Shown here: piece by piece, positions 1 to 64,000 of the stretch
How positions within the stretch are numbered: position 1 is the stretch's first letter
Layout of the letters: each line of letters starts with the position of its first letter
Source of the DNA: Vermamoeba vermiformis
Taxonomy: Eukaryota
Length of the DNA: 64,000 bases
Reading direction: 5' to 3'
Assembly: GCA_045837725.1 (NCBI GenBank)
Contig: JBEWZL010000184.1
Location: forward strand, 62,001 to 126,000
Made by a program: the position numbers and the translations under genes
The notes under the pieces: model-generated
Seen by the model: the letters and a program-made list of their open reading frames with translations, nothing else
The model's database searches: none
What the model was told of the DNA's origin: nothing

Positions 1-225
1 AATTCAAAATTAATTTCGAATTTGCTTATAAATGCAATGATTTGCGTATTCGATGGCATAGTAAATGTATTGACAAGTACCTTTACTGGTAATTATTTCA
101 GTAAAATTGCGCCAAGTGTCCGGGTCCATCTCTCTGTCGAATTCATTTGCTCGTTGCACTTGGTTAGCGTATATGAATGATACAAAAATGCATAGTAAAA
201 TAAATATTAGCGGGTGTTCTCTCAT
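1..225 (-). CDS. 5' end of a secreted acid lipase-like gene (LIPA/gastric lipase family); runs off the window
   Basis: ATG at 225, signal-peptide-like MREHPLIFILLCIFVSFIYA, then DPDTWRNFTEIITSKG resembling the lipase N-terminal motif, followed by a GTACTT donor at 80. Confidence 0.6.
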
Positions 226-324
226 TTGGTTTTGCCTGTGTGCTGCCACGGAAGATCCACAAAATTGAAAATAAACCTTTCCCTGCAGGAATTCTATTTT
301 ATTCACTTTTTTAAATACACAACC

Positions 325-1300
325 ATGGGTAACAAGCAAACTGCTGAAGAAAAGGCTGACGTTGAAGGCACTTTGACCAAGTGGCGCAAGAAGTACAAGG
401 TTCCCGATGCAGCTTGGGAAGCTTTGAGGTAAATTGCTCTATGTTCAATTAATTGATGTATTAGAAAAATATTTGTGCATAACTTCCCGTCGTGGTAATA
501 TTTGCTAAGACCATTTTTCAATTACGGTGTGGATTTTAAATATATCCTTAAAATTGAAATTTTCTGTGTGATATCATATTTGAGAGTAAATAATTGTAAA
601 ATTTAGTATTCTATAATATTTCCTTAATACTTGAGGCTCAGTTTCAAATTCTTTGTTTTATTTCGAGATTCGCTTCTGGGACGCTAACATTTTGTGTTTT
701 AGGTCCAACTTCAATAAAATGGCTGGTCCTAGCAAGGATAGAGCTAGCTTGGATGCAGTTCAAAAGTGGTTCAGCAACGCTTTGGGCGCTCAAACCGCGA
801 AACAGCTTGCCCGCGCAATTGACACAGACAAGAGTGGATACGTCGATGTTTTGGAGTACATGCAATTCTGGTGCGTGCAAATTGGTGGTACTAACAACGA
901 AAAAATTACTACTTTCTTCAACTTGTTGGATGCTGACGGTAAGTACACAAGCTCGATCAGACCGGAATTGAAATTCGTTGTGTAACTTACCTACACCGAA
1001 ATTCGTTTATATTGATACTTATTATTCTTTTCAGGCAACGGTAAATTGGCAAAGGACGAAATGACCGACTTTTTGATCCTCGGTAACAAATTGGCTGCTG
1101 AAGCTGCAGGCACACCTGTTGACCCTTCAGTGCCCCAATTGATGCGCGATGTTGTCGAGAAGGTCTTCAAGGACATTGACATCGATAACGACGGTGCTTT
1201 GACTTTGGACGAAGTGCTCAAGGCTTGCGCCAAGTACCCCGACTACGAGAGCTTCTTCACTCAATTCGCCAGCGGTGTTGCAGGCAAGTTCTCTAAATAA
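325..1300 (+). CDS. N-myristoylated EF-hand Ca2+-binding protein (NCS/calcineurin-B-like), 3 exons
   Basis: Exons 325-428, 703-938, 1035-1300 join in frame; starts MGNKQT; EF loops DTDKSGYVDVLE, DADGNGKLAKDE, DIDNDGALTLDE. Confidence 0.88.
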
Positions 1301-1408
1301 GAAAATATTATTACACAAGTCGTCGAATGAGCTGTGTTTTAGTAGCACAGGTCGCTTTATAATATTTGTATTAATGCTAAAGTAAAAAAAAGAATCAAGT
1401 CGAAACCT

Positions 1409-3359
1409 TTATTGTAATATCAGCAAATTATACAAAAAGTCTTCTACGAGCTCTTCGTAAGCATACAAATCTAGCTCTTTTTGTATTTGAACGAGTTGTT
1501 GCAACTTTTCGCGAGTTGAGAAGTTGACGATAAAATCGAACTGTTTGTCGTTCAGCACGTAAGATGGAGTAGCGAGACGAAGGATCAAATACCGTATTTC
1601 AGGTGGGATGGCAGCAAATAGACCCATGTCTCGCGCAGTAAACAGTTGCAAAGTCTGCAGAGTATGTACTGCCCAGTAGCGTTGCATGGTGGTTCGAGCC
1701 TTTACTTTCTCCGCCAATAACTCACAGGCTGGAGTGATCGCACTCGGCTCTTCATAGCCAAATGACATTGCACCAAGCCACTGCGGAGATAAATTGACCA
1801 TTTCGATTGCTCTGTTAAGTCGAGTGAGGTTAAATGGAGCGAATTGAAGGCGCATTAATTTCTTTTCTGCGAATAGGGGATGCAGTACCACGTTCATGCG
1901 CAACCTCCGCAAGCTAGTGTTAGATTTAATCGCTTCATAAAGCTCTTTTTCTTCCACTGCCCATCGCATAGGCATAGAAATGTTTTGTATGATATTCTTC
2001 TTGAGTATTTGTGCAATCACGGTGCAATGTTTGACCAAGCCATCCCAATCGTCCGTTTTAAAAGAAGTAATGGTATTATTATCCAAAAGCGCGGTCAGGT
2101 ATTCGTAGCTATCTCCAAATCCACATAAAGTGATCTTTTTCAATGTATTGTTCGCTTTCAGTGCATACGCGATCGCTAAAGAACTGCCCGAGAAAGTTGT
2201 CCTCGCAGTAAGTTTGAGTCTTTTTAAGTGCGTATTTGTTCTTATCATATCTGCAATCGCATCACAAAGGTTTTCGTCAACAGTGTCGCACTGCAACGAG
2301 AAGTGCGTAATTCTCGTGTTGCGCGCAATTTCCTTAACCAGCGCTCTAATCGAGTTATGTGCATCACCATCACAACGTACGTTAAACTTTCTGATGGAAG
2401 TTGATTTGCGCGCGAACTCTGTGGCTGTGGACCAAAATACAGGCACACCGACATCTTTTGCCTGTACTCCAATAGCCAGCTTTGTCAATGACGTGAAAGT
2501 GACAAATCTATCGAACATAGTTTGGATCATATCAGGAGTGGTGACTCCAACAAAGAACTTGACTGAAGAGGACTGTGACGCTGTTGCTAAGAATGGCTCG
2601 AGGTCAATATCGTTGTATGACGAGAATCCACCTCTGATAGTCAACTCGCTGTACGGTACGCGTGTCGGAATAACACCAGTCGGAGAAGGTTTGAGCTGGA
2701 AGATAGTACCACCCACTGTGAGCGTGTAGAGGTCTTTGTGCTTGACTACTCGTTGTATCTCATCGTCACTGAGTTGAGGATGGATGTGCAGCGTAGTAAT
2801 GGAGTGATTGGCCTCAATGGCTTGTAAAATTTCTTCGTTGCAAACTCTTGCTATGAGCACACGAACTACGCACTCAGGATGTGCTAGGTACTGACAATAA
2901 GCGCGCACTGCATCGTCGTCTAGCTTGTGTTGAAGATCCATGATTGGATGGTCAGGGTTGAAGTAAGTCTTGCCAACTAAGTGCTCATAAGGTTCGTGGA
3001 TCTGCCACCGATCTGTATGTAAAATATGAGTTTAGAAATATGTTGCCGGGTATGAAAGTACCTTCATAGAATTTAGACACAGGGATATCGATCGTGCCGG
3101 TCTTGGATTTCCAATGAATTATCTGTGGATCGATCAATAACGTCGCTACATTACAGCAGAAATTAAAAATAATTGTAATCCGTCTCCCCTTTGTCAATTT
3201 GAAACAACAATTGCCGTCAGTGACTAATGTTCTTAGTATTTTTTTATTTCTAAATTGAATTAATTCGAAAAGACCGACCTTCTGCACAAAGACGTGGCCG
3301 CACATATCACAAGCCGTAGCATTGAACCCTGCCATGAAGGTGCATACAGGGCAATTCAT
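1409..3359 (-). CDS. RanBP2-type zinc finger plus RNI-like leucine-rich-repeat protein
   Basis: N-terminal CPVCTF...CDMC exon splices through two GT-AG introns into the 510-aa ORF, which has RNI-like repeats (ALKANNTLKKITL, AIKSNTSLRRLRM). Confidence 0.75.
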
Positions 3360-3517
3360 TTTTTAGCTGTTTAAAGTTTTGTGGTTGATCGGTTATGCGA
3401 GATAACTGAAGATTGTGATGTTTCAATCAGGGCTGCCAGTTGAACCAGAACGCGTGGCCGCGCTATCTTATTTACCTCATTATAATTACAACTAGCTCAA
3501 CCATCAATTGATCGAAG

Positions 3518-6500
3518 ATGGCACAGGGAGAACGCATTGAAGATCTATTAGAAAGCGTGGCCGATGCGGTCAGCGCTCTCGTGATGTTCTCAACAGAATC
3601 TGTGGAAAACAAACGCATGATGACTAATATTGCTAGTGGATCGAAAATCTTGAAGGAAGCTACAAATTTCTTGGTGGATTCTGCTGCAAAAACGACCAGT
3701 AAGTTTTATAATTTGAAATATTTTTAAAGTGACGCATTAAAATACGCTCGCCTTCAATTATTTATCAATAAGTGACTGTTATAATTGAATAATACTGCGT
3801 GCTAGTAGCATTTAAATAATTATTTCAAAAATGTTGAACGAAGAAAATCTTATCAAAATTGCTAGACAATTAAATCAAAATTTCTCTCGTCGAAAATTGG
3901 TGCGCTGTACATTCTAAATGAGAGAATAGTGCAATCTAACTGAAGATTATATCCACAAAAAATCTCGTACTTACAGATCTGTTTTCAGATGCGTGGAATA
4001 ACATTGGAAGTCCCGAAATGGCTGCCAAGATGCAAGAAGCAGGTTCTTTAATTGCCACGGCTACGCAAACTATTATCGATTCTGCTACCGAGTTGAGCGT
4101 CGATTTCTTCAAACAGTCTGCCAAGCAAGCAATCTTGGACGCAGGCAAGGACATTCTCAAGGGCACCGTGAGATTGCAACAGTTCTACGAATTATATGAG
4201 ATCGTCGTCATTTTGAGACAGGTAAGCTAATCCTAGAAGATGTGACAAGTCCTTATTCGTACTGTTCAGATTGAGATTTGCCGCATCAAGTTGACCTATG
4301 CACGCGAAGACACATTTGCAGTGGAAGAATTCTCATCAATTTTGTTCGTGTTGATTCGCATGCTCGAGCGCAGAGTGTTGCGTGTGCACGACACCAAGAT
4401 TAAAGATATGCTCGAACAGTCCGCCATGGAGATTGAAAAGACCATTGACCCATTGCGTCAAAATGTTCAAACTAAGCCTCAGGTACGTCTACAATTCCAA
4501 AGATGATTAGGCTAACACAGCACAGGACAACAAAACTAAGCAATTGCGCGAGTCAATCATCACAGCCTTGCAAGCAGCACTGAAGAAGGCTGAAGAGGCC
4601 ACCAAGCTGTCAGCCAAATCACCCTTCGACTTGAGCTTGTTGGACTCGCAAGTTAACCGCGGTGAAGTGTTCGAGGAAGAAGTAATTGCCTCACAAAGGT
4701 AAGGACACAATCGCAACTCGTTATTACACGTGCTCACCACTTACTACAGAGGATTGGAAGACCAAATCGAAGCTCTCAAGAAGGCCGTGCTGGGTGGTGA
4801 TGAACACGAAGTTGACAAAGTGTTGAGAGGTTTGCGCAAAGAAATTGAAGATCAATTAGAAGCAGCTGAAGAGAACGCCAAGGGCATTGCTGACCCTGCA
4901 CTTCGTGCCAAGTTGTTGGGCTCGGTTGATTTGTTGAAGAAGAAACTCCGTGACATGCTCGACAGAGTGGGCGATGCAGCACGCGAGTCTGCTCGCACTG
5001 GTAACTTGCAAGTTCTCGAGCCTATGCTCGCTGAGTTGATGAACGCTAGTGCTGCAGTCTTGACTCCTCGTGCTCGCAACAACGTCTTGCAACACGCTGC
5101 AAACATTGAAGACTTGCTCGATGAACTCGGCAGTGCTGCTGCCAAGGGCAACGGCAAGGGTGCTATTGACGCCGCCAAGGGCTTGAAGGCTGAGTTGTTG
5201 GAAATGTCTGAACTAGGCAAGATTCTCGCTCAAAACGTCGACGACGATCCTTTCAGAAAAAAGCGTTTGATGGAAGCTGCTGCTGAGTTGGCTGATTTGG
5301 GTGACATGTTGTCCAATGCCGCTGAGATCTTGGCCAAGAAAGGTGCCTCACCTGAATTGCTGAAGAAGCTTGCTGATATGATCAACCGTGTCAAGGGCGC
5401 CATGAAGAACTTGATCAATGCTGCCAGTCTCACCACTCCTCAAGAAATGCTCGAGAATGCCTCAGAAATCAACAAAGAACTCGACACATTGAAGACTAAT
5501 GCTGCAGACCCCAAGAAGAACGCTCAAGCAATCGTCAAGGGTATTGGCAGAGTCGGTGCACGTGTCAAGCCTCAAGTTGCTGTTGCCAATGCCTACGCTG
5601 AGCACGTCAATGACCCCGAGCAGAAGAAGAACATCACTGAAGCTGCTCAACAGTTGCAACAATCTGCCAGCGAATTAGCTCTTGCTGCTAAGGGTGCTAT
5701 TGGTGGTGCTTCAGAAGAGGCCAAAAAGAAGTTGTTGGCTGCCATTCAAAAGCTTCGTGATGCCAACGACCGATTATTGAACTCAGTCACTGATGCTCCT
5801 GATGAAGAAATGATGGCTCTTAAGGCACAAATTGCCGACGGTATTGAACGTGTCCACGCTGCTGTTGCTGCTGGTGACGTCAAAGCTGCCGCTGCTGCGT
5901 TGAGTGACTTGAAGGACAGTGTTAAGAAGCAAGTCTACTTGGCTCGCCTTGTTGCCGGTGGAATTGACGACCTTGAGCTCCGCAAAAAATTGCTGGACGC
6001 CTGTCTCGCTCTTGACAGTGGCATTCTCGACAACTTGTTGCCCGCTTTGCGAGGTGCCATGGAGAATCCCAATGACACTGCTGCTATTGTAAGTCTCTGA
6101 TATCCCGACAATAAGCATCTATTCTAACCTTTATGACTTCAGAAAAAATTGGACGACTTGTTGGGTGTTATTGATAAGAACACTTCTGCTTTGGTCACTC
6201 TGTCCAAGGAAGTCAGCCCCGAAGACAGCTTGGCTCAGAACGCCAAGAAGATGAACAAGACCATCGACAGAGCTTACCAAGCCATTCTCAAGCCAAGCGC
6301 CCCCGATGCCACAGCTGCCCTTAAAGAGGCTCGTGAGCAATTGGCTAAGCACAAGCAGTTGATCCAACTTGCTGTTGAGCGCACGACTGACCCGAAACAC
6401 GCTGATGCTTTGAACAATGCCATGGCTCAACTTGAAACTGACTTCCAGAATGTCGTTTTGGCTGCCAAGGAGAAGCTTACTAACCCTGCCACCCCTGACA

Positions 6501-7111
6501 GCAAGGTCACAGCCGCCGTAGATGCCTTCAAGAAACAAGCTACCTTGACTGGTCAATTGGCTCTCAAGCTGAAGCAAGTCCGTGCTGAAGCTGAAGAAGC
6601 CGAGAGATTGCGCCGATTGAAGGAAGAGGAGGAAATGAAGAACAAGGACGAGGTATACGCCGCCGCCCACACTGTCGAAAAGGTCGTTCAGCGCGTTCAA
6701 TTGGAGTTCCCTCACGACGGTTCACCCGCTGGTATGCTTGCCAAGGCCGCTAGTGAGATTGCACGCGCCATGAAGCTCTTGTCCGAAATTGCCAAGAAGG
6801 GCAACAAGAACGAGTTGATTATGAATGCCCGTGACATTGCCAACTACATTGCTGAAGTCGTCAAGTGGGCTAACAAGTGCGCTGAAGAGTGCTCAGATCC
6901 TCTCTTGGCTCGTGAGTTACGCGATGCTGCCAGTGTGGCCAAGAACTACAGTGTGCAATTGAAGATTCTGTGCGCTGTCAAGGCTGGTATGGATGCTGAT
7001 GATCCTACCGCCAAGAAATCGCTCGTTATTTGCGCTCAAGGTTTGGCTAAAGCTGTTGTGAACTGCGTCAACACGTCACAATTGGCCAAGTTGAAGAAGA
7101 AGCTTATTTAA
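3518..7111 (+). CDS. Vinculin/alpha-catenin family protein
   Basis: Ala-rich helical bundles; C-terminal vinculin-tail-like ELIMNARDIA...CSDPLLARELRDAASVAKNYSVQLKILCAVKA; 5 GT-AG introns. Confidence 0.85.
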
Positions 7112-7221
7112 GCAGTATACAATCCGCGTGTAAGCGAACTGCTTATCTTTTATTTTTCAAACTGATGTGTACAGGTGTCGTATTTTAATAAACAAATTAA
7201 TGTTAACAATACAACAATGAT

Positions 7222-7802
7222 TCACAATCTCAACACCTCGCGCGTTTGAAGGCTGTTGCGCAATGTCACTGTGCGAGAAGGGGCAGCAGGCTGCTTCAAG
7301 GACAAGTTGAACAGTGGGAGGTCAATAGCATATGTGCCAGGATGCACGCGTTGTTTTTTTTTCTCGAAGGCCGTTTGATCCGGAATAACAAGACGGCGCA
7401 TCTTCAGCACGGTCGAAGCAGACTCCACAGTTGGCAAGTCCGTTTTAGGTAAGTCACCAGCGCTCTTAGTCAGACGAGGTCTTGTCTCTTGGCGCACAGT
7501 GAAGGGAGTTTTCCGGACCAAAGGACGACGGAACCAAAGAATATGCGGCGTATTCAAGTGGCTACCGCAGTGAACCCAGCCAGTAGACATGGTAATGCCA
7601 AATTGGCGCCACTCTTTCTCGCTCATAAGCTCACAGGGCACCAACAAAACAGCAAGTGATATTGGCAAAGTAACGTACCTGCGAGAGTTACGTGAATTGC
7701 ACCTTATTAATATCAAATGACTTACCTGTATTCGTAATAGTCATCGTTGAATTTCTCGGAGTAGAGGATTGGTTCGACGTTAATTGTCGTGTCGGGGTCC
7801 AT
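7222..7802 (-). CDS. CKS1: Cyclin-dependent kinase regulatory subunit CKS-like protein with C-terminal extension
   Basis: Spliced product ILYSEKFNDDYYEYRYVTLP...LMSEKEWRQFGITMSTGWVH...PHILWFRRPL. Confidence 0.85.
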
Positions 7803-8027
7803 TGTGTAGTGGTTTTGTGCTGAAAATAAAATTGTCCCATTTTCAAACGCTTTTATGGCTAATTTCACAACGGTTACTTGGCTTTTTTGGCAATTTCTTC
7901 CCGCTCAAACAATATTTGCAGAAGTACACGTGGCGTGCTACTCCCTTTTTATTTTGTGTACACAAACCAGATATCTTGTGAACACTTTCGTATCCAACCA
8001 CTATGTAAACAACAACATGTAAGAAGA

Positions 8028-10146
8028 ATGGGCGCAATTAGAGCAATAATTAGCCTCGCCTATCACGTGATTTATTTGGGTGTCACATTGGCACTTGCGA
8101 TATTGAAAGCAATTGTAGGCGAAACAAAAAAGGAAAGAATAATTATTTACACAAGGTAAACTTATTTACTAATTTATACAATACTAAATTTGACAATGCC
8201 ATCACTTCTAAAATTAATTTCGAATATTTCAATTTGTTGATGCTTTAATTACTCAATCAACCGCAGATACCCAGAGGCTGGTAATACTAAAAAACGAATG
8301 ATTCCTGGCTTAGGAGCAGAAGGTGCTGCCAAATTACAAAAAGAAATGACGGAGCACGTACTCAATGCCATGCGTTCTTTCAGAGCCCTGTCGGACATTG
8401 ACGTACAAGGTAATGACACTGAAGCCTCGGTGCCATGGTTACTAATGCCAGACTTCGTGTACCAGTCCACTTCAAAGGCGAGGGTTGTGCACGCATGAGC
8501 TCGTGGCTTGGAAATGACGTAACAATGGTCCCACAAGTTGAAGGCGACTTAGGGGTCAAGCTGATACACAGCGTTGCTTCTGCCTTTCGCGAGGGAGTCA
8601 AGTAAGTGCAGTCTACGAATGGCAGAACGATGCAGTCCCAATTCACCCAAAAACGGCGTTCAACCATCCGACATGGTGTAGGGGTTCAGCATATCCGCCT
8701 GTCACGCGGGTGACCCGGGTTCGATTCCCGGTGTTGGAGATTTCTTTTTTATTTTTGTCCCACTCCCTGCCCAAAGCGCGATGTAGCTGCTGTTTTAACC
8801 CCGCGTATTTATTTATTGTAGGAAAGTGATAATTATTGGTGGGGACATTCCGGACATCAAACCGAGATTAATGTTTGACGCGCTCGCTGCTCTGGACCAT
8901 GTTGACATGACTATTGGCCCCGCAGAGGACGGAGGTTATTATTTGATTGGCTTGCGATGGCGACAAGACTATGCACGCCAAGATAACAACCGCTGGACTG
9001 CGCTTTTCGAAGGAATTGATTGGGGCACTGAAGTTGTCTTCAGGTACACTTTACGTACAAATCCTAACAAGGCTATTTCGCTAATTGCTTGAGCGGTACA
9101 GGCAAACCACCGAAGCTGCAACTGCTGCACGCCTCACGTACCACGCAATTACGAAAATTGCTGATGTTGACAGACCCGAGGACTTGCACGTGTGGTAAGC
9201 ATAGCGCAATCAACCCTCCTTTATTAACACCGTACAGGAACAAAGCGCAAAAACGGATAACTGAACGGGTAAACTCCAACAAGATAAGCATTATCATTCC
9301 TACACTCAACGAGGAGCATAACTTGCCAAAAGTAAGCTACAATTACAATATTATGGAGTTCGACTAACAGCGCTGTTAGACGCTGGCAAGTCTACAAGGT
9401 GGAAATAACATCGAAGTGATTGTAGTTGACGGCGGCAGTACAGACAACACGGTCAGAATAGCAAAATCTTCATCGCTCGTCAATGCAGTAGGATTGACTC
9501 GTGGTGGACGCGCTAAACAGCTCAATGCTGGGGCTGCACAAGCAACAGGTACTAGTACCTGATCAGATTGTAGTGCGCATTTATCTGATACACCTCCACA
9601 GGGTCTATTTTACTGTTCTTACATGCTGACACGCTGCTTCCACTCGGGTACGACCACATGGTCCGAGCTGTTGTCACACATGACCGATGGCAAGGCCGCT
9701 GTGTTGGTGGTGCATTTGAGTTCAAATTGGACTGCGAGGACTCGTTGAGCATCAGGCTCATTGAAAACGTAGCCAACTGGCGCGCTAGAGAGTTGAAGGT
9801 ACGGTGTATTCTTTAAATCTGCAGAACGGTCTTTCACTTAGTTAATTAGTTACCCTACGGTGATCAAGCGCTGTTCATTCGACGAGATTCATTCGAACAG
9901 CTCGGCAGATTTCCAGAAGTGCCGCTGATGGACGACTACATTTTTGTAAGGAACTGGGCTCGTCGATTAGACTTGCACATCATCCACAGCCCTGCCATTA
10001 CTTCAGCACGACGATGGCAACGCGCAGGAGTGTGGCGCACAACGCTGTTAAATTGGCTCATCGTGCTAGCTTATCACGCGTACGTGCCAGTCGATGTGCT
10101 TGCCAAGGTCTATCGCGCAGTTGGTCGATTGTGCACCAAAAAATAA
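8028..10146 (+). CDS. Fused glycosyltransferase: TIGR04282/DUF2064-like domain plus TIGR04283-like GT2 domain
   Basis: Domain 1: RYPEAGNTKKRMIPGLG, QVEGDLG, IIGGDIP, IGPAEDGGYYLIGL, IDWGT, DVDRPEDL. Domain 2: ISIIIPTLNE, VVDGGSTD, GRAKQLNAGA, FLHADT, PYGDQALF, TSARRW. Confidence 0.85.
8667..8739 (+). tRNA. tRNA-Asp(GTC), located in intron 8602-8821 of the glycosyltransferase gene
   Basis: Acceptor stem TCCGACA/TGTTGGA; anticodon arm with CT-GTC-AC loop (GTC at 8701-8703); T arm CCGGG-TTCGATT-CCCGG; oligo-T run immediately downstream. Confidence 0.95.
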
Positions 10147-10192
10147 ATTACAAAAACAACAGAATTTTTATGGTCAAAGCGAGTTAGTCAAT

Positions 10193-13100
10193 CTACTTCT
10201 TAGCCTTCTGCTTCTTCTTAGCAGGGCCTTCGTTCTTCGTCGTTTCTTCGCGCTTTCTCTTCTTTGAAGCCGCAGTGTCCTTCTTAGCTGGGGCAGCCTT
10301 TGCTTTAGCTGCCGGCTTTTCTTTTGCCCTCTCTTTGGCTGCTGGCCTCGCTTTAGCAGCTGCCTTAGGCTTCTCTTTGGCAGCACTCTTCTTCGCTGGA
10401 GCTGCCTTTGCGTTTGCCTTTGCCTTTGGAGCTGTTTTTTTTGTAGTGTTGCTACCCGTTGAGCCTCGTCGACCTTTCTTAGGAACTTCTTTCTCTTCTT
10501 CGGCGCTCTCTTCTTTGGACTCCTCTTCCTCATTGTCAGAAGCTTCTTTTTCGCTGTTTTCTTTGCTCTCTTCGTCGCTTTGTTCCTTGCTTTCTTCGTC
10601 GCTCTCCTTGCTCTCCTCTTTGCTCTCTTCCTTGCTCTCCTCGTCGCTCTTTTCTTCTTCTTTCGAGCTCTCTTCTGCGCTCTTCTCTTCCTCCTTGGGC
10701 TCTTCTTTCTTGCCTCGCTTCGGAGGAGTTTGTTTTGCCTTCTTCGTCTCTTTTTCCTCTTTCTTGGGCGTGGTCTTCTTTTCAGCCTTTTTGGTCTCTT
10801 TTTCCTTCTTGGGAGTGGTCTTCTTGACTGGTTTCTTCAAGTTGATCTTGGCGTCTGATAATTCTTTTTCAATCAAACGAATCAACTGGTCCACACGTCG
10901 TTGCAACTCAAAAATCGTGCGCGACTTCAAGAACCAATCGAATCTGAAGCGCCACGACTTTCTGATTTCGCGCTTCAAGTCGTCCCAGTTGCCATAGCCC
11001 AAAGCGTGAGTAGCACACACCAAGAAGATATCTTCTTCTTCAGTATACGTCTTGCCCTTGTTGCCAGCGTAATTGATCTTCAAGTTTTTGAACGGATCTT
11101 TAACGCCGTCAATCTTGTACTTCAATGCGGCAATCATTTCTTCGCGTCGTTGAATGCGCTGCTCTCCCTTCTCGATGTTGGAGACAATGCGCTCCCAGTC
11201 AGGCACTTCCTTGTACTTCTTCCAGAACACCTTGGAGTATTCCTTGACCTCAGCCAGTGTCTTCGTGTCGATGTCACCAGCAATCTGTTCGAGGGCATCG
11301 CGGCCATACTTTTCACAAGCCTTGATGAACAAGCCATAGTCTCGCTTGTTCCAATTGCCAAAGCCCTTTTGCAACAAACTCTCTTTTTCTTTTTGCTCGC
11401 TTTCAGTCAAGTCATCAAAGTCCTCACTGTCCTCGTCTTTTTCTTCCTTATTTTCATTGCCCTCTTTGGTGGCCTCTTCCTTCTCTTTTTCTTTCTTCTC
11501 TCGTGCCTCCAATCTGCGCTTGAATGCTTCAGTCTCCTTGTTTAAGAGATCAGTCAACTTCTTCGGGAAGAATTGGAACGGGTGAATGACGGGTTGTTTG
11601 GGCGGACGTGAAGGCACTCTTTCCTTTCTTTCCTTAGACCCGCCCATCAACTGCTTGTAGTACTGGCTCTCGTTGTAAGTACTTTGCTTGCGCTCACGCT
11701 TAGGAGGCTCAATGAAGGTGCGTGCCAACTGTTTCTGAGAGTAATCAACGCCCTCAAAGTTGTAGTAGTTCTGGTTATTGCCACCGTCGAGCGTGAAGTT
11801 CAACAAGTTGTTGGCCTTGTCCTTGTACTTCTCTGCCAATTCCTCGGTCTTGGCTGCACCTCGCTCGAGAATAGCGTCGATTTCCTCGTCGGTGATTGTG
11901 CTGTCCTTGCTGGCGAAGATCTTCTCAGCACCGAATTTGATCATGGCGAGCATTTCGTCCTTGCCGAGTGCTTTGCTTTGTTCGATCAATCGGCCTTGTT
12001 GAATGACCACAGCGTCAAGATGCAGCTTCATCTCAGCACGCTCAACAATCTTCTCTTCGATGGTACCTTCAGTGATGAAGCGATACACCGTCACGGGCTT
12101 CGTTTGACCGATGCGATGTGCTCGATCTTGGGCTTGCAAATCGACTTGAGGATTCCAATCCGAGTCGTAGAGGATGACTGTGTCAGCTGAAGCCAAGTTG
12201 ATTCCAAGACCTCCTGCTCTGGTTGAAAGCAAGAAGACAAATTTAGAGCTTCCCTTCCTGTAGGCAATACATTAGTTGGCAATCAGGGGTGTGGACAATG
12301 CTAGTACGTACTTGACGAAAGAGTCGATTTGCTCTTCACGATCAATGGTGTTCGTTGAACCATCAATGCGGCAGTACTCGTACTTCTTGTACAGACAGTA
12401 GTCCTCCATAATGTCAAGGTTCTTTGTCATTTGACTGAAAATCAACACTTGAGAGCCACGAGCCTTCAGTTTTTGCAACAACTTCTCCAACACAACCAAC
12501 TTGCCGCTGTTCTCGTACAAATGAGGACCGTCTTCGTACGGTGTAGGCTCTTGACCAGGGAACAAATAGGGATGATTGCACGCCTTTCTCAACTGCATCA
12601 CAATGTTCAACAACCGAGTGCGCGAACCACCATTGCCTATACTAGAGGTCAGTAGTTTGTTGAAATACGCTGAATGTGCTTACCGTTAATGGCGTCAATA
12701 TCTTTCATCAAGATGTTGGTGTAAAGATCGCGTTGCATCTTGGACATGCCAACGAAGATCTTGACTTCTTTCTTTGGTGGCAAACCTTGTGCCACCTCAG
12801 CTTTAATTCTTCGCAACAAGAACGGACGCAATACGCGGTGCAACTTTGTGATCACTTCTTGTGCGTTCTCTTCGCCTTGGCCCTTCAAGTTGAACCAGGC
12901 GTCAAAATCTTCAGATGACGAGAACACGTCAGGCAACAAGAAGTTCAACAGAGCCCACAGCTCGTGCAAGTTGTTCTAGTAAGTGTGAGCCAGGGATTAT
13001 AACTGACAACGCTAGGCTTACCTGCAAAGGAGTACCAGTAATCAAAAGACGGTATTGACTCTTGTACAATCTCACGACCATTGACAAGACTGACTTCTCG

Positions 13101-14637
13101 TTCTTAATACGATGAGCCTCGTCGATAATCAAGTATCGGAAGTTGAATTGTTTGAAGGCGCTCTTCTCGCGAATAGCCATTTCGTAGGTGGTAATGACCA
13201 CATCGAACTTGCCAGGCTTCAACAACGTCTTTTTCTGCTCCTCCTAGACGACACAAGGTAAGTACACTCTACACTGCCATGACGTCTCGTATACTTACGC
13301 GCTCCTCTTTGTTGCCGTGGAATGTGACGACATCCATGGAAGGCACCCACTTCTTGAATTCATTCTTCCAGTTACCCATGGTGGACTTGGGCACGATGAC
13401 AATGTGAGGGCCGTGCACGCCACGAACTTCTTTCAAGTAGCACAAGAAGGCAACTGTTTGTAGTGTCTTGCCCAAACCCTGTATTAATGTATCAGTATTG
13501 TCGACATCATCTCCTCGCGTACCATTTCATCGGCCAGAATGCCGTTGATGCCATTGTCGTACAACTTGATCAACCAGTTCAGACCCTGCAATTGATAGTC
13601 CTTCATTTCACCGTTCTTGACGAGTAAACTTGCAGTTAAGGACAACATCATTAATTACACGAATGATATTATGAAACTGAACAGGTGTTAAAAAGGATAT
13701 AAGGTGGACTAACGGTCCAACGGGTGACAAAGTGAGACTCGGCCTCTTCTTCTTCCTCTTCCATGATCTCTTTATCCTCTTGTTCGGATAAAGCTCCGCG
13801 GCGCTTGGTCGGTGTAGCCCTATTTGATTGACACATTGAGCTACAAACAATACGGAACGCGATCGGATCCATCAATACGTACTGAACTTTCTCTTGTGAT
13901 TTTTGCAACCCAGAACCAGCCTTCACGAAGTGTGTAAAGATTTCGGTCTGATCAAGCAAATACTTCAACCGATTGTTCGCGGATTTGGCCTAAAAGAGCA
14001 ACAGATTACTTGTTATTCGCGTGTACCAGCTCCAAAACGTAGTATTTCATTTTTAAGACATAAAATATCATGTATGTGTATCCGCCGAGCATATGTCATG
14101 GTTACAGGGCATTAGCCCCAATTTTAAAAATTATTAATTGGATTGGCGCGGTACGTACCTGATCTGCAGCAAATAACTCGTTTTGTTTAGCTCGGAGGTC
14201 TTCCAAAGCCTTCTTTTGTTCCATTTTTATTTTCTTTAATCGCTCTTTATCTTTTCGAGCCATGTCTGCGACGTCTTTCGGCACTCCTTCGAGCTCCTCC
14301 TGATCGACGAGTTTTAATTAGAACAAGGGCTCTATAATTCTGAATATTATTTCCTATTTTTAATATACCTCGTCTTCACTCTTTACATCATTGTTTTGGT
14401 TATCGTCAGCAAGATCCGCCTGCAAAAATAATTATTTTTAAGTTACATCCACTAAAATCGGAAGACAGCATTTTGCTATCACGCCATTCATACTTCGTCA
14501 ATTTCCATATCGTCGAGATTCTCATCTGACTCGTCTTTCTTTTCTTCGCCACTCTTGGGCTCCTCAATATCGTTCATTTGCTCATCTTGATCTTCCTTCT
14601 CCACCTCGTTTTTCTTTTTATTATTATTGTTAGACAT
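10193..14637 (-). CDS. ISWI: ISWI/SNF2H chromatin-remodelling ATPase
   Basis: [42 protein letters not shown], then HAND-SANT-SLIDE-like region and K/E-rich tail; one intron is AT-AC. Confidence 0.96.
13624..13700 (-). other. U12-type (minor spliceosome) AT-AC intron in ISWI
   Basis: Minus strand reads ATATCCTTT...TCCTTAAC-TGCAAGTTT-AC; removal restores [18 protein letters not shown]. Confidence 0.93.
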
Positions 14638-14883
14638 TTTGTAAATCAACACCAATAGAGTTGTTTACAACGCCCGCAAGCAAGACAAATGTTCATTCAG
14701 ACCGAGGTCAGAAAATGGCGCCGCAACAATAATTTGAACCTCACAATGCACACCTGCATATCCAATAATGACACCGTATGTTTTAACGCTACGCACATAT
14801 TTTCTTCTTTATTTATTTGCAACAATCATTTCGTTTGATGATCATTGTAATTGAAAGTTTTATTCTTGTATTTTCTTGTCATT

Positions 14884-16022
14884 TCAGCCCACGATCGTCA
14901 AAGTGTATCTTTCAGGATTCGAATAGGATGCACCGCTCTTCATAGAATCTTCGTGGTTTTGATAAGTCAATAACAGCTTGCCCTTAGGAGCGTTCAATTC
15001 AAGCAGCTTTTTCAGCGAGTTTCTGGATCGCGATGTCAGTGTCTGTGCCAGTGATAGTGAGCCTATAAATACTTACCCAAGCATCAAAATTGTGTCTTCG
15101 TCGTTCTTGTCGCGATTCCTGTGTAATTATACGTGATTAGCATGACTAGCAACTATTATAATGATCTATAGAATAGACGAAGTACCAGATCGCAATTCTG
15201 TCAGCAGCCTTCCTGCGCGAGCACACACAGCCAGTAATATTGTCGCCAGCATCGAGTGTCTCGCCAATAATTGAAAGCACCTAATAATAAGACATTATTA
15301 GCTCTCTGGAGAAGCGTGCAAAGGCTGGCTAGTGGCTACATACCACGCTCTCCCAAAATATATCTAAATGCTCGCGCTGATTGCCCTTCAAATTAATAAC
15401 CCATTTACCTCCCTATATTAGCGGCATATAATTAGTAATGACGGTATAAGACTACGATCTAGGCTAATAATTACATTGACGTTTGATTGGTCTTCCCACA
15501 TTGGTTTAATATCCCCCTTGAATAAATGATAGTTTGCATTATTTCCTAGTTGACTAGGCTTTGCCATATGATTGAAATATCTAAATAAAATAAGCCAGCA
15601 TTTAGCAAGATCTAATAAATTCAGAAAAAAATTATTTTGCATTACCTCCAGAAGTCCTCGACCTATTGAACATGAAATGATCGTGGTTAGTATAAGTACT
15701 TTAAAGTAAACAAAAGAGTACAATAACAGGTGAATGGAAGTCCGAATCCAGGTTTCATAAAATTATTATGAAGCAGAATAAAATTAAAAATAAGAAAAAA
15801 AACCTAAAATAATCGCTTGAATGATGTACTTACAGTAGCGAAAGCACCAACATGAATTAAATTGGATTCATACTGGTCTTTTTCTCCTCGAGTTCGCTTG
15901 TTGTTGTTTTGTCTTCGATCGTACCAGAAAGACCACTCATTTTCGAGCGGATGTAAAGCGAGATTTTCTTCGTCAATATTTTCTTCGACGGATGTGTTCT
16001 GTTGGTTGTCTTGTTCTGCCAT
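14884..16022 (-). CDS. EIF4E: Translation initiation factor eIF4E
   Basis: HPLENEWSFW, TVEDFW, YHLFKGDIKPMWED, GGKW, DRIAIW; 7 exons including a 17-nt microexon at 15646-15662. Confidence 0.93.
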
Positions 16023-16265
16023 CGTGGATTAGAGTCAGATGCCCAAAAAAATTAACAAAATAAAGTTACAGTTAAATAAATAATTTACAAATGTTGTTCG
16101 CAGTATATAAAGTTGTTTGAAAATCAAAGCTCTGAGCTGGGCACAAAAAATAGAGCTCCGTTTGGTTACCAGCCATTTTTTGCCCGTCAAATTTCTACGG
16201 CACCATTTTTTTATGCCCAAAACGCCATAACAAATATCACTGTGCAACTGACCAAGATACCAAAT

Positions 16266-17050
16266 ATGCTGCGTATTGTTAACGCCATCAGCGTAGCCTC
16301 ACGAAGAGTGCCCAAGACTCTTAAATCAAAGAAAGGCCTGTTTGCCTCGATCAAAAAAACAAATGCACCCAGCAGAAGTTTTGTAACCAGCATTTATCAA
16401 AAGGAAAAAACCAAAAAAAGTACGATCACCTATATAAACGATGGGGACCATTCACGGTTCAAATAGACAATTTTCTGACATTATTATAATTTTAATGAAG
16501 CAAATTAGAATTATTTATTTTACCGTCTACAGGTTATTAAACTATTGTTTCTAGTGCTCACCTTGGAGGAGATTGCAGTTGGTCTTGAAAGAGAAGAATT
16601 GGAAGCCGAGGCTAAGGGAAGACATTACATCCAAGATGATATCTTGAGAGGTCCTTTTGGTACCCCCGATAACCCTGTTATTGTCCCTTCTGCTTATGAT
16701 GTTCGCATTGTTGGTTGCATGGGTAAGTTTTGTACAATTTATTATAAATTTGGAGCTTTTCTGAGGCAATTACAATTTTTACTGCATTTGATTCACGATC
16801 TGCCCCTCTTTGCACTCCGATAAAATTCTCTTCTGACAATACCAATATTAATAATAAAATTTTAATAGGTGGTCCCGGTCCTCTTGCTCACGAATTGTTG
16901 TGGCACAACCTTAAGAAAGACAAACCCTTGGCCTGCTTGGAGTGCGGTCAAGTCTTCAAAATGATTCCTCTTGAAGAATACGAAAAACAACACGGTGGTG
17001 CTTCTGTTACTCACCACCACGAACACAACCACCCTGTTCAAAAACACTAA
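16266..17050 (+). CDS. COX5B: Cytochrome c oxidase subunit 5b
   Basis: Basic mitochondrial presequence; GPFGTPDNPVIVPS, RIVGCMG, CLECGQVFK. Confidence 0.9.
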
Positions 17051-17424
17051 TGTACCAATGCCATTATCGATATTCTTGAATATACATTCCAATAATTAAA
17101 ACCCAAAAATTCCATTAATCGAACTGCATTTACGGTGGTATGTATTACTATTTAATTATCAGCTAGCCAGCACAATCGTTCGAACTGGCGCAGCCGAACG
17201 CAGATCTACCCACAATATTATTTTCCTTCAACGCAGTAATTTTTAAGTGTATCGGTCACTATCACAACGTTTTCCAGTATTACTGCCCTAACAATCAGAA
17301 TTCTTAGCAGGCAAATTTCTGTCGAGTTAGCCGTTTTTTTTGGCGTTCCCGCCCAAATAAAAATAAAAAGGTTCGGTTGTTACTTTAGTATTTCATATAC
17401 ACATCAACACCACAACACTAAACA

Positions 17425-18950
17425 ATGAGTGTTCATACATTTCCAGTATTACCTCTAAAGGAGATATGCATGTGCATTAACGAGCTCATCCCGAGCGTCA
17501 AGATCACTCCAGAGCTTCTCAAGCAGCCTGAAGCTGATAAAATTAGATCAATATACGAAGCAGTAGTCGAGCGTGTGTTAGAGAAGACAAGGGACGAATA
17601 TGCAGGCGCTCGCGAAGAAGGAATCCCCGCATTTGAACATCCTGAACTTCACGAACTCAGCGTTCCCGAGCTCAATTTCTTCCGCGATTTGTAAGAGCAA
17701 TATTTTTATATTCATGCAATTGTACTGAACGTAAACAGGTTCCAAGTTATGGGTGCTTGCGGTATCCACGACTTCACTCTCCGCGATATTTCCAACCCTA
17801 CGGATAAGAGAACCTGCGCCATATTGAGCGGTATCATCAACTTTGTTCGCTTCAGAGAAGATCAAATTCAAACTTACAACAGCCTCACCGGCCATACCGT
17901 AAGTGCGATCGTCGATCACCCAACTGTACTCACAATGCCAAAATAGGAATTGCTAGTCACTGAGCGCGACGCTATCGCCGAGGAGGAGCAGAAGAGCGCC
18001 ACCGATTTGGCTGCGTTACGCGAAGAGATTGCCGCTGAAGAGCCTCAAGTGAAAATTGAACTTGAAGCTGTGGGTAAGGCCCAAACGACTATCAGCCAGC
18101 TCAACGAGCAACAAGCTGCCCTTCAAAATCAAATTCACGAGACTAAGGGCAAGATCCAGACTGCTGCTAACAAACACGTAAGTCGAAGGTCGTTGTTCGA
18201 GCCAGGTTCGATGTCTAACATTGTTTTCAGACTCAACTCCGCGAGCAAGTCAATACCATCAAGCAACACAACTTGCGCCTCCGCTCGATGATCGTGCAAT
18301 CACCAGAGAAGGCCAAGCGCAATATTGAAGAGATGGCAGTCAGCTTGGAGAAGGAGCGCAAGATGACCTTGGACTACGAAGGCAAACAACGCGAGTTACA
18401 AGCCCGCGTGGATCACATGTACCGCATCAATCACGTAAGTCTGATGCACAATAGTGTCGGACGAGCAGCCCTCTCACCCCGTTATCAGGACCTCAAAGGC
18501 TGCATGCAATTGCTCGAATTGACTGCTGCTGAGTTTGCACGCAAAGACGAAGTCAAGGCCCGCATTGCTCAAAAGCGACAAATGATCCAGGACCTCGAGC
18601 AAGAGTTGCGCGACCTTGAGTTGTCTGAACAACAATGGAGCCGCCAATTGCAAACTATTCGCGAGAAATTGGGCCGTTTGGAACGTACTGAACAAGAGCG
18701 CACTGTCGAGTGGCAACAGATCTTGAACAAGCTGCACGAGGAGCGCGCTAACATCGAGAAGGAGCGTTTGAGCATCAAGCAACGAGTTACTCAAAACGAG
18801 TTGATGATTCTGCAGTTCAAGTCTGAAGAAGAGACACTGCGTCGCGACCATACTGAAGAAATGGGCAAGATGGGCGAGTTGTTCGAGTTCCTCTACCGCC
18901 AAGTCGAGGAGTATCACCATCAACTGGCTACCATGTTGACTGCCCAATAA
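17425..18950 (+). CDS. NUF2: Kinetochore protein Nuf2
   Basis: N-terminal FPVLPLKEI, DFTLRDISNP...ILSGIINFVRFRE, followed by long coiled coil. Confidence 0.88.
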
Positions 18951-19183
18951 GGCGACAAAGTCCTGCGCTGCTTTTTGTAGAGGTCTCATTAAGTTGAATG
19001 ACTGCTGCGAACTTGTAATATAAATAGTAAATAGTAAATAATTGTTTAATAAGAGCTAGCTCCTGTGCTTGTTCTGTCATCCTGTTCAAGTGTTCAGCCA
19101 CGCGGGCAACAAAAATTCTTTTCAAGGTTATTAGATTGTTCTGTTCCTACCAAACTTAATATACAACAACTGAGGCATTCACA

Positions 19184-21579
19184 ATGGCAGCAGTCAATAT
19201 TGTTAGCAAAAATACCGAGCTGGCTCGCAAGATGACAGCCTTGCTCATCAACATTAATGCCGCCAAAGGTTTGCAAAATGTTCTTTCCAGCAATTTGGGA
19301 CCTCGAGGAACAATGAAGATGTAAGTAAAGCCATTTAATAATCGTTAAATTCAACTGCAAGAGCGATTATAATTTTTCGAATCCACCTCAATAATTATTT
19401 TATTTATTTTTCTCCTCTCAATTATTTGTTAATTAGAGAGCAATAACATGTTTATAAAGCACCATATTATTATTATAAATATTATTCAGAACGTTTTGAA
19501 AGTATCGAATCTGATTTGGCTTATTGCTAGGCTTGTTTCTGGCGGTGGTGATATTAAAATTACTAAGGACGGAAACGTCTTGCTTAAAGAAATGGTGAGT
19601 GTTATAAGAGAAGATTAGCAGCAAGCGTTTTAACGAAGGCAGAAAACGATCTCTGAATCCCTGAATCTCGACCAATATTCTAACCTAATATTTAATGCAG
19701 CAAATCTCTCACCCTACTGCATCATTGATTGCACGCACATCAACTTCACAAGACGAAATCACTGGTGACGGCACAACCTCGAACGTGTTGTTGATCGGCG
19801 AGATCTTGAAGCAAGCAGAGCGTTATTTGATGGAAGGTCTTCATCCTCGCGTTATTGCCGACGGTATTGAGTTGGCCAAGAAGTAAGTACTAGTTTCTCT
19901 TCTACTGTCAATTTTTTTGGTTGGATCTGGAGGCAAGCAGGAAGACAAAACCTTACAGTATTCACTACGTGACTGTTAAATGCAGAAATCACTCTGAACA
20001 TTGCCTATTTATTATAACAATATTAATAGCAGTTGATCTATGAATAGTCATTGATTATTCCTTTATTGCAACAGGCGCACTCAACAATTTTTGGACAAAA
20101 TTAAGGTCCCCAAGAACGTGATGGACCGTGAAGTGCTCATCAATGTCGCTCGTACTTCGTTGCGCACCAAGATTGCACGCAAGTTGGCAGATCCATTGAC
20201 TGAGCAGGTCGTGGATGCTGTTCGTACCATTCAACGCCCCGACACCCCTATTGATTTGTTTATGGTTGAAATTCTTCAAATGATCCACAAAGCCGAGCCT
20301 GATACTACTTTGGTAAGATTAAGCAGCACCAAATCTAATCTATACTGAATTGGACTAACGCTGTTGTTGTGCAGATCAAGGGTCTTGTTTTGGACCACGG
20401 TGGTCGTCACCCTGAGATGCCCAAACGTGTTGAGAATGCATTCATTTTAACTTGCAACGTCTCACTCGAATATGAAAAGACTGAAGTGAACACCACTTTG
20501 ATTTACACCAACGCCGAGGAGAAGGAAAGAATGGTTGAAGCTGAGCGCAAATTGACCGACGACAGAGTGCGCAAGATCATTGCTTTGAAGCGTCAGGTGA
20601 GCAGTTGATTAATGAATACTCTTTTATGATGCGTCCGTGATTGAAATGAAGACACAACCTTGCAGTATTAACACCGTGACTGTCAAATGCAGAAATCACT
20701 CTGAACAATCACAACTCATTTATACTACCATTACACTGAGTACTTTGCGACTCGATCTAATCTTTGTTATTAATATGACAGGTGTGCGACACTCCCGACA
20801 AGAAGTTCGTCATCATCAATCAGAACGGCATTGACCCTCCATCCCTCGACATGCTCGCCAAGGAAGGCATTCTCGCCTTGCGCCGTGCCAAGAGGTCAGT
20901 AATTAGTGTACTTGTATCTAGGACTTGCGACTAACTCCCACCCGCTAGACGTAACATGGAGCGCATGACTTTGGCGTGTGGTGGTGTGGCCGTAAACAGC
21001 GTGGAAGACTTGACCCCTGACGTGTTAGGTCACGCAGGTCTCGTGTACGAGTACAGCCTCGGCGAAGAGAAATACACCTTTGTCGAGCAAGTCAAGAACC
21101 CGCACTCCTGCACCATTTTGTTGCGTGCCCCCGACAAGCACACCTTGGAGCAGATCAAGGACGCCATTCGTGATGGTTTGCGTGCAGTGAAGAACACCAT
21201 TGACGACGGATGTGTTGTTCCTGGCGCTGGTGCTTTTGAAATTGCTGCTCACTTGGACCTGCTCAAGTACAAGGACGAAGTTGCCGGCCGTGCTAAGCTC
21301 GGAGTGCAAGCTTTTGCTGATGCCTTGCTCGTGGTGCCTAAAGTGCTCGCTGCTAACTCTGGATTTGATCCGATCGATGTTTTGATCAAGTTGCAAGACG
21401 AACACAAGAAGGGCCACATCGTTGGTCTCGACTTAGAGACTGGTGAGCCTTTGGACCCCATCGCTGAGGGTATTTTTGACAATTACAAGGTCAAGCGCCA
21501 CTACATCCAGTCCAGCTCCGTTGTTGCCACTCAATTGTTGCTCGTTGATGAAATCTTGCGTGCTGGTAAGAAGGGATAA
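19184..21579 (+). CDS. CCT6: Chaperonin CCT/TRiC subunit zeta
   Basis: [55 protein letters not shown]; 7 exons. Confidence 0.96.
19931..20006 (+). ncRNA. Intronic box C/D snoRNA, copy 1 (CCT6 intron 3)
   Basis: Terminal stem AGGCAA/TTGCCT, C-like box AGGAAGA, D box CTGA at 19994, guide GCAGAAATCAC complementary to conserved LSU rRNA GUGAUUUCUGC. Confidence 0.8.
20637..20712 (+). ncRNA. Intronic box C/D snoRNA, copy 2 (CCT6 intron 5)
   Basis: Terminal stem GTGATTG/CAATCAC, C-like box ATGAAGA at 20646, D box CTGA at 20701, same guide as copy 1. Confidence 0.85.
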
Positions 21580-21730
21580 GCAATGTGTATGCATATTCAA
21601 GTTGAATGTGGATATGTGGATGCACTAACAGTCGTGTACAACCAAAAAAGAATAAACAAAAAAAATCTAAAATATTCTTGGATCTATTCTCAATTATTTA
21701 GCAACAAGAAGACAACACGAGCTTGTGAAC

Positions 21731-22508
21731 ATGGAGGCACTCATTCAAAACTTAGCTGGACAAAGCCAATCCTCAGAGCAAAGTAGGTGACGTCACAGGT
21801 CTTTGCTTTAGTTCGGATCCTGCTAAAATTAATTTGAAATAATTCTTAATATGAAGTATACGTTTACTGACAAATTTGATAATTTTCAGCAGCTATCCAA
21901 TTGGTTATTAATTTTTAATTGCTAGATCCCGAAAAATTAACGACTGCCGAGAAATACAGAAATGACGGCAACGAGCACTTCAAAAAAGGTGAAAACAAGA
22001 AGGCAATGGGTGCATATCATAACGCATTGATGTACTTGAAGGTAATTCGAGCGTTTTAATTCTCGAGAATTCTGCTAATTGGTGGATCTGCTCAGAGTTT
22101 GAACGGTCCATCGCAAGAACAGTCGCAGAAGGCCAAAGCCATCAAACTAGCTTGCTACTTGAACTTGGCCGCGGCACAGTTGAAAGAGAATAATTGGGAG
22201 AAGGTTATCAAGTACAGCACTGAGGCCCTGACCATTGAACCGAGTAAGTGTCATGTCAGTACTCGTGACTGGTGCTGATTCAAATGTTGTTAGACAATGT
22301 CAAGGCCCTGTATCGACGAGGCAAGGCTCATCACAATGACAAGAACTTGGATGCAGCTGAAACAGACTTGGAGGCCGCACTGCGCGTCGATCCCAACAAC
22401 GCCGAGGTCGTGCAAGAACTGCGCCGCGTGCGTGAAAAAATGAAGGCACACAAAGAGAAGGAGAAGCAGAAGTTTGCTGGCTTCTTTGACAAGCTCGCTG
22501 ATGAATAG
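21731..22508 (+). CDS. Small TPR-domain protein (FKBP/Cyp40-type TPR, no PPIase domain seen)
   Basis: AEKYRNDGNEHFKKG, CYLNLAAAQLK, NVKALYRRGKA, EKQKFAGFF. Confidence 0.8.
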
Positions 22509-22673
22509 ACGAGTGATTTGTACAGATGTGACATGCCTTTTAGTCCAAAATAAATGTAGTGCTGGGTGGAACGAATTTTATTCGTCGAGTTAAATAAGTA
22601 ATTTCGCAAAAAATAAAACAAAACTGATGCTATTAATATGACACAAAGTTATTATTGGGTTATTATATTTCTT

Positions 22674-25600
22674 CTAATCCAAGTTGTACCGCTCTTTCAA
22701 AGCTTTTCGCAGATCTTCAGGGAACTTGTTGTACGAAGGGCCCCAGTTCTCAGGCCCCAATTTCTGTTTGTAGGCGTGCAATATTTGGTGGAACATGTTC
22801 TTCAAGTCTTCTTTGGGCTTGCCCCAAGACACAAAGCCCAAGCACAGCTCGTAGAAAGCAGGCAAAAATGCGAGTGGTGCGGCGTTGATTGCAGCGCAGA
22901 GACCTCTGAACGCTGATTCTTTTTCAGTGTCGCTCTCGATATTACGCAACACTGGCAGCCATTGATTGACAAACTGAGGCAAGAAGGGCACTACTGTCTC
23001 AGCGGATGAGAGGCACAAGCGACCAATGCAAATAGCTGCGTTCTCTTTGAGCAGAGGGTCTTCAAGCTTGGGCTCGTTAATAATAGGGACAAGTTTCTCG
23101 AGGATGGGGATGACGAAGGGCCTCATTTCACTGATGCACATGTTAGTCTGCTTCAGTGGTACGTATTGCGACACTTACTCTCTGATCTGCACTGCAATCT
23201 CACCCATGGCCCAACTAGCATTGTTGCACACTGTGGCGTATTGTTTGGGGTGAATGGCAGAGATCATTGCTGTGATGAGCTGTGGCAGAGCTGGCTTGAT
23301 GTAGCCCAGCACCCACTGCGCCAAGTCACCAATCAGCGCAAAGGCGCTTTGCAGCACATCACCACGTGGGTCTTGTGAGACAGTGACGAGCATGTTGAGC
23401 AGATTGGATTGTGTCACGAGACTGGACACGCCAGAGTTGAGAGCTGTGAAGAGTTAGTGCTGTGTTAAGGTACTAGCCGAGCACGTACATTCAGTGAGGG
23501 CCGCAATGATGTCCAGCGAGAGGATCATAAACTCGCGTGGTGGAGGGTCCATGTCCATGTCAGCCGCGGCCTGGCAAAATGTTAGTAATCGGTGACACGT
23601 GTCAATAAGAGGTACTTACGGCAATGCCCAAAATGGTCTTTTCAATCAGTGTGATGGCTTTGTTGAATACCACACCTGCATATTGTTGGAATCCGATGCT
23701 GAGTGACAAGATGAGGGGCGGCAGAGCTTGCAGCACAGGATACAAATGAACGTCGTCATCAGCAGTCTCGAGCATGAATTGAATCATTGGCGGGACCAGT
23801 GCTTCAACATAGCGCGGTCTGTTCAGTGCACTGCCCACTGTCTCGGCCAAGGTACCAATAGCGTCCCAGAGAACGAGTCTGTTTTTAATCTGCAAATGTG
23901 ACACGTGTCATTAACGATATTGAGGCGTGGCCAGTACGTACTTGGAAGGAATTGGCGGCTTGAGCGAAGACATTGATAATGTTGTCCAAGTGCGGGCGCA
24001 TGTCTACATTGAACTCGCGCGAGTCATCCATAATGTTGGCGAGAGCACTCACTGCTGCGTGCTGCACCTTCTTGTTGGAGTCGAGCACGCGCGGCAGCAG
24101 AATGTTCAAGAGGTCTGAGATCATCTTCTTGGCTGCACGTGATGTGAGTGACATGCTGAGTGACACGTGTCATATTCTGACTTACCCTCGTGGTGATTCA
24201 TCAGCCACTTGGCATAACGACCGAGAGTCCAGCACGTGATGCTGCGAATTAAATAGACCTGATCATTGAGCAGACCGACCAAAAAAGGCAATATAGTATT
24301 CATGTGCGGGCCCAGGAACTGTTGCGCACCATTCGAGACAGTGCCGAGTGCCAAGACTGCAGCTTCACGGAAGATCCAGTTGTCAGTCTTGACCATCTCA
24401 CTCACTCGCGGCAACAAGACTTGCAACATATCCTCCTGTTCAGTGAATGATCTGTTCAGTGAATGGAATCGTACAACCAAACGCGCTGCAACTTACACCG
24501 AAGATGTAGGCCAGGGCATCAATGGCGGTGGCACTGCTCTTGCGCAGAGTCCAGCCATCAGACCCCTCGTCCAACACATTGCCGTCATCGTCGTCATCAT
24601 CATCGTCGTCTTCTTTGTTCTTTGGACCTGCATCATTCTCAGGCACGTGGGGCTTGATGTCTTTGGGTGCATCGGGCACTGCAGCATTGTCACCAAAGTC
24701 CACGCCGAGTGCGAGCAAGTCTTCAGGGCCGTAGGGCAATGCGCGCAACAAGACATCGAGCAGTGCGGGCAAGTGTGGCTTGAGCGAGTCATAGCACAAC
24801 TGCTCGTGCTCGCAAATAGCTGTCCAGAACTCGAGTGCTTCGAGTCTGATGCCCTCGTGCTTGTCTTGCGAGCTGAGCAGCATGTACTCGATGATGCGAT
24901 CGAGGCGCGGCTGCATGTTGCTCGCGTAACCCCAGATCAGCGTGGTGAAGGTCTTGCACACCTTGAGTCGCACTTGCGGAAAGGAGTCGGTGGCGAGAGT
25001 GAATATGCCCTGCAGTCGATAACACGTGTCAGTTTTGCCTAATTAGGAAATACACCATCTGCACAAACCTGCAAGAAGGCATCAAAATTAGCGACGATGA
25101 TGGTGGGTGTGGCGTAGAGAATAAAGTTCATAATCTCCAATGTCTTCTGTCGCAGCTCTTCACTCGGATGACCAAAGAATTGAATAAGACGAGGTACGAG
25201 CACATTAAGCGGTTTTGGACCGTTGGGCGGATCTATTTCAGTGCGTGGTGTGTCTTCGCAGATTTGACGCAAGACTTCAAAAGCACCGTTGAGTATTAAT
25301 GGTTCATTGCTGTCCAATAATTTCGTAAAGAATTCAATCACGCCCGGCCAGTTCGTCAATTTACCCTGCGAGCACGTGTTAGCAAGTCGAATTATTATCA
25401 ATTTATTCCCAAATATTGATACGCGGCGATCGTGCCTAAATTAATTATGTGGTAATTAAATATAATAAATGCGTACCCGTGACACGATCGTCGTAATAAC
25501 TGAAGCACAAGTGCGGCGCAGAAGTGCACTCGGATCTCCAACGAGGTTAACGATGTGTTGCTTCACATATTGCAGCACCTCATCAGGTATAGTTTTGAAG

Positions 25601-25900
25601 TGACGCAATACATTATTTTTCAATAAAATGCCTGCTTGAAAGCGGATTTCTTCGGGCAGATCTTGGCGTTCAAAAAGAATGACCAAATAATTGTTAAAAT
25701 CGGGCACTTTACGGAAGTGCTTCAATTGCTATAGAGGTGAATAAAAAAATATTAGATTATTATTATAATTAATTTTGATCAAATCCACAAACCTGCGCAA
25801 TTTGAAGCTGCACTTGCTTGCCTGCAGGTGCTGTAGCAGTGCGTAACAAATTAAACACTTCCTCGAGACCTTTAGGATTGGGTTGCCACTGGTTCGCCAT
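22674..25900 (-). CDS. TNPO1: Transportin-1 (karyopherin beta-2)
   Basis: MANQWQPNPKGL, acidic loop then WTLRKSSATAIDALA, IRSITCWTLGRY, CNNASWAMGEI, ENAAICIGRL. Confidence 0.93.
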
Positions 25901-25997
25901 TGGTCTCTCGATCCGATCTCCACAAATAAACTGACAAGAAAAACTGAAAATTTTGTTGCTTTTATTGCTCACTATACAACCGATTATTATACACCTC

Positions 25998-27238
25998 TTA
26001 TTTGAGCAGATCGACAATCTGTTGGTGATTGACGCCAGCACGCGTGGCTAAGATGCCCTTGTCATTGCCGATCGGACCTGTCGGATCGTAACCGAGCGGC
26101 TGACCTGCAATGAGAATAAGAGCGCGTAAATATAGATCTATGAGTGACTAGCGTGCACTACTAGTAGTAGTACTACTTACCGTGCACATCGGTGATGTGA
26201 CCGCCCAGTGCGCGCAACACGGCCTCTGGGGCGGCAGTGTCCCACTTCTTGGTGCCGAGGCTAAATTTGGCAGCGAGTTAGCGCAGCACTTGCCAAATAA
26301 GGAAATGCCAGTACTTGCCTGGGATAGAGATAGCAGTCGGCCTTGCCTTCGAGCAGCATGATGACCTTGTAGCCTGCACCGCCCACTTTGACAATTTCAC
26401 CGACAACTGACGACAACTTGCCTAATTGGGCCTGATCACGTGATCACATTAGCCAAATTAGGAAATTGCACTGACTACTCACATCGATCGCAGGCGTGGA
26501 GTGGAGGCGCGTGGTGCACAACACGAGCTTGTCACGTGACGGCGTGTGCAGTGAAGGCACGTGCGCGCCCACACCGATCCAGCCCCACATGGTGCGACCA
26601 GCAGGCCCTTCAAAGGGCTGGTGCATCACTCCCGCCACTGTCTCGCCGTCCACTGCAATGCCGACCAGTGTCACGACGCAGAAGTGATTGCCGAGCGTGA
26701 ACTCTTTGGTGGCATCGAGGGGGTCAATGAACACCGTCACGCTCTCCAAGGGGTAGTTGACACGTGTCACACTCGGCACTGCAACGCTCGTCAGTTGCGA
26801 CAAGTTGAGATCTGATTGCAAGTGCGGCGTCACTTTCAGCTCTTCTTCGCCGATAATGCGCAGACCCTCGTACCTGTGCATAAGAACGACGTTAAGGGCG
26901 CAGCGATGTTAGTGTACCGCAGTAAGACTTACCGAGCCCTTAAATCCCCTTCGATTAATTCTTGTGCTCGAACATCAGCTTGTGTAACTGCGTCATCAAC
27001 GCCTGAAAATAAATTAGAAAATTAAAAAATATTTTCAAAATTATTGATCTAGTTTGGAAGGCGCTGAACAATATGATCTTGAACGTTATATTACTCAAAT
27101 ATAATTTAGAAATTTACCTTTTTCTTTTACTTGCAAATCGCCGCTCTTGGCCACCTCTCGCACGATATCACCGGCTTTTTCAGCCAATCCAATGCAGTGG
27201 GACAACAAATCTTTAATATTAATTGTTTTGCCTGACAT
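25998..27238 (-). CDS. BPNT1: 3'(2'),5'-bisphosphate nucleotidase (inositol monophosphatase family)
   Basis: [36 protein letters not shown]. Confidence 0.88.
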
Positions 27239-27454
27239 TTGGGTATATTTCGATCGTGTGTAGTGCTTATTATATTTGCAAATGAATTTTGAATGGCTGT
27301 GCTCAAAGACTGTAGTTCTTGTGGTTAAATTTAGCTTAGCACTGGGCAGACGAGACAATATTGCTTTGCGAATACACGATAGCATCACCGGTATTGTATT
27401 CACATGTGACAAATTGGACAAAGTGAATTTATTTGAACGTGTTCTGGATCCGAT

Positions 27455-28967
27455 TTAACGTCTACCGGCAAGTGGAAGTGCATAGGGATAATATGGTGCT
27501 TTCATCTTGAACACTTGCAGAACAAATGCGAAGCAGCCCACGCCCAAGAAGAGCACTAATAAGAAATAGCTCCAGGCCTTGCCCGAGTCTTCGACGCTTG
27601 GGATCCACTCGTTCAACAGAATCACAGCGATACCAATCGCCAATGATAGTGCACCGATAATATATCCCTCGAATTGGAAGTGAGATCTGAGATTGGGCAA
27701 GAAGAGCCTAATCAGAGTCAGTATCAGACACGTGTCACTAATGACATGTAATACGCGTGTCACTCACCAGACATTGCCGCGCTGATCAGTGTGGTACTTG
27801 GGTGGGTTGTGAATGGAGTTGTAGATGATGCCTGATATGATCACAAAATAGAGGACCTATGAGACAGTCAGCTCAGTGCTGTGGAACGAGTCAACATGAC
27901 ATACGCAAGTGAGATTGAAGAACAAGAGTGGTGCACGACGCTTAGTCTTTTCAGGTGCATATTGATACGTGGCCAATAACACGAGACCCATCAACAGACC
28001 AAAGCCAATCAAATAGAGACGCCAGCCCGACAGCTTCAATCTGCTCTCTGCAATCTTGATCTGCGCAAGTGTCAGTGGTGTGAATATCACGTGTTGTTAT
28101 GCGTACATTGGTCTTGGCGAGGGTGTTGACGAACTGGGCCAAGCTCGAAGCACTGTCTTCGCTGTTGAAGACGTAGACATCGCGCGTTTGAAATTTGAAT
28201 TGCTTGCCCGATGAGTTAGTGGGAGGCAAGTGGATCAGCGAGGGGATGTTAGCCACTCGTTTCTGATATGAAGGCTGAGTATAGGGAGTCTTACATATAG
28301 CGCTGCAAGGTACGTACTCTGAGCTGTTCAATCAAATCCTGCACGTCTGCAACGTCCACAATGGCAAAATACAAGTTGTTTTGCGTGCTGTATTGCTTCT
28401 TGTACTCCGCCACGACTGTGTTGAGCTCTTGTTGCATCGCACTGACATTACAGGGCATATTAATATCTGAGGGGCGTGACGTGGATGTGGCTACTTACAG
28501 GCAAGGCTCGCACAGATACTGCGCAGTGTTGCTAGTGAAGTACAGGAATAGGGTGTAGTTGCGCGGACCAGTGGTGGCTACTTGTCGCAAGCTAGCAGAG
28601 TCCAAGCGCAGCTGACCATTCTCTAGCGGCAGTGCCTGCAATTGCTGCCACTTGGCTGCCAATTCTTCTTCATTAGCAGGTGTTGAAGAGGGTGCAGTTG
28701 TTGGCTCAGGTGCTTTAGCTGCCTTTTTGGTCGTCTTGCTTGTCTACCAAAAATAATTTATTTTTAGATCGCCGGAAAATTATCAAATTCAAAATCGCAA
28801 GTGTTAGGTGGTGTAATTACACTCAATAAATTATTTATAAATTAATATAAAATTGTATACGCTGGTTGATTGAGGTGATCTACCTTTTTGGTTGCGCACA
28901 CAGCAGATCCAATGAGCAAAATCAAAATAAGACAAGCACTGTACACCTTCAATCGACTATTATACAT
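27455..28967 (-). CDS. Oligosaccharyltransferase OST3/OST6 (MAGT1/TUSC3) subunit
   Basis: Signal peptide, GPRNYTLFLYFT and CEPC thioredoxin-like region, TM helices, FQFEGYII, FKMKAPYYPY. Confidence 0.82.
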
Positions 28968-29513
28968 TGCAATGAGACGTGTACTTGCTTATTATTTACA
29001 GAACAATAATCTTCGCGACACGTCACGATTGATTTTGACCGGTAATCAAACTGGCAGAAGTGGTATAATGTTAAAGCTGCTTTGATTACCCCTTGTTGGT
29101 ATAGATAATGCTAGGTCTCTTTACGGAGCTAGTGCTTGTCAGTAAAGACGTACCAAAATAGTTGCTGCCGCGATCCATCAGCACGAGATAACACCTTGTC
29201 GTTGACTGTTACGAGAATGATAGTTTTGCAATCAAAAGCCTATTGTACTGCATTGAAATGTAGTACTAAAGCACTGCTCGCTATTTCTTAATTGACCCCT
29301 GAGATTAAGAAACGTAACAGCTGCGATATCTTTTTTACTTTTGCCTGGTGATGAACGTTAGGACACTAAGAATTCAGTTGGTCATATGCTTAGAAATCAA
29401 GGAATTCTCTGATTGATTTTCGCCTGCTCCAATTCTGTGTCTTGTTCCCAACAATTTGCGTCAAACTTTAATGCAATTTGAACGAAACTCCACAATCAAG
29501 TTTAAATGTAACA

Positions 29514-31111
29514 ATGGCAATTAATTTTTTGCGTTCGTTAGTCTCTCAAGATTTAAAGCGGTTCAAAGAAGGAGATGTGGACTTGGATCTGTCATACATT
29601 CGTCACAATTTAATAGGTAAACAATTAGTAGAATGTTCTATTTATTAATAATTCAACAAATTAGTTGCATAACGTCACTACTGGCGTAAAATAATTCAAT
29701 TAATTTTATTAATAATTATTATTCAGCCATGAGCTTCCCGGCCAGTGGCGTCGAGGGAATATACCGGAATAATATTGACGCAGTAGCTGACCACCTCAAC
29801 GCCAAGCACAAAGAGAGCTTTATGGTATTCAACCTCTGCGATAGGACGTACGACAGTCAGCCGCTCAACAAGCGCGTCAAAGACTTTGGTTTTCCAGACC
29901 ACCACGGTCCACCTCTCATGCTGTTCATGCGCATATTGCTCGCCATTGACGATTGGTTGCGCGAAGATGAAAAGCATGTGGCAGTCGTGCACTGTCTGGC
30001 TGGACGAGGCCGCACGGGCACAGTGGTGGCGAGTTACTTGTACTTTGCAGGTGAGTGCGCTTTTAGAGGTTTACTTTGCTGGGCACTGACGACTTACTTT
30101 GCAGGCATCTTCAACAACGTCGATCACGCGCTCAAATACTACGCGCAGAAACGATCAGACAAGGAACAAGGTGTGACACAGCCCTCGCAGCTCAGATATG
30201 CGCGCTACTTGCCGCGATTGCTCGATGAGGGCGTGGTGCCTCGCCCCAAGACACTGCGCCTCAATTGGGTGAAATTCGGTCCCATTCCAGCAGTGTCGAG
30301 TCAGTACGGCATCAGACCCCTGATCTACATCTACAACTACACGAAGAACAAGCTCAGCGACGACATTATCTACTTCTCTGAGAATGTCAAGGACAAAGTC
30401 AAGTAAGTAGCGACACAGCGCCGACTTCACTGTGCAGGCACTGACCGGACTGGACAGACACTACCGCAAGGACGATGGCCTCGTGAGCATTGACACAGCA
30501 GGTGTCGAGCTCAAGGGCGACATTGTGATCAAGCTGTATCATTTGAGCTCCAATCTGTTCGGTGTGCCCAAGCAAGTTGAAGTGTCACGACTCATATTCC
30601 ACACGGGGTTTGTGTCCGCAGACCAGTCTGTGCTGTCATTCACGCGCAAAGATCTTGACGGGGCCTACAAGGACAATCGCTTCCCCGACGACTTTGAACT
30701 GCGCTTGCACTACACCGTGGTGAATGATCCCAAGGAGGGCGAGACTAATGACTTTTGGGACGAAGATCTGCTCAAGCAATTTGTACAGCGCGTACGTGTC
30801 ACCACTCACTCTATTGTACAGTGTGCTAATGGGTATTATAGGCCGATGAGAATAGAAACAAGACTAAGCCCATTGACAAGGCTACACTGACCACGAGTGA
30901 TCTGTCCTCGTCGCTGACTGACTTCACAGTGGTCAAAGAGTTCGAAGAGAGTCTGTGGGTGGATGACGAGCCCGATCTCAACTCGTCTGATGTCGTGCAG
31001 CAGCTGATGGGCGAGGCAGAGCAGAACAACACCAATGTGAATACTACTAGCGATGTGAACAACACTAATGCTGTCCCCCACGACACTGAGCCAGAGAAAC
31101 CAGAGCTCTGA
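29514..31111 (+). CDS. PTEN-like phosphatase with C2 domain
   Basis: DLDLSYI, AMSFPASGVEGIYRNNI, FPDHH, HCLAGRGRTG, GVTQPSQLRY, C2-like FHTGFV. Confidence 0.9.
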
Positions 31112-31280
31112 ACTCCTTTGTAAATTGTTTGTACAGTAAATAACTCGCGATTAGACAAACTGATGTTGAAATTCTGTGCGAGGGAAATTTGAGCGGACAC
31201 GAAACGTTTCTTGCTGAAGGTTCTTTTCTTTTTCGTTCCACTGAAACAAGACAAACAACAGTATTTGTTTTGATTTGTAT

Positions 31281-32808
31281 ATGGGAGACGAATCGTTCAA
31301 TATTTATGATGAAAACATCACCTTCTCACGAGAGGTAAGTCCGGATTTAAAAGTATCTTTTCTAAATTTATGGAAAAAACGTAACAACTTGCCACATAAC
31401 TCAAGATTATTACTTTATTGGATTTTTAATAGTGATAATAAAATCAAAATTTTAGGAGGAAGATGACATCTACCAAGTCAAAAATGAACCAACCAACAAT
31501 GATGATGTTTATGGAGCACCCGAAGAGGAGCACCAAGATGAGGAACGAAAAGTAAAAAGACAAAAAATCGATAACAATGGACCAACAGAAAAGCCGGAAT
31601 TTGTGCCAGACAGCGAATCTGCGGCACTGCACTCAGAAATTAAAGGTGAATCATTATTTAATGCCCCAATAATAATAGCCTGCATATAATTATGTACTAT
31701 ATTGTTTATAAGTATTATTTTAATTGTACAAACGAAATCGATGTAATTAGTAAGCCAAATAAGGCTGTTAGTGTAAATAACGAATCTTGTCTGCGATATA
31801 CGAGTTGCATTGTATATTTGCTCGCATTAGCATCGCAACATGTACTAACTGAACGAAGTGCGGACGTAAATAAAGACGTCTTTAGCAGTACATCATTAAA
31901 TTTATTACGTTATAGGCATGGGACACAAGGTCGTCTTAGATCTTTCTGGCATGACATGGGTACGTACATATATGCTAATCAACAAAGGCGAATAATAACA
32001 CTTGTACTAGTGGACCACCGATCAAGATCTGTCTGATTATTTGAGTCAATTCGGTCGCGTCAAGAAGTTCAAATTCATTGAAGACAAGACCAACGGCAAA
32101 TCTCAAGGCCGTGCTTATGCGGAGATGGATAACGAACAGGACACATTGCGGGCATTTGAAGGTGTCAAGACAACGTAAGTTCGAGACGTGTAATATTGCA
32201 CCCATCACTACTAACGCTGGTGCATCAGACCTCTTCACGGTCGTCCCATTGAAGTCACACTGGCACCCAAAGATATTTTCAAACAGCTCAACACGCACAA
32301 CAAAGGTCGCAAAGAGCGCCGTGAAGCAGGTATTGGAGGACCCATGCCAGGCGGTAGTGGCCCCAAGGGGATGGGTGGTCCTGGCCGCGGTCGTGCTCAA
32401 GGTGGGCGCGGACGAGGTCGTGGTGAGCCTCCAATGGCCCAAGGACCGCCTATGATGGGTTATTATCCGCCCAAATTCCCTGGCGGCGGTTACCCAGGTT
32501 TCCCGATGCCCATGGCGCACGTCAATCCAGCATTCTTCAACATGCCCCCTGGTGGTCGTCCATATCCCTACGATCGATACGAGGACGAGCGTGACCGTGA
32601 CAGCCGTGGCGACAGAGACTCACGTGACACTCGCGAAGATCGAGACCGAGACAGGGACAGAGAGCGCGACAGTCACCGCGACAGAGATCGGGACCGTGAT
32701 CGTGATCGGGACAGAGATCGTCGCTCACGTGAACGAGACCGCAGCTCGCGCAAAAGATCACGTGAGAGCAGCAGAGAACGTGACAAGTACAAATCGTCGC
32801 GCCATTAA
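31281..32808 (+). CDS. CPSF6: Cleavage factor Im large subunit-like RRM protein
   Basis: RRM with MTWWTTDQDL...EDKTNGKSQGRAY, Pro/Gly-rich middle, RD/RE/RS tail. Confidence 0.8.
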
Positions 32809-32929
32809 GTGCACGTGACGCAGAGTTCAATTGTCAACTGTTTGTAAATAAAAACTGAATGCAGTAACCGCGTGTGATAAATTAGTTTATTTATATAAGT
32901 GTCTGACAGTCTGACCAACAAGAATCAAC

Positions 32930-33822
32930 TTATTTCTTCTCGTCAGCAGTCTCAGCGGGCTTGGTCTCTTCAGCGGGCTTGGTCTCTACAGCAGGCTTAG
33001 CTTCCTCTTTCTTGCCACTCAGCGCAGCTACTTCAGCCTCGAAGTGTTTCTTCCAGTCTTGAGCCACTGCAATACAAAGGATTAGATACGCGTACAAGTC
33101 ATCACGAAGCAGTTGTTACGTACATTGTGTGGAGGTGAAGCGAGCAGCAAGCACCTCTTCAACACCCTCGCCTTCAGCAAAGTCAGTGGCAGTCCACACG
33201 AGGGTCTTGTCATTGCCCATGGCCTCGCTCAGCTTCATAAACTTGTGAACTAGCAATGTGGGTCAGCTTACTTATTTCATAATATACGAATAGCGAGCAC
33301 TTACTGTAGTGGTTGGCAGCCAATTTGTAAATTTTGTCTCTTCGCATCAGAACTCTGACCTTGCCAGTCTCCTTGTGTCTGAGCAATTTAATATCACCAA
33401 TACCCTTTTCTTTCCATTCTTTGCTTGCTGAGACATATCTGTACAATTTGCAGCGCCTGCGATAATATTAGAATTATTACAAATTTTTCAAATCCAACCC
33501 AAAAAATGGAGGCTGTAATTACTGTACGTTTAAAAATATGTAATAAGCGTGCCAAAAAAATAGATAAATTCAGGAAGATAATATTTGAATGGAGCAATTT
33601 GCTTTCAAAATAAAAAAATGAGATTTATGCCAAAAAGAAGTCAGAATCCACTCAGAATACCAGATCTACTGCACTAATAACGTACATTTGGCACACAATA
33701 TCCTCGTCCTCTTCGAGGGTCTTGTGATCTCCAGAAGGGGGAGCAACGGTGGGTTGCTCATCCTCCTCTTGCTCCTCGTCTTGCTCGTCTTCGAGTTGCG
33801 GGTTCTTATCGTCGTCAGCCAT
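32930..33822 (-). CDS. RANBP1: Ran-binding protein 1
   Basis: [51 protein letters not shown]. Confidence 0.92.
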
Positions 33823-33982
33823 GGTAGTAATGTTGTTAATAAAGTGTTTGTAACAATACTGAATTGTTCAGCCCAACGATTAAATTAAAAAAGCGCGAAA
33901 AGTTCTGCGGTCAAAATCTCTCGCAGAAAAATGAACCGTGACACCCATCATAGGGCTTTAATAGTCAATTCATACGAAAAAG

Positions 33983-34632
33983 ATGAGCAGTCATAATAGC
34001 GACAGTGAACACAGCGAGCACAGCGACTCAGAGTCGGGCGATGAAAGCCAAAACTATTATGACGCGATTGCAGTGGGCTATGATGAACTGCACAAACAAG
34101 AACAGCGCAGAAAACTCAAATTAATTTTAAATCACTTCAAGTACGATAATAACGAGTTCTTGCTTGACGTTGGTACGTGATCGCGTTTTTTGGTGCAGAT
34201 CGCGTTGCAAAATCAATAATTAATTCAAAACTGACAAGATATATATTCACATAAATAGGTGGTGGTAGTGGTGTCTCAGTTGAATTTTTTAAATGCACAA
34301 TTTTCGGATTGGATCCAGCCCGAGAGTTACTGCGCCGCAACAAATCAAATGTAGTTCACGGTCGAGGAGAGAGCTTGCCATTCAAAGACCACTCAGTAGA
34401 TATCATATTGTGCCTCACTGCTTTGCACAACTTCTCCGATCCCTTCAAGGGACTCGAAGAAATGCGACGCGTGTGCCGTGATCGCTTTATAATTACAGTG
34501 CTTAAGAAGAGTGTTAATGCCGAGCGTACCGAATCTATATGCAAGGCAATCAAAACGATGTTTAAAGTCGAGAAAGAGTTGGACGATCTACACGATTACA
34601 TTTATCTGTGCAGACACCTGGACAAGGAATAA
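33983..34632 (+). CDS. Small class I SAM-dependent methyltransferase
   Basis: Spliced motif I LLDVGGGSG, GLDP, GESLPFKDHSVDII, LHNFSDP...EMRRV. Confidence 0.85.
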
Positions 34633-34695
34633 ACATCGTCCGTTATAATGACAACAAAAAGCCTATTGTTTATTATTCGCAATTTATTTCCGAGT

Positions 34696-37536
34696 TCAAT
34701 TAATCGGGTGATCTGCGCTCGGTTCACTGGGCTTGTACCGCTCGTGACCAGGCACTACACTCCACTTGGGATAGACTCGCTTATACAGACTCATGCACAC
34801 CGTGTCGTGGTGACCAATCTTCGAGTCAAAGTAGCACTTCATGTGCCCGTGCGTACCGAGTGGCTCTTTGATGTTGCCAATGTGTCCATATTTCGTCCAC
34901 AACTCCACGGGCTTGAACCAGTTGATGTCCTCCGCGTTGTAGAACATATCGCGCACCACTGCTCGACGCTTGTGCACTTTGTAAGGCATGCCAGTGAGCA
35001 CAATCTTCTTGATGATCAATCGATCCGGATCCACGCTCAAGAGTGAACCAGTCGCCAGCAATTCACCACCATTGCTGAATATCAGCACGGGCAAGGGCGG
35101 GAATGAGATGGGTGCGTAGACTGATGCCGTGCACACACGATCAGCGTGCAAGAATCGCTCGTACTTGTGTTTGTCGCAGTTGATGTTGTTCTCCGAATAG
35201 AGCGGTGCAGCACTGTAACGTCTGAAGCCAGTGTTGAACACGACTTGATCCTTCGACTTGACCACACTCTCGCAGCTCGGGTGCTTGCTGACAGCGTAGT
35301 GCACGACGGACATCTTGTTCTCGTGCTTGAACAGACCACTCAGTAGCAGAGGGCGCAGGGGACTGTGATTGTCCAACAAGTTGCGCGGCACATCCACCAA
35401 GTGCACTGTGACGTAGAGCCCTGACTCCACGCCCTCGTGATTGTCCAACACGCGCAGACAGGTGCGACGGAAGTTCTGGAACTGGAAGATGCGCGAGTAG
35501 TCGAGGGGCAAGTTCTCTTTCGGGTCCCAGGGCGATGTTCTGAAGCTCTTGAGACCGCGGTACCTGTCACGTATGTGCGGTCAGTATTCAGTGAACAGTG
35601 TGACATCTGTCATTGACTCACTTTTGGAATCTTTCGCGCGCATTGACACCGAGGGGCACATCGACTTCATCGGGGAAGTCGAGATCAAACTCTTCATCGT
35701 CGCGCTTGTGTTTCTTGGCGGACTGTTGGGGCTCAATATCTTCGTACTCGTCGCCGTCTGATTGGTCGTCTTGCACCATCGCCTCATCATTTGCAGCCCG
35801 ATCGAATCGCACAGTCTTCTTGTGTTCGTTGCTGTTGCTGCTGCTGACGTGCACACCTCTCGGCTCATCGTCATCGTCGTCCATCATCTCATCGTCGTCA
35901 TGCTCCTCGCCGTCCTCATCGTCCTCTTCGTCTGAATCAGGGATCCACGCTGCCTCAATGCTGTTGTCGACTTTTTTGCGCAACCGTGCTGTAGTGACAG
36001 ATGAGCAATGATCTTTGTTGACACGTGTCAAACACTTACCTTCAGCGCGATCGAGTTCGTCTTCAGTGGGCCACGTCTGTTCGTTGTTCATCGTGTCCAA
36101 CAAGTTCTCATTCACTAGACTCTCCTGTAGTGCACTGCGTTAGAGGCTATCAACAGCGGGCACGCAGCGTACGTACTCTGTTTTCGTCTGATTGGCCGAG
36201 TATGACGGTGGTCAGTTCCATGCCGCTATTTGTCGTGCTAGGAGTGTTGTCTGTCATATTTACATCGCCGTGATCGGTCTTGCGTTGTTTGGCATAACGA
36301 TGTGGATCTGGCGGTCCTTCAATCTGCGCACAACAGTCAACAATCTACATGCAATATACCCCGCGAATAGCACTCACCATATTCACTTGAAAGTCGCCGT
36401 AGTTCGTGAGATGCACGAGCCAGTTCGGATTGAGCACTCCTCCGCGCAAGTACCCGGACACTAACAGCGTGCCCTTGTCTGGATTCTGCAACGAGTTAGT
36501 GCTGCCACTCCACCAGTACAGCTACAGTACGTACTTGATCGCTGCTGCGGAACTGCGTCTGTTCCACCAACATGTAGGGACGGTTCTCGCGCCAGTGAAT
36601 GGTCTTCACTTTGGTGTTGCACACGAAGCGCAGTACTTGCGTCATGTCCTGCACTTGATCGCAGGGGAACAGACGAGGTTCATCAGAGAACTCAAAGTCG
36701 AGCCAGCCTCCTGCTTGGCGCTTGATTTCAGTCACTTGTTTGGGCGAGGCTTGATCCAGTCCTTGCATCAGTCCAAACACGGTCGGAACTCCTTGGGCTT
36801 TGACAGCTGCTACGAAGGTGCGACCAGTATCGTCACAAAGTTCATCGGCAGTCATAGCCCAGAGAATAATGTCGGCAACCTATGGAAGAGAAGATCAGAT
36901 CTGATTCGATCTCGATCGTGGATCGAAGTGTAAAACATACTTTAGCAATATCTAATACTGCGATCATATCACGAGCTGTTGGGAAAAGCGAGATGCGACC
37001 TTTAAATTGAGCGACACTGGAGGAATGAGTTAGAAAATGTCAGGGATTCAGATGGATCGTACTTGAAAGTCAACGGTACTCCTGGTTTTTTCTCAATATT
37101 ATGAGCCTCGGCTGAAGCGAGAATATTATCCACAATATCGTCCATTCTCACGCGGCTACTAAGAGGAATAATGGCCTATTAAAATAATAATTAATTTTCG
37201 CATCCACCGGATTTACCAAATAAAAATAGCCGTTCAATATTGTCATGTTGAAATCCTCCAAATAATACATACCACTAAAAGTGGAGGGCCCTCATTGGTC
37301 TTGCCCAACCGTTTCTTCTGAATGACCTGCTCACGCTTCTGTTTGGCCAATTGTCTGGCTTTGTTCTTGCGCGCCTCTTTGCTTTCGTGCGCGGTCTTGG
37401 GCACTGCTTTGTTCGACACGCGCTCGATCTTGCCCTTGTTGCGATCACGGATCTGACCCTTTGAGGCGTGCTTGCTTTTGAACGGCTTGTTTTGTTGCTT
37501 GCCGCCCGTGGGGCGATGTCTGAACGGAGTGCTCAT
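34696..37536 (-). CDS. TSR1: Pre-rRNA processing protein TSR1
   Basis: QQNKPFKSKH, EQTWPTEDEL, FPDEVDVP, YRGLKSFRTSPWDPKENLP, GNIKEPLGTHGHMKC, LYKRVYPKW. Confidence 0.95.
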
Positions 37537-37704
37537 GGTTTATTGGAATCTCTTTGTGAGCGACTGTTGGATCCGATCCAAAACAAAATAGAAGAATGAA
37601 AAATTAGTTGATTTTGAAATTTAACAAACACAGGTTCATAACCACATGACAGTGCAATTTAAAATATAATACAACGTTATTGGTTTGATCATCGCATAAC
37701 AGGC

Positions 37705-38605
37705 ATGTCTGACAACGAAATTGAAAGTACGGAACCGTCAAATCCTGCCGAGAATAATCCGACAACTCCCTCGACTTCAAAAGAATCTTTTTTCGAGTGT
37801 AATATATGTCTTGATACTGCCTCCGAGCCAGTATTAACTCCGTGCGGACATTTATTTTGGTACGTCAGCAAAAAAATTATTGAAAAATTGAAATTAATCT
37901 TATTTTTAGCTGGTCTTGTATTTATCAGGTTTGTAAATGACTCAAATATTATTTGCAAATGTTCCGATAAATAATTGTGCTGTTCAAAGTGGATGGAGTC
38001 CGATCGTTCACTACGCGACACGTGCCCAGTCTGCAAGGCGGCAATATCGATCGATAAGCTAACACCTATATACACACGCGGCGGTGAATCACGTGACCCT
38101 CGGTAAGTGGCGAATACTGCCTCGCCAGCACTCTTCACACGTGCTAACAGCGCACAGCAAGAACATTCCACAGCGTCCCAGGCCCGTGCGCCAAGAGAGT
38201 GCTGCCACACAACGGCGTGCGGTACGTGACTGATACGATGACAGAGCTGTTCGTGCAGTGACTGACAGGTGTCCGCGCTGAGCAGGTGTCGCCAATGTTT
38301 CACACGCAGTCGCTGTTCGGTCCATTCGCAGGCCCGCAAGTCACATTCGGCAACGTCTCCTTCTCCACCGCTGTGTTCCCCGGCATGTTTGGCATGCAAT
38401 TTGTACGTACAAACCAGCTGTCGTTAAGTGATCGTAACTAATGGCTGCCACAACCAAACTACAGAACATGCCTCCAGCAGTCCCTCAACAGCCCAATCAG
38501 CAAATGACTCCCGAGCAGATCCGACAAGCACAGCAACAAGCGCAATTCTCGCTGATGATGCTCTTGTTCGGCACTTTTGTCCTGTTTTCCCTGCTGCTGC
38601 TGTAG
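37705..38605 (+). CDS. RING E3 ligase of the RNF5/RNF185 (RMA1) type
   Basis: [41 protein letters not shown], C-terminal hydrophobic anchor. Confidence 0.88.
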
Positions 38606-38794
38606 CCATGATCCCCCTGTACATAAACAACCGTCTTGTAACATAATCACGCTGTCAGTGCTCATGTTAAGTCGCGATCTGTGAGTTAAGCTGTCGGGAC
38701 AAAAAAAATTTTCTCGGCCAGGTTCATTTTTGTCCTACAAACCACATAGAGTAACACCTCTTATTTCATTTATTTTTTTATTTAGTACTTATTT

Positions 38795-41700
38795 ATGTCA
38801 AATCCGAATAATAAGCCTGCTTTTAATAATGACGGTAATGTGAAGAAGAATAAAGGACGTGGTGGAAACAATAACAACAACAATAATCCTCGTAATCCCC
38901 CTCCAGCCGGGCGAGGACAACAACCAAACAAAAGCTTTAATAATAATGCCACAAATGGCCCTAGGTAAGTCTTTGGATCGATCCAGAATAGATTTGGAAT
39001 TATATGATATAATTCTTTGTTCTGTACAACATCAAAAATTTATATTATGATTATAAATATTTTTAACCGCGTTATATGCCAGAAAAGCGCAGTCTCAGAT
39101 TTCTCATCCGATTCTAAACTTTTAATTTTTCATTTTGGTAATTGCTTACATTTCTTCCTGCAGCGGCAAACGTCCAAATGCACCACCCAAAACAGATGGT
39201 ACGTATTATCAAACGAAATTCAAATATAAATTTGCGATCCACTTTCATAAATAATTCTCCAACTAATTTCGATGCAGGTAATCAACCACAGCAAAACGGA
39301 AACACACCTACAAAAGACGAGAGTAATATGAATGGTGTTGCAAACGGTAAGAACCTCGTCTTTACTACAGAAATGCCAAATAAATTCCGTGTTATTTGTT
39401 GTGCTTACAACGATGCAATGCTAAGACAGCAATCGCTAATATATGCACTGTTACTAGGCGAGGTCAAGTCACCGCAGCCGCAGAGCCCCATGCATCAACC
39501 ACAAGCACAGGGATCTACTCGCCCCCAACCCACACTCTCTCCTCACTCACAGGCACGTATTAATGACGCGTCATAATATATATATGATCCACAGTATATT
39601 AATGCGGCGCTGCAGGATTTTGTACCCTCGCGAACACTGTCCGCGCCACCAGATCTGAAAGAGCAAATGAAGTTTGGCATGGTGTACACACCCTTCAAGA
39701 CCAATTACTTGCAAGGCGAGCAGACACACAATTATCAGCACCCTGAAGGCGCACCCATTCAATTCGGTGCCCAACACCCCGTGCATCCCCCCACACAACC
39801 GCTGCCCATTCACCCGCACATGCCACAGCCTGGTCCCGTGCAGGGCTACACCCCGCCCAAGAATGCACCGCTGCCCATTCACCCTGCTGACATGGCTGCT
39901 GCCAAGAAACAGCCGCACTTGCAGCCTCCTATCAATGCAGGTCCTCCTCCAGGCCAAGGACCCGGTCCGATGCAAGGACCCATAGGCATGGTACCGCACT
40001 ATCCTCCGCACATGCGTCCTCCTCAAGCCATGAACCCAGTGCCCCCCAACACCGCCCTCAATCCCATGGCTGCACCCTTCATGCCCCCCGCCAATGTCTA
40101 TCCTCCAGTGGTCGGCTATCCCCCACAGGGCTATTATCCCATGCAACCTCAAGTTGGCATGCCCACCATGCCCGTGCCCGGCACTCCTCCCAACAACTTT
40201 GCTGCTGCTAGACCCAAACGTACGCGAATGTTGATTCTATGTCTACTCTCAATTATTAACGATCGTATTTAGTCCCCACACCACCCAAGAAGGTGATTCG
40301 CATTTGGGACCCTAACACTGGTGAAGATTTGAATTTGAATGATGCCAACAAAGACAACGCCAACAACGCTGCCAGCAACACGACAGCGAATCCCAAGACC
40401 ACCACTGGTGCTGGCAACATTTTGCCTGAACTCGGAGGAGCGATGCAGACACCGAAAGAGGACAAACCCAAGCCCAGCGAGAGCACCAAGTCTCCGTTGA
40501 TGGAAGTGCCCAAAGAGACGGGTCTCAAGCCTCCAATTGGCCACGCCATCACTCACAAGCCTGAAGAGAAGAAGAGTGAGCCAGTCAAAGCTGAGGAGAA
40601 GAAAGACGACACGCCTGCTCAACCCGCTGAGATTAAAAAAGAGGAGCCCAAGAAGGAAGAGCCCAAGAAAGAGGAGCTTAAACCTGTACCTAAAGTTGAG
40701 GAGCCCAAGAAAGAGGAGCCCAAACAAGAAGTCAAGCCTGTTGAGCCCAAGATTGAAGAGCCTAAGAAAGAGGTCAAAGTCGAGGAGATTAAAAAAGAAG
40801 AACCTAAAAAGGACGTCGCGCCCAAAGAGGAGCCCAAGAAAGAAGAGTCCAAGCCCGTTGAGACCAAGCCTGTTGAGCCCGTAAAACTTGAGGAGCCCAA
40901 GAAGAGCGAGGACAAGACTGAGAGCGACGACAAGAAAGAGGACGAGGACAATTGGGAGAAGAAAGACGAAGAGCAATTGGCCAAGGAGATCAAGGAGAAG
41001 AAGGTCGATGCAACCATGACCCGTAAGTACTCAATTAACGATTTTCTTGTTATTCCTCGTGAAACTAACGCCAAGTAGTGCCTGGTGCCAGCTCCAACAA
41101 GAAGATCTACGGACGAGATTTCTTGCTGCAATTCCAGTCTCAGTTCACTGACAAACCAGCAACTCTGCGCCCTGATGTGTTGAACGTCATTCTTGGTGGC
41201 GACAGTGGCGGCGACAAGACTCCGCGCGGTCAAGATCGTAACTGGCGCGGTGGTCAAGGACGCGGTGGCAATCTCGCGCGCAGTCGCGACAGCTTGTCGA
41301 GCTCAGGCACTATGGGCCAGACCCCCAAGGGAGAGCGCAAGGGACGCGGTGGACGTGGTGGCGCTACGACTCCACGCGGCAAGAAGCGTCCAGATCTGAA
41401 TGCGAGTCAAGAGCCCAAGGTGAAAGACAAGAACTTGTGGTCTCGTCCTGAGAAGGCTACTGACGAGCTGACTGAACTGACGCGCAAGGTGCAGAGTCTG
41501 CTGAACAAATTGACCCTCGACAAGTTCGACGTCATTTCAGCCAAGTTGCTGGCAGTCAAAGTAGACACACTGACCAATCTGCGTCTATTGATCAACTTGC
41601 TCTACGACAAGGCGATTATTGAACCCAAGTTCTGCACCATGTACGCTGAGCTGTGCAAGAAGTTGAGCGAGCACTACGCACAACTCTATCCTGAAAAAGA

Positions 41701-43879
41701 TGAAGATGCCGAGAAGACCCTCAAATTCAGCTTCAGACGCGTGTTGTTGACCAAGTGTCAGACCGAGTTCGAGACCAAGAAGCAATTGCCCTCGCTTGAC
41801 GACGCGAAAGACCCGCAACAAAAGCTCGAGCTGGAGATTGAAGCGTCGAAGATTCGTGCGCGCAACAAGGGTAACATCAAGTTCATTGGTGAGCTGTACA
41901 AGAAGCGCATGTTGACTGAGAACATTATGCACGGCTGTTTGAAGACCTTGCTCGGCAATGGTTCGCAAGGCCAGAACGAAGAGGACTTGGAGAACTTCTG
42001 CGACCTGATGAGCAACATTGGCGGTCAATTGGATGCGATTGACAAGCAGAAGATGACCAAGGACTACTTTGAGCCTATGAAAGTACTAGCCAAGAGCGGC
42101 AACATCATTCTGCGAATTCGATTCGCACTCGAAGCCGTGATGAAGTTGCGCGAGACGGGCTGGAAGTCCAAGGTCGACAACACACCCAAGACCATCAAAC
42201 AGGTGCACGAAGAGGCTGCGCAGAAAGAGCGCGAACAACTCGCACGTGAACGTGAAGTCGATCGACAACGACGCAATGTCGGCAAGACCAAGCGACCCTC
42301 CGCGACTGGTGGCTGGGCTGAGGTCACGAGCAGCGGCAGCACTACTACTGGCCGTGGCAAGACTCCTGCAGCCCCTGCACCCATCTTGCGCGAAGGCATT
42401 GGTCGCGGTAGTCCTGTGGTCCCTCGTGCGGCAGACAAGACCAAGGCCGCGCCACCACAGAGCAGCGGCAAGAACATCTTCAGTGCCCTCGCTGACTCTG
42501 GTGAGGCACGTGAGAAGCCCCGCTACGACGATGAGGACGAATACAGCGAGGAAGATGTGCCCAAGTATCAGATCAAGAAACGACCCACCGCTGCAGCCCC
42601 GCCTCCAGAGAGCGACGAAGAAGATGAAGAGGACGAGGACGAACAACCGAAGCGCTATCAACCGACACGCGTGGCGAGCAGTGCCCCACCCCCCGACGAT
42701 GAAGAGGACGAGGAGGACGAAGAAGAGTCCTTGGCTCGCGGTCGCGGTCAATACATCAACAGCGAGGACGAAGACGAGTCTTACGATGACGAGCAGGGCG
42801 GCGATCTCGAGTCCACATTGGACAACACCCTGCGCGACTATATCGATGACCCCAGTGATATCGAGGCTGTCGTGCGCGACTTGAAACCTCTTGCTCGCGA
42901 CGATCGATCGCGCAACGACATGTTGGACAAGATGGTCTTGATTGCCATTGAAGGTGCTGAAGTGAATGCCACGCGTGTCACTGAAGTGCTCGCTGCCACT
43001 CACCGCGCAGGTCTGTTTGACGCCGAACAGATCACTGAGGCCTTCAATCGCGTGGTCGATCAGCTCGGAGACTTGGCACTCGACTTGCCCAAGGCCACAA
43101 CACTGCTGCCAGTCATCTTGGCCCGCGGTATGACTGACGGCTGGTTGAGCAAGAGCTCGCTCGGTCAACGCATCAATCAGCTGAGCAGTCAAGAGGAGAG
43201 TGACTTGCACTTGATTGAACGATTTGTTGGCGACATTGCGCGCCAATTAGTCGCATTGAAAGGTGCACAAGAAGCCCTCAAGATGTTCAACGACACGCAG
43301 ATCAAAGTGTCGCAAGTGCTCGAACAGAACACGGCCGAGGCAGTCAACAAGTTCTACCAATCAGCTGGTCTGCCTGTCGCTGCCCCTGCTGCTGCTCCAG
43401 CCCCCAAGAAGAAGAAGAACGAGTACAAAGAGGTCGCAGCACAGTTCAAGAAAGAGAGCAAGCCCAGTGCCATTCAGACCTTCATCAAGGCACAGTCCCC
43501 CGAAGTGAAAGAGGACCCTGACTTTGTGAGCAAGTTGGTGGACTGCGTGCTGGCCCTGTGCGATCAACAGAACTCGCTCTCCCATCAGAGCTTTGATCAG
43601 AAGACCTTCAACAAGTTCAAATCCACCTTCACCAACTACAAGGACCTCTTGTTGCAACTGCTCGGTCGTGACAATGTGCAACTCGCCGTCTTGCAACAAA
43701 TCCAAACCTTCGTCTCCAAGAACAGCTATCCCGCTGCATTCATCACGGCCATTTTTGAGTTGTTGTTCCAACACCGCTTGGCCAGTGCTCCTGCCTTCAA
43801 CACGTGGGCCAAGAGTGCTGACGCTGACACCCTGGCTGAACTGAACAAAGCGGACTGGTTCAAGAAGATTGTCGCTTAA
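38795..43879 (+). CDS. EIF4G: Translation initiation factor eIF4G
   Basis: 4E-binding YGRDFLL, MIF4G (LLNKLTLDKF, KAIIEPKFCTMYAELC, GNIKFIGELYK), MA3-like and W2-like C-terminal regions; 5' exon structure approximate. Confidence 0.92.
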
Positions 43880-44103
43880 GCCACGCCCCTATTTATTATT
43901 TGACCTACTTGCCTATGTATTACTCGCGGCTACCCTCCACCACTCTATTACCGTCAATGACTATCGATCCTACTCACTTTTTTTTCTTGTACATAACAAA
44001 GTAATAAAACAACCGTCAAATTCAAATTAACCTCGAATATTACGTGTGCAGTGAGTCAGTCGAAGAGAGTTGCCGCAAATAAGGATTGGTTTACTATTTA
44101 CAA

Positions 44104-46171
44104 TTATTTCTTCGCTGTCAGCTTGACTTTGTCTTTGGCCGTCAAGCGCACATTGGTGGGTAACTTCTGATTGTAGTTGTACGTCACACCTTGCGTGCCC
44201 GTGAACTGATTGTCGCGGTACTTCTTGGCGTATTTGCCCGTGCCTTTGATGCGCGCATTGTTCTGTTGCTGCTCGTCATTCAGCGACACCTGCGCGGACT
44301 CGGCCACTGGTCGTTCAACATCGCCCTCAATGATCTTCAGGCGGTTCTTCTGTGCGCGACGTCGCTTCTGGCGCTTGTTGTTGCCGCGCGGCTGGTCCTC
44401 GCTGCTGACGAGGGAGGCAGTGCTGTTGTTGACCGCTTCACTGATCTCCGGGGCCAGACAGCGACGATAGAGCGGATCTTGCTGATTGAACTCGCTCTCA
44501 CTCACACCTGGCGGCGGGTGACAGTACAGCAGTCTGCCCGTCACAAAGTCCTTCAACACGATGCGCGCTGCTTTGGACAAGTCAGGCTTGGCACCGTTGA
44601 TCGTCAAGAAGCCGCGCTGGCGTCCATAAGTGCCCAACAGCTCGTAGTGGAAGGGTGCGCGCTCAGGGTCGTAGTCGAGCTCGTCGGGACTGGGCAGTGG
44701 CAGCACAATGGCGTAGAACTCTTCGAGTCTCTTGCGACCAATCAACTTGCACAGCAGCTGCACACTCGGGGCATGATCGCGCAGCTCGTCAATGCGCAGA
44801 ATACCGTTGAGCACCATGTGTGCGCGCGAGATCTGCAGCGAGGGGAAGACGAGACCAGGACAGTCGCACAACAGCACGTCACTCCTGTCAGCGAGCGGCA
44901 GTGTTTGGAAGTGTTTGGTCTTGCCCGGTGTGGCACTCACTGCCACGCGCTTGTCACCGCACAGCACATTGATGGTGCTGCTCTTGCCCACATTCGGATA
45001 GCCCACCATGCCAATCGTGAGCGGCGTGCTGTCACTCACGGGGGCTGTGTCGTTCACTGAACGGAACTCTGACAGCAGCAGCGACAGCAATTCATCACGT
45101 GTCAACACGCGACTGGTGTCACATTGAATGTTGGCTGTGTGCGTGCTCTCAGCAGTGGTATTGGTGTTGTTATGATGCTGATGCTGATCGGTGTCGCTGT
45201 CGTCACTGCTGTCCTCATCGCTGTCCTCGCTGGCACTGCTGTCATCCAACAGGCCCTCTTGATGAGCACGGCGCAGTGCATTCAACTTGTCCTGCTCCAC
45301 ACTCGCTGAAAAGAAGGCGTGTTTGACTCCGAGCTGTGCAAAGTACTTGCTCCACATGGCGCGCTGTGTCTCGGTGAGCAGATCTGCTTTGTTCAGCAGC
45401 AGCAGATTCACTTTGGTACGGGCGCGCTGTGGCTGCTCTTCCTCCTCCGCGAGCTGCAGATAGAGGTCGCTCTGTTCGTGCACATATTGCTCGAGGTCGC
45501 TGCTTCTGTACGCCAGTGGGTCGCGCGCATCCACAATCTGCACGATCACATCTGCGCGCTCGACGGTGCGCCACAACTGTCGCCAGACATCGATGTTGCG
45601 CTCAAAGGGTGACATGGCTGCCTGTTCGTCGCTCTCTTGTTCTGCGAGTCCTCGGCGCCACTCGAGAAAGGCCTCGCGCTCGTTCTGATCCACTTGCTCG
45701 GCACTCATCTCGCGAGTCCACATCGGACGACGCGGAATGGGCAGTGTCGCAGTGGTCTTGCGCAGCTGTACCTCGTCGTTGGAGGGGAAGGTCGGCACAG
45801 TGAAGCTGCTGCTGTCGATAATCACGACGTTCTCGCGCTCTGCCAAGAACTTCTTCTGCGCCAGATCTGCGCTGTACAGCAATTCAACGAGATCATTGGT
45901 CTCGATAATAGACTGCAGCTTCGTCTTTTCACTGTCGTCTCTGATGCTTTGTGCAATCTGAGAATTAATGAGTAATTATTATTAATATTTTAATTAAATT
46001 TTTCGATCGTGTCTTGGATCCACTAGGTCATCGAATGGTTGATCTTAAGATCGGCATAATAATACAACTTACAATATTCTCTTGTGCTGCATTGGGTCGG
46101 GAGAACTTGGCTTTGATGATCTGTCGACCAAGCCCATTCGCATCGTACTGCTTTCTCGCTCTCTTCTTCAT
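44104..46171 (-). CDS. LSG1: Large-subunit GTPase LSG1
   Basis: PFERNIDVWRQLWR, NKADLL, GYPNVGKSSTIN, TPGKTKHFQT, DCPGLVFP. Confidence 0.95.
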
Positions 46172-46479
46172 GTTGCTTATGATGCGCAGTGTATAATAAT
46201 TGACAACACTAACAGACAATAATAGGATGTTGTTGTCAGGGCCAGAAGAACTGAAAATCAAATTACGGAGCGCAGATCAGAAGAAGCTTCGATCGGAACT
46301 GCGAACACAGTCAGAACACGCACGAGCGAGAGACTAGGCGCACTTGTATATAGACGGATATGGAAGACTAGCGGTGTAGATTATCCTGGCAGCTGAAGCA
46401 AGTCAACTGCGATCAGATCTGGGTAAGTTATTTGATCCCCTTGCGAATAATCACACTTGGCCGCGTATAATTAGTCGCA

Positions 46480-46772
46480 TATTATTGTGATGAGCAGTAA
46501 AAGGTTCGAAGCACATTCCGCTGCAGATCTGCTACACACCACTAGCACGACAATAGAGAGCGCTTGATTAGCGTTATCAGTGCTCTAAAGGCGACTGCTG
46601 ACATTAACTGCAACACCGTGCAGCGCTGTGCCCTCTATAGCAGTCCTATGCATAGTGTAGGACTGTACTGTGATAGCGCAGTGCTGCTGAGCACATCCAC
46701 TGCTCTGTTGCGACATGCAGATCTGCTGCTGAGTGCGCGCAACTGTGTGAAATACATCGTACTGATATAATA
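46480..46772 (+). ncRNA. Composite box C/D-H/ACA guide RNA (scaRNA-like) predicted to modify U5 snRNA loop I
   Basis: C box GTGATGA 46487, D'-like TCGA 46506, hairpin-H box ACATTA 46601-hairpin-ACA 46713, D box CTGA 46762, terminal stem TATTAT/ATAATA; both guides match U5 GCCUUUUAC. Confidence 0.85.
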
Positions 46773-46894
46773 CTCGATCAATAGCACTGCAGTACTGTAG
46801 TAATCGAGCTTTATTTACATTAACAATCGAAATTGAATCAGATCCAACCTCGATCCAGCGCTTTATGTACAAGAAGAGAATAACGGTGTCATAT

Positions 46895-47450
46895 TCACCA
46901 GTCCCCTATAATACTTGGTGTAGTAGCACTGCCCTCTAATAGCACTGTCTTGCCGTCTAAGCGCTGTGGCTGCAGATCGAGATGTGGTACGTGATTGATG
47001 TCTTCTTCAATAGGCTGCCAGCCTACATAAATAATTAACTATTTAATATTACAATACTAGGGCAATGAGTAGTACCTTCTGGGGGTGAGGGCGGTGGTGA
47101 CAACAAGAAATTACGCTCCAACTGCGGTACGGACAAGATGTGGTGCTGCAATGTGTCGTCATCCACTGGCTACAATACGCACATAATTAATATGAATTTA
47201 TGCCGTGCCACAACGCAGTCCGTACCTTGGTGTAGACGAGATCCTCCTCCACCAAACACTCCCTAGCCCGACACGCGGCACTCTCCAGCGCGTACACAAC
47301 CAGTGCGACATTGCAGTGCGGCACACAACGCACCAATCGCAGTGCGCCGTGGGGCTCGAACAGTGCGCGCAGTGTCGACTCGCTGCGTCCGTGCAGTCCG
47401 CGCAGCAGCAGTGTGTTGCTGTGTGTGTAGTGCTCTGTGGGGTGCTGCAT
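46895..47450 (-). CDS. RCAN: Calcipressin (regulator of calcineurin)
   Basis: RRM-like N-terminus, RNFLLSPPPSPPEGWQP signature, PSII near the C-terminus. Confidence 0.87.
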
Positions 47451-47844
47451 AGTAAATAAATATTTATTGCGTGGTGTATTGCATCTAATGGTGTTGGAAG
47501 TGTTCTGAATCTGAGCTGGCAGTCAGGCTTGTCACTGCAGTTTCCTTATTAGGCAATTCTGCTCTTCTCTCGGCTAGTTCATGCGCGGTGCTGTCATTGT
47601 CATGCGTGCTGCACACTGCGCACTAGCAAGCTGAAGGTGGTGTAAATCCACTCTTAATGTACCGTTGGATCAGCTTTTGCGCACCTGACGAGAGCTGCAA
47701 TACTACCAATGAGAGCGAGTAATGTTGGACAATGTGCTGTTACGCGACTAGTGTTCAATTGTAGTACGTTGTTCGCATCGATGAATGCGCGCCATTATTG
47801 TATTCATATTCAAATCCACAACAACACCACAACTCACCTGGTCA

Positions 47845-50800
47845 ATGGCACAAGTACAGTGGCAGAATCTTATTGATGACCTCGTAGGTCTCATCAACAA
47901 GTAAGCAGCGCTTGTAGCTTGTTGTTGCGGCACTCCATTAATATTGAATAATATTTTTAAAGAAAAGCAAACGATCTCGATGTGTATTACGCACTCGATA
48001 GGATATTGGACGAGGTGAGGTCTGGTGGTAATTTTACAGACCACATTGAGGCACTATTGCAAGCGATCAGTCCCCTGATCACCTCCGTCAACTGGCACAT
48101 GATCCAATCCGTGCTGTTTGGCGCGCAACAGATCGTAGAGCAGTTCTTGCACTTCATTCAAGTCGATCTCGCTGCCAATACCTCGCCCTCGCTGCTCTCG
48201 CGCTACTCCAAGCAGATCGAGCACTGGATGCAGGACGGCGGCGTGTGGCTCAACTTTGTCAAGCACGGCGTGCAGTACAAGGGCAAGCGCGAGGTACGTG
48301 ATGCCGCTGCACAGTTCATCGGTGCCCTCTCGCTGCTCTGCTCCTCGCTGCCCGCTACTGCCGTGCCCAGTGCGTGGTACCACGAGCTGATCCACGCGCT
48401 GCTGCAGTGGAGCGAGGAGAGCAAGCCCGAGCCCTTCGAAACACTCGAGGGCACCATGATGGCACTCGGCTACTGGCTCTACAAAGCACGCCGTCAAGTC
48501 CTCGACGACGCGACACATCTGCAGCTGATTGCGCGCCTCGAACACTACACGCGCTACGACAACGCACAGGACAATGCGCGCTACATTCGACTGCAAGCAC
48601 TGCGCGGTGAGTGACACGCACAGTGACAGGTGTCAAGTACTAACCACGTGACAGGGCTGGAGCGCGCAGTGCGAGCGGGCACCCTGACGACAGCACGTGA
48701 TCAGCTGTTCGAGCACGTGATTGCACCGAGTCTCGCGGACAACAACATTGATGTGCGCAAAGCTGCCGCACAGCTCATGACCTCGTGGTCACGTGTCGTC
48801 TCATCGGAGCTCTCCACCAGGGCAGTGACCGCGCTGCTCGATCAGTTGCAGGCCAGTGTGCAGTGGGAGCAGCGTCACGGCATCAGTCACGCGCTGTACT
48901 TGGCGGCGCAGGACCGTGCCCTGGTAGATCGACTCGACCGCGCCCTGATTGACCGCACGATGACTGCCCTCACCGAACAAGTGCGTCACACACACAGCGA
49001 GTCCAAACAGTAAGTCACGTGATCTGTTCGCAGCGATCTCACTCTGACACGTGTCACACTTTCAGATCGCGCGGTGTGACAGTCGTCGCCAATGCCGCAG
49101 CACTGACGGCACTGAGCGAGCTGTGCATGACACTGCACGAGTCCATAGACGTGCACTTGTTGCCAGTCATCACCGAGGCCCTCGTCTCGCCGCTCGATCT
49201 CTTGCAGGACGCAGCTGGTCGTGCCTTCTATCGCCTCGGCACTGCTGCACCACAACTGCTCGGCACGCACCGCTTGGAACTGCTCGCACTCACCTACAAG
49301 TCACTCTTCCACTCCTCGCACCCCATTCAAGAGCTCGCCAATCGCACGCGACGAGATCTGGCGGGTGATGCACAGGCCCTGGTGCGCGAGGAGTGGCCGC
49401 GCTTGATGCGAGCCCTGCTGCGCGAGATTGCCAGTGAGAACCCCGATGTGCGCGAGGCAGTGTGGAAGGCCATTGACGAGCTGAGCGGTCAACACTTGCC
49501 TGGTCTGAGTGCTGAGCCGTGGTGCGCGCAGATCATCGCTGCAGCACAGCACTCGCTCGCCACGGAGAAGAGTGAATTCGCCCTCGCTGCCACCTGTCGC
49601 GCACTGGGCCGATACATTGCACTGATTGAGCAGCCGCAACAACTCACCGCTCCGTTCTGGGGCCTGCTCGCTGCACTGTGGAGCGATGCCACCACTGCAA
49701 CTGGCACCGTGCTCACGGCTGCTGTCGAGTGTCTGGTGGCACTCTTGACACGTGTCAACTCGTACCAAGCAGGCGCAGTGCCCGATCCCCTCGTGCTGGC
49801 GTGGATTGGTCTGGCACGTGACGATGAGCCCTCGGTGCGCAGCAGTGCAGTGTGGTCCTACGCACGTGTCACGCAGCACTTGACACCCCGCACAGTGATT
49901 GACACATCGCGTGCGCTGTTGAACAACGACCAGTTTGAGGACCGATGGTGCGACATTGCTGTCACGTGGAGTCGTTACGGCAGTGGCATTTGGTCACGTG
50001 CCACCCCTGATGAGCGCAAAGACGCCTGTCACGTGGCACTGGCAGCACTCGTGGGCCCTGCTTCGGATGACACTGCTGCCCTGGCTGCGTGGATCCACGT
50101 GCTGCACGACTTGACATCACGCGACACAAGTGTGACACCAGCCCTGGTGCGCAGCATGCGCAGTGCACTGTTGCACGTGCTGACTGACTCGCGCACTGAA
50201 CTCGACATTGAGGACTTGGCAGAATGGGCGGACCACTTGCCCGAAGAGGAACTCGATTTAACTGAAGCACGTGATGTGGACAGCACGAAGAAGAAGGGCA
50301 AAGCTAAGGACAAGCGACAGCAAGCCCTGGCATTCTGGCTCAAGTTGACAGCTGTCAGCGAGCTGTTCGCGCACTTGACGCACAAATTCACGCAATCAGA
50401 AGATGAAATTTCAGCCAAATATGTCGACCTGATCACGTGCGTATTATTTATTTACACTGACACTAGTATTAACTCATTTCATTAGGGCGGTGGTTGAGTC
50501 ACTCAAGCCCGGCGATGTGTTGCTGCACTACGTCGAGCACGTGATCGATGCTGTCAACAAACACGACAGCACTCTCGCGCAACAGCTCGCCAAGCTCCGT
50601 CCAGGCAAGTATTTACATTATAACTAAATCCGACTTCACCACTGTCAAACATTGACGAACAACGATTAATTGCCATATATGGAATAGTGCCCGCCACGCA
50701 GAGCCTGGAAGAGATCGCAGCGCATTGGAAGAGTGTCAAATTGACAGCGGAACAATGGGCAACACTGCTGTCGCAATCACGTGCGGCACTGAACGCAATG

Positions 50801-51785
50801 AATGGCGCGCAATCCAGTCACGTGATCTTGCTGGCCCTGGTGAAGAGTGCCGTGGCCCTGCTCGATCAGTGCGTGGACGCGCAGGACTCACTCGCCACAC
50901 GTCTGTTGCGCGCTCAATTGTTGCACGTGATCAGCACTGCTGTCAAACACGTGCAAGATGTGACTGTGGACGACGCACGTGATTGGTTGGTGACCACGTG
51001 GTCTACAGTGAGTGACGCGGACAACGCCATGACACCTGAGAACTTGGAGGACCCGACAGCGGATCAGAGCAAAGAAGTCGAGCAGTGGTGTCACGCGACT
51101 GCACGTGCTGCATTCACAATCACTGGCCTCGTGCATCAACTCGATCACGTGACCGGAAATCTCCTCGCGGCCCTGGGAGAGGAACGCGAAGAACTGCTGG
51201 AACAAGTGCGCGACGAGGCATTCAACGAAGACACGGACGAGAGCGAGAGCTTGGCACTGCTGTCCGTGCTGTCCAGTGTCGCGCAACAGTCACGTGACCT
51301 CGACGCGCAGCTCTGGACACAGTGCGTGCAGTACCTCACACGCGCTGCTTCACTGCAGAACGAGCAGCACTACTGCACTGTAGCACGCATCTTGCACACT
51401 GTGGCACAGCACTTGACAAGTGACAGCTACACGCAGCACGTGACTGAACTGCAACAACTGCTCGAGTGGGGCAGCAAGCGCGAAGTAATTCACGTGGACG
51501 AAGGCAAGAGTGCGGCACTGCTGTTCAGTGTGGGATACAAATTGGCAGAGATCGGTAAGTGACACGTGTCATTCGATAACCTCCACACACTCACCGTAGT
51601 TACGTGCAGAGCCGAGCAGTGCCTTGCAACAACAGCTGTCAGACATGATCTTCAACGAGGACATTGAAGACGAGTGTCGCATGGCACTCTTGTCCGCGGT
51701 GAGTGGCACCTTGCCACTGCCCACTCGACAGGAGAGTCTCACGGCCAACGAGACCTTCCACAAGACTGCGCAGAACATTGCTTAA
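47845..51785 (+). CDS. Large HEAT/ARM-repeat protein, locally reminiscent of ECM29
   Basis: Multi-exon helical repeats (DNNIDVRKAAAQL, WEQRHG, SENPDVREAVWKAIDEL, DDEPSVRSSAV); ECM29 resemblance is weak and from memory. Confidence 0.7.
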
Positions 51786-51836
51786 TCACACCAATAAACA
51801 GACCCAGTGCACTATATACACCTTTATTACACAGCT

Positions 51837-53032
51837 CTATTTGTGCTTGTTCGGATCAAACACTTCCCACCGCGACATGGGGTGCAGATGTTTGTTGCGC
51901 TCGTAGAACTGACGCGTCACGATCTTCGCGGCGTGGGACTGCACGAATGAGTTAGTACTGCATAGAGATATATATATATGTACCGCGCTATTCACGTACC
52001 TCGTTGCTCGCTGTGCCGTCGCTGAGTCGGATGTCTTGCTTCACTTCCCACTCGAACAGCGGGCCTGTCTTGCCGCGCGCACGTGTCTCAATCAGCTCGT
52101 AGAAGGTGTAGTGCTGTCAACTGCTGTCAGCGATCACGTGATTTACTAGAATGACACGTGTCACTCCTACCTGCGGAATAATGGCGTCCTCTTTCACGAA
52201 CAACAAGCTGTCCACTGGCACTCCGCGCAGTTCAGTGAATTCCTTGCGCGCAATGTCCAAGAACTGTTCGACAGTAGTGCCACGTGTCACCGTCACTTGT
52301 GCGCGGTGATTCAGTCCGTCGTAGTAATTGCAGTGCACTTTGAGCGGCGCGGACTTGATCCGCTCTTGTTCCTCCAGCCACTCGCGCTTCAATCGCTCGC
52401 GCTCCTGTGCCTCGCGCTCCTCACGCTCCTTGTCGGGCAAGAAGGAGGTGTCGACCGTCGGGTCTTTGCCTAATTTCTTCATCGTCGGAGCAGATCCGCT
52501 CTCGTTCTCGGTCTTGGCTCGCTTGTTGTTTATAGTGAACTCCTCTTCTTCCTCCTCACCCTCGAGATCAAATGACAGCTTGCTCTTATTTATTTGCGCT
52601 ATTTTTCTTTTCTTCGCATTGCTGCAAGAGGTCAGATCCCGATCCAAATTCCAATCTCCAATAAATACAGCGAAATTATCGGCTATTACTTACTTGTCTT
52701 GTTGTCGTTGCTCTTGCGATTCTACTTTGAGGCGTTTCTTCTGAAATTCATCGAGCGTGTGAAATCCAACAGTCTCTTCTTTGAGCTGCTCTTCCAACAC
52801 ACTCTTCTGCGAGCTGAACTTGTCGCTGATAGACACAACACCTACTTGCGACTCTTTGCGCAGCTTGTTGACTTGTTCTTGGTGTTGCCGCTGCATCTGC
52901 TCGCGTTCTTTTTGAAGACGCAAGATGCGATTTATATCCACTACAATCGCGCGTTAGACCGTTAGCATAGCTCTAATACCTCATATTGAGTAGCAGCCAG
53001 GACGTACCATCAGTGCCTTTGTACTCGGTCAT
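51837..53032 (-). CDS. FAM50: XAP5/FAM50 family protein
   Basis: KLSFDLE, KKLGKDPTVDTSFLPDKERE, LLFVKEDAIIP, ARGKTGPLF, SHAAKIV. Confidence 0.92.
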
Positions 53033-53164
53033 GTGTGGTGTTCAGTGCTCGGCGCGAATCTGCAATGAATTCGCAGCGCTGATTGGACAATTAGAGCACA
53101 GGCAAGTAGAGTGTTAATAGGGTAGTTATTTACATGACTTATGACACAACAGTATTATACATCG

Positions 53165-54311
53165 CTACAGGCCCTGCACGCGCGTCAAGGACTGGATCTG
53201 CTCGCCACATCTGGGACAGGGTGCTTTGCTGTCCTCCAAGAGCAGCAGCTGCAGACAATAGTAGCAGCCTATATGCCCGCACTTGCTCGCGTGGGACATC
53301 TGCGGCACTGCACCACACACCACGCACGCACTGCTCTCTGTCACCGTGCGAGGGGCGGAATAATTGCTCCACCAGTGACGCGTGACACGTGTCAAATAGT
53401 GTCTGGCGCGGTGCAGCTCCAACATGGGCACGATGAACTGCATGAATTCAGTGAAGCCGTTCCACACCAGCTGTCGATTCATGTACTCGAAGCTGATCTT
53501 GCGCGCGATGCTCGGTCGGCGGTACAAGAGCCGGATGCGCAACACACGGTGCACGAGGGTGAGGTACTGGCCTGCTCGAGGACATTAATCGGCAGTCCTA
53601 ACTATAGTGTATGTATAATGTACATATATATATGGTACGCACCCGAGTACAAGAAGTGCAGGTAGTTGAGCAGCGAGAGCACTTTGAGCACACTCAGCGC
53701 GCGATGTTGCAACACACGACGCTGCGCACTGACTGGCAGCACGTGACTGAGCACGTGACCGGGCACGTGACCCAATCTCGCGCTGAGATACTTGTAGCCA
53801 CTGGTCGCTAAAAATAGCAGCACTTTCTTGGTCGGGGTGAGTGCCGCAAAGTAGAGATTTTGCAGCTGATTGCCATATGTGGTGTTGAGAGACCACACGC
53901 TGATGCGAAATATAATTAATTCGAGGAACAGCTCGAGCTCGGGGGTGAATCTGCTGATCGACTCGGCCTGGGTGAAGTGTCAGTGGTTAATTATTTTATT
54001 ATTTTTCCTGCGTGTGTCTTTATTGCGTATGCTTAATTCGCAATTTCATGTCCAGCTGGCTATTATTTAAAATTTACCTTGAAAAATGAGAAGATCTTCA
54101 TAAATTGCATTTTTAAAATGTCATTCAGCTCTTTATCTAATATTTGTGCGTCCAGTTGATTAACGCGCAATATTCTGACTTGAGACGCATCTCGGGGCTG
54201 TCCCATCAATTTGTCTTGGTAATCCAGCAGCGTTGGTTGGATCTTGCTTGCTTCTTGTTGCCACTCATTCTCAATCTGCGGCAACACCGACGGTACGACT
54301 GCCTCGTTCAT
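53165..54311 (-). CDS. PEX2: Peroxin-2 RING-type peroxisomal membrane protein
   Basis: LRVNQLDAQILDKEL, TYGNQLQNL, ISFEYMNRQLVWNGFTEF, CGHIGCYYC...CPRC. Confidence 0.92.
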
Positions 54312-54681
54312 ATTGATGTGGCGTGTTGTTTCATCGGTGATTGGTCTTCAACTGTGTTGGGGAACTGGATCTGTCCCGAAGCAGAACGAGCACGTGCTCG
54401 TTAACGGCAGTCACGTGATCGAGCTGGATGCGATGTCCATCACACGTACTATATTAGCGAGGTACACTAGTGCATTGTCAGCACCACTTTATTGAGGTGT
54501 CAGTACACAGCCATCACACACGTATGCTCTCATCAGTCGTGTGGTCCTCAGTACCGGGCTCAGTAGTAGTGCCGGTCTGTACATATCACTGCACCGGGCT
54601 CAGTACTCATCACTGCACTGTACATGACACGAGACACAACACATATTCACACGAGACATCACTATCGGCACCCCCATTGCT

Positions 54682-55662
54682 TCACTGTTTGAGTGCCTCC
54701 AAGCGCTTGGTCACGTGCTCAATCAGCTCACTCGTGTGCAGGTCCAGTGGATGTGCACTGCCACGTGCTGCTTCGTACTTGCGCGCTTTGTCCCACAGCT
54801 CCAAGCAGCGGAACAAGTCCTCGAGAGTGGCACTGAGTGTCTTGGTGCCACCAGCTGTCAACTCACTCAAGTGTCGCACGTCGTGCTCGCACTTGTCGCG
54901 CTGCAGCATGAAGATGCGTGCGTAGCAGAACGACAGGACGAGGTAGCACAGTGCGGCACGCTGCTCGTCATCACGTGACAGACACACACTCACGGCATGG
55001 ACTAGCAGCGCGGCACTCGAGCGATACAGCAGCACGCGCTTGGCCAGATCGAGGTGTGGTGCGCACAGTGTCGCGCGCGCGTAGGTGAGAGTCGAGTGTA
55101 TATAGCACTCCACGCCCTCACTCGAGTGCTTGTGCTTGTCGCCGCGGTGCTTCAACTGCTTGGCGTCCTCCATCAGCCGGTTGTACTCGCTCGTGTCTTC
55201 ATCGCCCTCAGCCACTTCTTTGCGCTTCTTCTGCGGGTCTGTGATCGCTGCGTCAGATTCGCGCTTGCGTTTGACACCACGCGACTCAGAGTCGTTGAGT
55301 TTGAGCTGATAGGCCTTGACGATCTTGTTGATAATCTTGCTGTCAATGGCTGCTATGGGCTCGACGATTGGTGCACTCATTTCCTTGTTATAATTAGTGC
55401 ATTACAGATAGATTCGACTACGTAGGGTCGTACCTGAAGCAGCTGTTCAATTGTAGGAGATCTGGAAATTTACAATTAAAATTAGTTTAACGTGAAATTA
55501 ATTTTAAAAATTAGACATAAATTAGCCAACATACATTGAGTCAGCAACAGCAGATTGGGAGTCTTCTGATTGAAAAGTGCCGTATTGAGCGCGAAATTTA
55601 TCCTTGCTCAAATCGACCGGCAAGTCCATATTCTTAATTCGTTCGTCCAATGTACTGGCCAT
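54682..55662 (-). CDS. Compact AF4/FMR2 (AFF)-like protein with C-terminal homology domain
   Basis: 3 exons; LMEDAKQLKHRGD...AALCYLVLSFCYARIFMLQRD resembles the AFF CHD; IEQLLQEMSAPIVEPIAAI resembles the AFF ELL-binding segment. Confidence 0.7.
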
Positions 55663-55903
55663 GGTGGTGGTGGTATTGTTTGCAACTTGATTACGACACG
55701 ACAGCAGTTGCTCGGCTAATTGAGAGTCTGACCACACGAGTCAGAGGCTATTTTGGCGAGCCAGAGACAGCACGAAAAGGCGAAAGAAAAAGCGAAGGAA
55801 AAAAACACTCGGGTAAAATCAGGCCGAAAAATAATAGGAGCCGTTTGAAATCAGTTCAGAGCACCGCTCCCACTCAAAACAACACAAATAACACCTGCAC
55901 ACT

Positions 55904-56709
55904 ATGTACAACACCTTGTTGTCCGTTTTACTTGCTGATGACGCAACCCCCGCCGTTGCTTCATTCTTCGGATTTATGGGCGCTGCTTCTGCCTTGATTT
56001 TCACTTGTAAGTAGACATTGAATGTTTTGACATTATGGAATATATTTATAGTTAATTCGGTAATTTTTTAAATAATTATCGGTTAATTTGTACGAAATAC
56101 GATCTTGGTTAATCTAATCTCCTTTTCTTGTGAACATTCAATTAAGCCAATTAATATGAATAGGCCTCGGTGCTGGTTATGGTACTGCTAAGGCTGGTGT
56201 TGGTGTCGCTTCTATGGGTGTGATTAGGCCCGACCTCGTCATGAAATCTATCATTCCCGTTATTATGGCTGGTGTCATCGGTATTTACGGTCTGATTATT
56301 GCTGTCTTTCTTGCTTCTCCTAGTAAGTGTTAATGAGCACATTTTGCTACTCAATACTGCATTTTTACTGACTAAATCTGAATTGTAACCGATCTACATC
56401 CAGATCGTTACGCAATTATTATTATTGCAAACAAATACCGCAACATTACTAACGCACCAATTAATAGTTCAATCCACTGGCTACACTGAATTCAAGGGCT
56501 TCGCTGCTCTCGGCTCTGGTCTCTCAGTCGGTCTCGCAGGTCTCGCTGCTGGCATGTCGATCGGCATTGTCGGTGACGCTGGTGTGCGCGCTAACGCTCA
56601 ACAACCTAAGATCTTCGTCGGTCTCATTCTCATTCTCATTTTTGCTGAAGCCTTGGCTTTGTACGGTTTGATCGTCGCCCTCGTTATTGGTCTTAAGGCC
56701 AACTCTTAA
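55904..56709 (+). CDS. VMA3: V-ATPase proteolipid subunit c (16 kDa)
   Basis: [80 protein letters not shown]. Confidence 0.96.
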
Positions 56710-57079
56710 GCTCTTAATAAGACGAGCGTATTGATATTAATTTATTTTTAATAAACTCATTTTTCGAAACAACGAATTATCATGCAGCCCCGCGCGAAGA
56801 ATTTGACCACTGTCGAAATTTAGCAAAGGTTCGGAGCAAGCTAACTTTCACGTCAGTGATGACAGACGCCAGCGTCGTACCAGGCCTTTAATCTTAATCA
56901 GAAGGCGTACATTTTTTTAGCTTGAGATGTTTGGCGATGCACGTCGATTGCAAGGGATGATGATGCTGGTAGCAGTAGCGTAGAATTCTGAGTTGAGCCT
57001 ATCGCAATCCTCCCAGATCTGCCATCAATCATCAACTCAACTGGGAGCTTTTTACACGTGGAGATGGGACATATGATTT

Positions 57080-58460
57080 ATAGCCAACGGCGGACGTCCC
57101 GTCCACCAAAAATTGGACATCCGCCAAGGACCACACGTCTGCCGACCATACATTATATAGTACAAAGTTTTTAATAGGATTTCTATATGCCATGTGTGTG
57201 GTTAAGCATATCCCTTCCATATAAAAAGGTTTGCCACCATGCTGGACAAAGATACAGGAGGTCGTCCTGCACATGGTGAGCAAGGTGTCCGTCCATGGTC
57301 AGGGTGTCCGTCCGTGGTCAGGGTGTCCGTCCATGGACAGGGTGTCCACCGTGGACAGGGCGTCCACCGACCTTAGTAATTGACCAATTCAAATCACCTT
57401 GTTTCAGCATGTAGAACATGAATATAATATGGGTGGATTTTGCTTTCTGGTGGCTGAGGAGTGCTGTAGAACGGAGAGTAGGAGGGGATGAAGTTGCCAT
57501 ACATTGGTGATTTCAGCAACCCCCATTTAAGTACTAGCACAGAGATTAACCACCCGTACAAAGATTGATTATGAATTTTCTGGCCATTTTGTTGCTTACA
57601 TATGAAGAACTCCCATTGAAGTTGGTTGCAAAAAAAAGGTTACTTATACAGAACCAACCTCATGCATCAATAGTTCTGTCTAGAACTTAGTGTATTTTCA
57701 ATTCTCTACAAATTTTATGTTGCTGAAAGGGTGTGCATGTCAACTTTTTTGTATCAGCTTTGATTTGAGTGCATGCATAGATTTGGAAGCTGCTTCTATA
57801 GTTGTTGAAACTGCAAACATTTGGAGCCAAGTGAGGTATGCAGAAGATTAGTTCTGTTGATGAGTCTAATTTTTCCAGCTCCTTTAGAAATTATCCATCA
57901 GATACACTGGATATAGCAGAAACATATCAATAATACAATAATTTAAGCAGTTGCTGCAACTGTCAGAGAAAACCTAATGTCAGCGGACGCCCCGTCCACG
58001 GTGGACGCCCTGCCCATGGTGGATGTCCAGCGCACAATATGCAAGCCGACCTCCACAACATAAAAAAGTATGTATGATGCAAAAATTTTTGGACATTTAG
58101 GTGACAATGAATTGTAGCTAAAGTTCAGTGGTGCATAAAATACGTATAGTTGTGCTGTACACAGTATGTGCTGATGGATGGGTTCATACTTAATGCTGAA
58201 AATTTACAAATTGCTGTCACTACAATATCATTGACAATTACTCATATCTTCTTGTTATATAGTGATAGTTCTATGTATTTCCAAAGTTTAAATGGTTTTG
58301 CAGCATATAGAACAAAGTTCTGTTACTTAAGTTCTTTGCAGAACAATGCCATTTTCAGCCTCCTGCGCTTAGCCCAATGCCTCCTGATGCCAATAGTAGT
58401 CCTTCTTGGGTCCACTGGTGCTAATGGCAAAGTTTGGTTTAAGTTGGTCAATTACTAACA
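57080..58460. mobile_element. Probable decayed non-autonomous DNA transposon/MITE-like relic
   Basis: Inverted homologous arms 57257-57376 vs 57974-58054; perfect 15-bp inverted pair 57373-57387 / 58444-58458; strong CpG depletion; no transposase recognised. Confidence 0.5.
57283..57372. repeat. Tandem repeat of 18-19 bp units (AGGGTGTCCGTCCRTGGWC), about 4.5 copies
   Basis: Directly visible; related copies in the opposite orientation at ~57085-57110 and 57974-58030. Confidence 0.9.
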
Positions 58461-58580
58461 TCAGATGATGCAGCAACCCCAGACGGATGCATCCTGTTCA
58501 GCCTGGCAATCCCCCAGGTTCTGTGTGGAACTAGCATTGGATCTCCAGACTCAATCAAAGTGCTCAGGTGGGCTCTGGGG

Positions 58581-58671
58581 GACGGCCAGGCCAAATTGGC
58601 CAGGGTGGCCGGTAAGACTTGTGATTTTGCCAGGAAGGATACAGGAGCAGGTTCAATTCCTGCTGCTGCCA
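58581..58671 (+). pseudogene. tRNA-like element (Thr-TGT-like pseudogene or SINE head)
   Basis: A-box-like GGCCAAATTGG, hairpin GGTAAGA-CTTGTGA-TTTTGCC, T arm GCAGG-TTCAATT-CCTGC, T6 run after 58671; acceptor stem mismatched and spacing non-canonical. Confidence 0.55.
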
Positions 58672-59118
58672 TTTTTTCTGAATGTCAGTTACTAGTGGAT
58701 TGTTATCACCCAATGCAGCAGTAATATGTATATTAATGCCTCATATGTGTAGATGCTCCAGTTGGCGCCTTGTACCATACATACCTGGCCAACTTCCTCT
58801 GGAAGCCTCTTTCATGGATAATGCTCAAAATGCCTTCAACTATGCTGGAGGTAGTTCAATAGTGAAATATGGTTTGGGTTCCTATCCTGGGGCTCTTGCA
58901 TGTCATAAGTAATGTATGGTCTTGCACATTCGTTAGGTACTTTTAACTAGCATTAGAAACGTACAACCCAATCTTCAAGAGAACTTTCAAGCTGTCAGCT
59001 CCTGGGTGAAGATTGGCAAGAGACCCAGCAACGCTGCTCTGTAGTAAGAACTATTAAATGCCCAACTGAAATTACGTACAAAAATCCCTCTGACAGGTGC
59101 AATGTCAAAACTGTCAAA

Positions 59119-60637
59119 ATGGACTTGTCAGCAACTGCACATTTCATTGCAATGAACGAAGAAGAGCACGAGTTGAGTGTTCTCAGTGAGGCTGAAACCG
59201 ATGAGGTCACTCTAATCGAGTGTAATGATAAGGATCTTGTGGTTCAGGGGCCAGATCAGCCCTTCGCGACTAAAAAGGAGTTGATCTGCTTCTTTTTGTT
59301 TGGTGTGTTTAACAATTTCTCTTTTATTATCATGTTAAGGTATTCAAGGCAGTTATTTACATTATTGTTCGTTACTAAGACCCTTCAGTGCCGCAAAAGA
59401 TATTCTGCTGCGCGGTGAAGGAGGGCCAATAATACCCGTGGGAGTGGTGTTGCTCGCAGATATATTGCCGACACTACTGATCAAGTCTACCGCTGCGTTG
59501 TATTTAGACAAGATCCGCCCCAAGTAAGTCACGCGTGCATTGCGAACCTTCTTAGCACCTTTCTGCGTAATAATACATTGCTGCAGCTATCGCATATCAA
59601 TCATTGTCCCCACACTGTTCATCTCCTTTCACATTGTCGCGTGGTTCAGCGCTATTCCGCTCAAATTGCTGGGGATCGTGTTGTCGAGTGCCTCCTCTGG
59701 TCTCGGTGAAGTCAGCTTCATATCACTCACGCATCAGTACCACCCCGATAGTGTGCAGGCATTCTCTAGTGGCACGGGAGGTGCGGGACTGCTCGCAGCC
59801 CTGATCTACGTCCTGTGCACGACGGTGCTGCAACTCTCGCTCACATCCACGCTGGTGCTCTGTTCGCTGCCAGTACTCGCGCTGTTGCTCGCATATATAC
59901 TGCTGCCTGTTCCGCGCACTGACCCTGCACCTCTCAGTGGACACCGCGCACCTGCTGACAGCTCGCTGGTGTCTCGCCGAGCCCTCTTAAAGGTACCTGC
60001 TAAATAAGGCAATAATGACGCCGAACTGATCGAAATTTCGTTCCAGCCCCTGCTCGTCAAGTACGTGTTGCCAGTGGCCATCACTTATCTCGCGCAGTAT
60101 CTCATCAACCAGGGCATCAATCCCACCATCTGGTTCACGAATGCTCCGTTCAGTGAACGAGATCACTACGTGCTCTATCAGGCTCTTTACCAAGTAAGGC
60201 AAGTGTCGTGTGCTGAACTCGATTGCTGACACGTGATGACAGGTGACTGCCTTTTTAGGCAAGTCGACAAGCAAGTGCATGCCCATTCGTCAGCTGTGGT
60301 TGCTAACAGTGCTGCAGGGCCTCAATCTCGCGCTGCTGCTCACACACGCGCTGAGTGGCGTGCTGCCCAATGTGTACGTCATGTTCGGCGTGGTGCTGTA
60401 CGAGGGCTACATTGCGGGGGCTATCTACGTCAATGCGTTCTATCTCGTGCGCACGCAAGTGGACGAGCAACATCGAGAGTTCGCGCTGCAAGTCACTAGG
60501 TAAGTATATATGGACCCTATTCTGCTCGTACTGACTTAGTTGCTTGCAGCGCGGCAGATGCGATCGGTGTTTCGATGGCTGGCGTGTTGGCGTTGTTTGT
60601 GGAGCCATTCATCCTGTCGCATCGCACAACGTCATGA
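59119..60637 (+). CDS. CLN3: Battenin (CLN3/BTN1) lysosomal membrane protein
   Basis: FFLFGVFNNFSFIIMLSAAKDIL, VLLADILP, SSGLGEVSF, FSSGTGGAGL, YLINQG, YEGYIAGAIYVNAF; start may be 59119 or 59152. Confidence 0.93.
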
Positions 60638-60787
60638 CCACTGTTGCTGCTTCAGTCAGTATTGCTGGGTCGTGTGGTGGATCGTGTTGTAAATAAAATT
60701 TGAAAAAAAGGCGGGCAATACCGTTGTTGCACGAAATACCGTTGAACATCACTTATTTTATCAACAAGTAACTATGCGACACTAGAG

Positions 60788-62892
60788 ATGACTGAGCAGA
60801 TAGAGATTCAAGAAAGCAATTCACAAAGCATTCAAAGTGACGATGAGTCAGGCTCAGATTTGGGGGACGGAGACGTCGTGGAGAAAGTCGAACGTCGTAT
60901 TTATCAACCGATAGAATTCGATTTAAATGATCCGAATAATACATTTGTTGTTGATTTTGTCAGCTTACAACCAGACCAGCAGAAAGTAAGTGATCTGAAC
61001 GAGTTTTGATTAAATTTACAATAATTTCTGCAATTAATTATTTTCATCTTTATAATTATTTGCTACGATAATGACTGTTTTGGAGCACAAATCGTGGTTT
61101 TCCAACAAACAAATGTCCGTGAAAATTAACACTGGCACATGACAGACGAACACAGCTGCAAATGCCGAGCTTGCAGTGCCTGTGCCCGAGATCAGTGCTG
61201 CGCCGAGTGAGACTGCGAGTGCGAGTGAGATCAAAAAGAAAGAGCCCAATCCTGCGCTATTCTCGAACCGTATGACCAGTGTGATCCAGCGCATTGAACA
61301 GATCTACGCGACAGCAGCGGACCTCGGATACGACTCCAACGACAGTTTTATAGACGACGACGAGCTGTTTGACGAGGAGAATGACGCTGCAGCGGATGAA
61401 GAGGCGCTGTACCAAGGGTTTTACATCAACAAGGGTGAACTCGAGACCAAAAAACGCGCGCTTGAATTGAGCGAAGAGAGCGAAGAGCCCGCCAAGAAGA
61501 AGCGGCGCGTGGAGAGCGAGAGCACCACCACCACCAGCACTAAGAAGAGCGAGGGCGACAAGGAGGGGCAGACTAAAAAGAAGAAGAAGAAGAAGACGAG
61601 CAGCACGGGCGAGGGGAGTGCGAAGACGAGCAGCACCGATGCGGACAAGAAGAAGAGCAAGCAGCGCAGTGCGGGGGAGGAGGAGCACGCGAGCAAGAAG
61701 AAGAAGAGTGCCGCACTGGACGGCAAGACCAAGAAGAGCTCCGACAAGACCACCACTCCATCGCCGTACAAGACCACGCCACGCCTCGAAGAACACATTG
61801 TTCAACTCGCTGCTGCTGCGCGTCAATTTGTCGAGCGACATCTCGCCGAAAAACAACAACAACAACAGACCCCGCCCCCCACTGCCAGTCCCACCACAGC
61901 TCCAGCCAAGGACGGCAACAAAGTCGTCAGATTTCCGCGTCGCTTAGAGCCCAAGCTGCTGCTCGTGGCGCAAGATCTGCAAGCTCTGTATCCGCAGCAC
62001 AACTTCCCCGAGGAGCACATGCAGCGCATTGCAGCACCCTTCGCCCCCGTGTTCAAAGCCGAGTCCGTGCGACAACGCATGCTGCGCCTGCTGCAACAAC
62101 ACAAGCCCGAGCAGATTGACGAGAAGTCAGAGCTGGGGCAGCTGTTGAAGATCCGTCAGTACCTGCTCAAACGATTCAACGAGCGACTGCAGATCACGTG
62201 CGCCGCGTTGAAGCGCACTGTGCTGCCCGGTGAACCACCACCACGCTGGACCTGGAGCGAGGACTTCAAACGATACGTGGGCGAGATTGTGGAGCTCGAG
62301 AGGGTGATTGTCACCCTGCGCGCGAGTGCGAGGTACGTACCTGATGTCACGTGACTGGTTGTGTGACACTCCGATTGACACGTGTCACTGCAGCGAGAGC
62401 AAGAAAGAGCCAGGCAAAGAGAGCAAGCCCGTGGACATGAACAAAGCGCTCAAGCCCATGTACAGCGAGTTGAGTGCCATGTGGCCCGAGGGCTGGATCA
62501 CCAATCAGCGCATTGCCACGGCTGTCAAACCTCGCGCCAACGATGCACTGCCCACTCCCAAGCAGTTGATCGAGCACTACACGCCCTACCTCACGGGAGA
62601 GAAGAGCGACGAGATATTTCCGCGCCCCTCCGTACTCGCCAGCACGACCAATAACACTGTCGCGCAAGTCAGATCCGGGCCACCCATGCCGCAGCACACA
62701 GCTGCACCGACGCAAGCCTCAGTGCAAGGACTGCCGAGTGGACTGGCGTTCAATCAACTCACTGGTCTGGGCTGGTCACCCTCCCTGCCAATACCCACTG
62801 CATTCCCGCAATACAACTTGTACCCGCAGCAGATGTACAATAATAATGCGCCTATTAAGCCAGGCGAGTTTCCGTACTACACGCCGCAATAA
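60788..62892 (+). CDS. Ubinuclein/Hpc2 family (HUN domain) HIRA-complex subunit
   Basis: VIQRIEQIY...GYDSNDSFIDDDEL...GFYINKGEL; later YSELSAMWPEGW. Confidence 0.85.
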
Positions 62893-63007
62893 ACTTGTAT
62901 TCATAGCGATTGTTTGAGCGGTTCTGCCATGAAATTCCAGCGGTGATTGTTATTCGTCGATCTAAACGTAACACACAGCACCTCGTACGAGTCCTTGCAG
63001 TTGACAA

Positions 63008-64000
63008 ATGGGTCAAGGCAAATCAAAGAATAAAAAACCAACTACCACTACCACCACTAACAGTGGCAATACAACCAAGCCCACTACCTCCACACCCAAT
63101 CAGGGTCACGTCCTCAACCCAACTCAACCAACAAATACTGATTCAAACTCTTCTAATACACCAACTACACGAACAGACAACAAAAATACGGCCAATACTA
63201 CTAAAACGAAGTAAGCAATAATTAATTTATTAAAATCGGTGAATTACCATTTTAATTTTAATAATTTGTTATTCAGTCAAAATACCGCTTCGACTAAAGG
63301 CACAAAGAATGAAGCTACTAGCAGTGGATTTTCTCAAAAAAAACTGGAAAAGCTCTTTGAGAAATACAAAGGTTCGCATCAAAAAATCTTCGTGATCTAT
63401 TCAGTGCATAATAATCGGCTCCACTAAACATTAATACCATTAATATTAACAATACTCGTGGCTGACAATATTATTCTGCACTAGAACCCACGGATGATGT
63501 TATCGGCCCAAACGGTGTCGAAACTCTTTGCGCAGATCTACTAGTGCAGCCAGAAGATGTAGGTGCCCCCTCACACTGCTATATACTAATACATCGATCA
63601 TATCAGGTGGTGACACTAGTGCTGGCATGGCGACTCAATGCAGCAGACATGGGCTACTTTACGAAAGAAGAGTTCATGACAGGCCTGGAAAAGATGAAGT
63701 AAGCTCGTGTGACTACTAGCGACTATATATATGACTCACCTCGCTGCTAGTGTGGACTCGGTGGAGAAATTGATTGCACAACTGCCCGTGATGCGCAAAG
63801 AGCTGGCCGATGCGACCAAGTTCAAAGAGATCTATCGCTACTCGTTTCAATTCGCCAAGTCTGACAAGGAACAGAAGAGCTTAGGTACGCACCAGTACGA
63901 TGTGTGCAGCAGTGACTGACCGACGCAACAGATCTAGAGACAGCTGATGGTATCTTGGGGCTGTTACTCGGCGGCTACGAGCACGAAGATGTGTCGATCA
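63008..64000 (+). CDS. DCN1-like cullin neddylation protein with myristoylation-type N-terminus; truncated by window end
   Basis: MGQGKSK start; IGPNGVETLCADL..PED, LVLAWRLNAADMGYFTKEEF, FKEIYRYSFQFAK...QKSLDLETA. Confidence 0.9.

Follow-up and report, generated by a model that had tools for sequence, protein, structure and literature searches.

A 12-bp palindrome with a CACGTG core recurs within transcription units of a eukaryotic genome and may represent sites for a dimeric DNA-binding factor

Introduction

Factors of the bHLH-Zip class, of the Cbf1, USF and TFE/MITF type, recognize the E-box/G-box RTCACGTG. Transcription-factor sites are also found within exons, where these "duons" constrain codons. 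In plants, GACACGTGTC and tGaCACGTGtc are given as bZIP-type promoter motifs in the available part of one report (PMC8133646), and the available part of another describes a G-box EMSA probe containing agaCACGTGtcg (bioRxiv 10.1101/2020.03.10.985002). Two TGIF1 homeodomains occupy the palindrome TGACAGCTGTCA in a crystal structure, as presented in the accessible sections of the study (PMC6158717). The HIP1 element of cyanobacteria (GCGATCGC) is, according to the accessible sections of three reports, hyper-abundant, under selection, quasi-periodic and read by two methylases (PMC5861425, PMC4390886, PMC13756078).

The palindrome described here, TGACACGTGTCA, recurs in a 64-kb window of Vermamoeba vermiformis DNA (the whole stretch analyzed). 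It resembles HIP1, as portrayed in those sections, in being a short perfect palindrome that is vastly over-represented, present in coding and non-coding sequence and kept above neutral expectation. It differs in its eukaryotic host, in its 12-bp unit around a 6-bp core, in its density (approximately one per 5.8 kb in the window, compared with at least one per gene for HIP1) and in its distribution, the unit being strongly clustered in some genes and missing from others and from AT-rich non-coding DNA.

Results

Exact search of the window recovered TGACACGTGTCA at 11 positions, every one of which had been listed in a first-pass annotation of the sequence. The 0.004 copies expected in that annotation is the order-0 figure; Markov models of order 5 and 6 predict 0.16 and 0.74 copies, and the expectation nears 11 only at order 7 or above, where the model derives from the very copies being counted. 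No match occurred in 100 dinucleotide-preserving shuffles of the window. As with HIP1, the palindrome exceeds predictions from composition and from low-order Markov models (orders 0–5) by orders of magnitude. Four further copies carry one mismatch. Two of these had been flagged before (~25021, here 25020, and 27726), two had been overlooked (48624 and 52278), and a third proposed near-copy at ~60227 proved to be a half copy only (TGACACGTGatg). The sister palindromes TGATCACGTGATCA (26433) and GTCACGTGAC (26531, 51289 and 62346) were found as annotated. The sites and related features are as follows.

Exact copies of TGACACGTGTCA
23593..23604, minus-strand intron 23571-23619 (49 nt) of a HEAT-repeat gene (Pfam HEAT in neighboring exons)
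23899..23910, minus-strand intron 23890-23941 (52 nt), 9 nt upstream of its 3' splice site
24161..24172, minus-strand intron 24133-24185 (53 nt), boundaries from sequence reading; the acceptor carries a second CACGTG
26758..26769, exon of an inositol-monophosphatase-like gene, minus strand, encoding V-T-R-V-N
36019..36030, minus-strand intron 35989-36039 (51 nt) of the Tsr1 gene, boundaries from sequence reading; the palindrome extends to 18 bp (TGTTGACACGTGTCAACA)
49045..49056, plus-strand intron 49010-49065 (56 nt) of the CACGTG-dense HEAT-repeat gene, transcript joint 49006>49066; TGAC overlaps a CTGAC branch-point-like motif
49746..49757, exon of the plus-strand CACGTG-dense HEAT-repeat gene, encoding L-T-R-V-N
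51560..51571, plus-strand intron 51555-51609 (55 nt), 5 nt after the donor
52152..52163, minus-strand intron 52114-52170 (57 nt) of a XAP5-domain gene, loose ends of transcript contig X8 at 52116/52171; the intron also holds ATCACGTGAT
53383..53394, exon of a Pex2/Pex12-like RING gene, minus strand, encoding L-T-R-V-T
62376..62387, plus-strand intron 62333-62393 (61 nt) of a HUN-domain gene, transcript joint 62330>62392 (cut +2), 6 nt before the acceptor; GTCACGTGAC lies within the same intron

One-mismatch copies
25020..25031, TAACACGTGTCA
27726..27737, AGACACGTGTCA, minus-strand intron 27708-27767
48624..48635, TGACAGGTGTCA, central GG variant, intron 48607-48654
52278..52289, TGCCACGTGTCA

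Related features
35601..35612, TGACATCTGTCA, TGACA-N2-TGTCA variant, Tsr1 intron 35564-35621
50346..50357, TGACAGCTGTCA, exon of the plus-strand CACGTG-dense HEAT-repeat gene, conserved in the relative L001; identical to the published TGIF1 homeodomain palindrome
48644..52286, cluster of 34 CACGTG sites in exons and introns of the plus-strand HEAT-repeat gene and the 3' part of the convergent XAP5-domain gene
23362..28093, second CACGTG-rich zone of 15 sites, including four exact and two near 12-mers and TGATCACGTGATCA at 26433
53740..53769, three CACGTGAC units at 12-bp spacing

The division into eight intronic and three exonic copies agreed with the first-pass annotation. The eight lie in GT..AG introns of 49–61 nt, all with branch-point-like motifs, and spliced transcript contigs back three of these introns (49010-49065; 52114-52170, with loose ends; 62333-62393). 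All three exonic copies encode [V/L]-T-R-V-[N/T] on translation, as predicted for T-R-V. This tripeptide occurs seven times in 7,659 codons (1.5 expected), and three of the seven are written ACA-CGT-GTC, for which the expectation is 1.2% per tripeptide.

The two halves of the 12-mer are coupled. Among the 79 CACGTG sites in the window, TGA..TCA flanks are present on both sides of 11, on one side of seven and on neither side of 61 (Fisher p=1.5e-8), and each of the 13 occurrences of ACACGTGT belongs to an exact or one-mismatch copy of the 12-mer. The half-site TGACAC alone is not enriched: there are 77 on both strands against 51–54 expected, and with the 22 inside full copies set aside approximately 55 remain. 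The window has 14 inverted TGACA..TGTCA pairs with a 2-bp gap (central CG in 11, GG, GC and TC in one each) and none with gaps of 0, 1 or 3–6 bp; 0.22 are expected per gap. The flanks are also mirrored, with the 5' flank of 76 transcription-oriented CACGTG sites resembling the complemented 3' flank (p=0.18–0.85); C is rare at −1, a purine occupies −2 in 58–62 of the 76, and TCACGTGA is found at 15 sites. As a DNA element, TGACACGTGTCA is discrete and has two-fold symmetry; its earlier description as a highly over-represented palindrome is borne out.

CACGTG itself is in excess (79 against 14–24 expected) and uneven across 4-kb bins (chi-square p=1e-27). The cluster of 34 occupies 3.7 kb (48644–52286), the highest-GC part of the window, and nine of the 11 12-mers have another CACGTG within 300 bp (mean for random positions, 0.65). 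The first 23 kb, noted before as empty, contain no 12-mer and only five CACGTG. Sequence with local GC below 0.40, which totals 13.1 kb in the window, holds three CACGTG and no 12-mer. Clustering follows genes: exons of similar GC have, for example, one CACGTG in 1854 nt (GTPase gene), none in 1251 nt (Tsr1) and none in 2064 nt (ISWI).

Site conservation was assessed in one gene, the plus-strand HEAT-repeat gene, against one relative, L001 (80% nucleotide identity). The coding sequence contains 21 CACGTG, and these use all three frames (10/9/2). Synonymous shuffling gives 7.8 ± 1.8 (never more than 14 in 2000 shuffles) and codon permutation approximately two. Codon bias explains part of the excess: His is CAC in 28 of 30 cases, Val is GTG in 42 of 61, and all 10 H-V dipeptides are CACGTG against approximately 6.4 expected from codon usage. 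L001 retains 13 of the 21 exonic sites compared with 586 of 2007 hexamers overall (29%, p=0.002), and the two sequences agree at 36 of 43 third codon positions inside CACGTG, compared with 393 of 631 outside (p=0.0026); 14 of the 16 CACGTG in L001 are common to the window. Sites in this gene are conserved above the neutral level, as reported for HIP1, and beyond coding need, and their retention at synonymous positions points to site-by-site selection. L001 keeps the exonic 12-mer at 49746, with 21 identical bases. The intronic 12-mer at 51560, the only one that could be compared, is missing from the orthologous L001 intron.

Discussion

Our tentatively preferred reading is that CACGTG and TGACACGTGTCA are selected double-stranded DNA sites of a predicted dimeric factor, E-box/G-box-like or TALE TGACA-N2-TGTCA-like, inside transcription units. 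TGACACGTGTCA would be the complete version within a family of sites that share the CACGTG core and are recognized as duplex DNA by a sequence-specific protein dimer; candidates include bHLH-Zip proteins of the E-box/G-box type, bZIP proteins or a TALE-homeodomain-like reader of inverted TGACA half-sites 2 bp apart. The sites lie inside the transcription units of only some genes, with the complete 12-mer mostly occupying the few unconstrained bases of very short introns and exons mainly accommodating the 6-bp core, at a cost in codon and even amino acid choice (H-V, x-R-V/D/A, T-R-V). The likely role would be to regulate particular genes from within or to mark their chromatin. That a protein binds the sites, and to what effect, we infer; of the candidates raised in the first-pass annotation, a bHLH/bZIP-type protein marking gene bodies is the best fit.

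The CACGTG (ACGT) core, the dyad-symmetric flanks, the purine at −2, the frequent T at −1 and the avoidance of C there are shared with bHLH-Zip sites. Those sites lie at promoters, whereas the ones described here lie in introns and exons; in a compact genome, DNA inside one gene may act for its neighbors. The density also differs (up to 34 in 3.7 kb here), and the 12-mer has A at −1 and requires TG further out; we know of no bHLH requirement for the outer TGA/TCA. Plant GACACGTGTC is identical to the 12-mer over the inner 10 bp but is a promoter element of the G-box/ABRE type, whereas the present sites are intragenic in an organism with talin and vinculin genes. The TALE palindrome (TGIF1, MEIS, PKNOX) shares the inverted TGACA half-sites and the 2-bp spacing seen in 14 of 14 pairs. 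Its own sequence, TGACAGCTGTCA, occurs exactly once (50346), and the central CG of 11 of the 14 pairs, in place of GC or GG, creates a CACGTG core that the published TALE site lacks; the TGACAG monomer is barely enriched (64 against approximately 50). Like duons, the sites are binding-site-type words that skew codon and amino acid choice in coding sequence, but their density and exactness are far greater than those of duons known to us. The element matches no single known factor class exactly. Its position in gene bodies, without a recognizable promoter location, and a density of sites far beyond that of ordinary regulons also weigh against the binding-site reading, and a DNA-modifying or repair enzyme would yield equal symmetry.

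One such process, of the HIP1 kind, would involve an orphan or restriction-type methyltransferase acting on CACGTG, with repair, recombination or DNA uptake making or protecting the palindrome and no transcription factor-like function. We consider this unlikely, although the motif is palindromic, hyper-abundant, symmetrically flanked and found in coding and non-coding sequence, and CACGTG is conserved above background as reported for HIP1 in the available text (PMC5861425, PMC4390886, PMC13756078). The uniform genome-wide process envisaged earlier finds no support in the patchiness of CACGTG or in site-wise synonymous retention: exons of similar GC hold one site or none, the first 23 kb lack the 12-mer, and a spread of approximately one per gene or more was not seen within the window. 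A fully specified 12-bp unit with coupled halves exceeds the typical length of a methyltransferase site, and L001 lacks the intronic copy at 51560. CATGTG/CACATG, the variants that deamination would produce, stand at 0.77 of expectation, a mild depletion, and the observed/expected ratio of CpG is 0.92–1.02, a value that points neither toward nor away from core-specific methyltransferases; together the two values give no repair-type or methylation-decay signature.

Recognition at the RNA level, with CACGUG and UGACACGUGUCA in pre-mRNA read by an RNA-binding protein acting in transcript retention, decay or clustering, seems improbable. Mmi1 of fission yeast reads hexanucleotide clusters (DSR) in meiotic mRNAs, and a comparable system would be consistent with the confinement of sites to transcribed sequence, introns and exons alike, with at least 32 CACGTG in the single HEAT-repeat pre-mRNA, and with the motif appearing in RNA from genes of either strand because it is palindromic. 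Palindromy is needless for RNA, yet 12 positions are palindromic, the halves are coupled and the flanks are mirrored relative to transcription. Folding of the eight motif-bearing intron stretches, three of which were misaligned with the true intron boundaries by a few bases, was no more favorable than that of shuffled sequences (z −0.51 to +1.29; eight control introns, −1.06 to +0.88). A structured intronic element of the hairpin or mirtron-like type is not indicated by these values, with folding energies not clearly under those of shuffled controls.

It is very unlikely that the motif is a by-product of branch-point (CTGAC), donor (GTGAGTGAC) and acceptor (ACAG) words in introns and of HEAT-repeat peptides and codon bias in exons. 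Splice donors do fully account for another palindrome, GTACGTAC (nine copies), codon bias and protein sequence alone yield the 7.8 CACGTG given above, and in three of the eight introns the TGAC of the motif sits at the expected branch-point place, 15–18 nt before the acceptor. The other five copies lie just past the donor in introns with a separate TACTAAC- or CTGAC-type branch point, and approximately 80 other predicted short introns lack the motif. The earlier view that this is no fixed-position splice signal is supported. Splicing words leave the exonic copies and the exact 12-bp symmetry unexplained, the 21 observed CACGTG exceed all 2000 synonymous shuffles, and synonymous positions within them are conserved.

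An origin from a mobile element, such as an introner or the terminal repeats of a MITE, with the copies as its footprints or miniature versions, is hardly credible and largely refuted in this window, despite the enrichment of copies in short introns and the common first 13 nt (GTGAGTGACACGC) and similar layout of introns 27708-27767 and 48607-48654: the copies are not transposon copies because their flanks are unrelated, as had been noted before (80-nt identity, mean 27.5%, maximum 40%), no target-site duplications were seen around them, no motif-bearing 16-mer is present more than twice, and copies also lie within conserved coding sequence.

Abundance of the palindrome

A search of the window found 11 exact copies of the palindrome TGACACGTGTCA (the 12-mer), precisely those counted by eye in the first-pass annotation, compared with none in 100 dinucleotide-preserving shuffles. 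Allowing up to one mismatch, 15 sites were found versus 0.26 expected, with the one-mismatch copies at 25020, 27726, 48624 and 52278; two of the near-copies previously noted (~25021 and 27726) belong to this group, and the third (~60227) is a half copy only. Markov models predicted 0.004 (order 0), 0.037 (order 4), 0.16 (order 5) and 0.74 (order 6) copies. Only from order 7 upward does the expectation come near what was found, and there the 8-mers counted derive from the 12-mer copies themselves, so the excess does not dissolve into shorter k-mers, an outcome the annotation had named as fatal to the motif; it persists through order 6.

Flanking sequences compared over 80 nt had a mean identity of 27.5% and a maximum of 40%. 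The one preference they share is for a base other than G immediately next to the motif, and no 16-mer containing the 12-mer was present more than twice in the window. The longer shared flanks that would betray transposon footprints are therefore lacking, and a mobile-element origin is largely ruled out in this window.

Most copies lie in very short introns

Eight of the exact copies are intronic and three are exonic. The introns concerned are listed below.

Introns bearing an exact 12-mer
23571-23619, minus strand
23890-23941, minus strand
24133-24185, minus strand
35989-36039, minus strand
52114-52170, minus strand
49010-49065, plus strand
51555-51609, plus strand
62333-62393, plus strand

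Introns of the window are very short, mostly 43-65 nt, with strong donors (GTAAGT, GTGAGT or GTACGT) and branch points of the TACTAAC or CTGAC type. In two coded runs, transcript contigs are spliced at introns 50437-50485, 49010-49065 and 62333-62393, which confirms these, and loose ends of such contigs back intron 52114-52170. An intron with GC-AG ends (50605-50687) was also confirmed by spliced transcript contigs from two runs. As the annotation had remarked, position within the intron is not fixed: the 12-mer starts 5-15 nt past the donor in five of the eight introns and ends 6-9 nt ahead of the acceptor in three, which places its TGAC at the expected branch-point position in those three. 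The exonic copies all read [V/L]-T-R-V-[N/T], and thus encode T-R-V as originally described.

A filter based on splice signals and open frames proposed 89 short introns (5,381 nt in total, some of them false). The 12-mer is present in six of these, of which one was modelled on the wrong strand, and its 6-bp core, CACGTG, in 13. The filter failed to propose two further 12-mer-bearing introns. The 12-mer is thus carried by about one in ten short introns, and its density per base is far greater in introns than in exons.

A by-product of splice signals does not explain the 12-mer, though it does explain another palindrome, GTACGTAC, present in nine copies versus 0.8 expected (12304, 14151, 23934, 28310, 31960, 36169, 36527, 38403 and 62333, either strand). 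Where it occurs in predicted introns, GTACGTAC is the splice donor (GTACGT plus AC); it is an over-represented palindrome with an ordinary explanation.

The 12-mer is a coupled unit within a CACGTG excess

CACGTG is the most over-represented palindromic hexamer of the window, with 79 sites versus 14-24 expected under Markov orders 0-2. Its TGA and TCA outer flanks occur together at 11 sites, singly at seven and not at all at 61 (Fisher p=1.5e-8). All 13 occurrences of ACACGTGT are the 12-mer or a one-mismatch copy of it, and the half-site TGACAC is not enriched in the window outside full 12-mer copies. Inverted TGACA..TGTCA pairs were found 14 times at a gap of 2 bp (11 with CG, plus GG, GC and TC) and never at gaps of 0, 1 or 3-6 in the window, where 0.22 are expected per gap.

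A second class of CACGTG site, TCACGTGA, has 15 members, and its two flanks are uncoupled. Among 76 gene-oriented CACGTG sites, C is rare at -1, a purine is preferred at -2, and the 5' flank preferences match those of the complemented 3' flank. The signal is therefore two-fold symmetric rather than strand-specific, the pattern that recognition of double-stranded DNA by a dimer would give.

Two other repeated sequences were seen. The palindrome CAGATCTG may be a second palindromic element, with ten copies in the window versus 1.4 expected (3974, 36896, 39650, 41391, 45379, 45862, 46414, 46524, 46718 and 57014), three of them at 46.1-47.9 kb between the divergent GTPase and HEAT-repeat genes. 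Three CACGTGAC units with exact 12-bp spacing (53740-53769) lie within the minus-strand open frame 53585-53986; the adjoining frame, 53165-53584, contains Pex2/12-like domains.

CACGTG sites are unevenly distributed across the window

The window encodes ordinary eukaryotic genes.

Genes recognised by Pfam in the window
Talin/vinculin-like, ISWI, eIF4G, Tsr1 and GTPase
Two HEAT-repeat proteins, inositol monophosphatase, XAP5-domain, Pex2/12-like RING and HUN-domain protein

In protein searches, the nearest named relatives of Tsr1 were 52-58% identical and, like those of ISWI (~50-55%), came from very diverse eukaryotes. The talin and vinculin domains suggest a lineage on the amoeba or the animal/fungus side.

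CACGTG counts differ strongly across 4-kb bins (p=1e-27), with five sites at 0-23 kb, 15 at 23-29 kb, 12 at 29-48 kb, 37 at 48-54 kb and ten at 54-64 kb. Within 48644-52286, 34 sites lie over the exons and introns of a plus-strand HEAT-repeat gene and over the 3' portion of an XAP5-domain gene that converges on it, and 37 of the 44 ACGT tetramers at 48-54 kb belong to a CACGTG. Counts in large exons of similar GC to the CACGTG-rich ones were as follows.

CACGTG in large exons of similar GC
ISWI exon: 0 in 2064 nt
Tsr1 exons: 0 in 867 + 384 nt
GTPase exon: 1 in 1854 nt
eIF4G exon: 3 in 2802 nt
Dense HEAT-repeat gene, first exon: 0 in 642 nt

The 12-mers occupy the CACGTG-rich zones of the window: nine of the 11 have another CACGTG within 300 bp, compared with a mean of 0.65 at random positions.

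Species-labelled RNA reads from two runs (X23 and X24), which are sparse and 95-99% alike, gave no coverage of the dense HEAT-repeat gene. By far the highest RNA-run coverage of any gene was at 55870-56720, whose translation suggests a putative V-ATPase proteolipid subunit c. At this gene the species-labelled reads have 95-99% identity and joints of the "opposite strands" kind, indicating that they come from a different strain or a close species. Exon sequence near-identical to that of 48500-53500 was also recovered from water metagenomes and from the contigs of runs whose labels name at least seven other coded organisms. The source organism seems to be widespread in other samples, as an associate or a contaminant. 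Metagenomes also contain relatives at 80-93% identity. Rfam gave a single match in the window, a tRNA gene (8667-8739).

Codon and amino acid choice in the HEAT-repeat gene

The HEAT-repeat protein gave weak HEAT and importin-like matches and has three close homologues (99, 91 and 86% identity); protein searches returned no distant ones. Its spliced coding sequence, 49066-51556, contains 21 CACGTG in all three frames (10/9/2), versus 7.8 ± 1.8 after synonymous-codon shuffling (maximum 14 in 2000) and about two after codon permutation, an excess to which strong codon bias contributes. The protein itself is thus enriched for H-V, with a further contribution from codon choice. All ten H-V dipeptides are encoded by CACGTG, and xCA-CGT-Gxx is the context of nine of the 14 CGT arginine codons. 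T-R-V was counted seven times in the 7,659 codons of the window whose frame could be assigned with confidence, versus 1.5 expected, and three of the seven use ACA-CGT-GTC (1.2% per tripeptide expected). Several T-R-V tripeptides use ACGCGT-containing near-variants, for example GACACGCGT and ACGCGTGTCAC.

A metagenome scan with the HEAT-repeat exon returned one relative, L001 (2,195 bp), with 83-84% protein identity and 80% exon nucleotide identity. L001 has 16 CACGTG, of which 14 are common to the window. In this comparison of one gene with one relative, 13 of 21 aligned exonic CACGTG sites are intact, versus 29% of all hexamers (p=0.002), and third codon positions agree in 36 of 43 cases within the sites versus 393 of 631 beyond them (p=0.0026). 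The best-conserved frequent words were those related to TGACA, CTGTC and CACGTG. The exonic 12-mer at 49746 and TGACAGCTGTCA at 50346 are both kept; the intronic 12-mer at 51560 is not.

Candidate explanations for the 12-mer

The most economical reading, which we favor tentatively, is that the 12-mer and CACGTG form a set of selected double-stranded DNA sites for a putative dimeric protein. The full 12-bp site would be placed in the free bases of short introns, and the 6-bp core would be squeezed into exons. Binding might serve intragenic regulation, regulation of neighbors in a compact genome, chromatin or nucleosome organization, or a recombination-related role in the GC-richest segment. The 12-mer shares its core and symmetric flanks with E-box/G-box sites and its TGACA-N2-TGTCA architecture with the TALE homeodomain palindrome, but matches neither exactly; PMC8133646 gives GACACGTGTC as a plant bZIP motif, and PMC6158717 describes a crystal structure of two TGIF1 homeodomains on the TALE palindrome. 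The 12-mer is best classed among palindromic protein-binding sites, as an unusual variant that is intragenic and very dense. Should proteins bind these sites, roughly one in ten tiny introns would contain an exact 12-bp protein-binding palindrome, and one gene would have a core site every 100 bp or so, with a visible effect on its protein sequence (H-V, T-R-V). Nature would then offer an unusually clear example of signals in the DNA taking precedence over coding preferences, and of short introns used to accommodate regulatory DNA.

The first-pass annotation had proposed either a genome-wide process like that of HIP1, the highly iterated palindrome of cyanobacteria, or a bHLH/bZIP-type mark on gene bodies. 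These proposals are partly supported: the symmetric flanks agree with sites for a dimer-type protein; the patchy distribution and coupled 12-bp unit oppose a uniform process. A eukaryotic counterpart of HIP1 is unlikely, with a minority but real chance. Here a dedicated machinery, for instance a sequence-specific methyltransferase, a repair factor or a chromatin reader, would preserve TGACACGTGTCA and CACGTG throughout transcribed DNA in part of the genome. Its action would be strong enough to dictate codon and amino acid choice, and the HEAT-repeat gene would be an extreme case among its targets. Conservation has been reported for HIP1 too (PMC5861425, PMC4390886 and PMC13756078). The deamination products CATGTG/CACATG reach 0.77 of their expected number, and the CpG observed/expected ratio is 0.92-1.02, which speaks against a repair or deamination signature. 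A repair-type depletion of one-off CACGTG variants was not convincing, since only AACGTG/CACGTT is clearly low, being strongly under-represented window-wide (9 versus 35 expected, 0.26). A modification or repair system behind the motif would make this, as far as the parts of the literature searched show, the earliest described case of a HIP-like phenomenon outside bacteria.

A signal read from RNA is similarly doubtful: the sites are restricted to transcribed DNA, as it would require, but their two-fold symmetry speaks against it. An RNA hairpin was rejected because folding of the eight motif-bearing intron stretches, three of which were a few bases out of register, was no more favorable than that of shuffled sequences (z -0.51 to +1.29, versus -1.06 to +0.88 for controls).

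Occurrences elsewhere

Full-text searches with motif strings and a keyword search returned, among the matches listed, no description of the 12-mer as an iterated genomic element; the listed motif-string matches were judged to be primers or probes, plant G-box motifs, TALE sites or bacterial sites. A scan of viral contigs for the 12-mer beside CACGTG gave 22 loci, 21 of them single-copy, which is the chance level. The remaining one, the GC-rich IMG/VR phage contig L012 (11,289 bp examined of 17,112), which is unrelated to the Vermamoeba source organism, has nine exact TGACACGTGTCA copies (152, 1828, 3713, 4338, 4647, 5505, 6399, 7724 and 9176) and HNH-endonuclease/HTH and exonuclease-like open reading frames. 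Most copies are at gene junctions, where the TGA of the motif reads as a stop codon with ATG directly after, and promoter-like sequences of the form TTGACA..TATAnT come after the first two. Together the copies resemble an operator site, repeated along the contig, for a phage regulator.

What the first reader, a model, noticed from the sequence alone, without database searches (positions are those of the whole stretch)
46480..46772. Composite C/D-H/ACA scaRNA-like RNA whose two guides both target U5 snRNA loop I (predicted Um41 and Psi43)
Seen: in the gap between LSG1 and RCAN, which has no credible ORF, there is C box GTGATGA (46487), guide AGTAAAAGGT, D'-like TCGA (46506), then a closing stem (GCAGATCTGC on both sides) around two hairpins. 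Hairpin 1 is followed by H box ACATTA (46601), hairpin 2 (46610-46711) by ACA (46713), then D box CTGA (46762) and a TATTAT/ATAATA terminal stem. Known: U5 loop I is the conserved CGCCUUUUAC, and vertebrate U85/U87/U88 scaRNAs nest an H/ACA domain inside a C/D RNA in this way. Inference: the C/D guide forms 10 bp with U5 and the fifth-nucleotide rule lands on U41 (human numbering, a known Um site). The hairpin-1 pocket (TAG 46554-46556 and AAAGGCGA 46587-46594) leaves U43-A44 unpaired 14 nt from the H box, matching the known Psi43 site. As I recall, separate RNAs guide these two marks in human, so one RNA doing both in a protist would be a new combination and would push composite scaRNAs deep into eukaryote history. 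The D-box guide and second pocket have no target I can identify.
Basis: partly seen in the sequence, partly recalled or inferred. Interest (0 to 1): 0.9.

Follow-up and report, generated by a model that had tools for sequence, protein, structure and literature searches.

The report
Composite U5-targeting scaRNA in protist intron
An RNA of about 293 bases, cut from an intron of an unnamed microbial eukaryote, joins a methylation guide and a pseudouridine guide that both point at the exon-binding loop of U5 spliceosomal RNA, a design so far described mainly in animals.

Summary
The region is not plain intergenic DNA. It lies inside a 419-nt GT..AG intron (46423-46841, + strand) of a spliced host transcript.

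Three of 3 RNA-library contig runs from three studies hold short contigs confined to the predicted RNA. None covers the unspliced intron flanks.

A metagenome scan found one diverged syntenic homologue, L014, among 19 hits; it is 69% identical over the RNA. In L014 the C box, the U5 guide AGUAAAAGGU, the D' UCGA, both strands of the hairpin-1 pocket, ACA and the D box are identical. The H box differs at one base and still fits ANANNA. Of 40 helix pairs compared, 7 carry compensatory double changes and none is broken.

The C/D guide sits in the register of human U88. The pocket leaves U43-A44 unpaired, 14 nt (window) or 16 nt (L014) from the H box.

The D-box guide is poorly conserved. Hairpin 2 has no canonical pocket.

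Untested: this organism's U5 sequence, the modifications themselves, protein partners, and homology with U87/U88.

Verdict: a real intron-encoded composite C/D-H/ACA guide RNA, a new member of a known class with a new pair of targets.

The parts
46381..46422 (+). Host transcript exon, 3' part (the only part seen), ending at the 5' splice site
   Evidence: A contig from RNA run X6 joins 46421/2 to 46841/2. No long ORF crosses the junction, read by eye.
46423..46841 (+). 419-nt spliceosomal intron (GTAAGT...CAG) that carries the RNA
   Evidence: Joint 'skips 419, GT..AG (cut +1)'. Both splice sites are conserved in L014, whose intron is 942-1347.
46842..46900 (+). Host exon 2. It continues past the laid stretch and is antisense to the 3' end of the RCAN-like gene
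46480..46772 (+). Predicted mature composite C/D-H/ACA RNA, 293 nt
   Evidence: RNA-run contigs lie at 46500-46751, 46542-46750 and 46497-46741, all inside it. One raw read pair covers about 46480-46509 (my arithmetic from the depth bins). The homologue is L014 989-1251.
46480..46485 (+). Terminal stem, 5' strand (UAUUAU). Pairs with 46767-46772
   Evidence: 6 of 6 pairs, identical in L014.
46487..46493 (+). C box GUGAUGA
   Evidence: 7 of 7 identical in L014.
46496..46505 (+). D' guide AGUAAAAGGU, complementary to U5 loop I. The 5th nt upstream of D' (46501) pairs with U41 in human numbering
   Evidence: 9 Watson-Crick pairs plus 1 G-U with the conserved loop motif. 10 of 10 identical in L014. 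Same register as the SCARNA6 consensus.
46506..46509 (+). D'-like box UCGA (degenerate: CUGA expected)
   Evidence: 4 of 4 identical in L014.
46514..46532 (+). 5' strands of the internal stem that closes the H/ACA domain. CAUUC 46514-18 pairs with 46731-35. GCAGAUCUGC 46523-32 pairs with 46717-26
   Evidence: Two compensatory changes: 46531-46718 and 46532-46717. The outer helix is unchanged.
46544..46599 (+). H/ACA hairpin 1. Lower stem 46544-47/46596-99. Pocket 46548-56 and 46587-95. Upper stem 46557-64/46579-86. Apical stem 46566-68/46576-78. Loop UAGCGUU 46569-75
   Evidence: Three compensatory pairs. Pocket strands are 9/9 and 7/7 identical in L014 and the loop is 7/7. The pocket pairs with U5 positions 36-42 and 45-46, leaving U43 and A44 free.
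46601..46606 (+). H box ACAUUA (ANANNA), 14 nt after the upper stem
   Evidence: In L014 it is ACAAUA, 16 nt after the stem.
46610..46711 (+). H/ACA hairpin 2. Lower stem 46610-15/46706-11, long upper stem, no canonical pocket
   Evidence: Two compensatory pairs in the lower stem. The distance from upper stem to ACA is 25 nt here and 19 nt in L014, my count on the folds. The inner part is only 49% identical.
46713..46715 (+). ACA box, internal because it is followed by the 3' half of the C/D domain
   Evidence: GACA is 4 of 4 identical in L014 with the same spacing to the stem.
46727..46732 (+). C'-like box UGCUGA (degenerate, partly inside the internal stem)
   Evidence: Read. L014 has AUUCGA at the aligned place.
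46747..46761 (+). D guide region, target unknown
   Evidence: Only 10 of 15 identical in L014.
46762..46765 (+). D box CUGA
   Evidence: 4 of 4 identical in L014.
46767..46772 (+). Terminal stem, 3' strand (AUAAUA)

Best explanation
Window 46480-46772 (+) encodes an intron-derived composite box C/D-H/ACA guide RNA (scaRNA-like).

Inferred biogenesis: the host transcript is spliced, and the RNA is trimmed out of the excised intron down to the K-turn-forming C/D ends and their 6-bp terminal stem.

Inferred action of the C/D half: bound by fibrillarin-type proteins, it pairs AGUAAAAGGU with U5 loop I and methylates the 2'-O of the U equivalent to human U41.

Inferred action of the nested domain: the two-hairpin H/ACA domain, bound by Cbf5/dyskerin-type proteins, clamps the same loop in the hairpin-1 pocket and isomerises the U equivalent to human U43.

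Hairpin 2 and the D guide probably have no conserved guide role. Hairpin 2 would then serve RNP assembly and stability.

Shown here: the sequence anatomy, the intron, presence in RNA libraries, and conservation with covariation.

Inferred only: the processing route, the protein partners, the actual modifications, and Cajal-body residence.
For: 1. Anatomy at exact spacing: terminal stem, RUGAUGA, CUGA, ANANNA hinge, ACA, and a pocket 14 nt from H.

2. Pairing with the conserved loop motif UGCCUUUUACY (passages read in PMC6679479; invariant GCCUUUUAC in PMC2784804). The C/D guide makes 10 pairs with the 5th position on U41. The pocket makes 7+2 pairs and leaves U43-A44 free.

3. Rfam's SCARNA6 (U88) consensus aligns its C box, guide and D' to 46483-46511 in the same register, though at only 9.5 bits. 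U87/U88 are the assigned Um41 guides in human (PMC7960923 Table 1).

4. RNA evidence. Contigs from 3 of 3 RNA contig runs (X4, X6, X7; studies P2, P3, P4) lie wholly inside the predicted RNA. They span the end of the D' guide, the whole H/ACA domain and part of the 3' C/D half in one piece. None covers unspliced intron flanks. X6 also holds the spliced host form.

5. One syntenic homologue, L014, out of 19 pattern hits. Guide and box elements are identical or box-preserving. In 40 compared pairs, 33 are the same, 7 are compensatory and 0 are broken. RNAalifold finds 7 of 58 pairs changed on both sides.

6. Segment identity: 5' C/D part 88%, hairpin 1 plus H box 75%, intron flanks 56%.

7. In run X6 the RNA contig has 0 of 209 differing letters, while the host-exon contig has 6 of 101.
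Against: - This organism's U5 could not be read, because no genome is held. The pairing is tested only against the pan-eukaryotic loop motif.
- The D' box is UCGA and the C' box is degenerate.
- The 5' pocket strand pairs with only 2-3 nt of the generic motif.
- Hairpin 2 has no canonical pocket and the D guide is poorly conserved.
- No Rfam family reaches its gathering score.
- Contigs cannot define ends, strand or level. The only raw-read run laid (X23, cDNA, 46% read) gave a single read pair.
- Covariation rests on two sequences only.
- One variant in X7 (G46661A) breaks a pair in hairpin 2.
Confidence: 0.8

Rival explanations
1. The RNA is a real composite, but only one of the two U5 guides works, or the guides act on another RNA that carries the same short motif. 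Under this reading the D' guide might be crippled by the degenerate C'/D' pair, or the pocket might be too short on its 5' side.
For: D' is UCGA and C' is UGCUGA (AUUCGA in L014). Only 2-3 pairs form on the 5' pocket strand with the generic loop motif. The organism's own U5 is unseen.
Against: Both guide elements are fully conserved (10/10, 9/9 and 7/7), while the neighbouring spacer (0/2), the D guide (10/15) and the inside of hairpin 2 (49%) drift. Both aim at sites that are modified in human U5.
Confidence: 0.13
2. It is a box C/D RNA carrying a long structured insert that only resembles an H/ACA domain. It binds no Cbf5 and guides no pseudouridylation.
For: Hairpin 2 lacks a canonical pocket. 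ACA is internal, not 3 nt from an end. No Rfam H/ACA family matches even at E up to 10.
Against: The H box stays ANANNA despite a substitution. GACA and its spacing are conserved. Both lower stems covary. The hairpin-1 pocket has the 14-16 nt geometry and a conserved U5 complement.
Confidence: 0.05
3. It is a chance assembly of motifs in an ordinary intron, and the RNA-library contigs reflect intron or lariat remnants or contaminating DNA.
For: The short motifs taken singly are not rare. Contigs do not prove transcription (caveat printed).
Against: 0 of 100 shuffles give the C box plus guide. The conservation pattern and 7 compensatory pairs argue for selection. Coverage in three runs stops inside the intron at the predicted RNA, and the flanks are silent.
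Confidence: 0.02

Closest known systems
Vertebrate U87/U88 (SCARNA5/SCARNA6), Rfam RF00478 for SCARNA6
   Same: Identical guide and register for U5 Um41: C box, 2-nt spacer, aGUAAAAGGU, D'. They are the assigned Um41 guides in human. By my recollection of Darzacq et al. 2002 (not held) they also have a nested H/ACA domain inside a C/D RNA and are intron-encoded.
   Different: There is no detectable sequence-family membership: 9.5 bits against a gathering score of 68, with only the ends aligned. No Psi is assigned to U87/U88 in the table I read, whereas here hairpin 1 carries a Psi43 pocket. U87's D guide is assigned to U4 Am65; here the D guide has no identified target. Homology versus convergence is open.
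U85 (SCARNA10), human and Drosophila
   Same: One RNA is assigned two neighbouring marks in U5 loop I (Cm45 and Psi46). That U85 is a composite C/D-H/ACA RNA is my recollection. It is the closest functional analogue.
   Different: The positions differ (41 and 43 instead of 45 and 46). No sequence similarity was detected.
ACA57 (SCARNA11) in human; pugU5-44 in Drosophila
   Same: They guide the equivalent pseudouridine (Psi43 in human, Psi44 in fly).
   Different: By recollection and by their names these are stand-alone H/ACA RNAs, not nested in a C/D RNA. pugU5-44 did not modify U5 in the assay reported (passage read).

Membership tests
Box C/D guide RNA | C box RUGAUGA near the 5' end and D box CUGA near the 3' end, brought together by a short terminal stem | tested here: met
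   GUGAUGA 46487-93, CUGA 46762-65 and the 6-bp stem 46480-85/46767-72 are all identical in L014.
Box C/D guide RNA | Antisense element of at least 10 nt ending at D or D', with the target nucleotide opposite the 5th position | tested here: met
   The D' guide makes 10 pairs with the U5 loop motif, and the 5th position falls on U41. The test used the generic motif, not this organism's U5.
Box C/D guide RNA | Recognisable internal C'/D' pair | tested here: inconclusive
   D' is UCGA, conserved 4 of 4. C' is UGCUGA here and AUUCGA in L014. Both are degenerate.
Box H/ACA guide RNA | Hairpin-hinge-hairpin-tail layout with an H box ANANNA and an ACA box | tested here: met
   ACAUUA (ACAAUA in L014) and ACA are present, and both lower stems covary. 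ACA is internal rather than 3 nt from an end. By my recollection this is how the known composite scaRNAs are built.
Box H/ACA guide RNA | Pseudouridylation pocket whose top lies 14-16 nt from the H or ACA box and is bipartitely complementary to a target | tested here: met
   Hairpin 1 meets it: 14 nt here, 16 nt in L014, with 7+2 pairs and U43-A44 left free. Hairpin 2 does not: 25 and 19 nt (my count).
Composite C/D-H/ACA scaRNA (U85/U87/U88 type) | An H/ACA domain nested between the D' and C' boxes of one C/D RNA, present as a single molecule | tested here: met
   The order of elements is read. Single contigs span 46497-46751 in RNA runs.
Composite C/D-H/ACA scaRNA (U85/U87/U88 type) | CAB box (ugAG) in apical loops, Cajal-body localisation, WDR79/TCAB1 binding | tested here: inconclusive
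   The hairpin-1 apical loop UAGCGUU is 7 of 7 conserved on a covarying stem and holds a uUAG that could be CAB-like. The consensus is recalled. Localisation cannot be tested here.
Composite C/D-H/ACA scaRNA (U85/U87/U88 type) | Association with both fibrillarin and dyskerin/Cbf5 core proteins | not testable with these tools
   Needs co-immunoprecipitation.
Rfam SCARNA6 (RF00478) sequence family | Covariance-model score at or above the gathering score (68 bits) | tested here: not met
   9.5 bits, E 2.2, with only the 5' C box, guide and terminal stem aligned. There is no hit at gathering thresholds.

The most novel reading that the evidence does not exclude
The composite RNA is a true orthologue of vertebrate U87/U88. 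On this reading a C/D-H/ACA fusion aimed at U5 loop I already existed in the common ancestor of animals and this protist lineage, guiding both Um41 and Psi43. Animals later lost the pocket of the H/ACA half and passed Psi43 to a separate RNA (ACA57). Composite scaRNAs, and by implication a Cajal-body-type snRNA modification system, would then be far older than the animal-centred literature suggests.
Probability: 0.2. Interest if true: 0.8.

Novelty: new member of a known kind. Interest (0 to 1): 0.62.

Why it matters
U5 loop I holds the exons in the catalytic centre of the spliceosome. Its modification pattern is known almost only from animals.

In the papers I could search, guide RNAs for snRNA modification are barely described in protists. 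A 2022 Dictyostelium study treats scaRNA function only as conceivable (passage read in PMC8817022).

This locus gives a concrete, expressed and conserved candidate that predicts two specific marks on one loop. It shows the fused C/D-H/ACA design outside animals. It also offers a direct test of whether the fusion is ancient or arose more than once.

One further point: the RNA sits in a host transcript that appears to be non-coding, a gene arrangement I recall as typical of vertebrates.

Tried and rejected
- Whole-genome search for U5 (RF00020): no genome is held for this window. The organism's U5, U4 and other snRNAs could therefore not be read, and targets for the D guide and hairpin 2 could not be sought.
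- Rfam at gathering thresholds: only a tRNA elsewhere in the window. At E up to 10, only three sub-threshold hits.
- Earlier findings of this scan: nothing by place, sequence or words.
- Metagenome pattern scan: 18 of 19 loci are chance matches. They show no similarity beyond the pattern (local scores 8-10 against a null mean of 8.9 and maximum of 13) and have no D box with terminal stem. Only L014 scores 28 and 32.
- Lineage:
  - LSG1's named relatives are only 34-56% identical and are animals and fungi.
  - The best named hits of the eIF4G-like protein include Acanthamoeba, Physarum and Stereomyxa, but also Chara and fishes.
  - A first tree run did not finish. A FastTree of 22 rows I picked out of the 72 hits did not place the window protein with the amoebozoans and carried long-branch warnings.
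  - I therefore rejected 'Amoebozoa' as a conclusion. Talin- and vinculin-like ORFs hint at Amorphea by recollection only.
- Helix count: my first count used a wrong 3' coordinate for the outer internal helix and showed 4 broken pairs. With 46731-35 all 5 pairs are intact and unchanged.
- Papers:
  - The Darzacq et al. 2002 paper is not held.
  - Seven full-text searches found no description of a composite scaRNA in a protist.
  - One search was badly framed and uninformative.
  - Whether the plant scaRNAs cited in PMC10473218 include composites I could not see.
  - Supplementary files, which might list such RNAs, are closed.
- The single X23 read pair is one molecule and is not evidence of abundance.

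Full report
**Observation.** Reading 46200-47000 confirms each element at the stated coordinate:
- Terminal stem UAUUAU 46480-85 / AUAAUA 46767-72.
- C box GUGAUGA 46487-93.
- AGUAAAAGGU 46496-505, followed directly by UCGA 46506-09.
- The self-complementary GCAGAUCUGC at 46523-32 and again at 46717-26.
- Hairpin 1 with UAG 46554-56 and AAAGGCGA 46587-94.
- H box ACAUUA 46601-06.
- Hairpin 2 at 46610-46711.
- ACA 46713-15.
- D box CUGA 46762-65.

The single motifs are not rare. AGTAAAAGG appears in 36 of 100 shuffles. AAAGGCGA has 4 matches against 1.97 expected. But a C box followed within 1-4 nt by the guide occurs once in the window and in 0 of 100 shuffles. The stretch folds at -109.4 kcal/mol, z = -3.9, with 0 of 200 shuffles folding as well. 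The unconstrained fold already contains the internal closing stem, hairpin 1 and hairpin 2.

**Context.** LSG1 lies on the minus strand, with its start near 46172 (my reading). The RCAN/calcipressin-like ORFs, which include an FLLSPPPSPP motif, also lie on the minus strand at 47035-47522, with a last coding piece ending near 46895. I named this gene from its motifs, by recollection, and did not run Pfam on it.

The candidate therefore lies on the + strand, between a divergent gene and a convergent one. It is not plain intergenic DNA. In RNA run X6 a contig joins 46421/2 to 46841/2, skipping 419 nt with GT..AG ends on the + strand. That defines an intron at 46423-46841 (GTAAGT...CAG).
- The RNA starts 57 nt after the 5' splice site and ends 69 nt before the 3' splice site.
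- No long ORF crosses the junction (my reading), so the host transcript looks non-coding.
- Its second exon is antisense to the end of the RCAN-like gene.

**Expression.** The run search listed 24 runs. Twenty hold part of the stretch, and 7 of those are on record as RNA. I laid 4 of the 24.
- All 3 RNA runs kept as contigs hold a short contig confined to the predicted RNA:
  - X4, study P2: 46500-46751.
  - X6, study P3: 46542-46750.
  - X7, study P4: 46497-46741, with adaptor-like loose ends on both sides.
- None covers 46423-46479 or 46773-46841 unspliced.
- X4 and X7 show nothing on the flanking exons.
- Each contig runs in one piece from at or just after the D' guide, through the whole H/ACA domain, into the 3' C/D half. 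This argues for one composite molecule.
- Contigs cannot give ends, strand or level, as the tool states.
- The raw-read run X23 (cDNA, 46% read) gave one read pair. From the depth bins I compute that both mates cover about 46480-46509 and then run on unlike sequence. That would fit a 30-nt insert starting exactly at the predicted 5' end. It is one molecule and I give it little weight.
- In X6 the RNA contig has 0 of 209 differing letters, while the spliced exon contig has 6 of 101. If both come from one organism, this suggests stronger constraint on the RNA than on its host exons.

**Homologue.** A metagenome scan for C box + guide + gap + AAAGGCG returned 19 loci.
- Eighteen are chance hits. 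They show no similarity beyond the pattern (local scores 8-10 against a null mean of 8.9 and maximum of 13) and have no D box with terminal stem.
- L014 is a real, diverged and syntenic homologue. It has the LSG1 start and the RCAN-like gene on the minus strand, the downstream gene on the plus strand, and the same splice sites. Its intron is 942-1347 and its RNA is 989-1251, 263 nt.

Segment identities against L014:

| Segment | Identity |
|---|---|
| Whole RNA | 69% |
| 5' C/D part | 88% |
| Hairpin 1 plus H box | 75% |
| 3' C/D part | 70% |
| Inside of hairpin 2 | 49% |
| Intron flanks | 56% |
| Upstream region | 54% |

Element conservation against L014:

| Element | Identical |
|---|---|
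| C box | 7/7 |
| D' guide | 10/10 |
| D' box UCGA | 4/4 |
| 5' pocket strand CGACAAUAG | 9/9 |
| 3' pocket AAAGGCG | 7/7 |
| Hairpin-1 apical loop UAGCGUU | 7/7 |
| GACA | 4/4 |
| D box | 4/4 |
| H box (ACAUUA vs ACAAUA, still ANANNA) | 5/6 |
| C-box/guide spacer | 0/2 |
| D guide | 10/15 |

In 40 homologous helix pairs, 33 are unchanged, 7 carry compensatory double changes and 0 are broken. The helices compared were the terminal stem, the two internal helices, the lower, upper and apical stems of hairpin 1, and the lower stem of hairpin 2. The 7 compensatory pairs are:
- 46531-46718
- 46532-46717
- 46544-46599
- 46562-46581
- 46566-46578
- 46614-46707
- 46615-46706

These counts come, with the outer internal helix recounted at the right coordinates. 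RNAalifold on the MAFFT alignment independently predicts 58 pairs, 7 of them changed on both sides. Two sequences make a thin sample, but the pattern is what a structured guide RNA predicts.

**Targets.** The U5 loop I motif is given as UGCCUUUUACY (passages read in PMC6679479), with an invariant GCCUUUUAC (PMC2784804).
- C/D guide: against this motif it forms 9 Watson-Crick pairs and one G-U pair. The 5th nucleotide upstream of D' (46501) lies opposite U41 in human numbering.
- Rfam's SCARNA6 (U88) consensus aligns its own C box, guide aGUAAAAGGU and D' in the same register. The score is only 9.5 bits against a gathering score of 68.
- Hairpin-1 pocket: the 3' strand pairs with positions 36-42 (6 Watson-Crick pairs on the invariant GCCUUU plus one G-U or G-C). 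The 5' strand pairs with 45-46(-47). U43 and A44 remain free at the base of the upper stem, 14 nt (window) or 16 nt (L014) from the H box.
- Human U5 carries Um41 and Psi43. Table 1 of PMC7960923 assigns Um41 to scaRNA5/6 (U87/U88), Psi43 to ACA57, Cm45 and Psi46 to U85, and U4 Am65 to U87 (passages read).
- Drosophila has a separate pugU5-44 (passages read in PMC3884663).

**What does not fit neatly.**
- D' is UCGA and C' is degenerate.
- The D guide is poorly conserved and I could name no target for it.
- In hairpin 2 the upper stem ends 25 nt (window) or 19 nt (L014) before ACA, outside the 14-16 nt rule, and its inside has diverged. I read hairpin 2 as structural.
- The 5' pocket strand is conserved over 9 nt, but only 2-3 of them pair with the generic motif. 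Either the organism's U5 stem complements more of it, or it has another role.
- None of this can be settled without the organism's snRNAs, which I could not reach.

**Organism.**
- Close relatives of its proteins (88-99% identity) are all unnamed records.
- LSG1's named relatives are 34-56% identical and are animals and fungi.
- The eIF4G-like ORF has a 93% match in an unnamed EukProt transcriptome. Its best named hits mix Acanthamoeba, Physarum and Stereomyxa with Chara and fishes.
- A FastTree of 22 chosen rows did not place it with the amoebozoans and carried long-branch warnings.
- Talin- and vinculin-like ORFs are present.
- I conclude only that it is a free-living microbial eukaryote that is not an animal, fungus or plant. 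It may belong to Amorphea, but its lineage is unresolved.

**Comparison and novelty.** In architecture and mode of action this is a composite C/D-H/ACA scaRNA of the U85/U87/U88 kind. That description of those three RNAs is from my recollection of Jady and Kiss 2001 and Darzacq et al. 2002; I could not read either paper, and the latter is not held.
- It shares its Um41 guide with U87/U88.
- It shares with U85 the habit of placing two marks on loop I from one RNA.
- It is not a sequence-family member of RF00478.
- The identical guide is dictated by the target, so it says nothing about common descent.
- New here: the combination of Um41 and Psi43 in one RNA, its occurrence in a protist, and its location in an apparently non-coding host-gene intron.
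- Seven full-text searches turned up no composite scaRNA described in a protist.
- A 2022 Dictyostelium paper treats scaRNA roles as only conceivable.

**Verdict.** The modifications, the protein partners and the deep-ancestry claim remain untested.

Noticed in passing
window 46381-46422 and 46842-46900+ (+ strand): The host of the RNA is a spliced transcript with no long ORF across the junction. It starts in the LSG1 divergent-promoter region, and its second exon runs antisense into the last coding exon of the RCAN-like gene. It looks like a non-coding snoRNA host gene. Its splice sites are conserved in L014.
   Followed up: partly
window 46808-46841; L014 1312-1347: The last ~35 nt of the intron are much better conserved (about 30 of 33) than the rest of the intron flank. 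The block holds a UUAAC branch-point-like motif. On the minus strand of the window only, it holds an AATAAA at 46815-46810 that could serve the RCAN-like 3' end. The cause of the conservation is not resolved.
   Followed up: no
window 46569-46575; L014 1075-1081: The apical loop of hairpin 1, UAGCGUU, is identical in both species, while its closing stem covaries (G-C to A-U). This may be a localisation (CAB-like uUAG) or protein-binding signal.
   Followed up: no
window 46661: RNA run X7 carries G>A here (depth 17.3 of 17.3). This turns the predicted C46645-G46661 pair in the hairpin-2 upper stem into a C-A mismatch. It may be a strain variant or possibly editing. No DNA run from the same source was laid.
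   Followed up: no
window 46240-46340; L014 735-815: Short blocks upstream of the host exon are conserved between the two loci in an otherwise 54%-identical region, for example CCAGAAGAACTGAAA and AGAAGCTTCGATCG. They may be elements of a bidirectional promoter shared with LSG1.
   Followed up: no
window 4703-7111 (+): Adjacent ORFs match the Talin IBS2B domain and the vinculin family. These adhesion proteins are, by recollection, typical of Amorphea, so they are a hint to the organism's lineage.
   Followed up: partly
window 8667-8739 (+): The only Rfam hit at gathering score in the window is a tRNA gene (56.2 bits).
   Followed up: no
window 46470-46475; L014 979-984: AUUAGU, 5 nt upstream of the terminal stem, is identical in both loci. 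RNAalifold pairs it with the D-box region. It could be an external processing stem or a coincidence.
   Followed up: no
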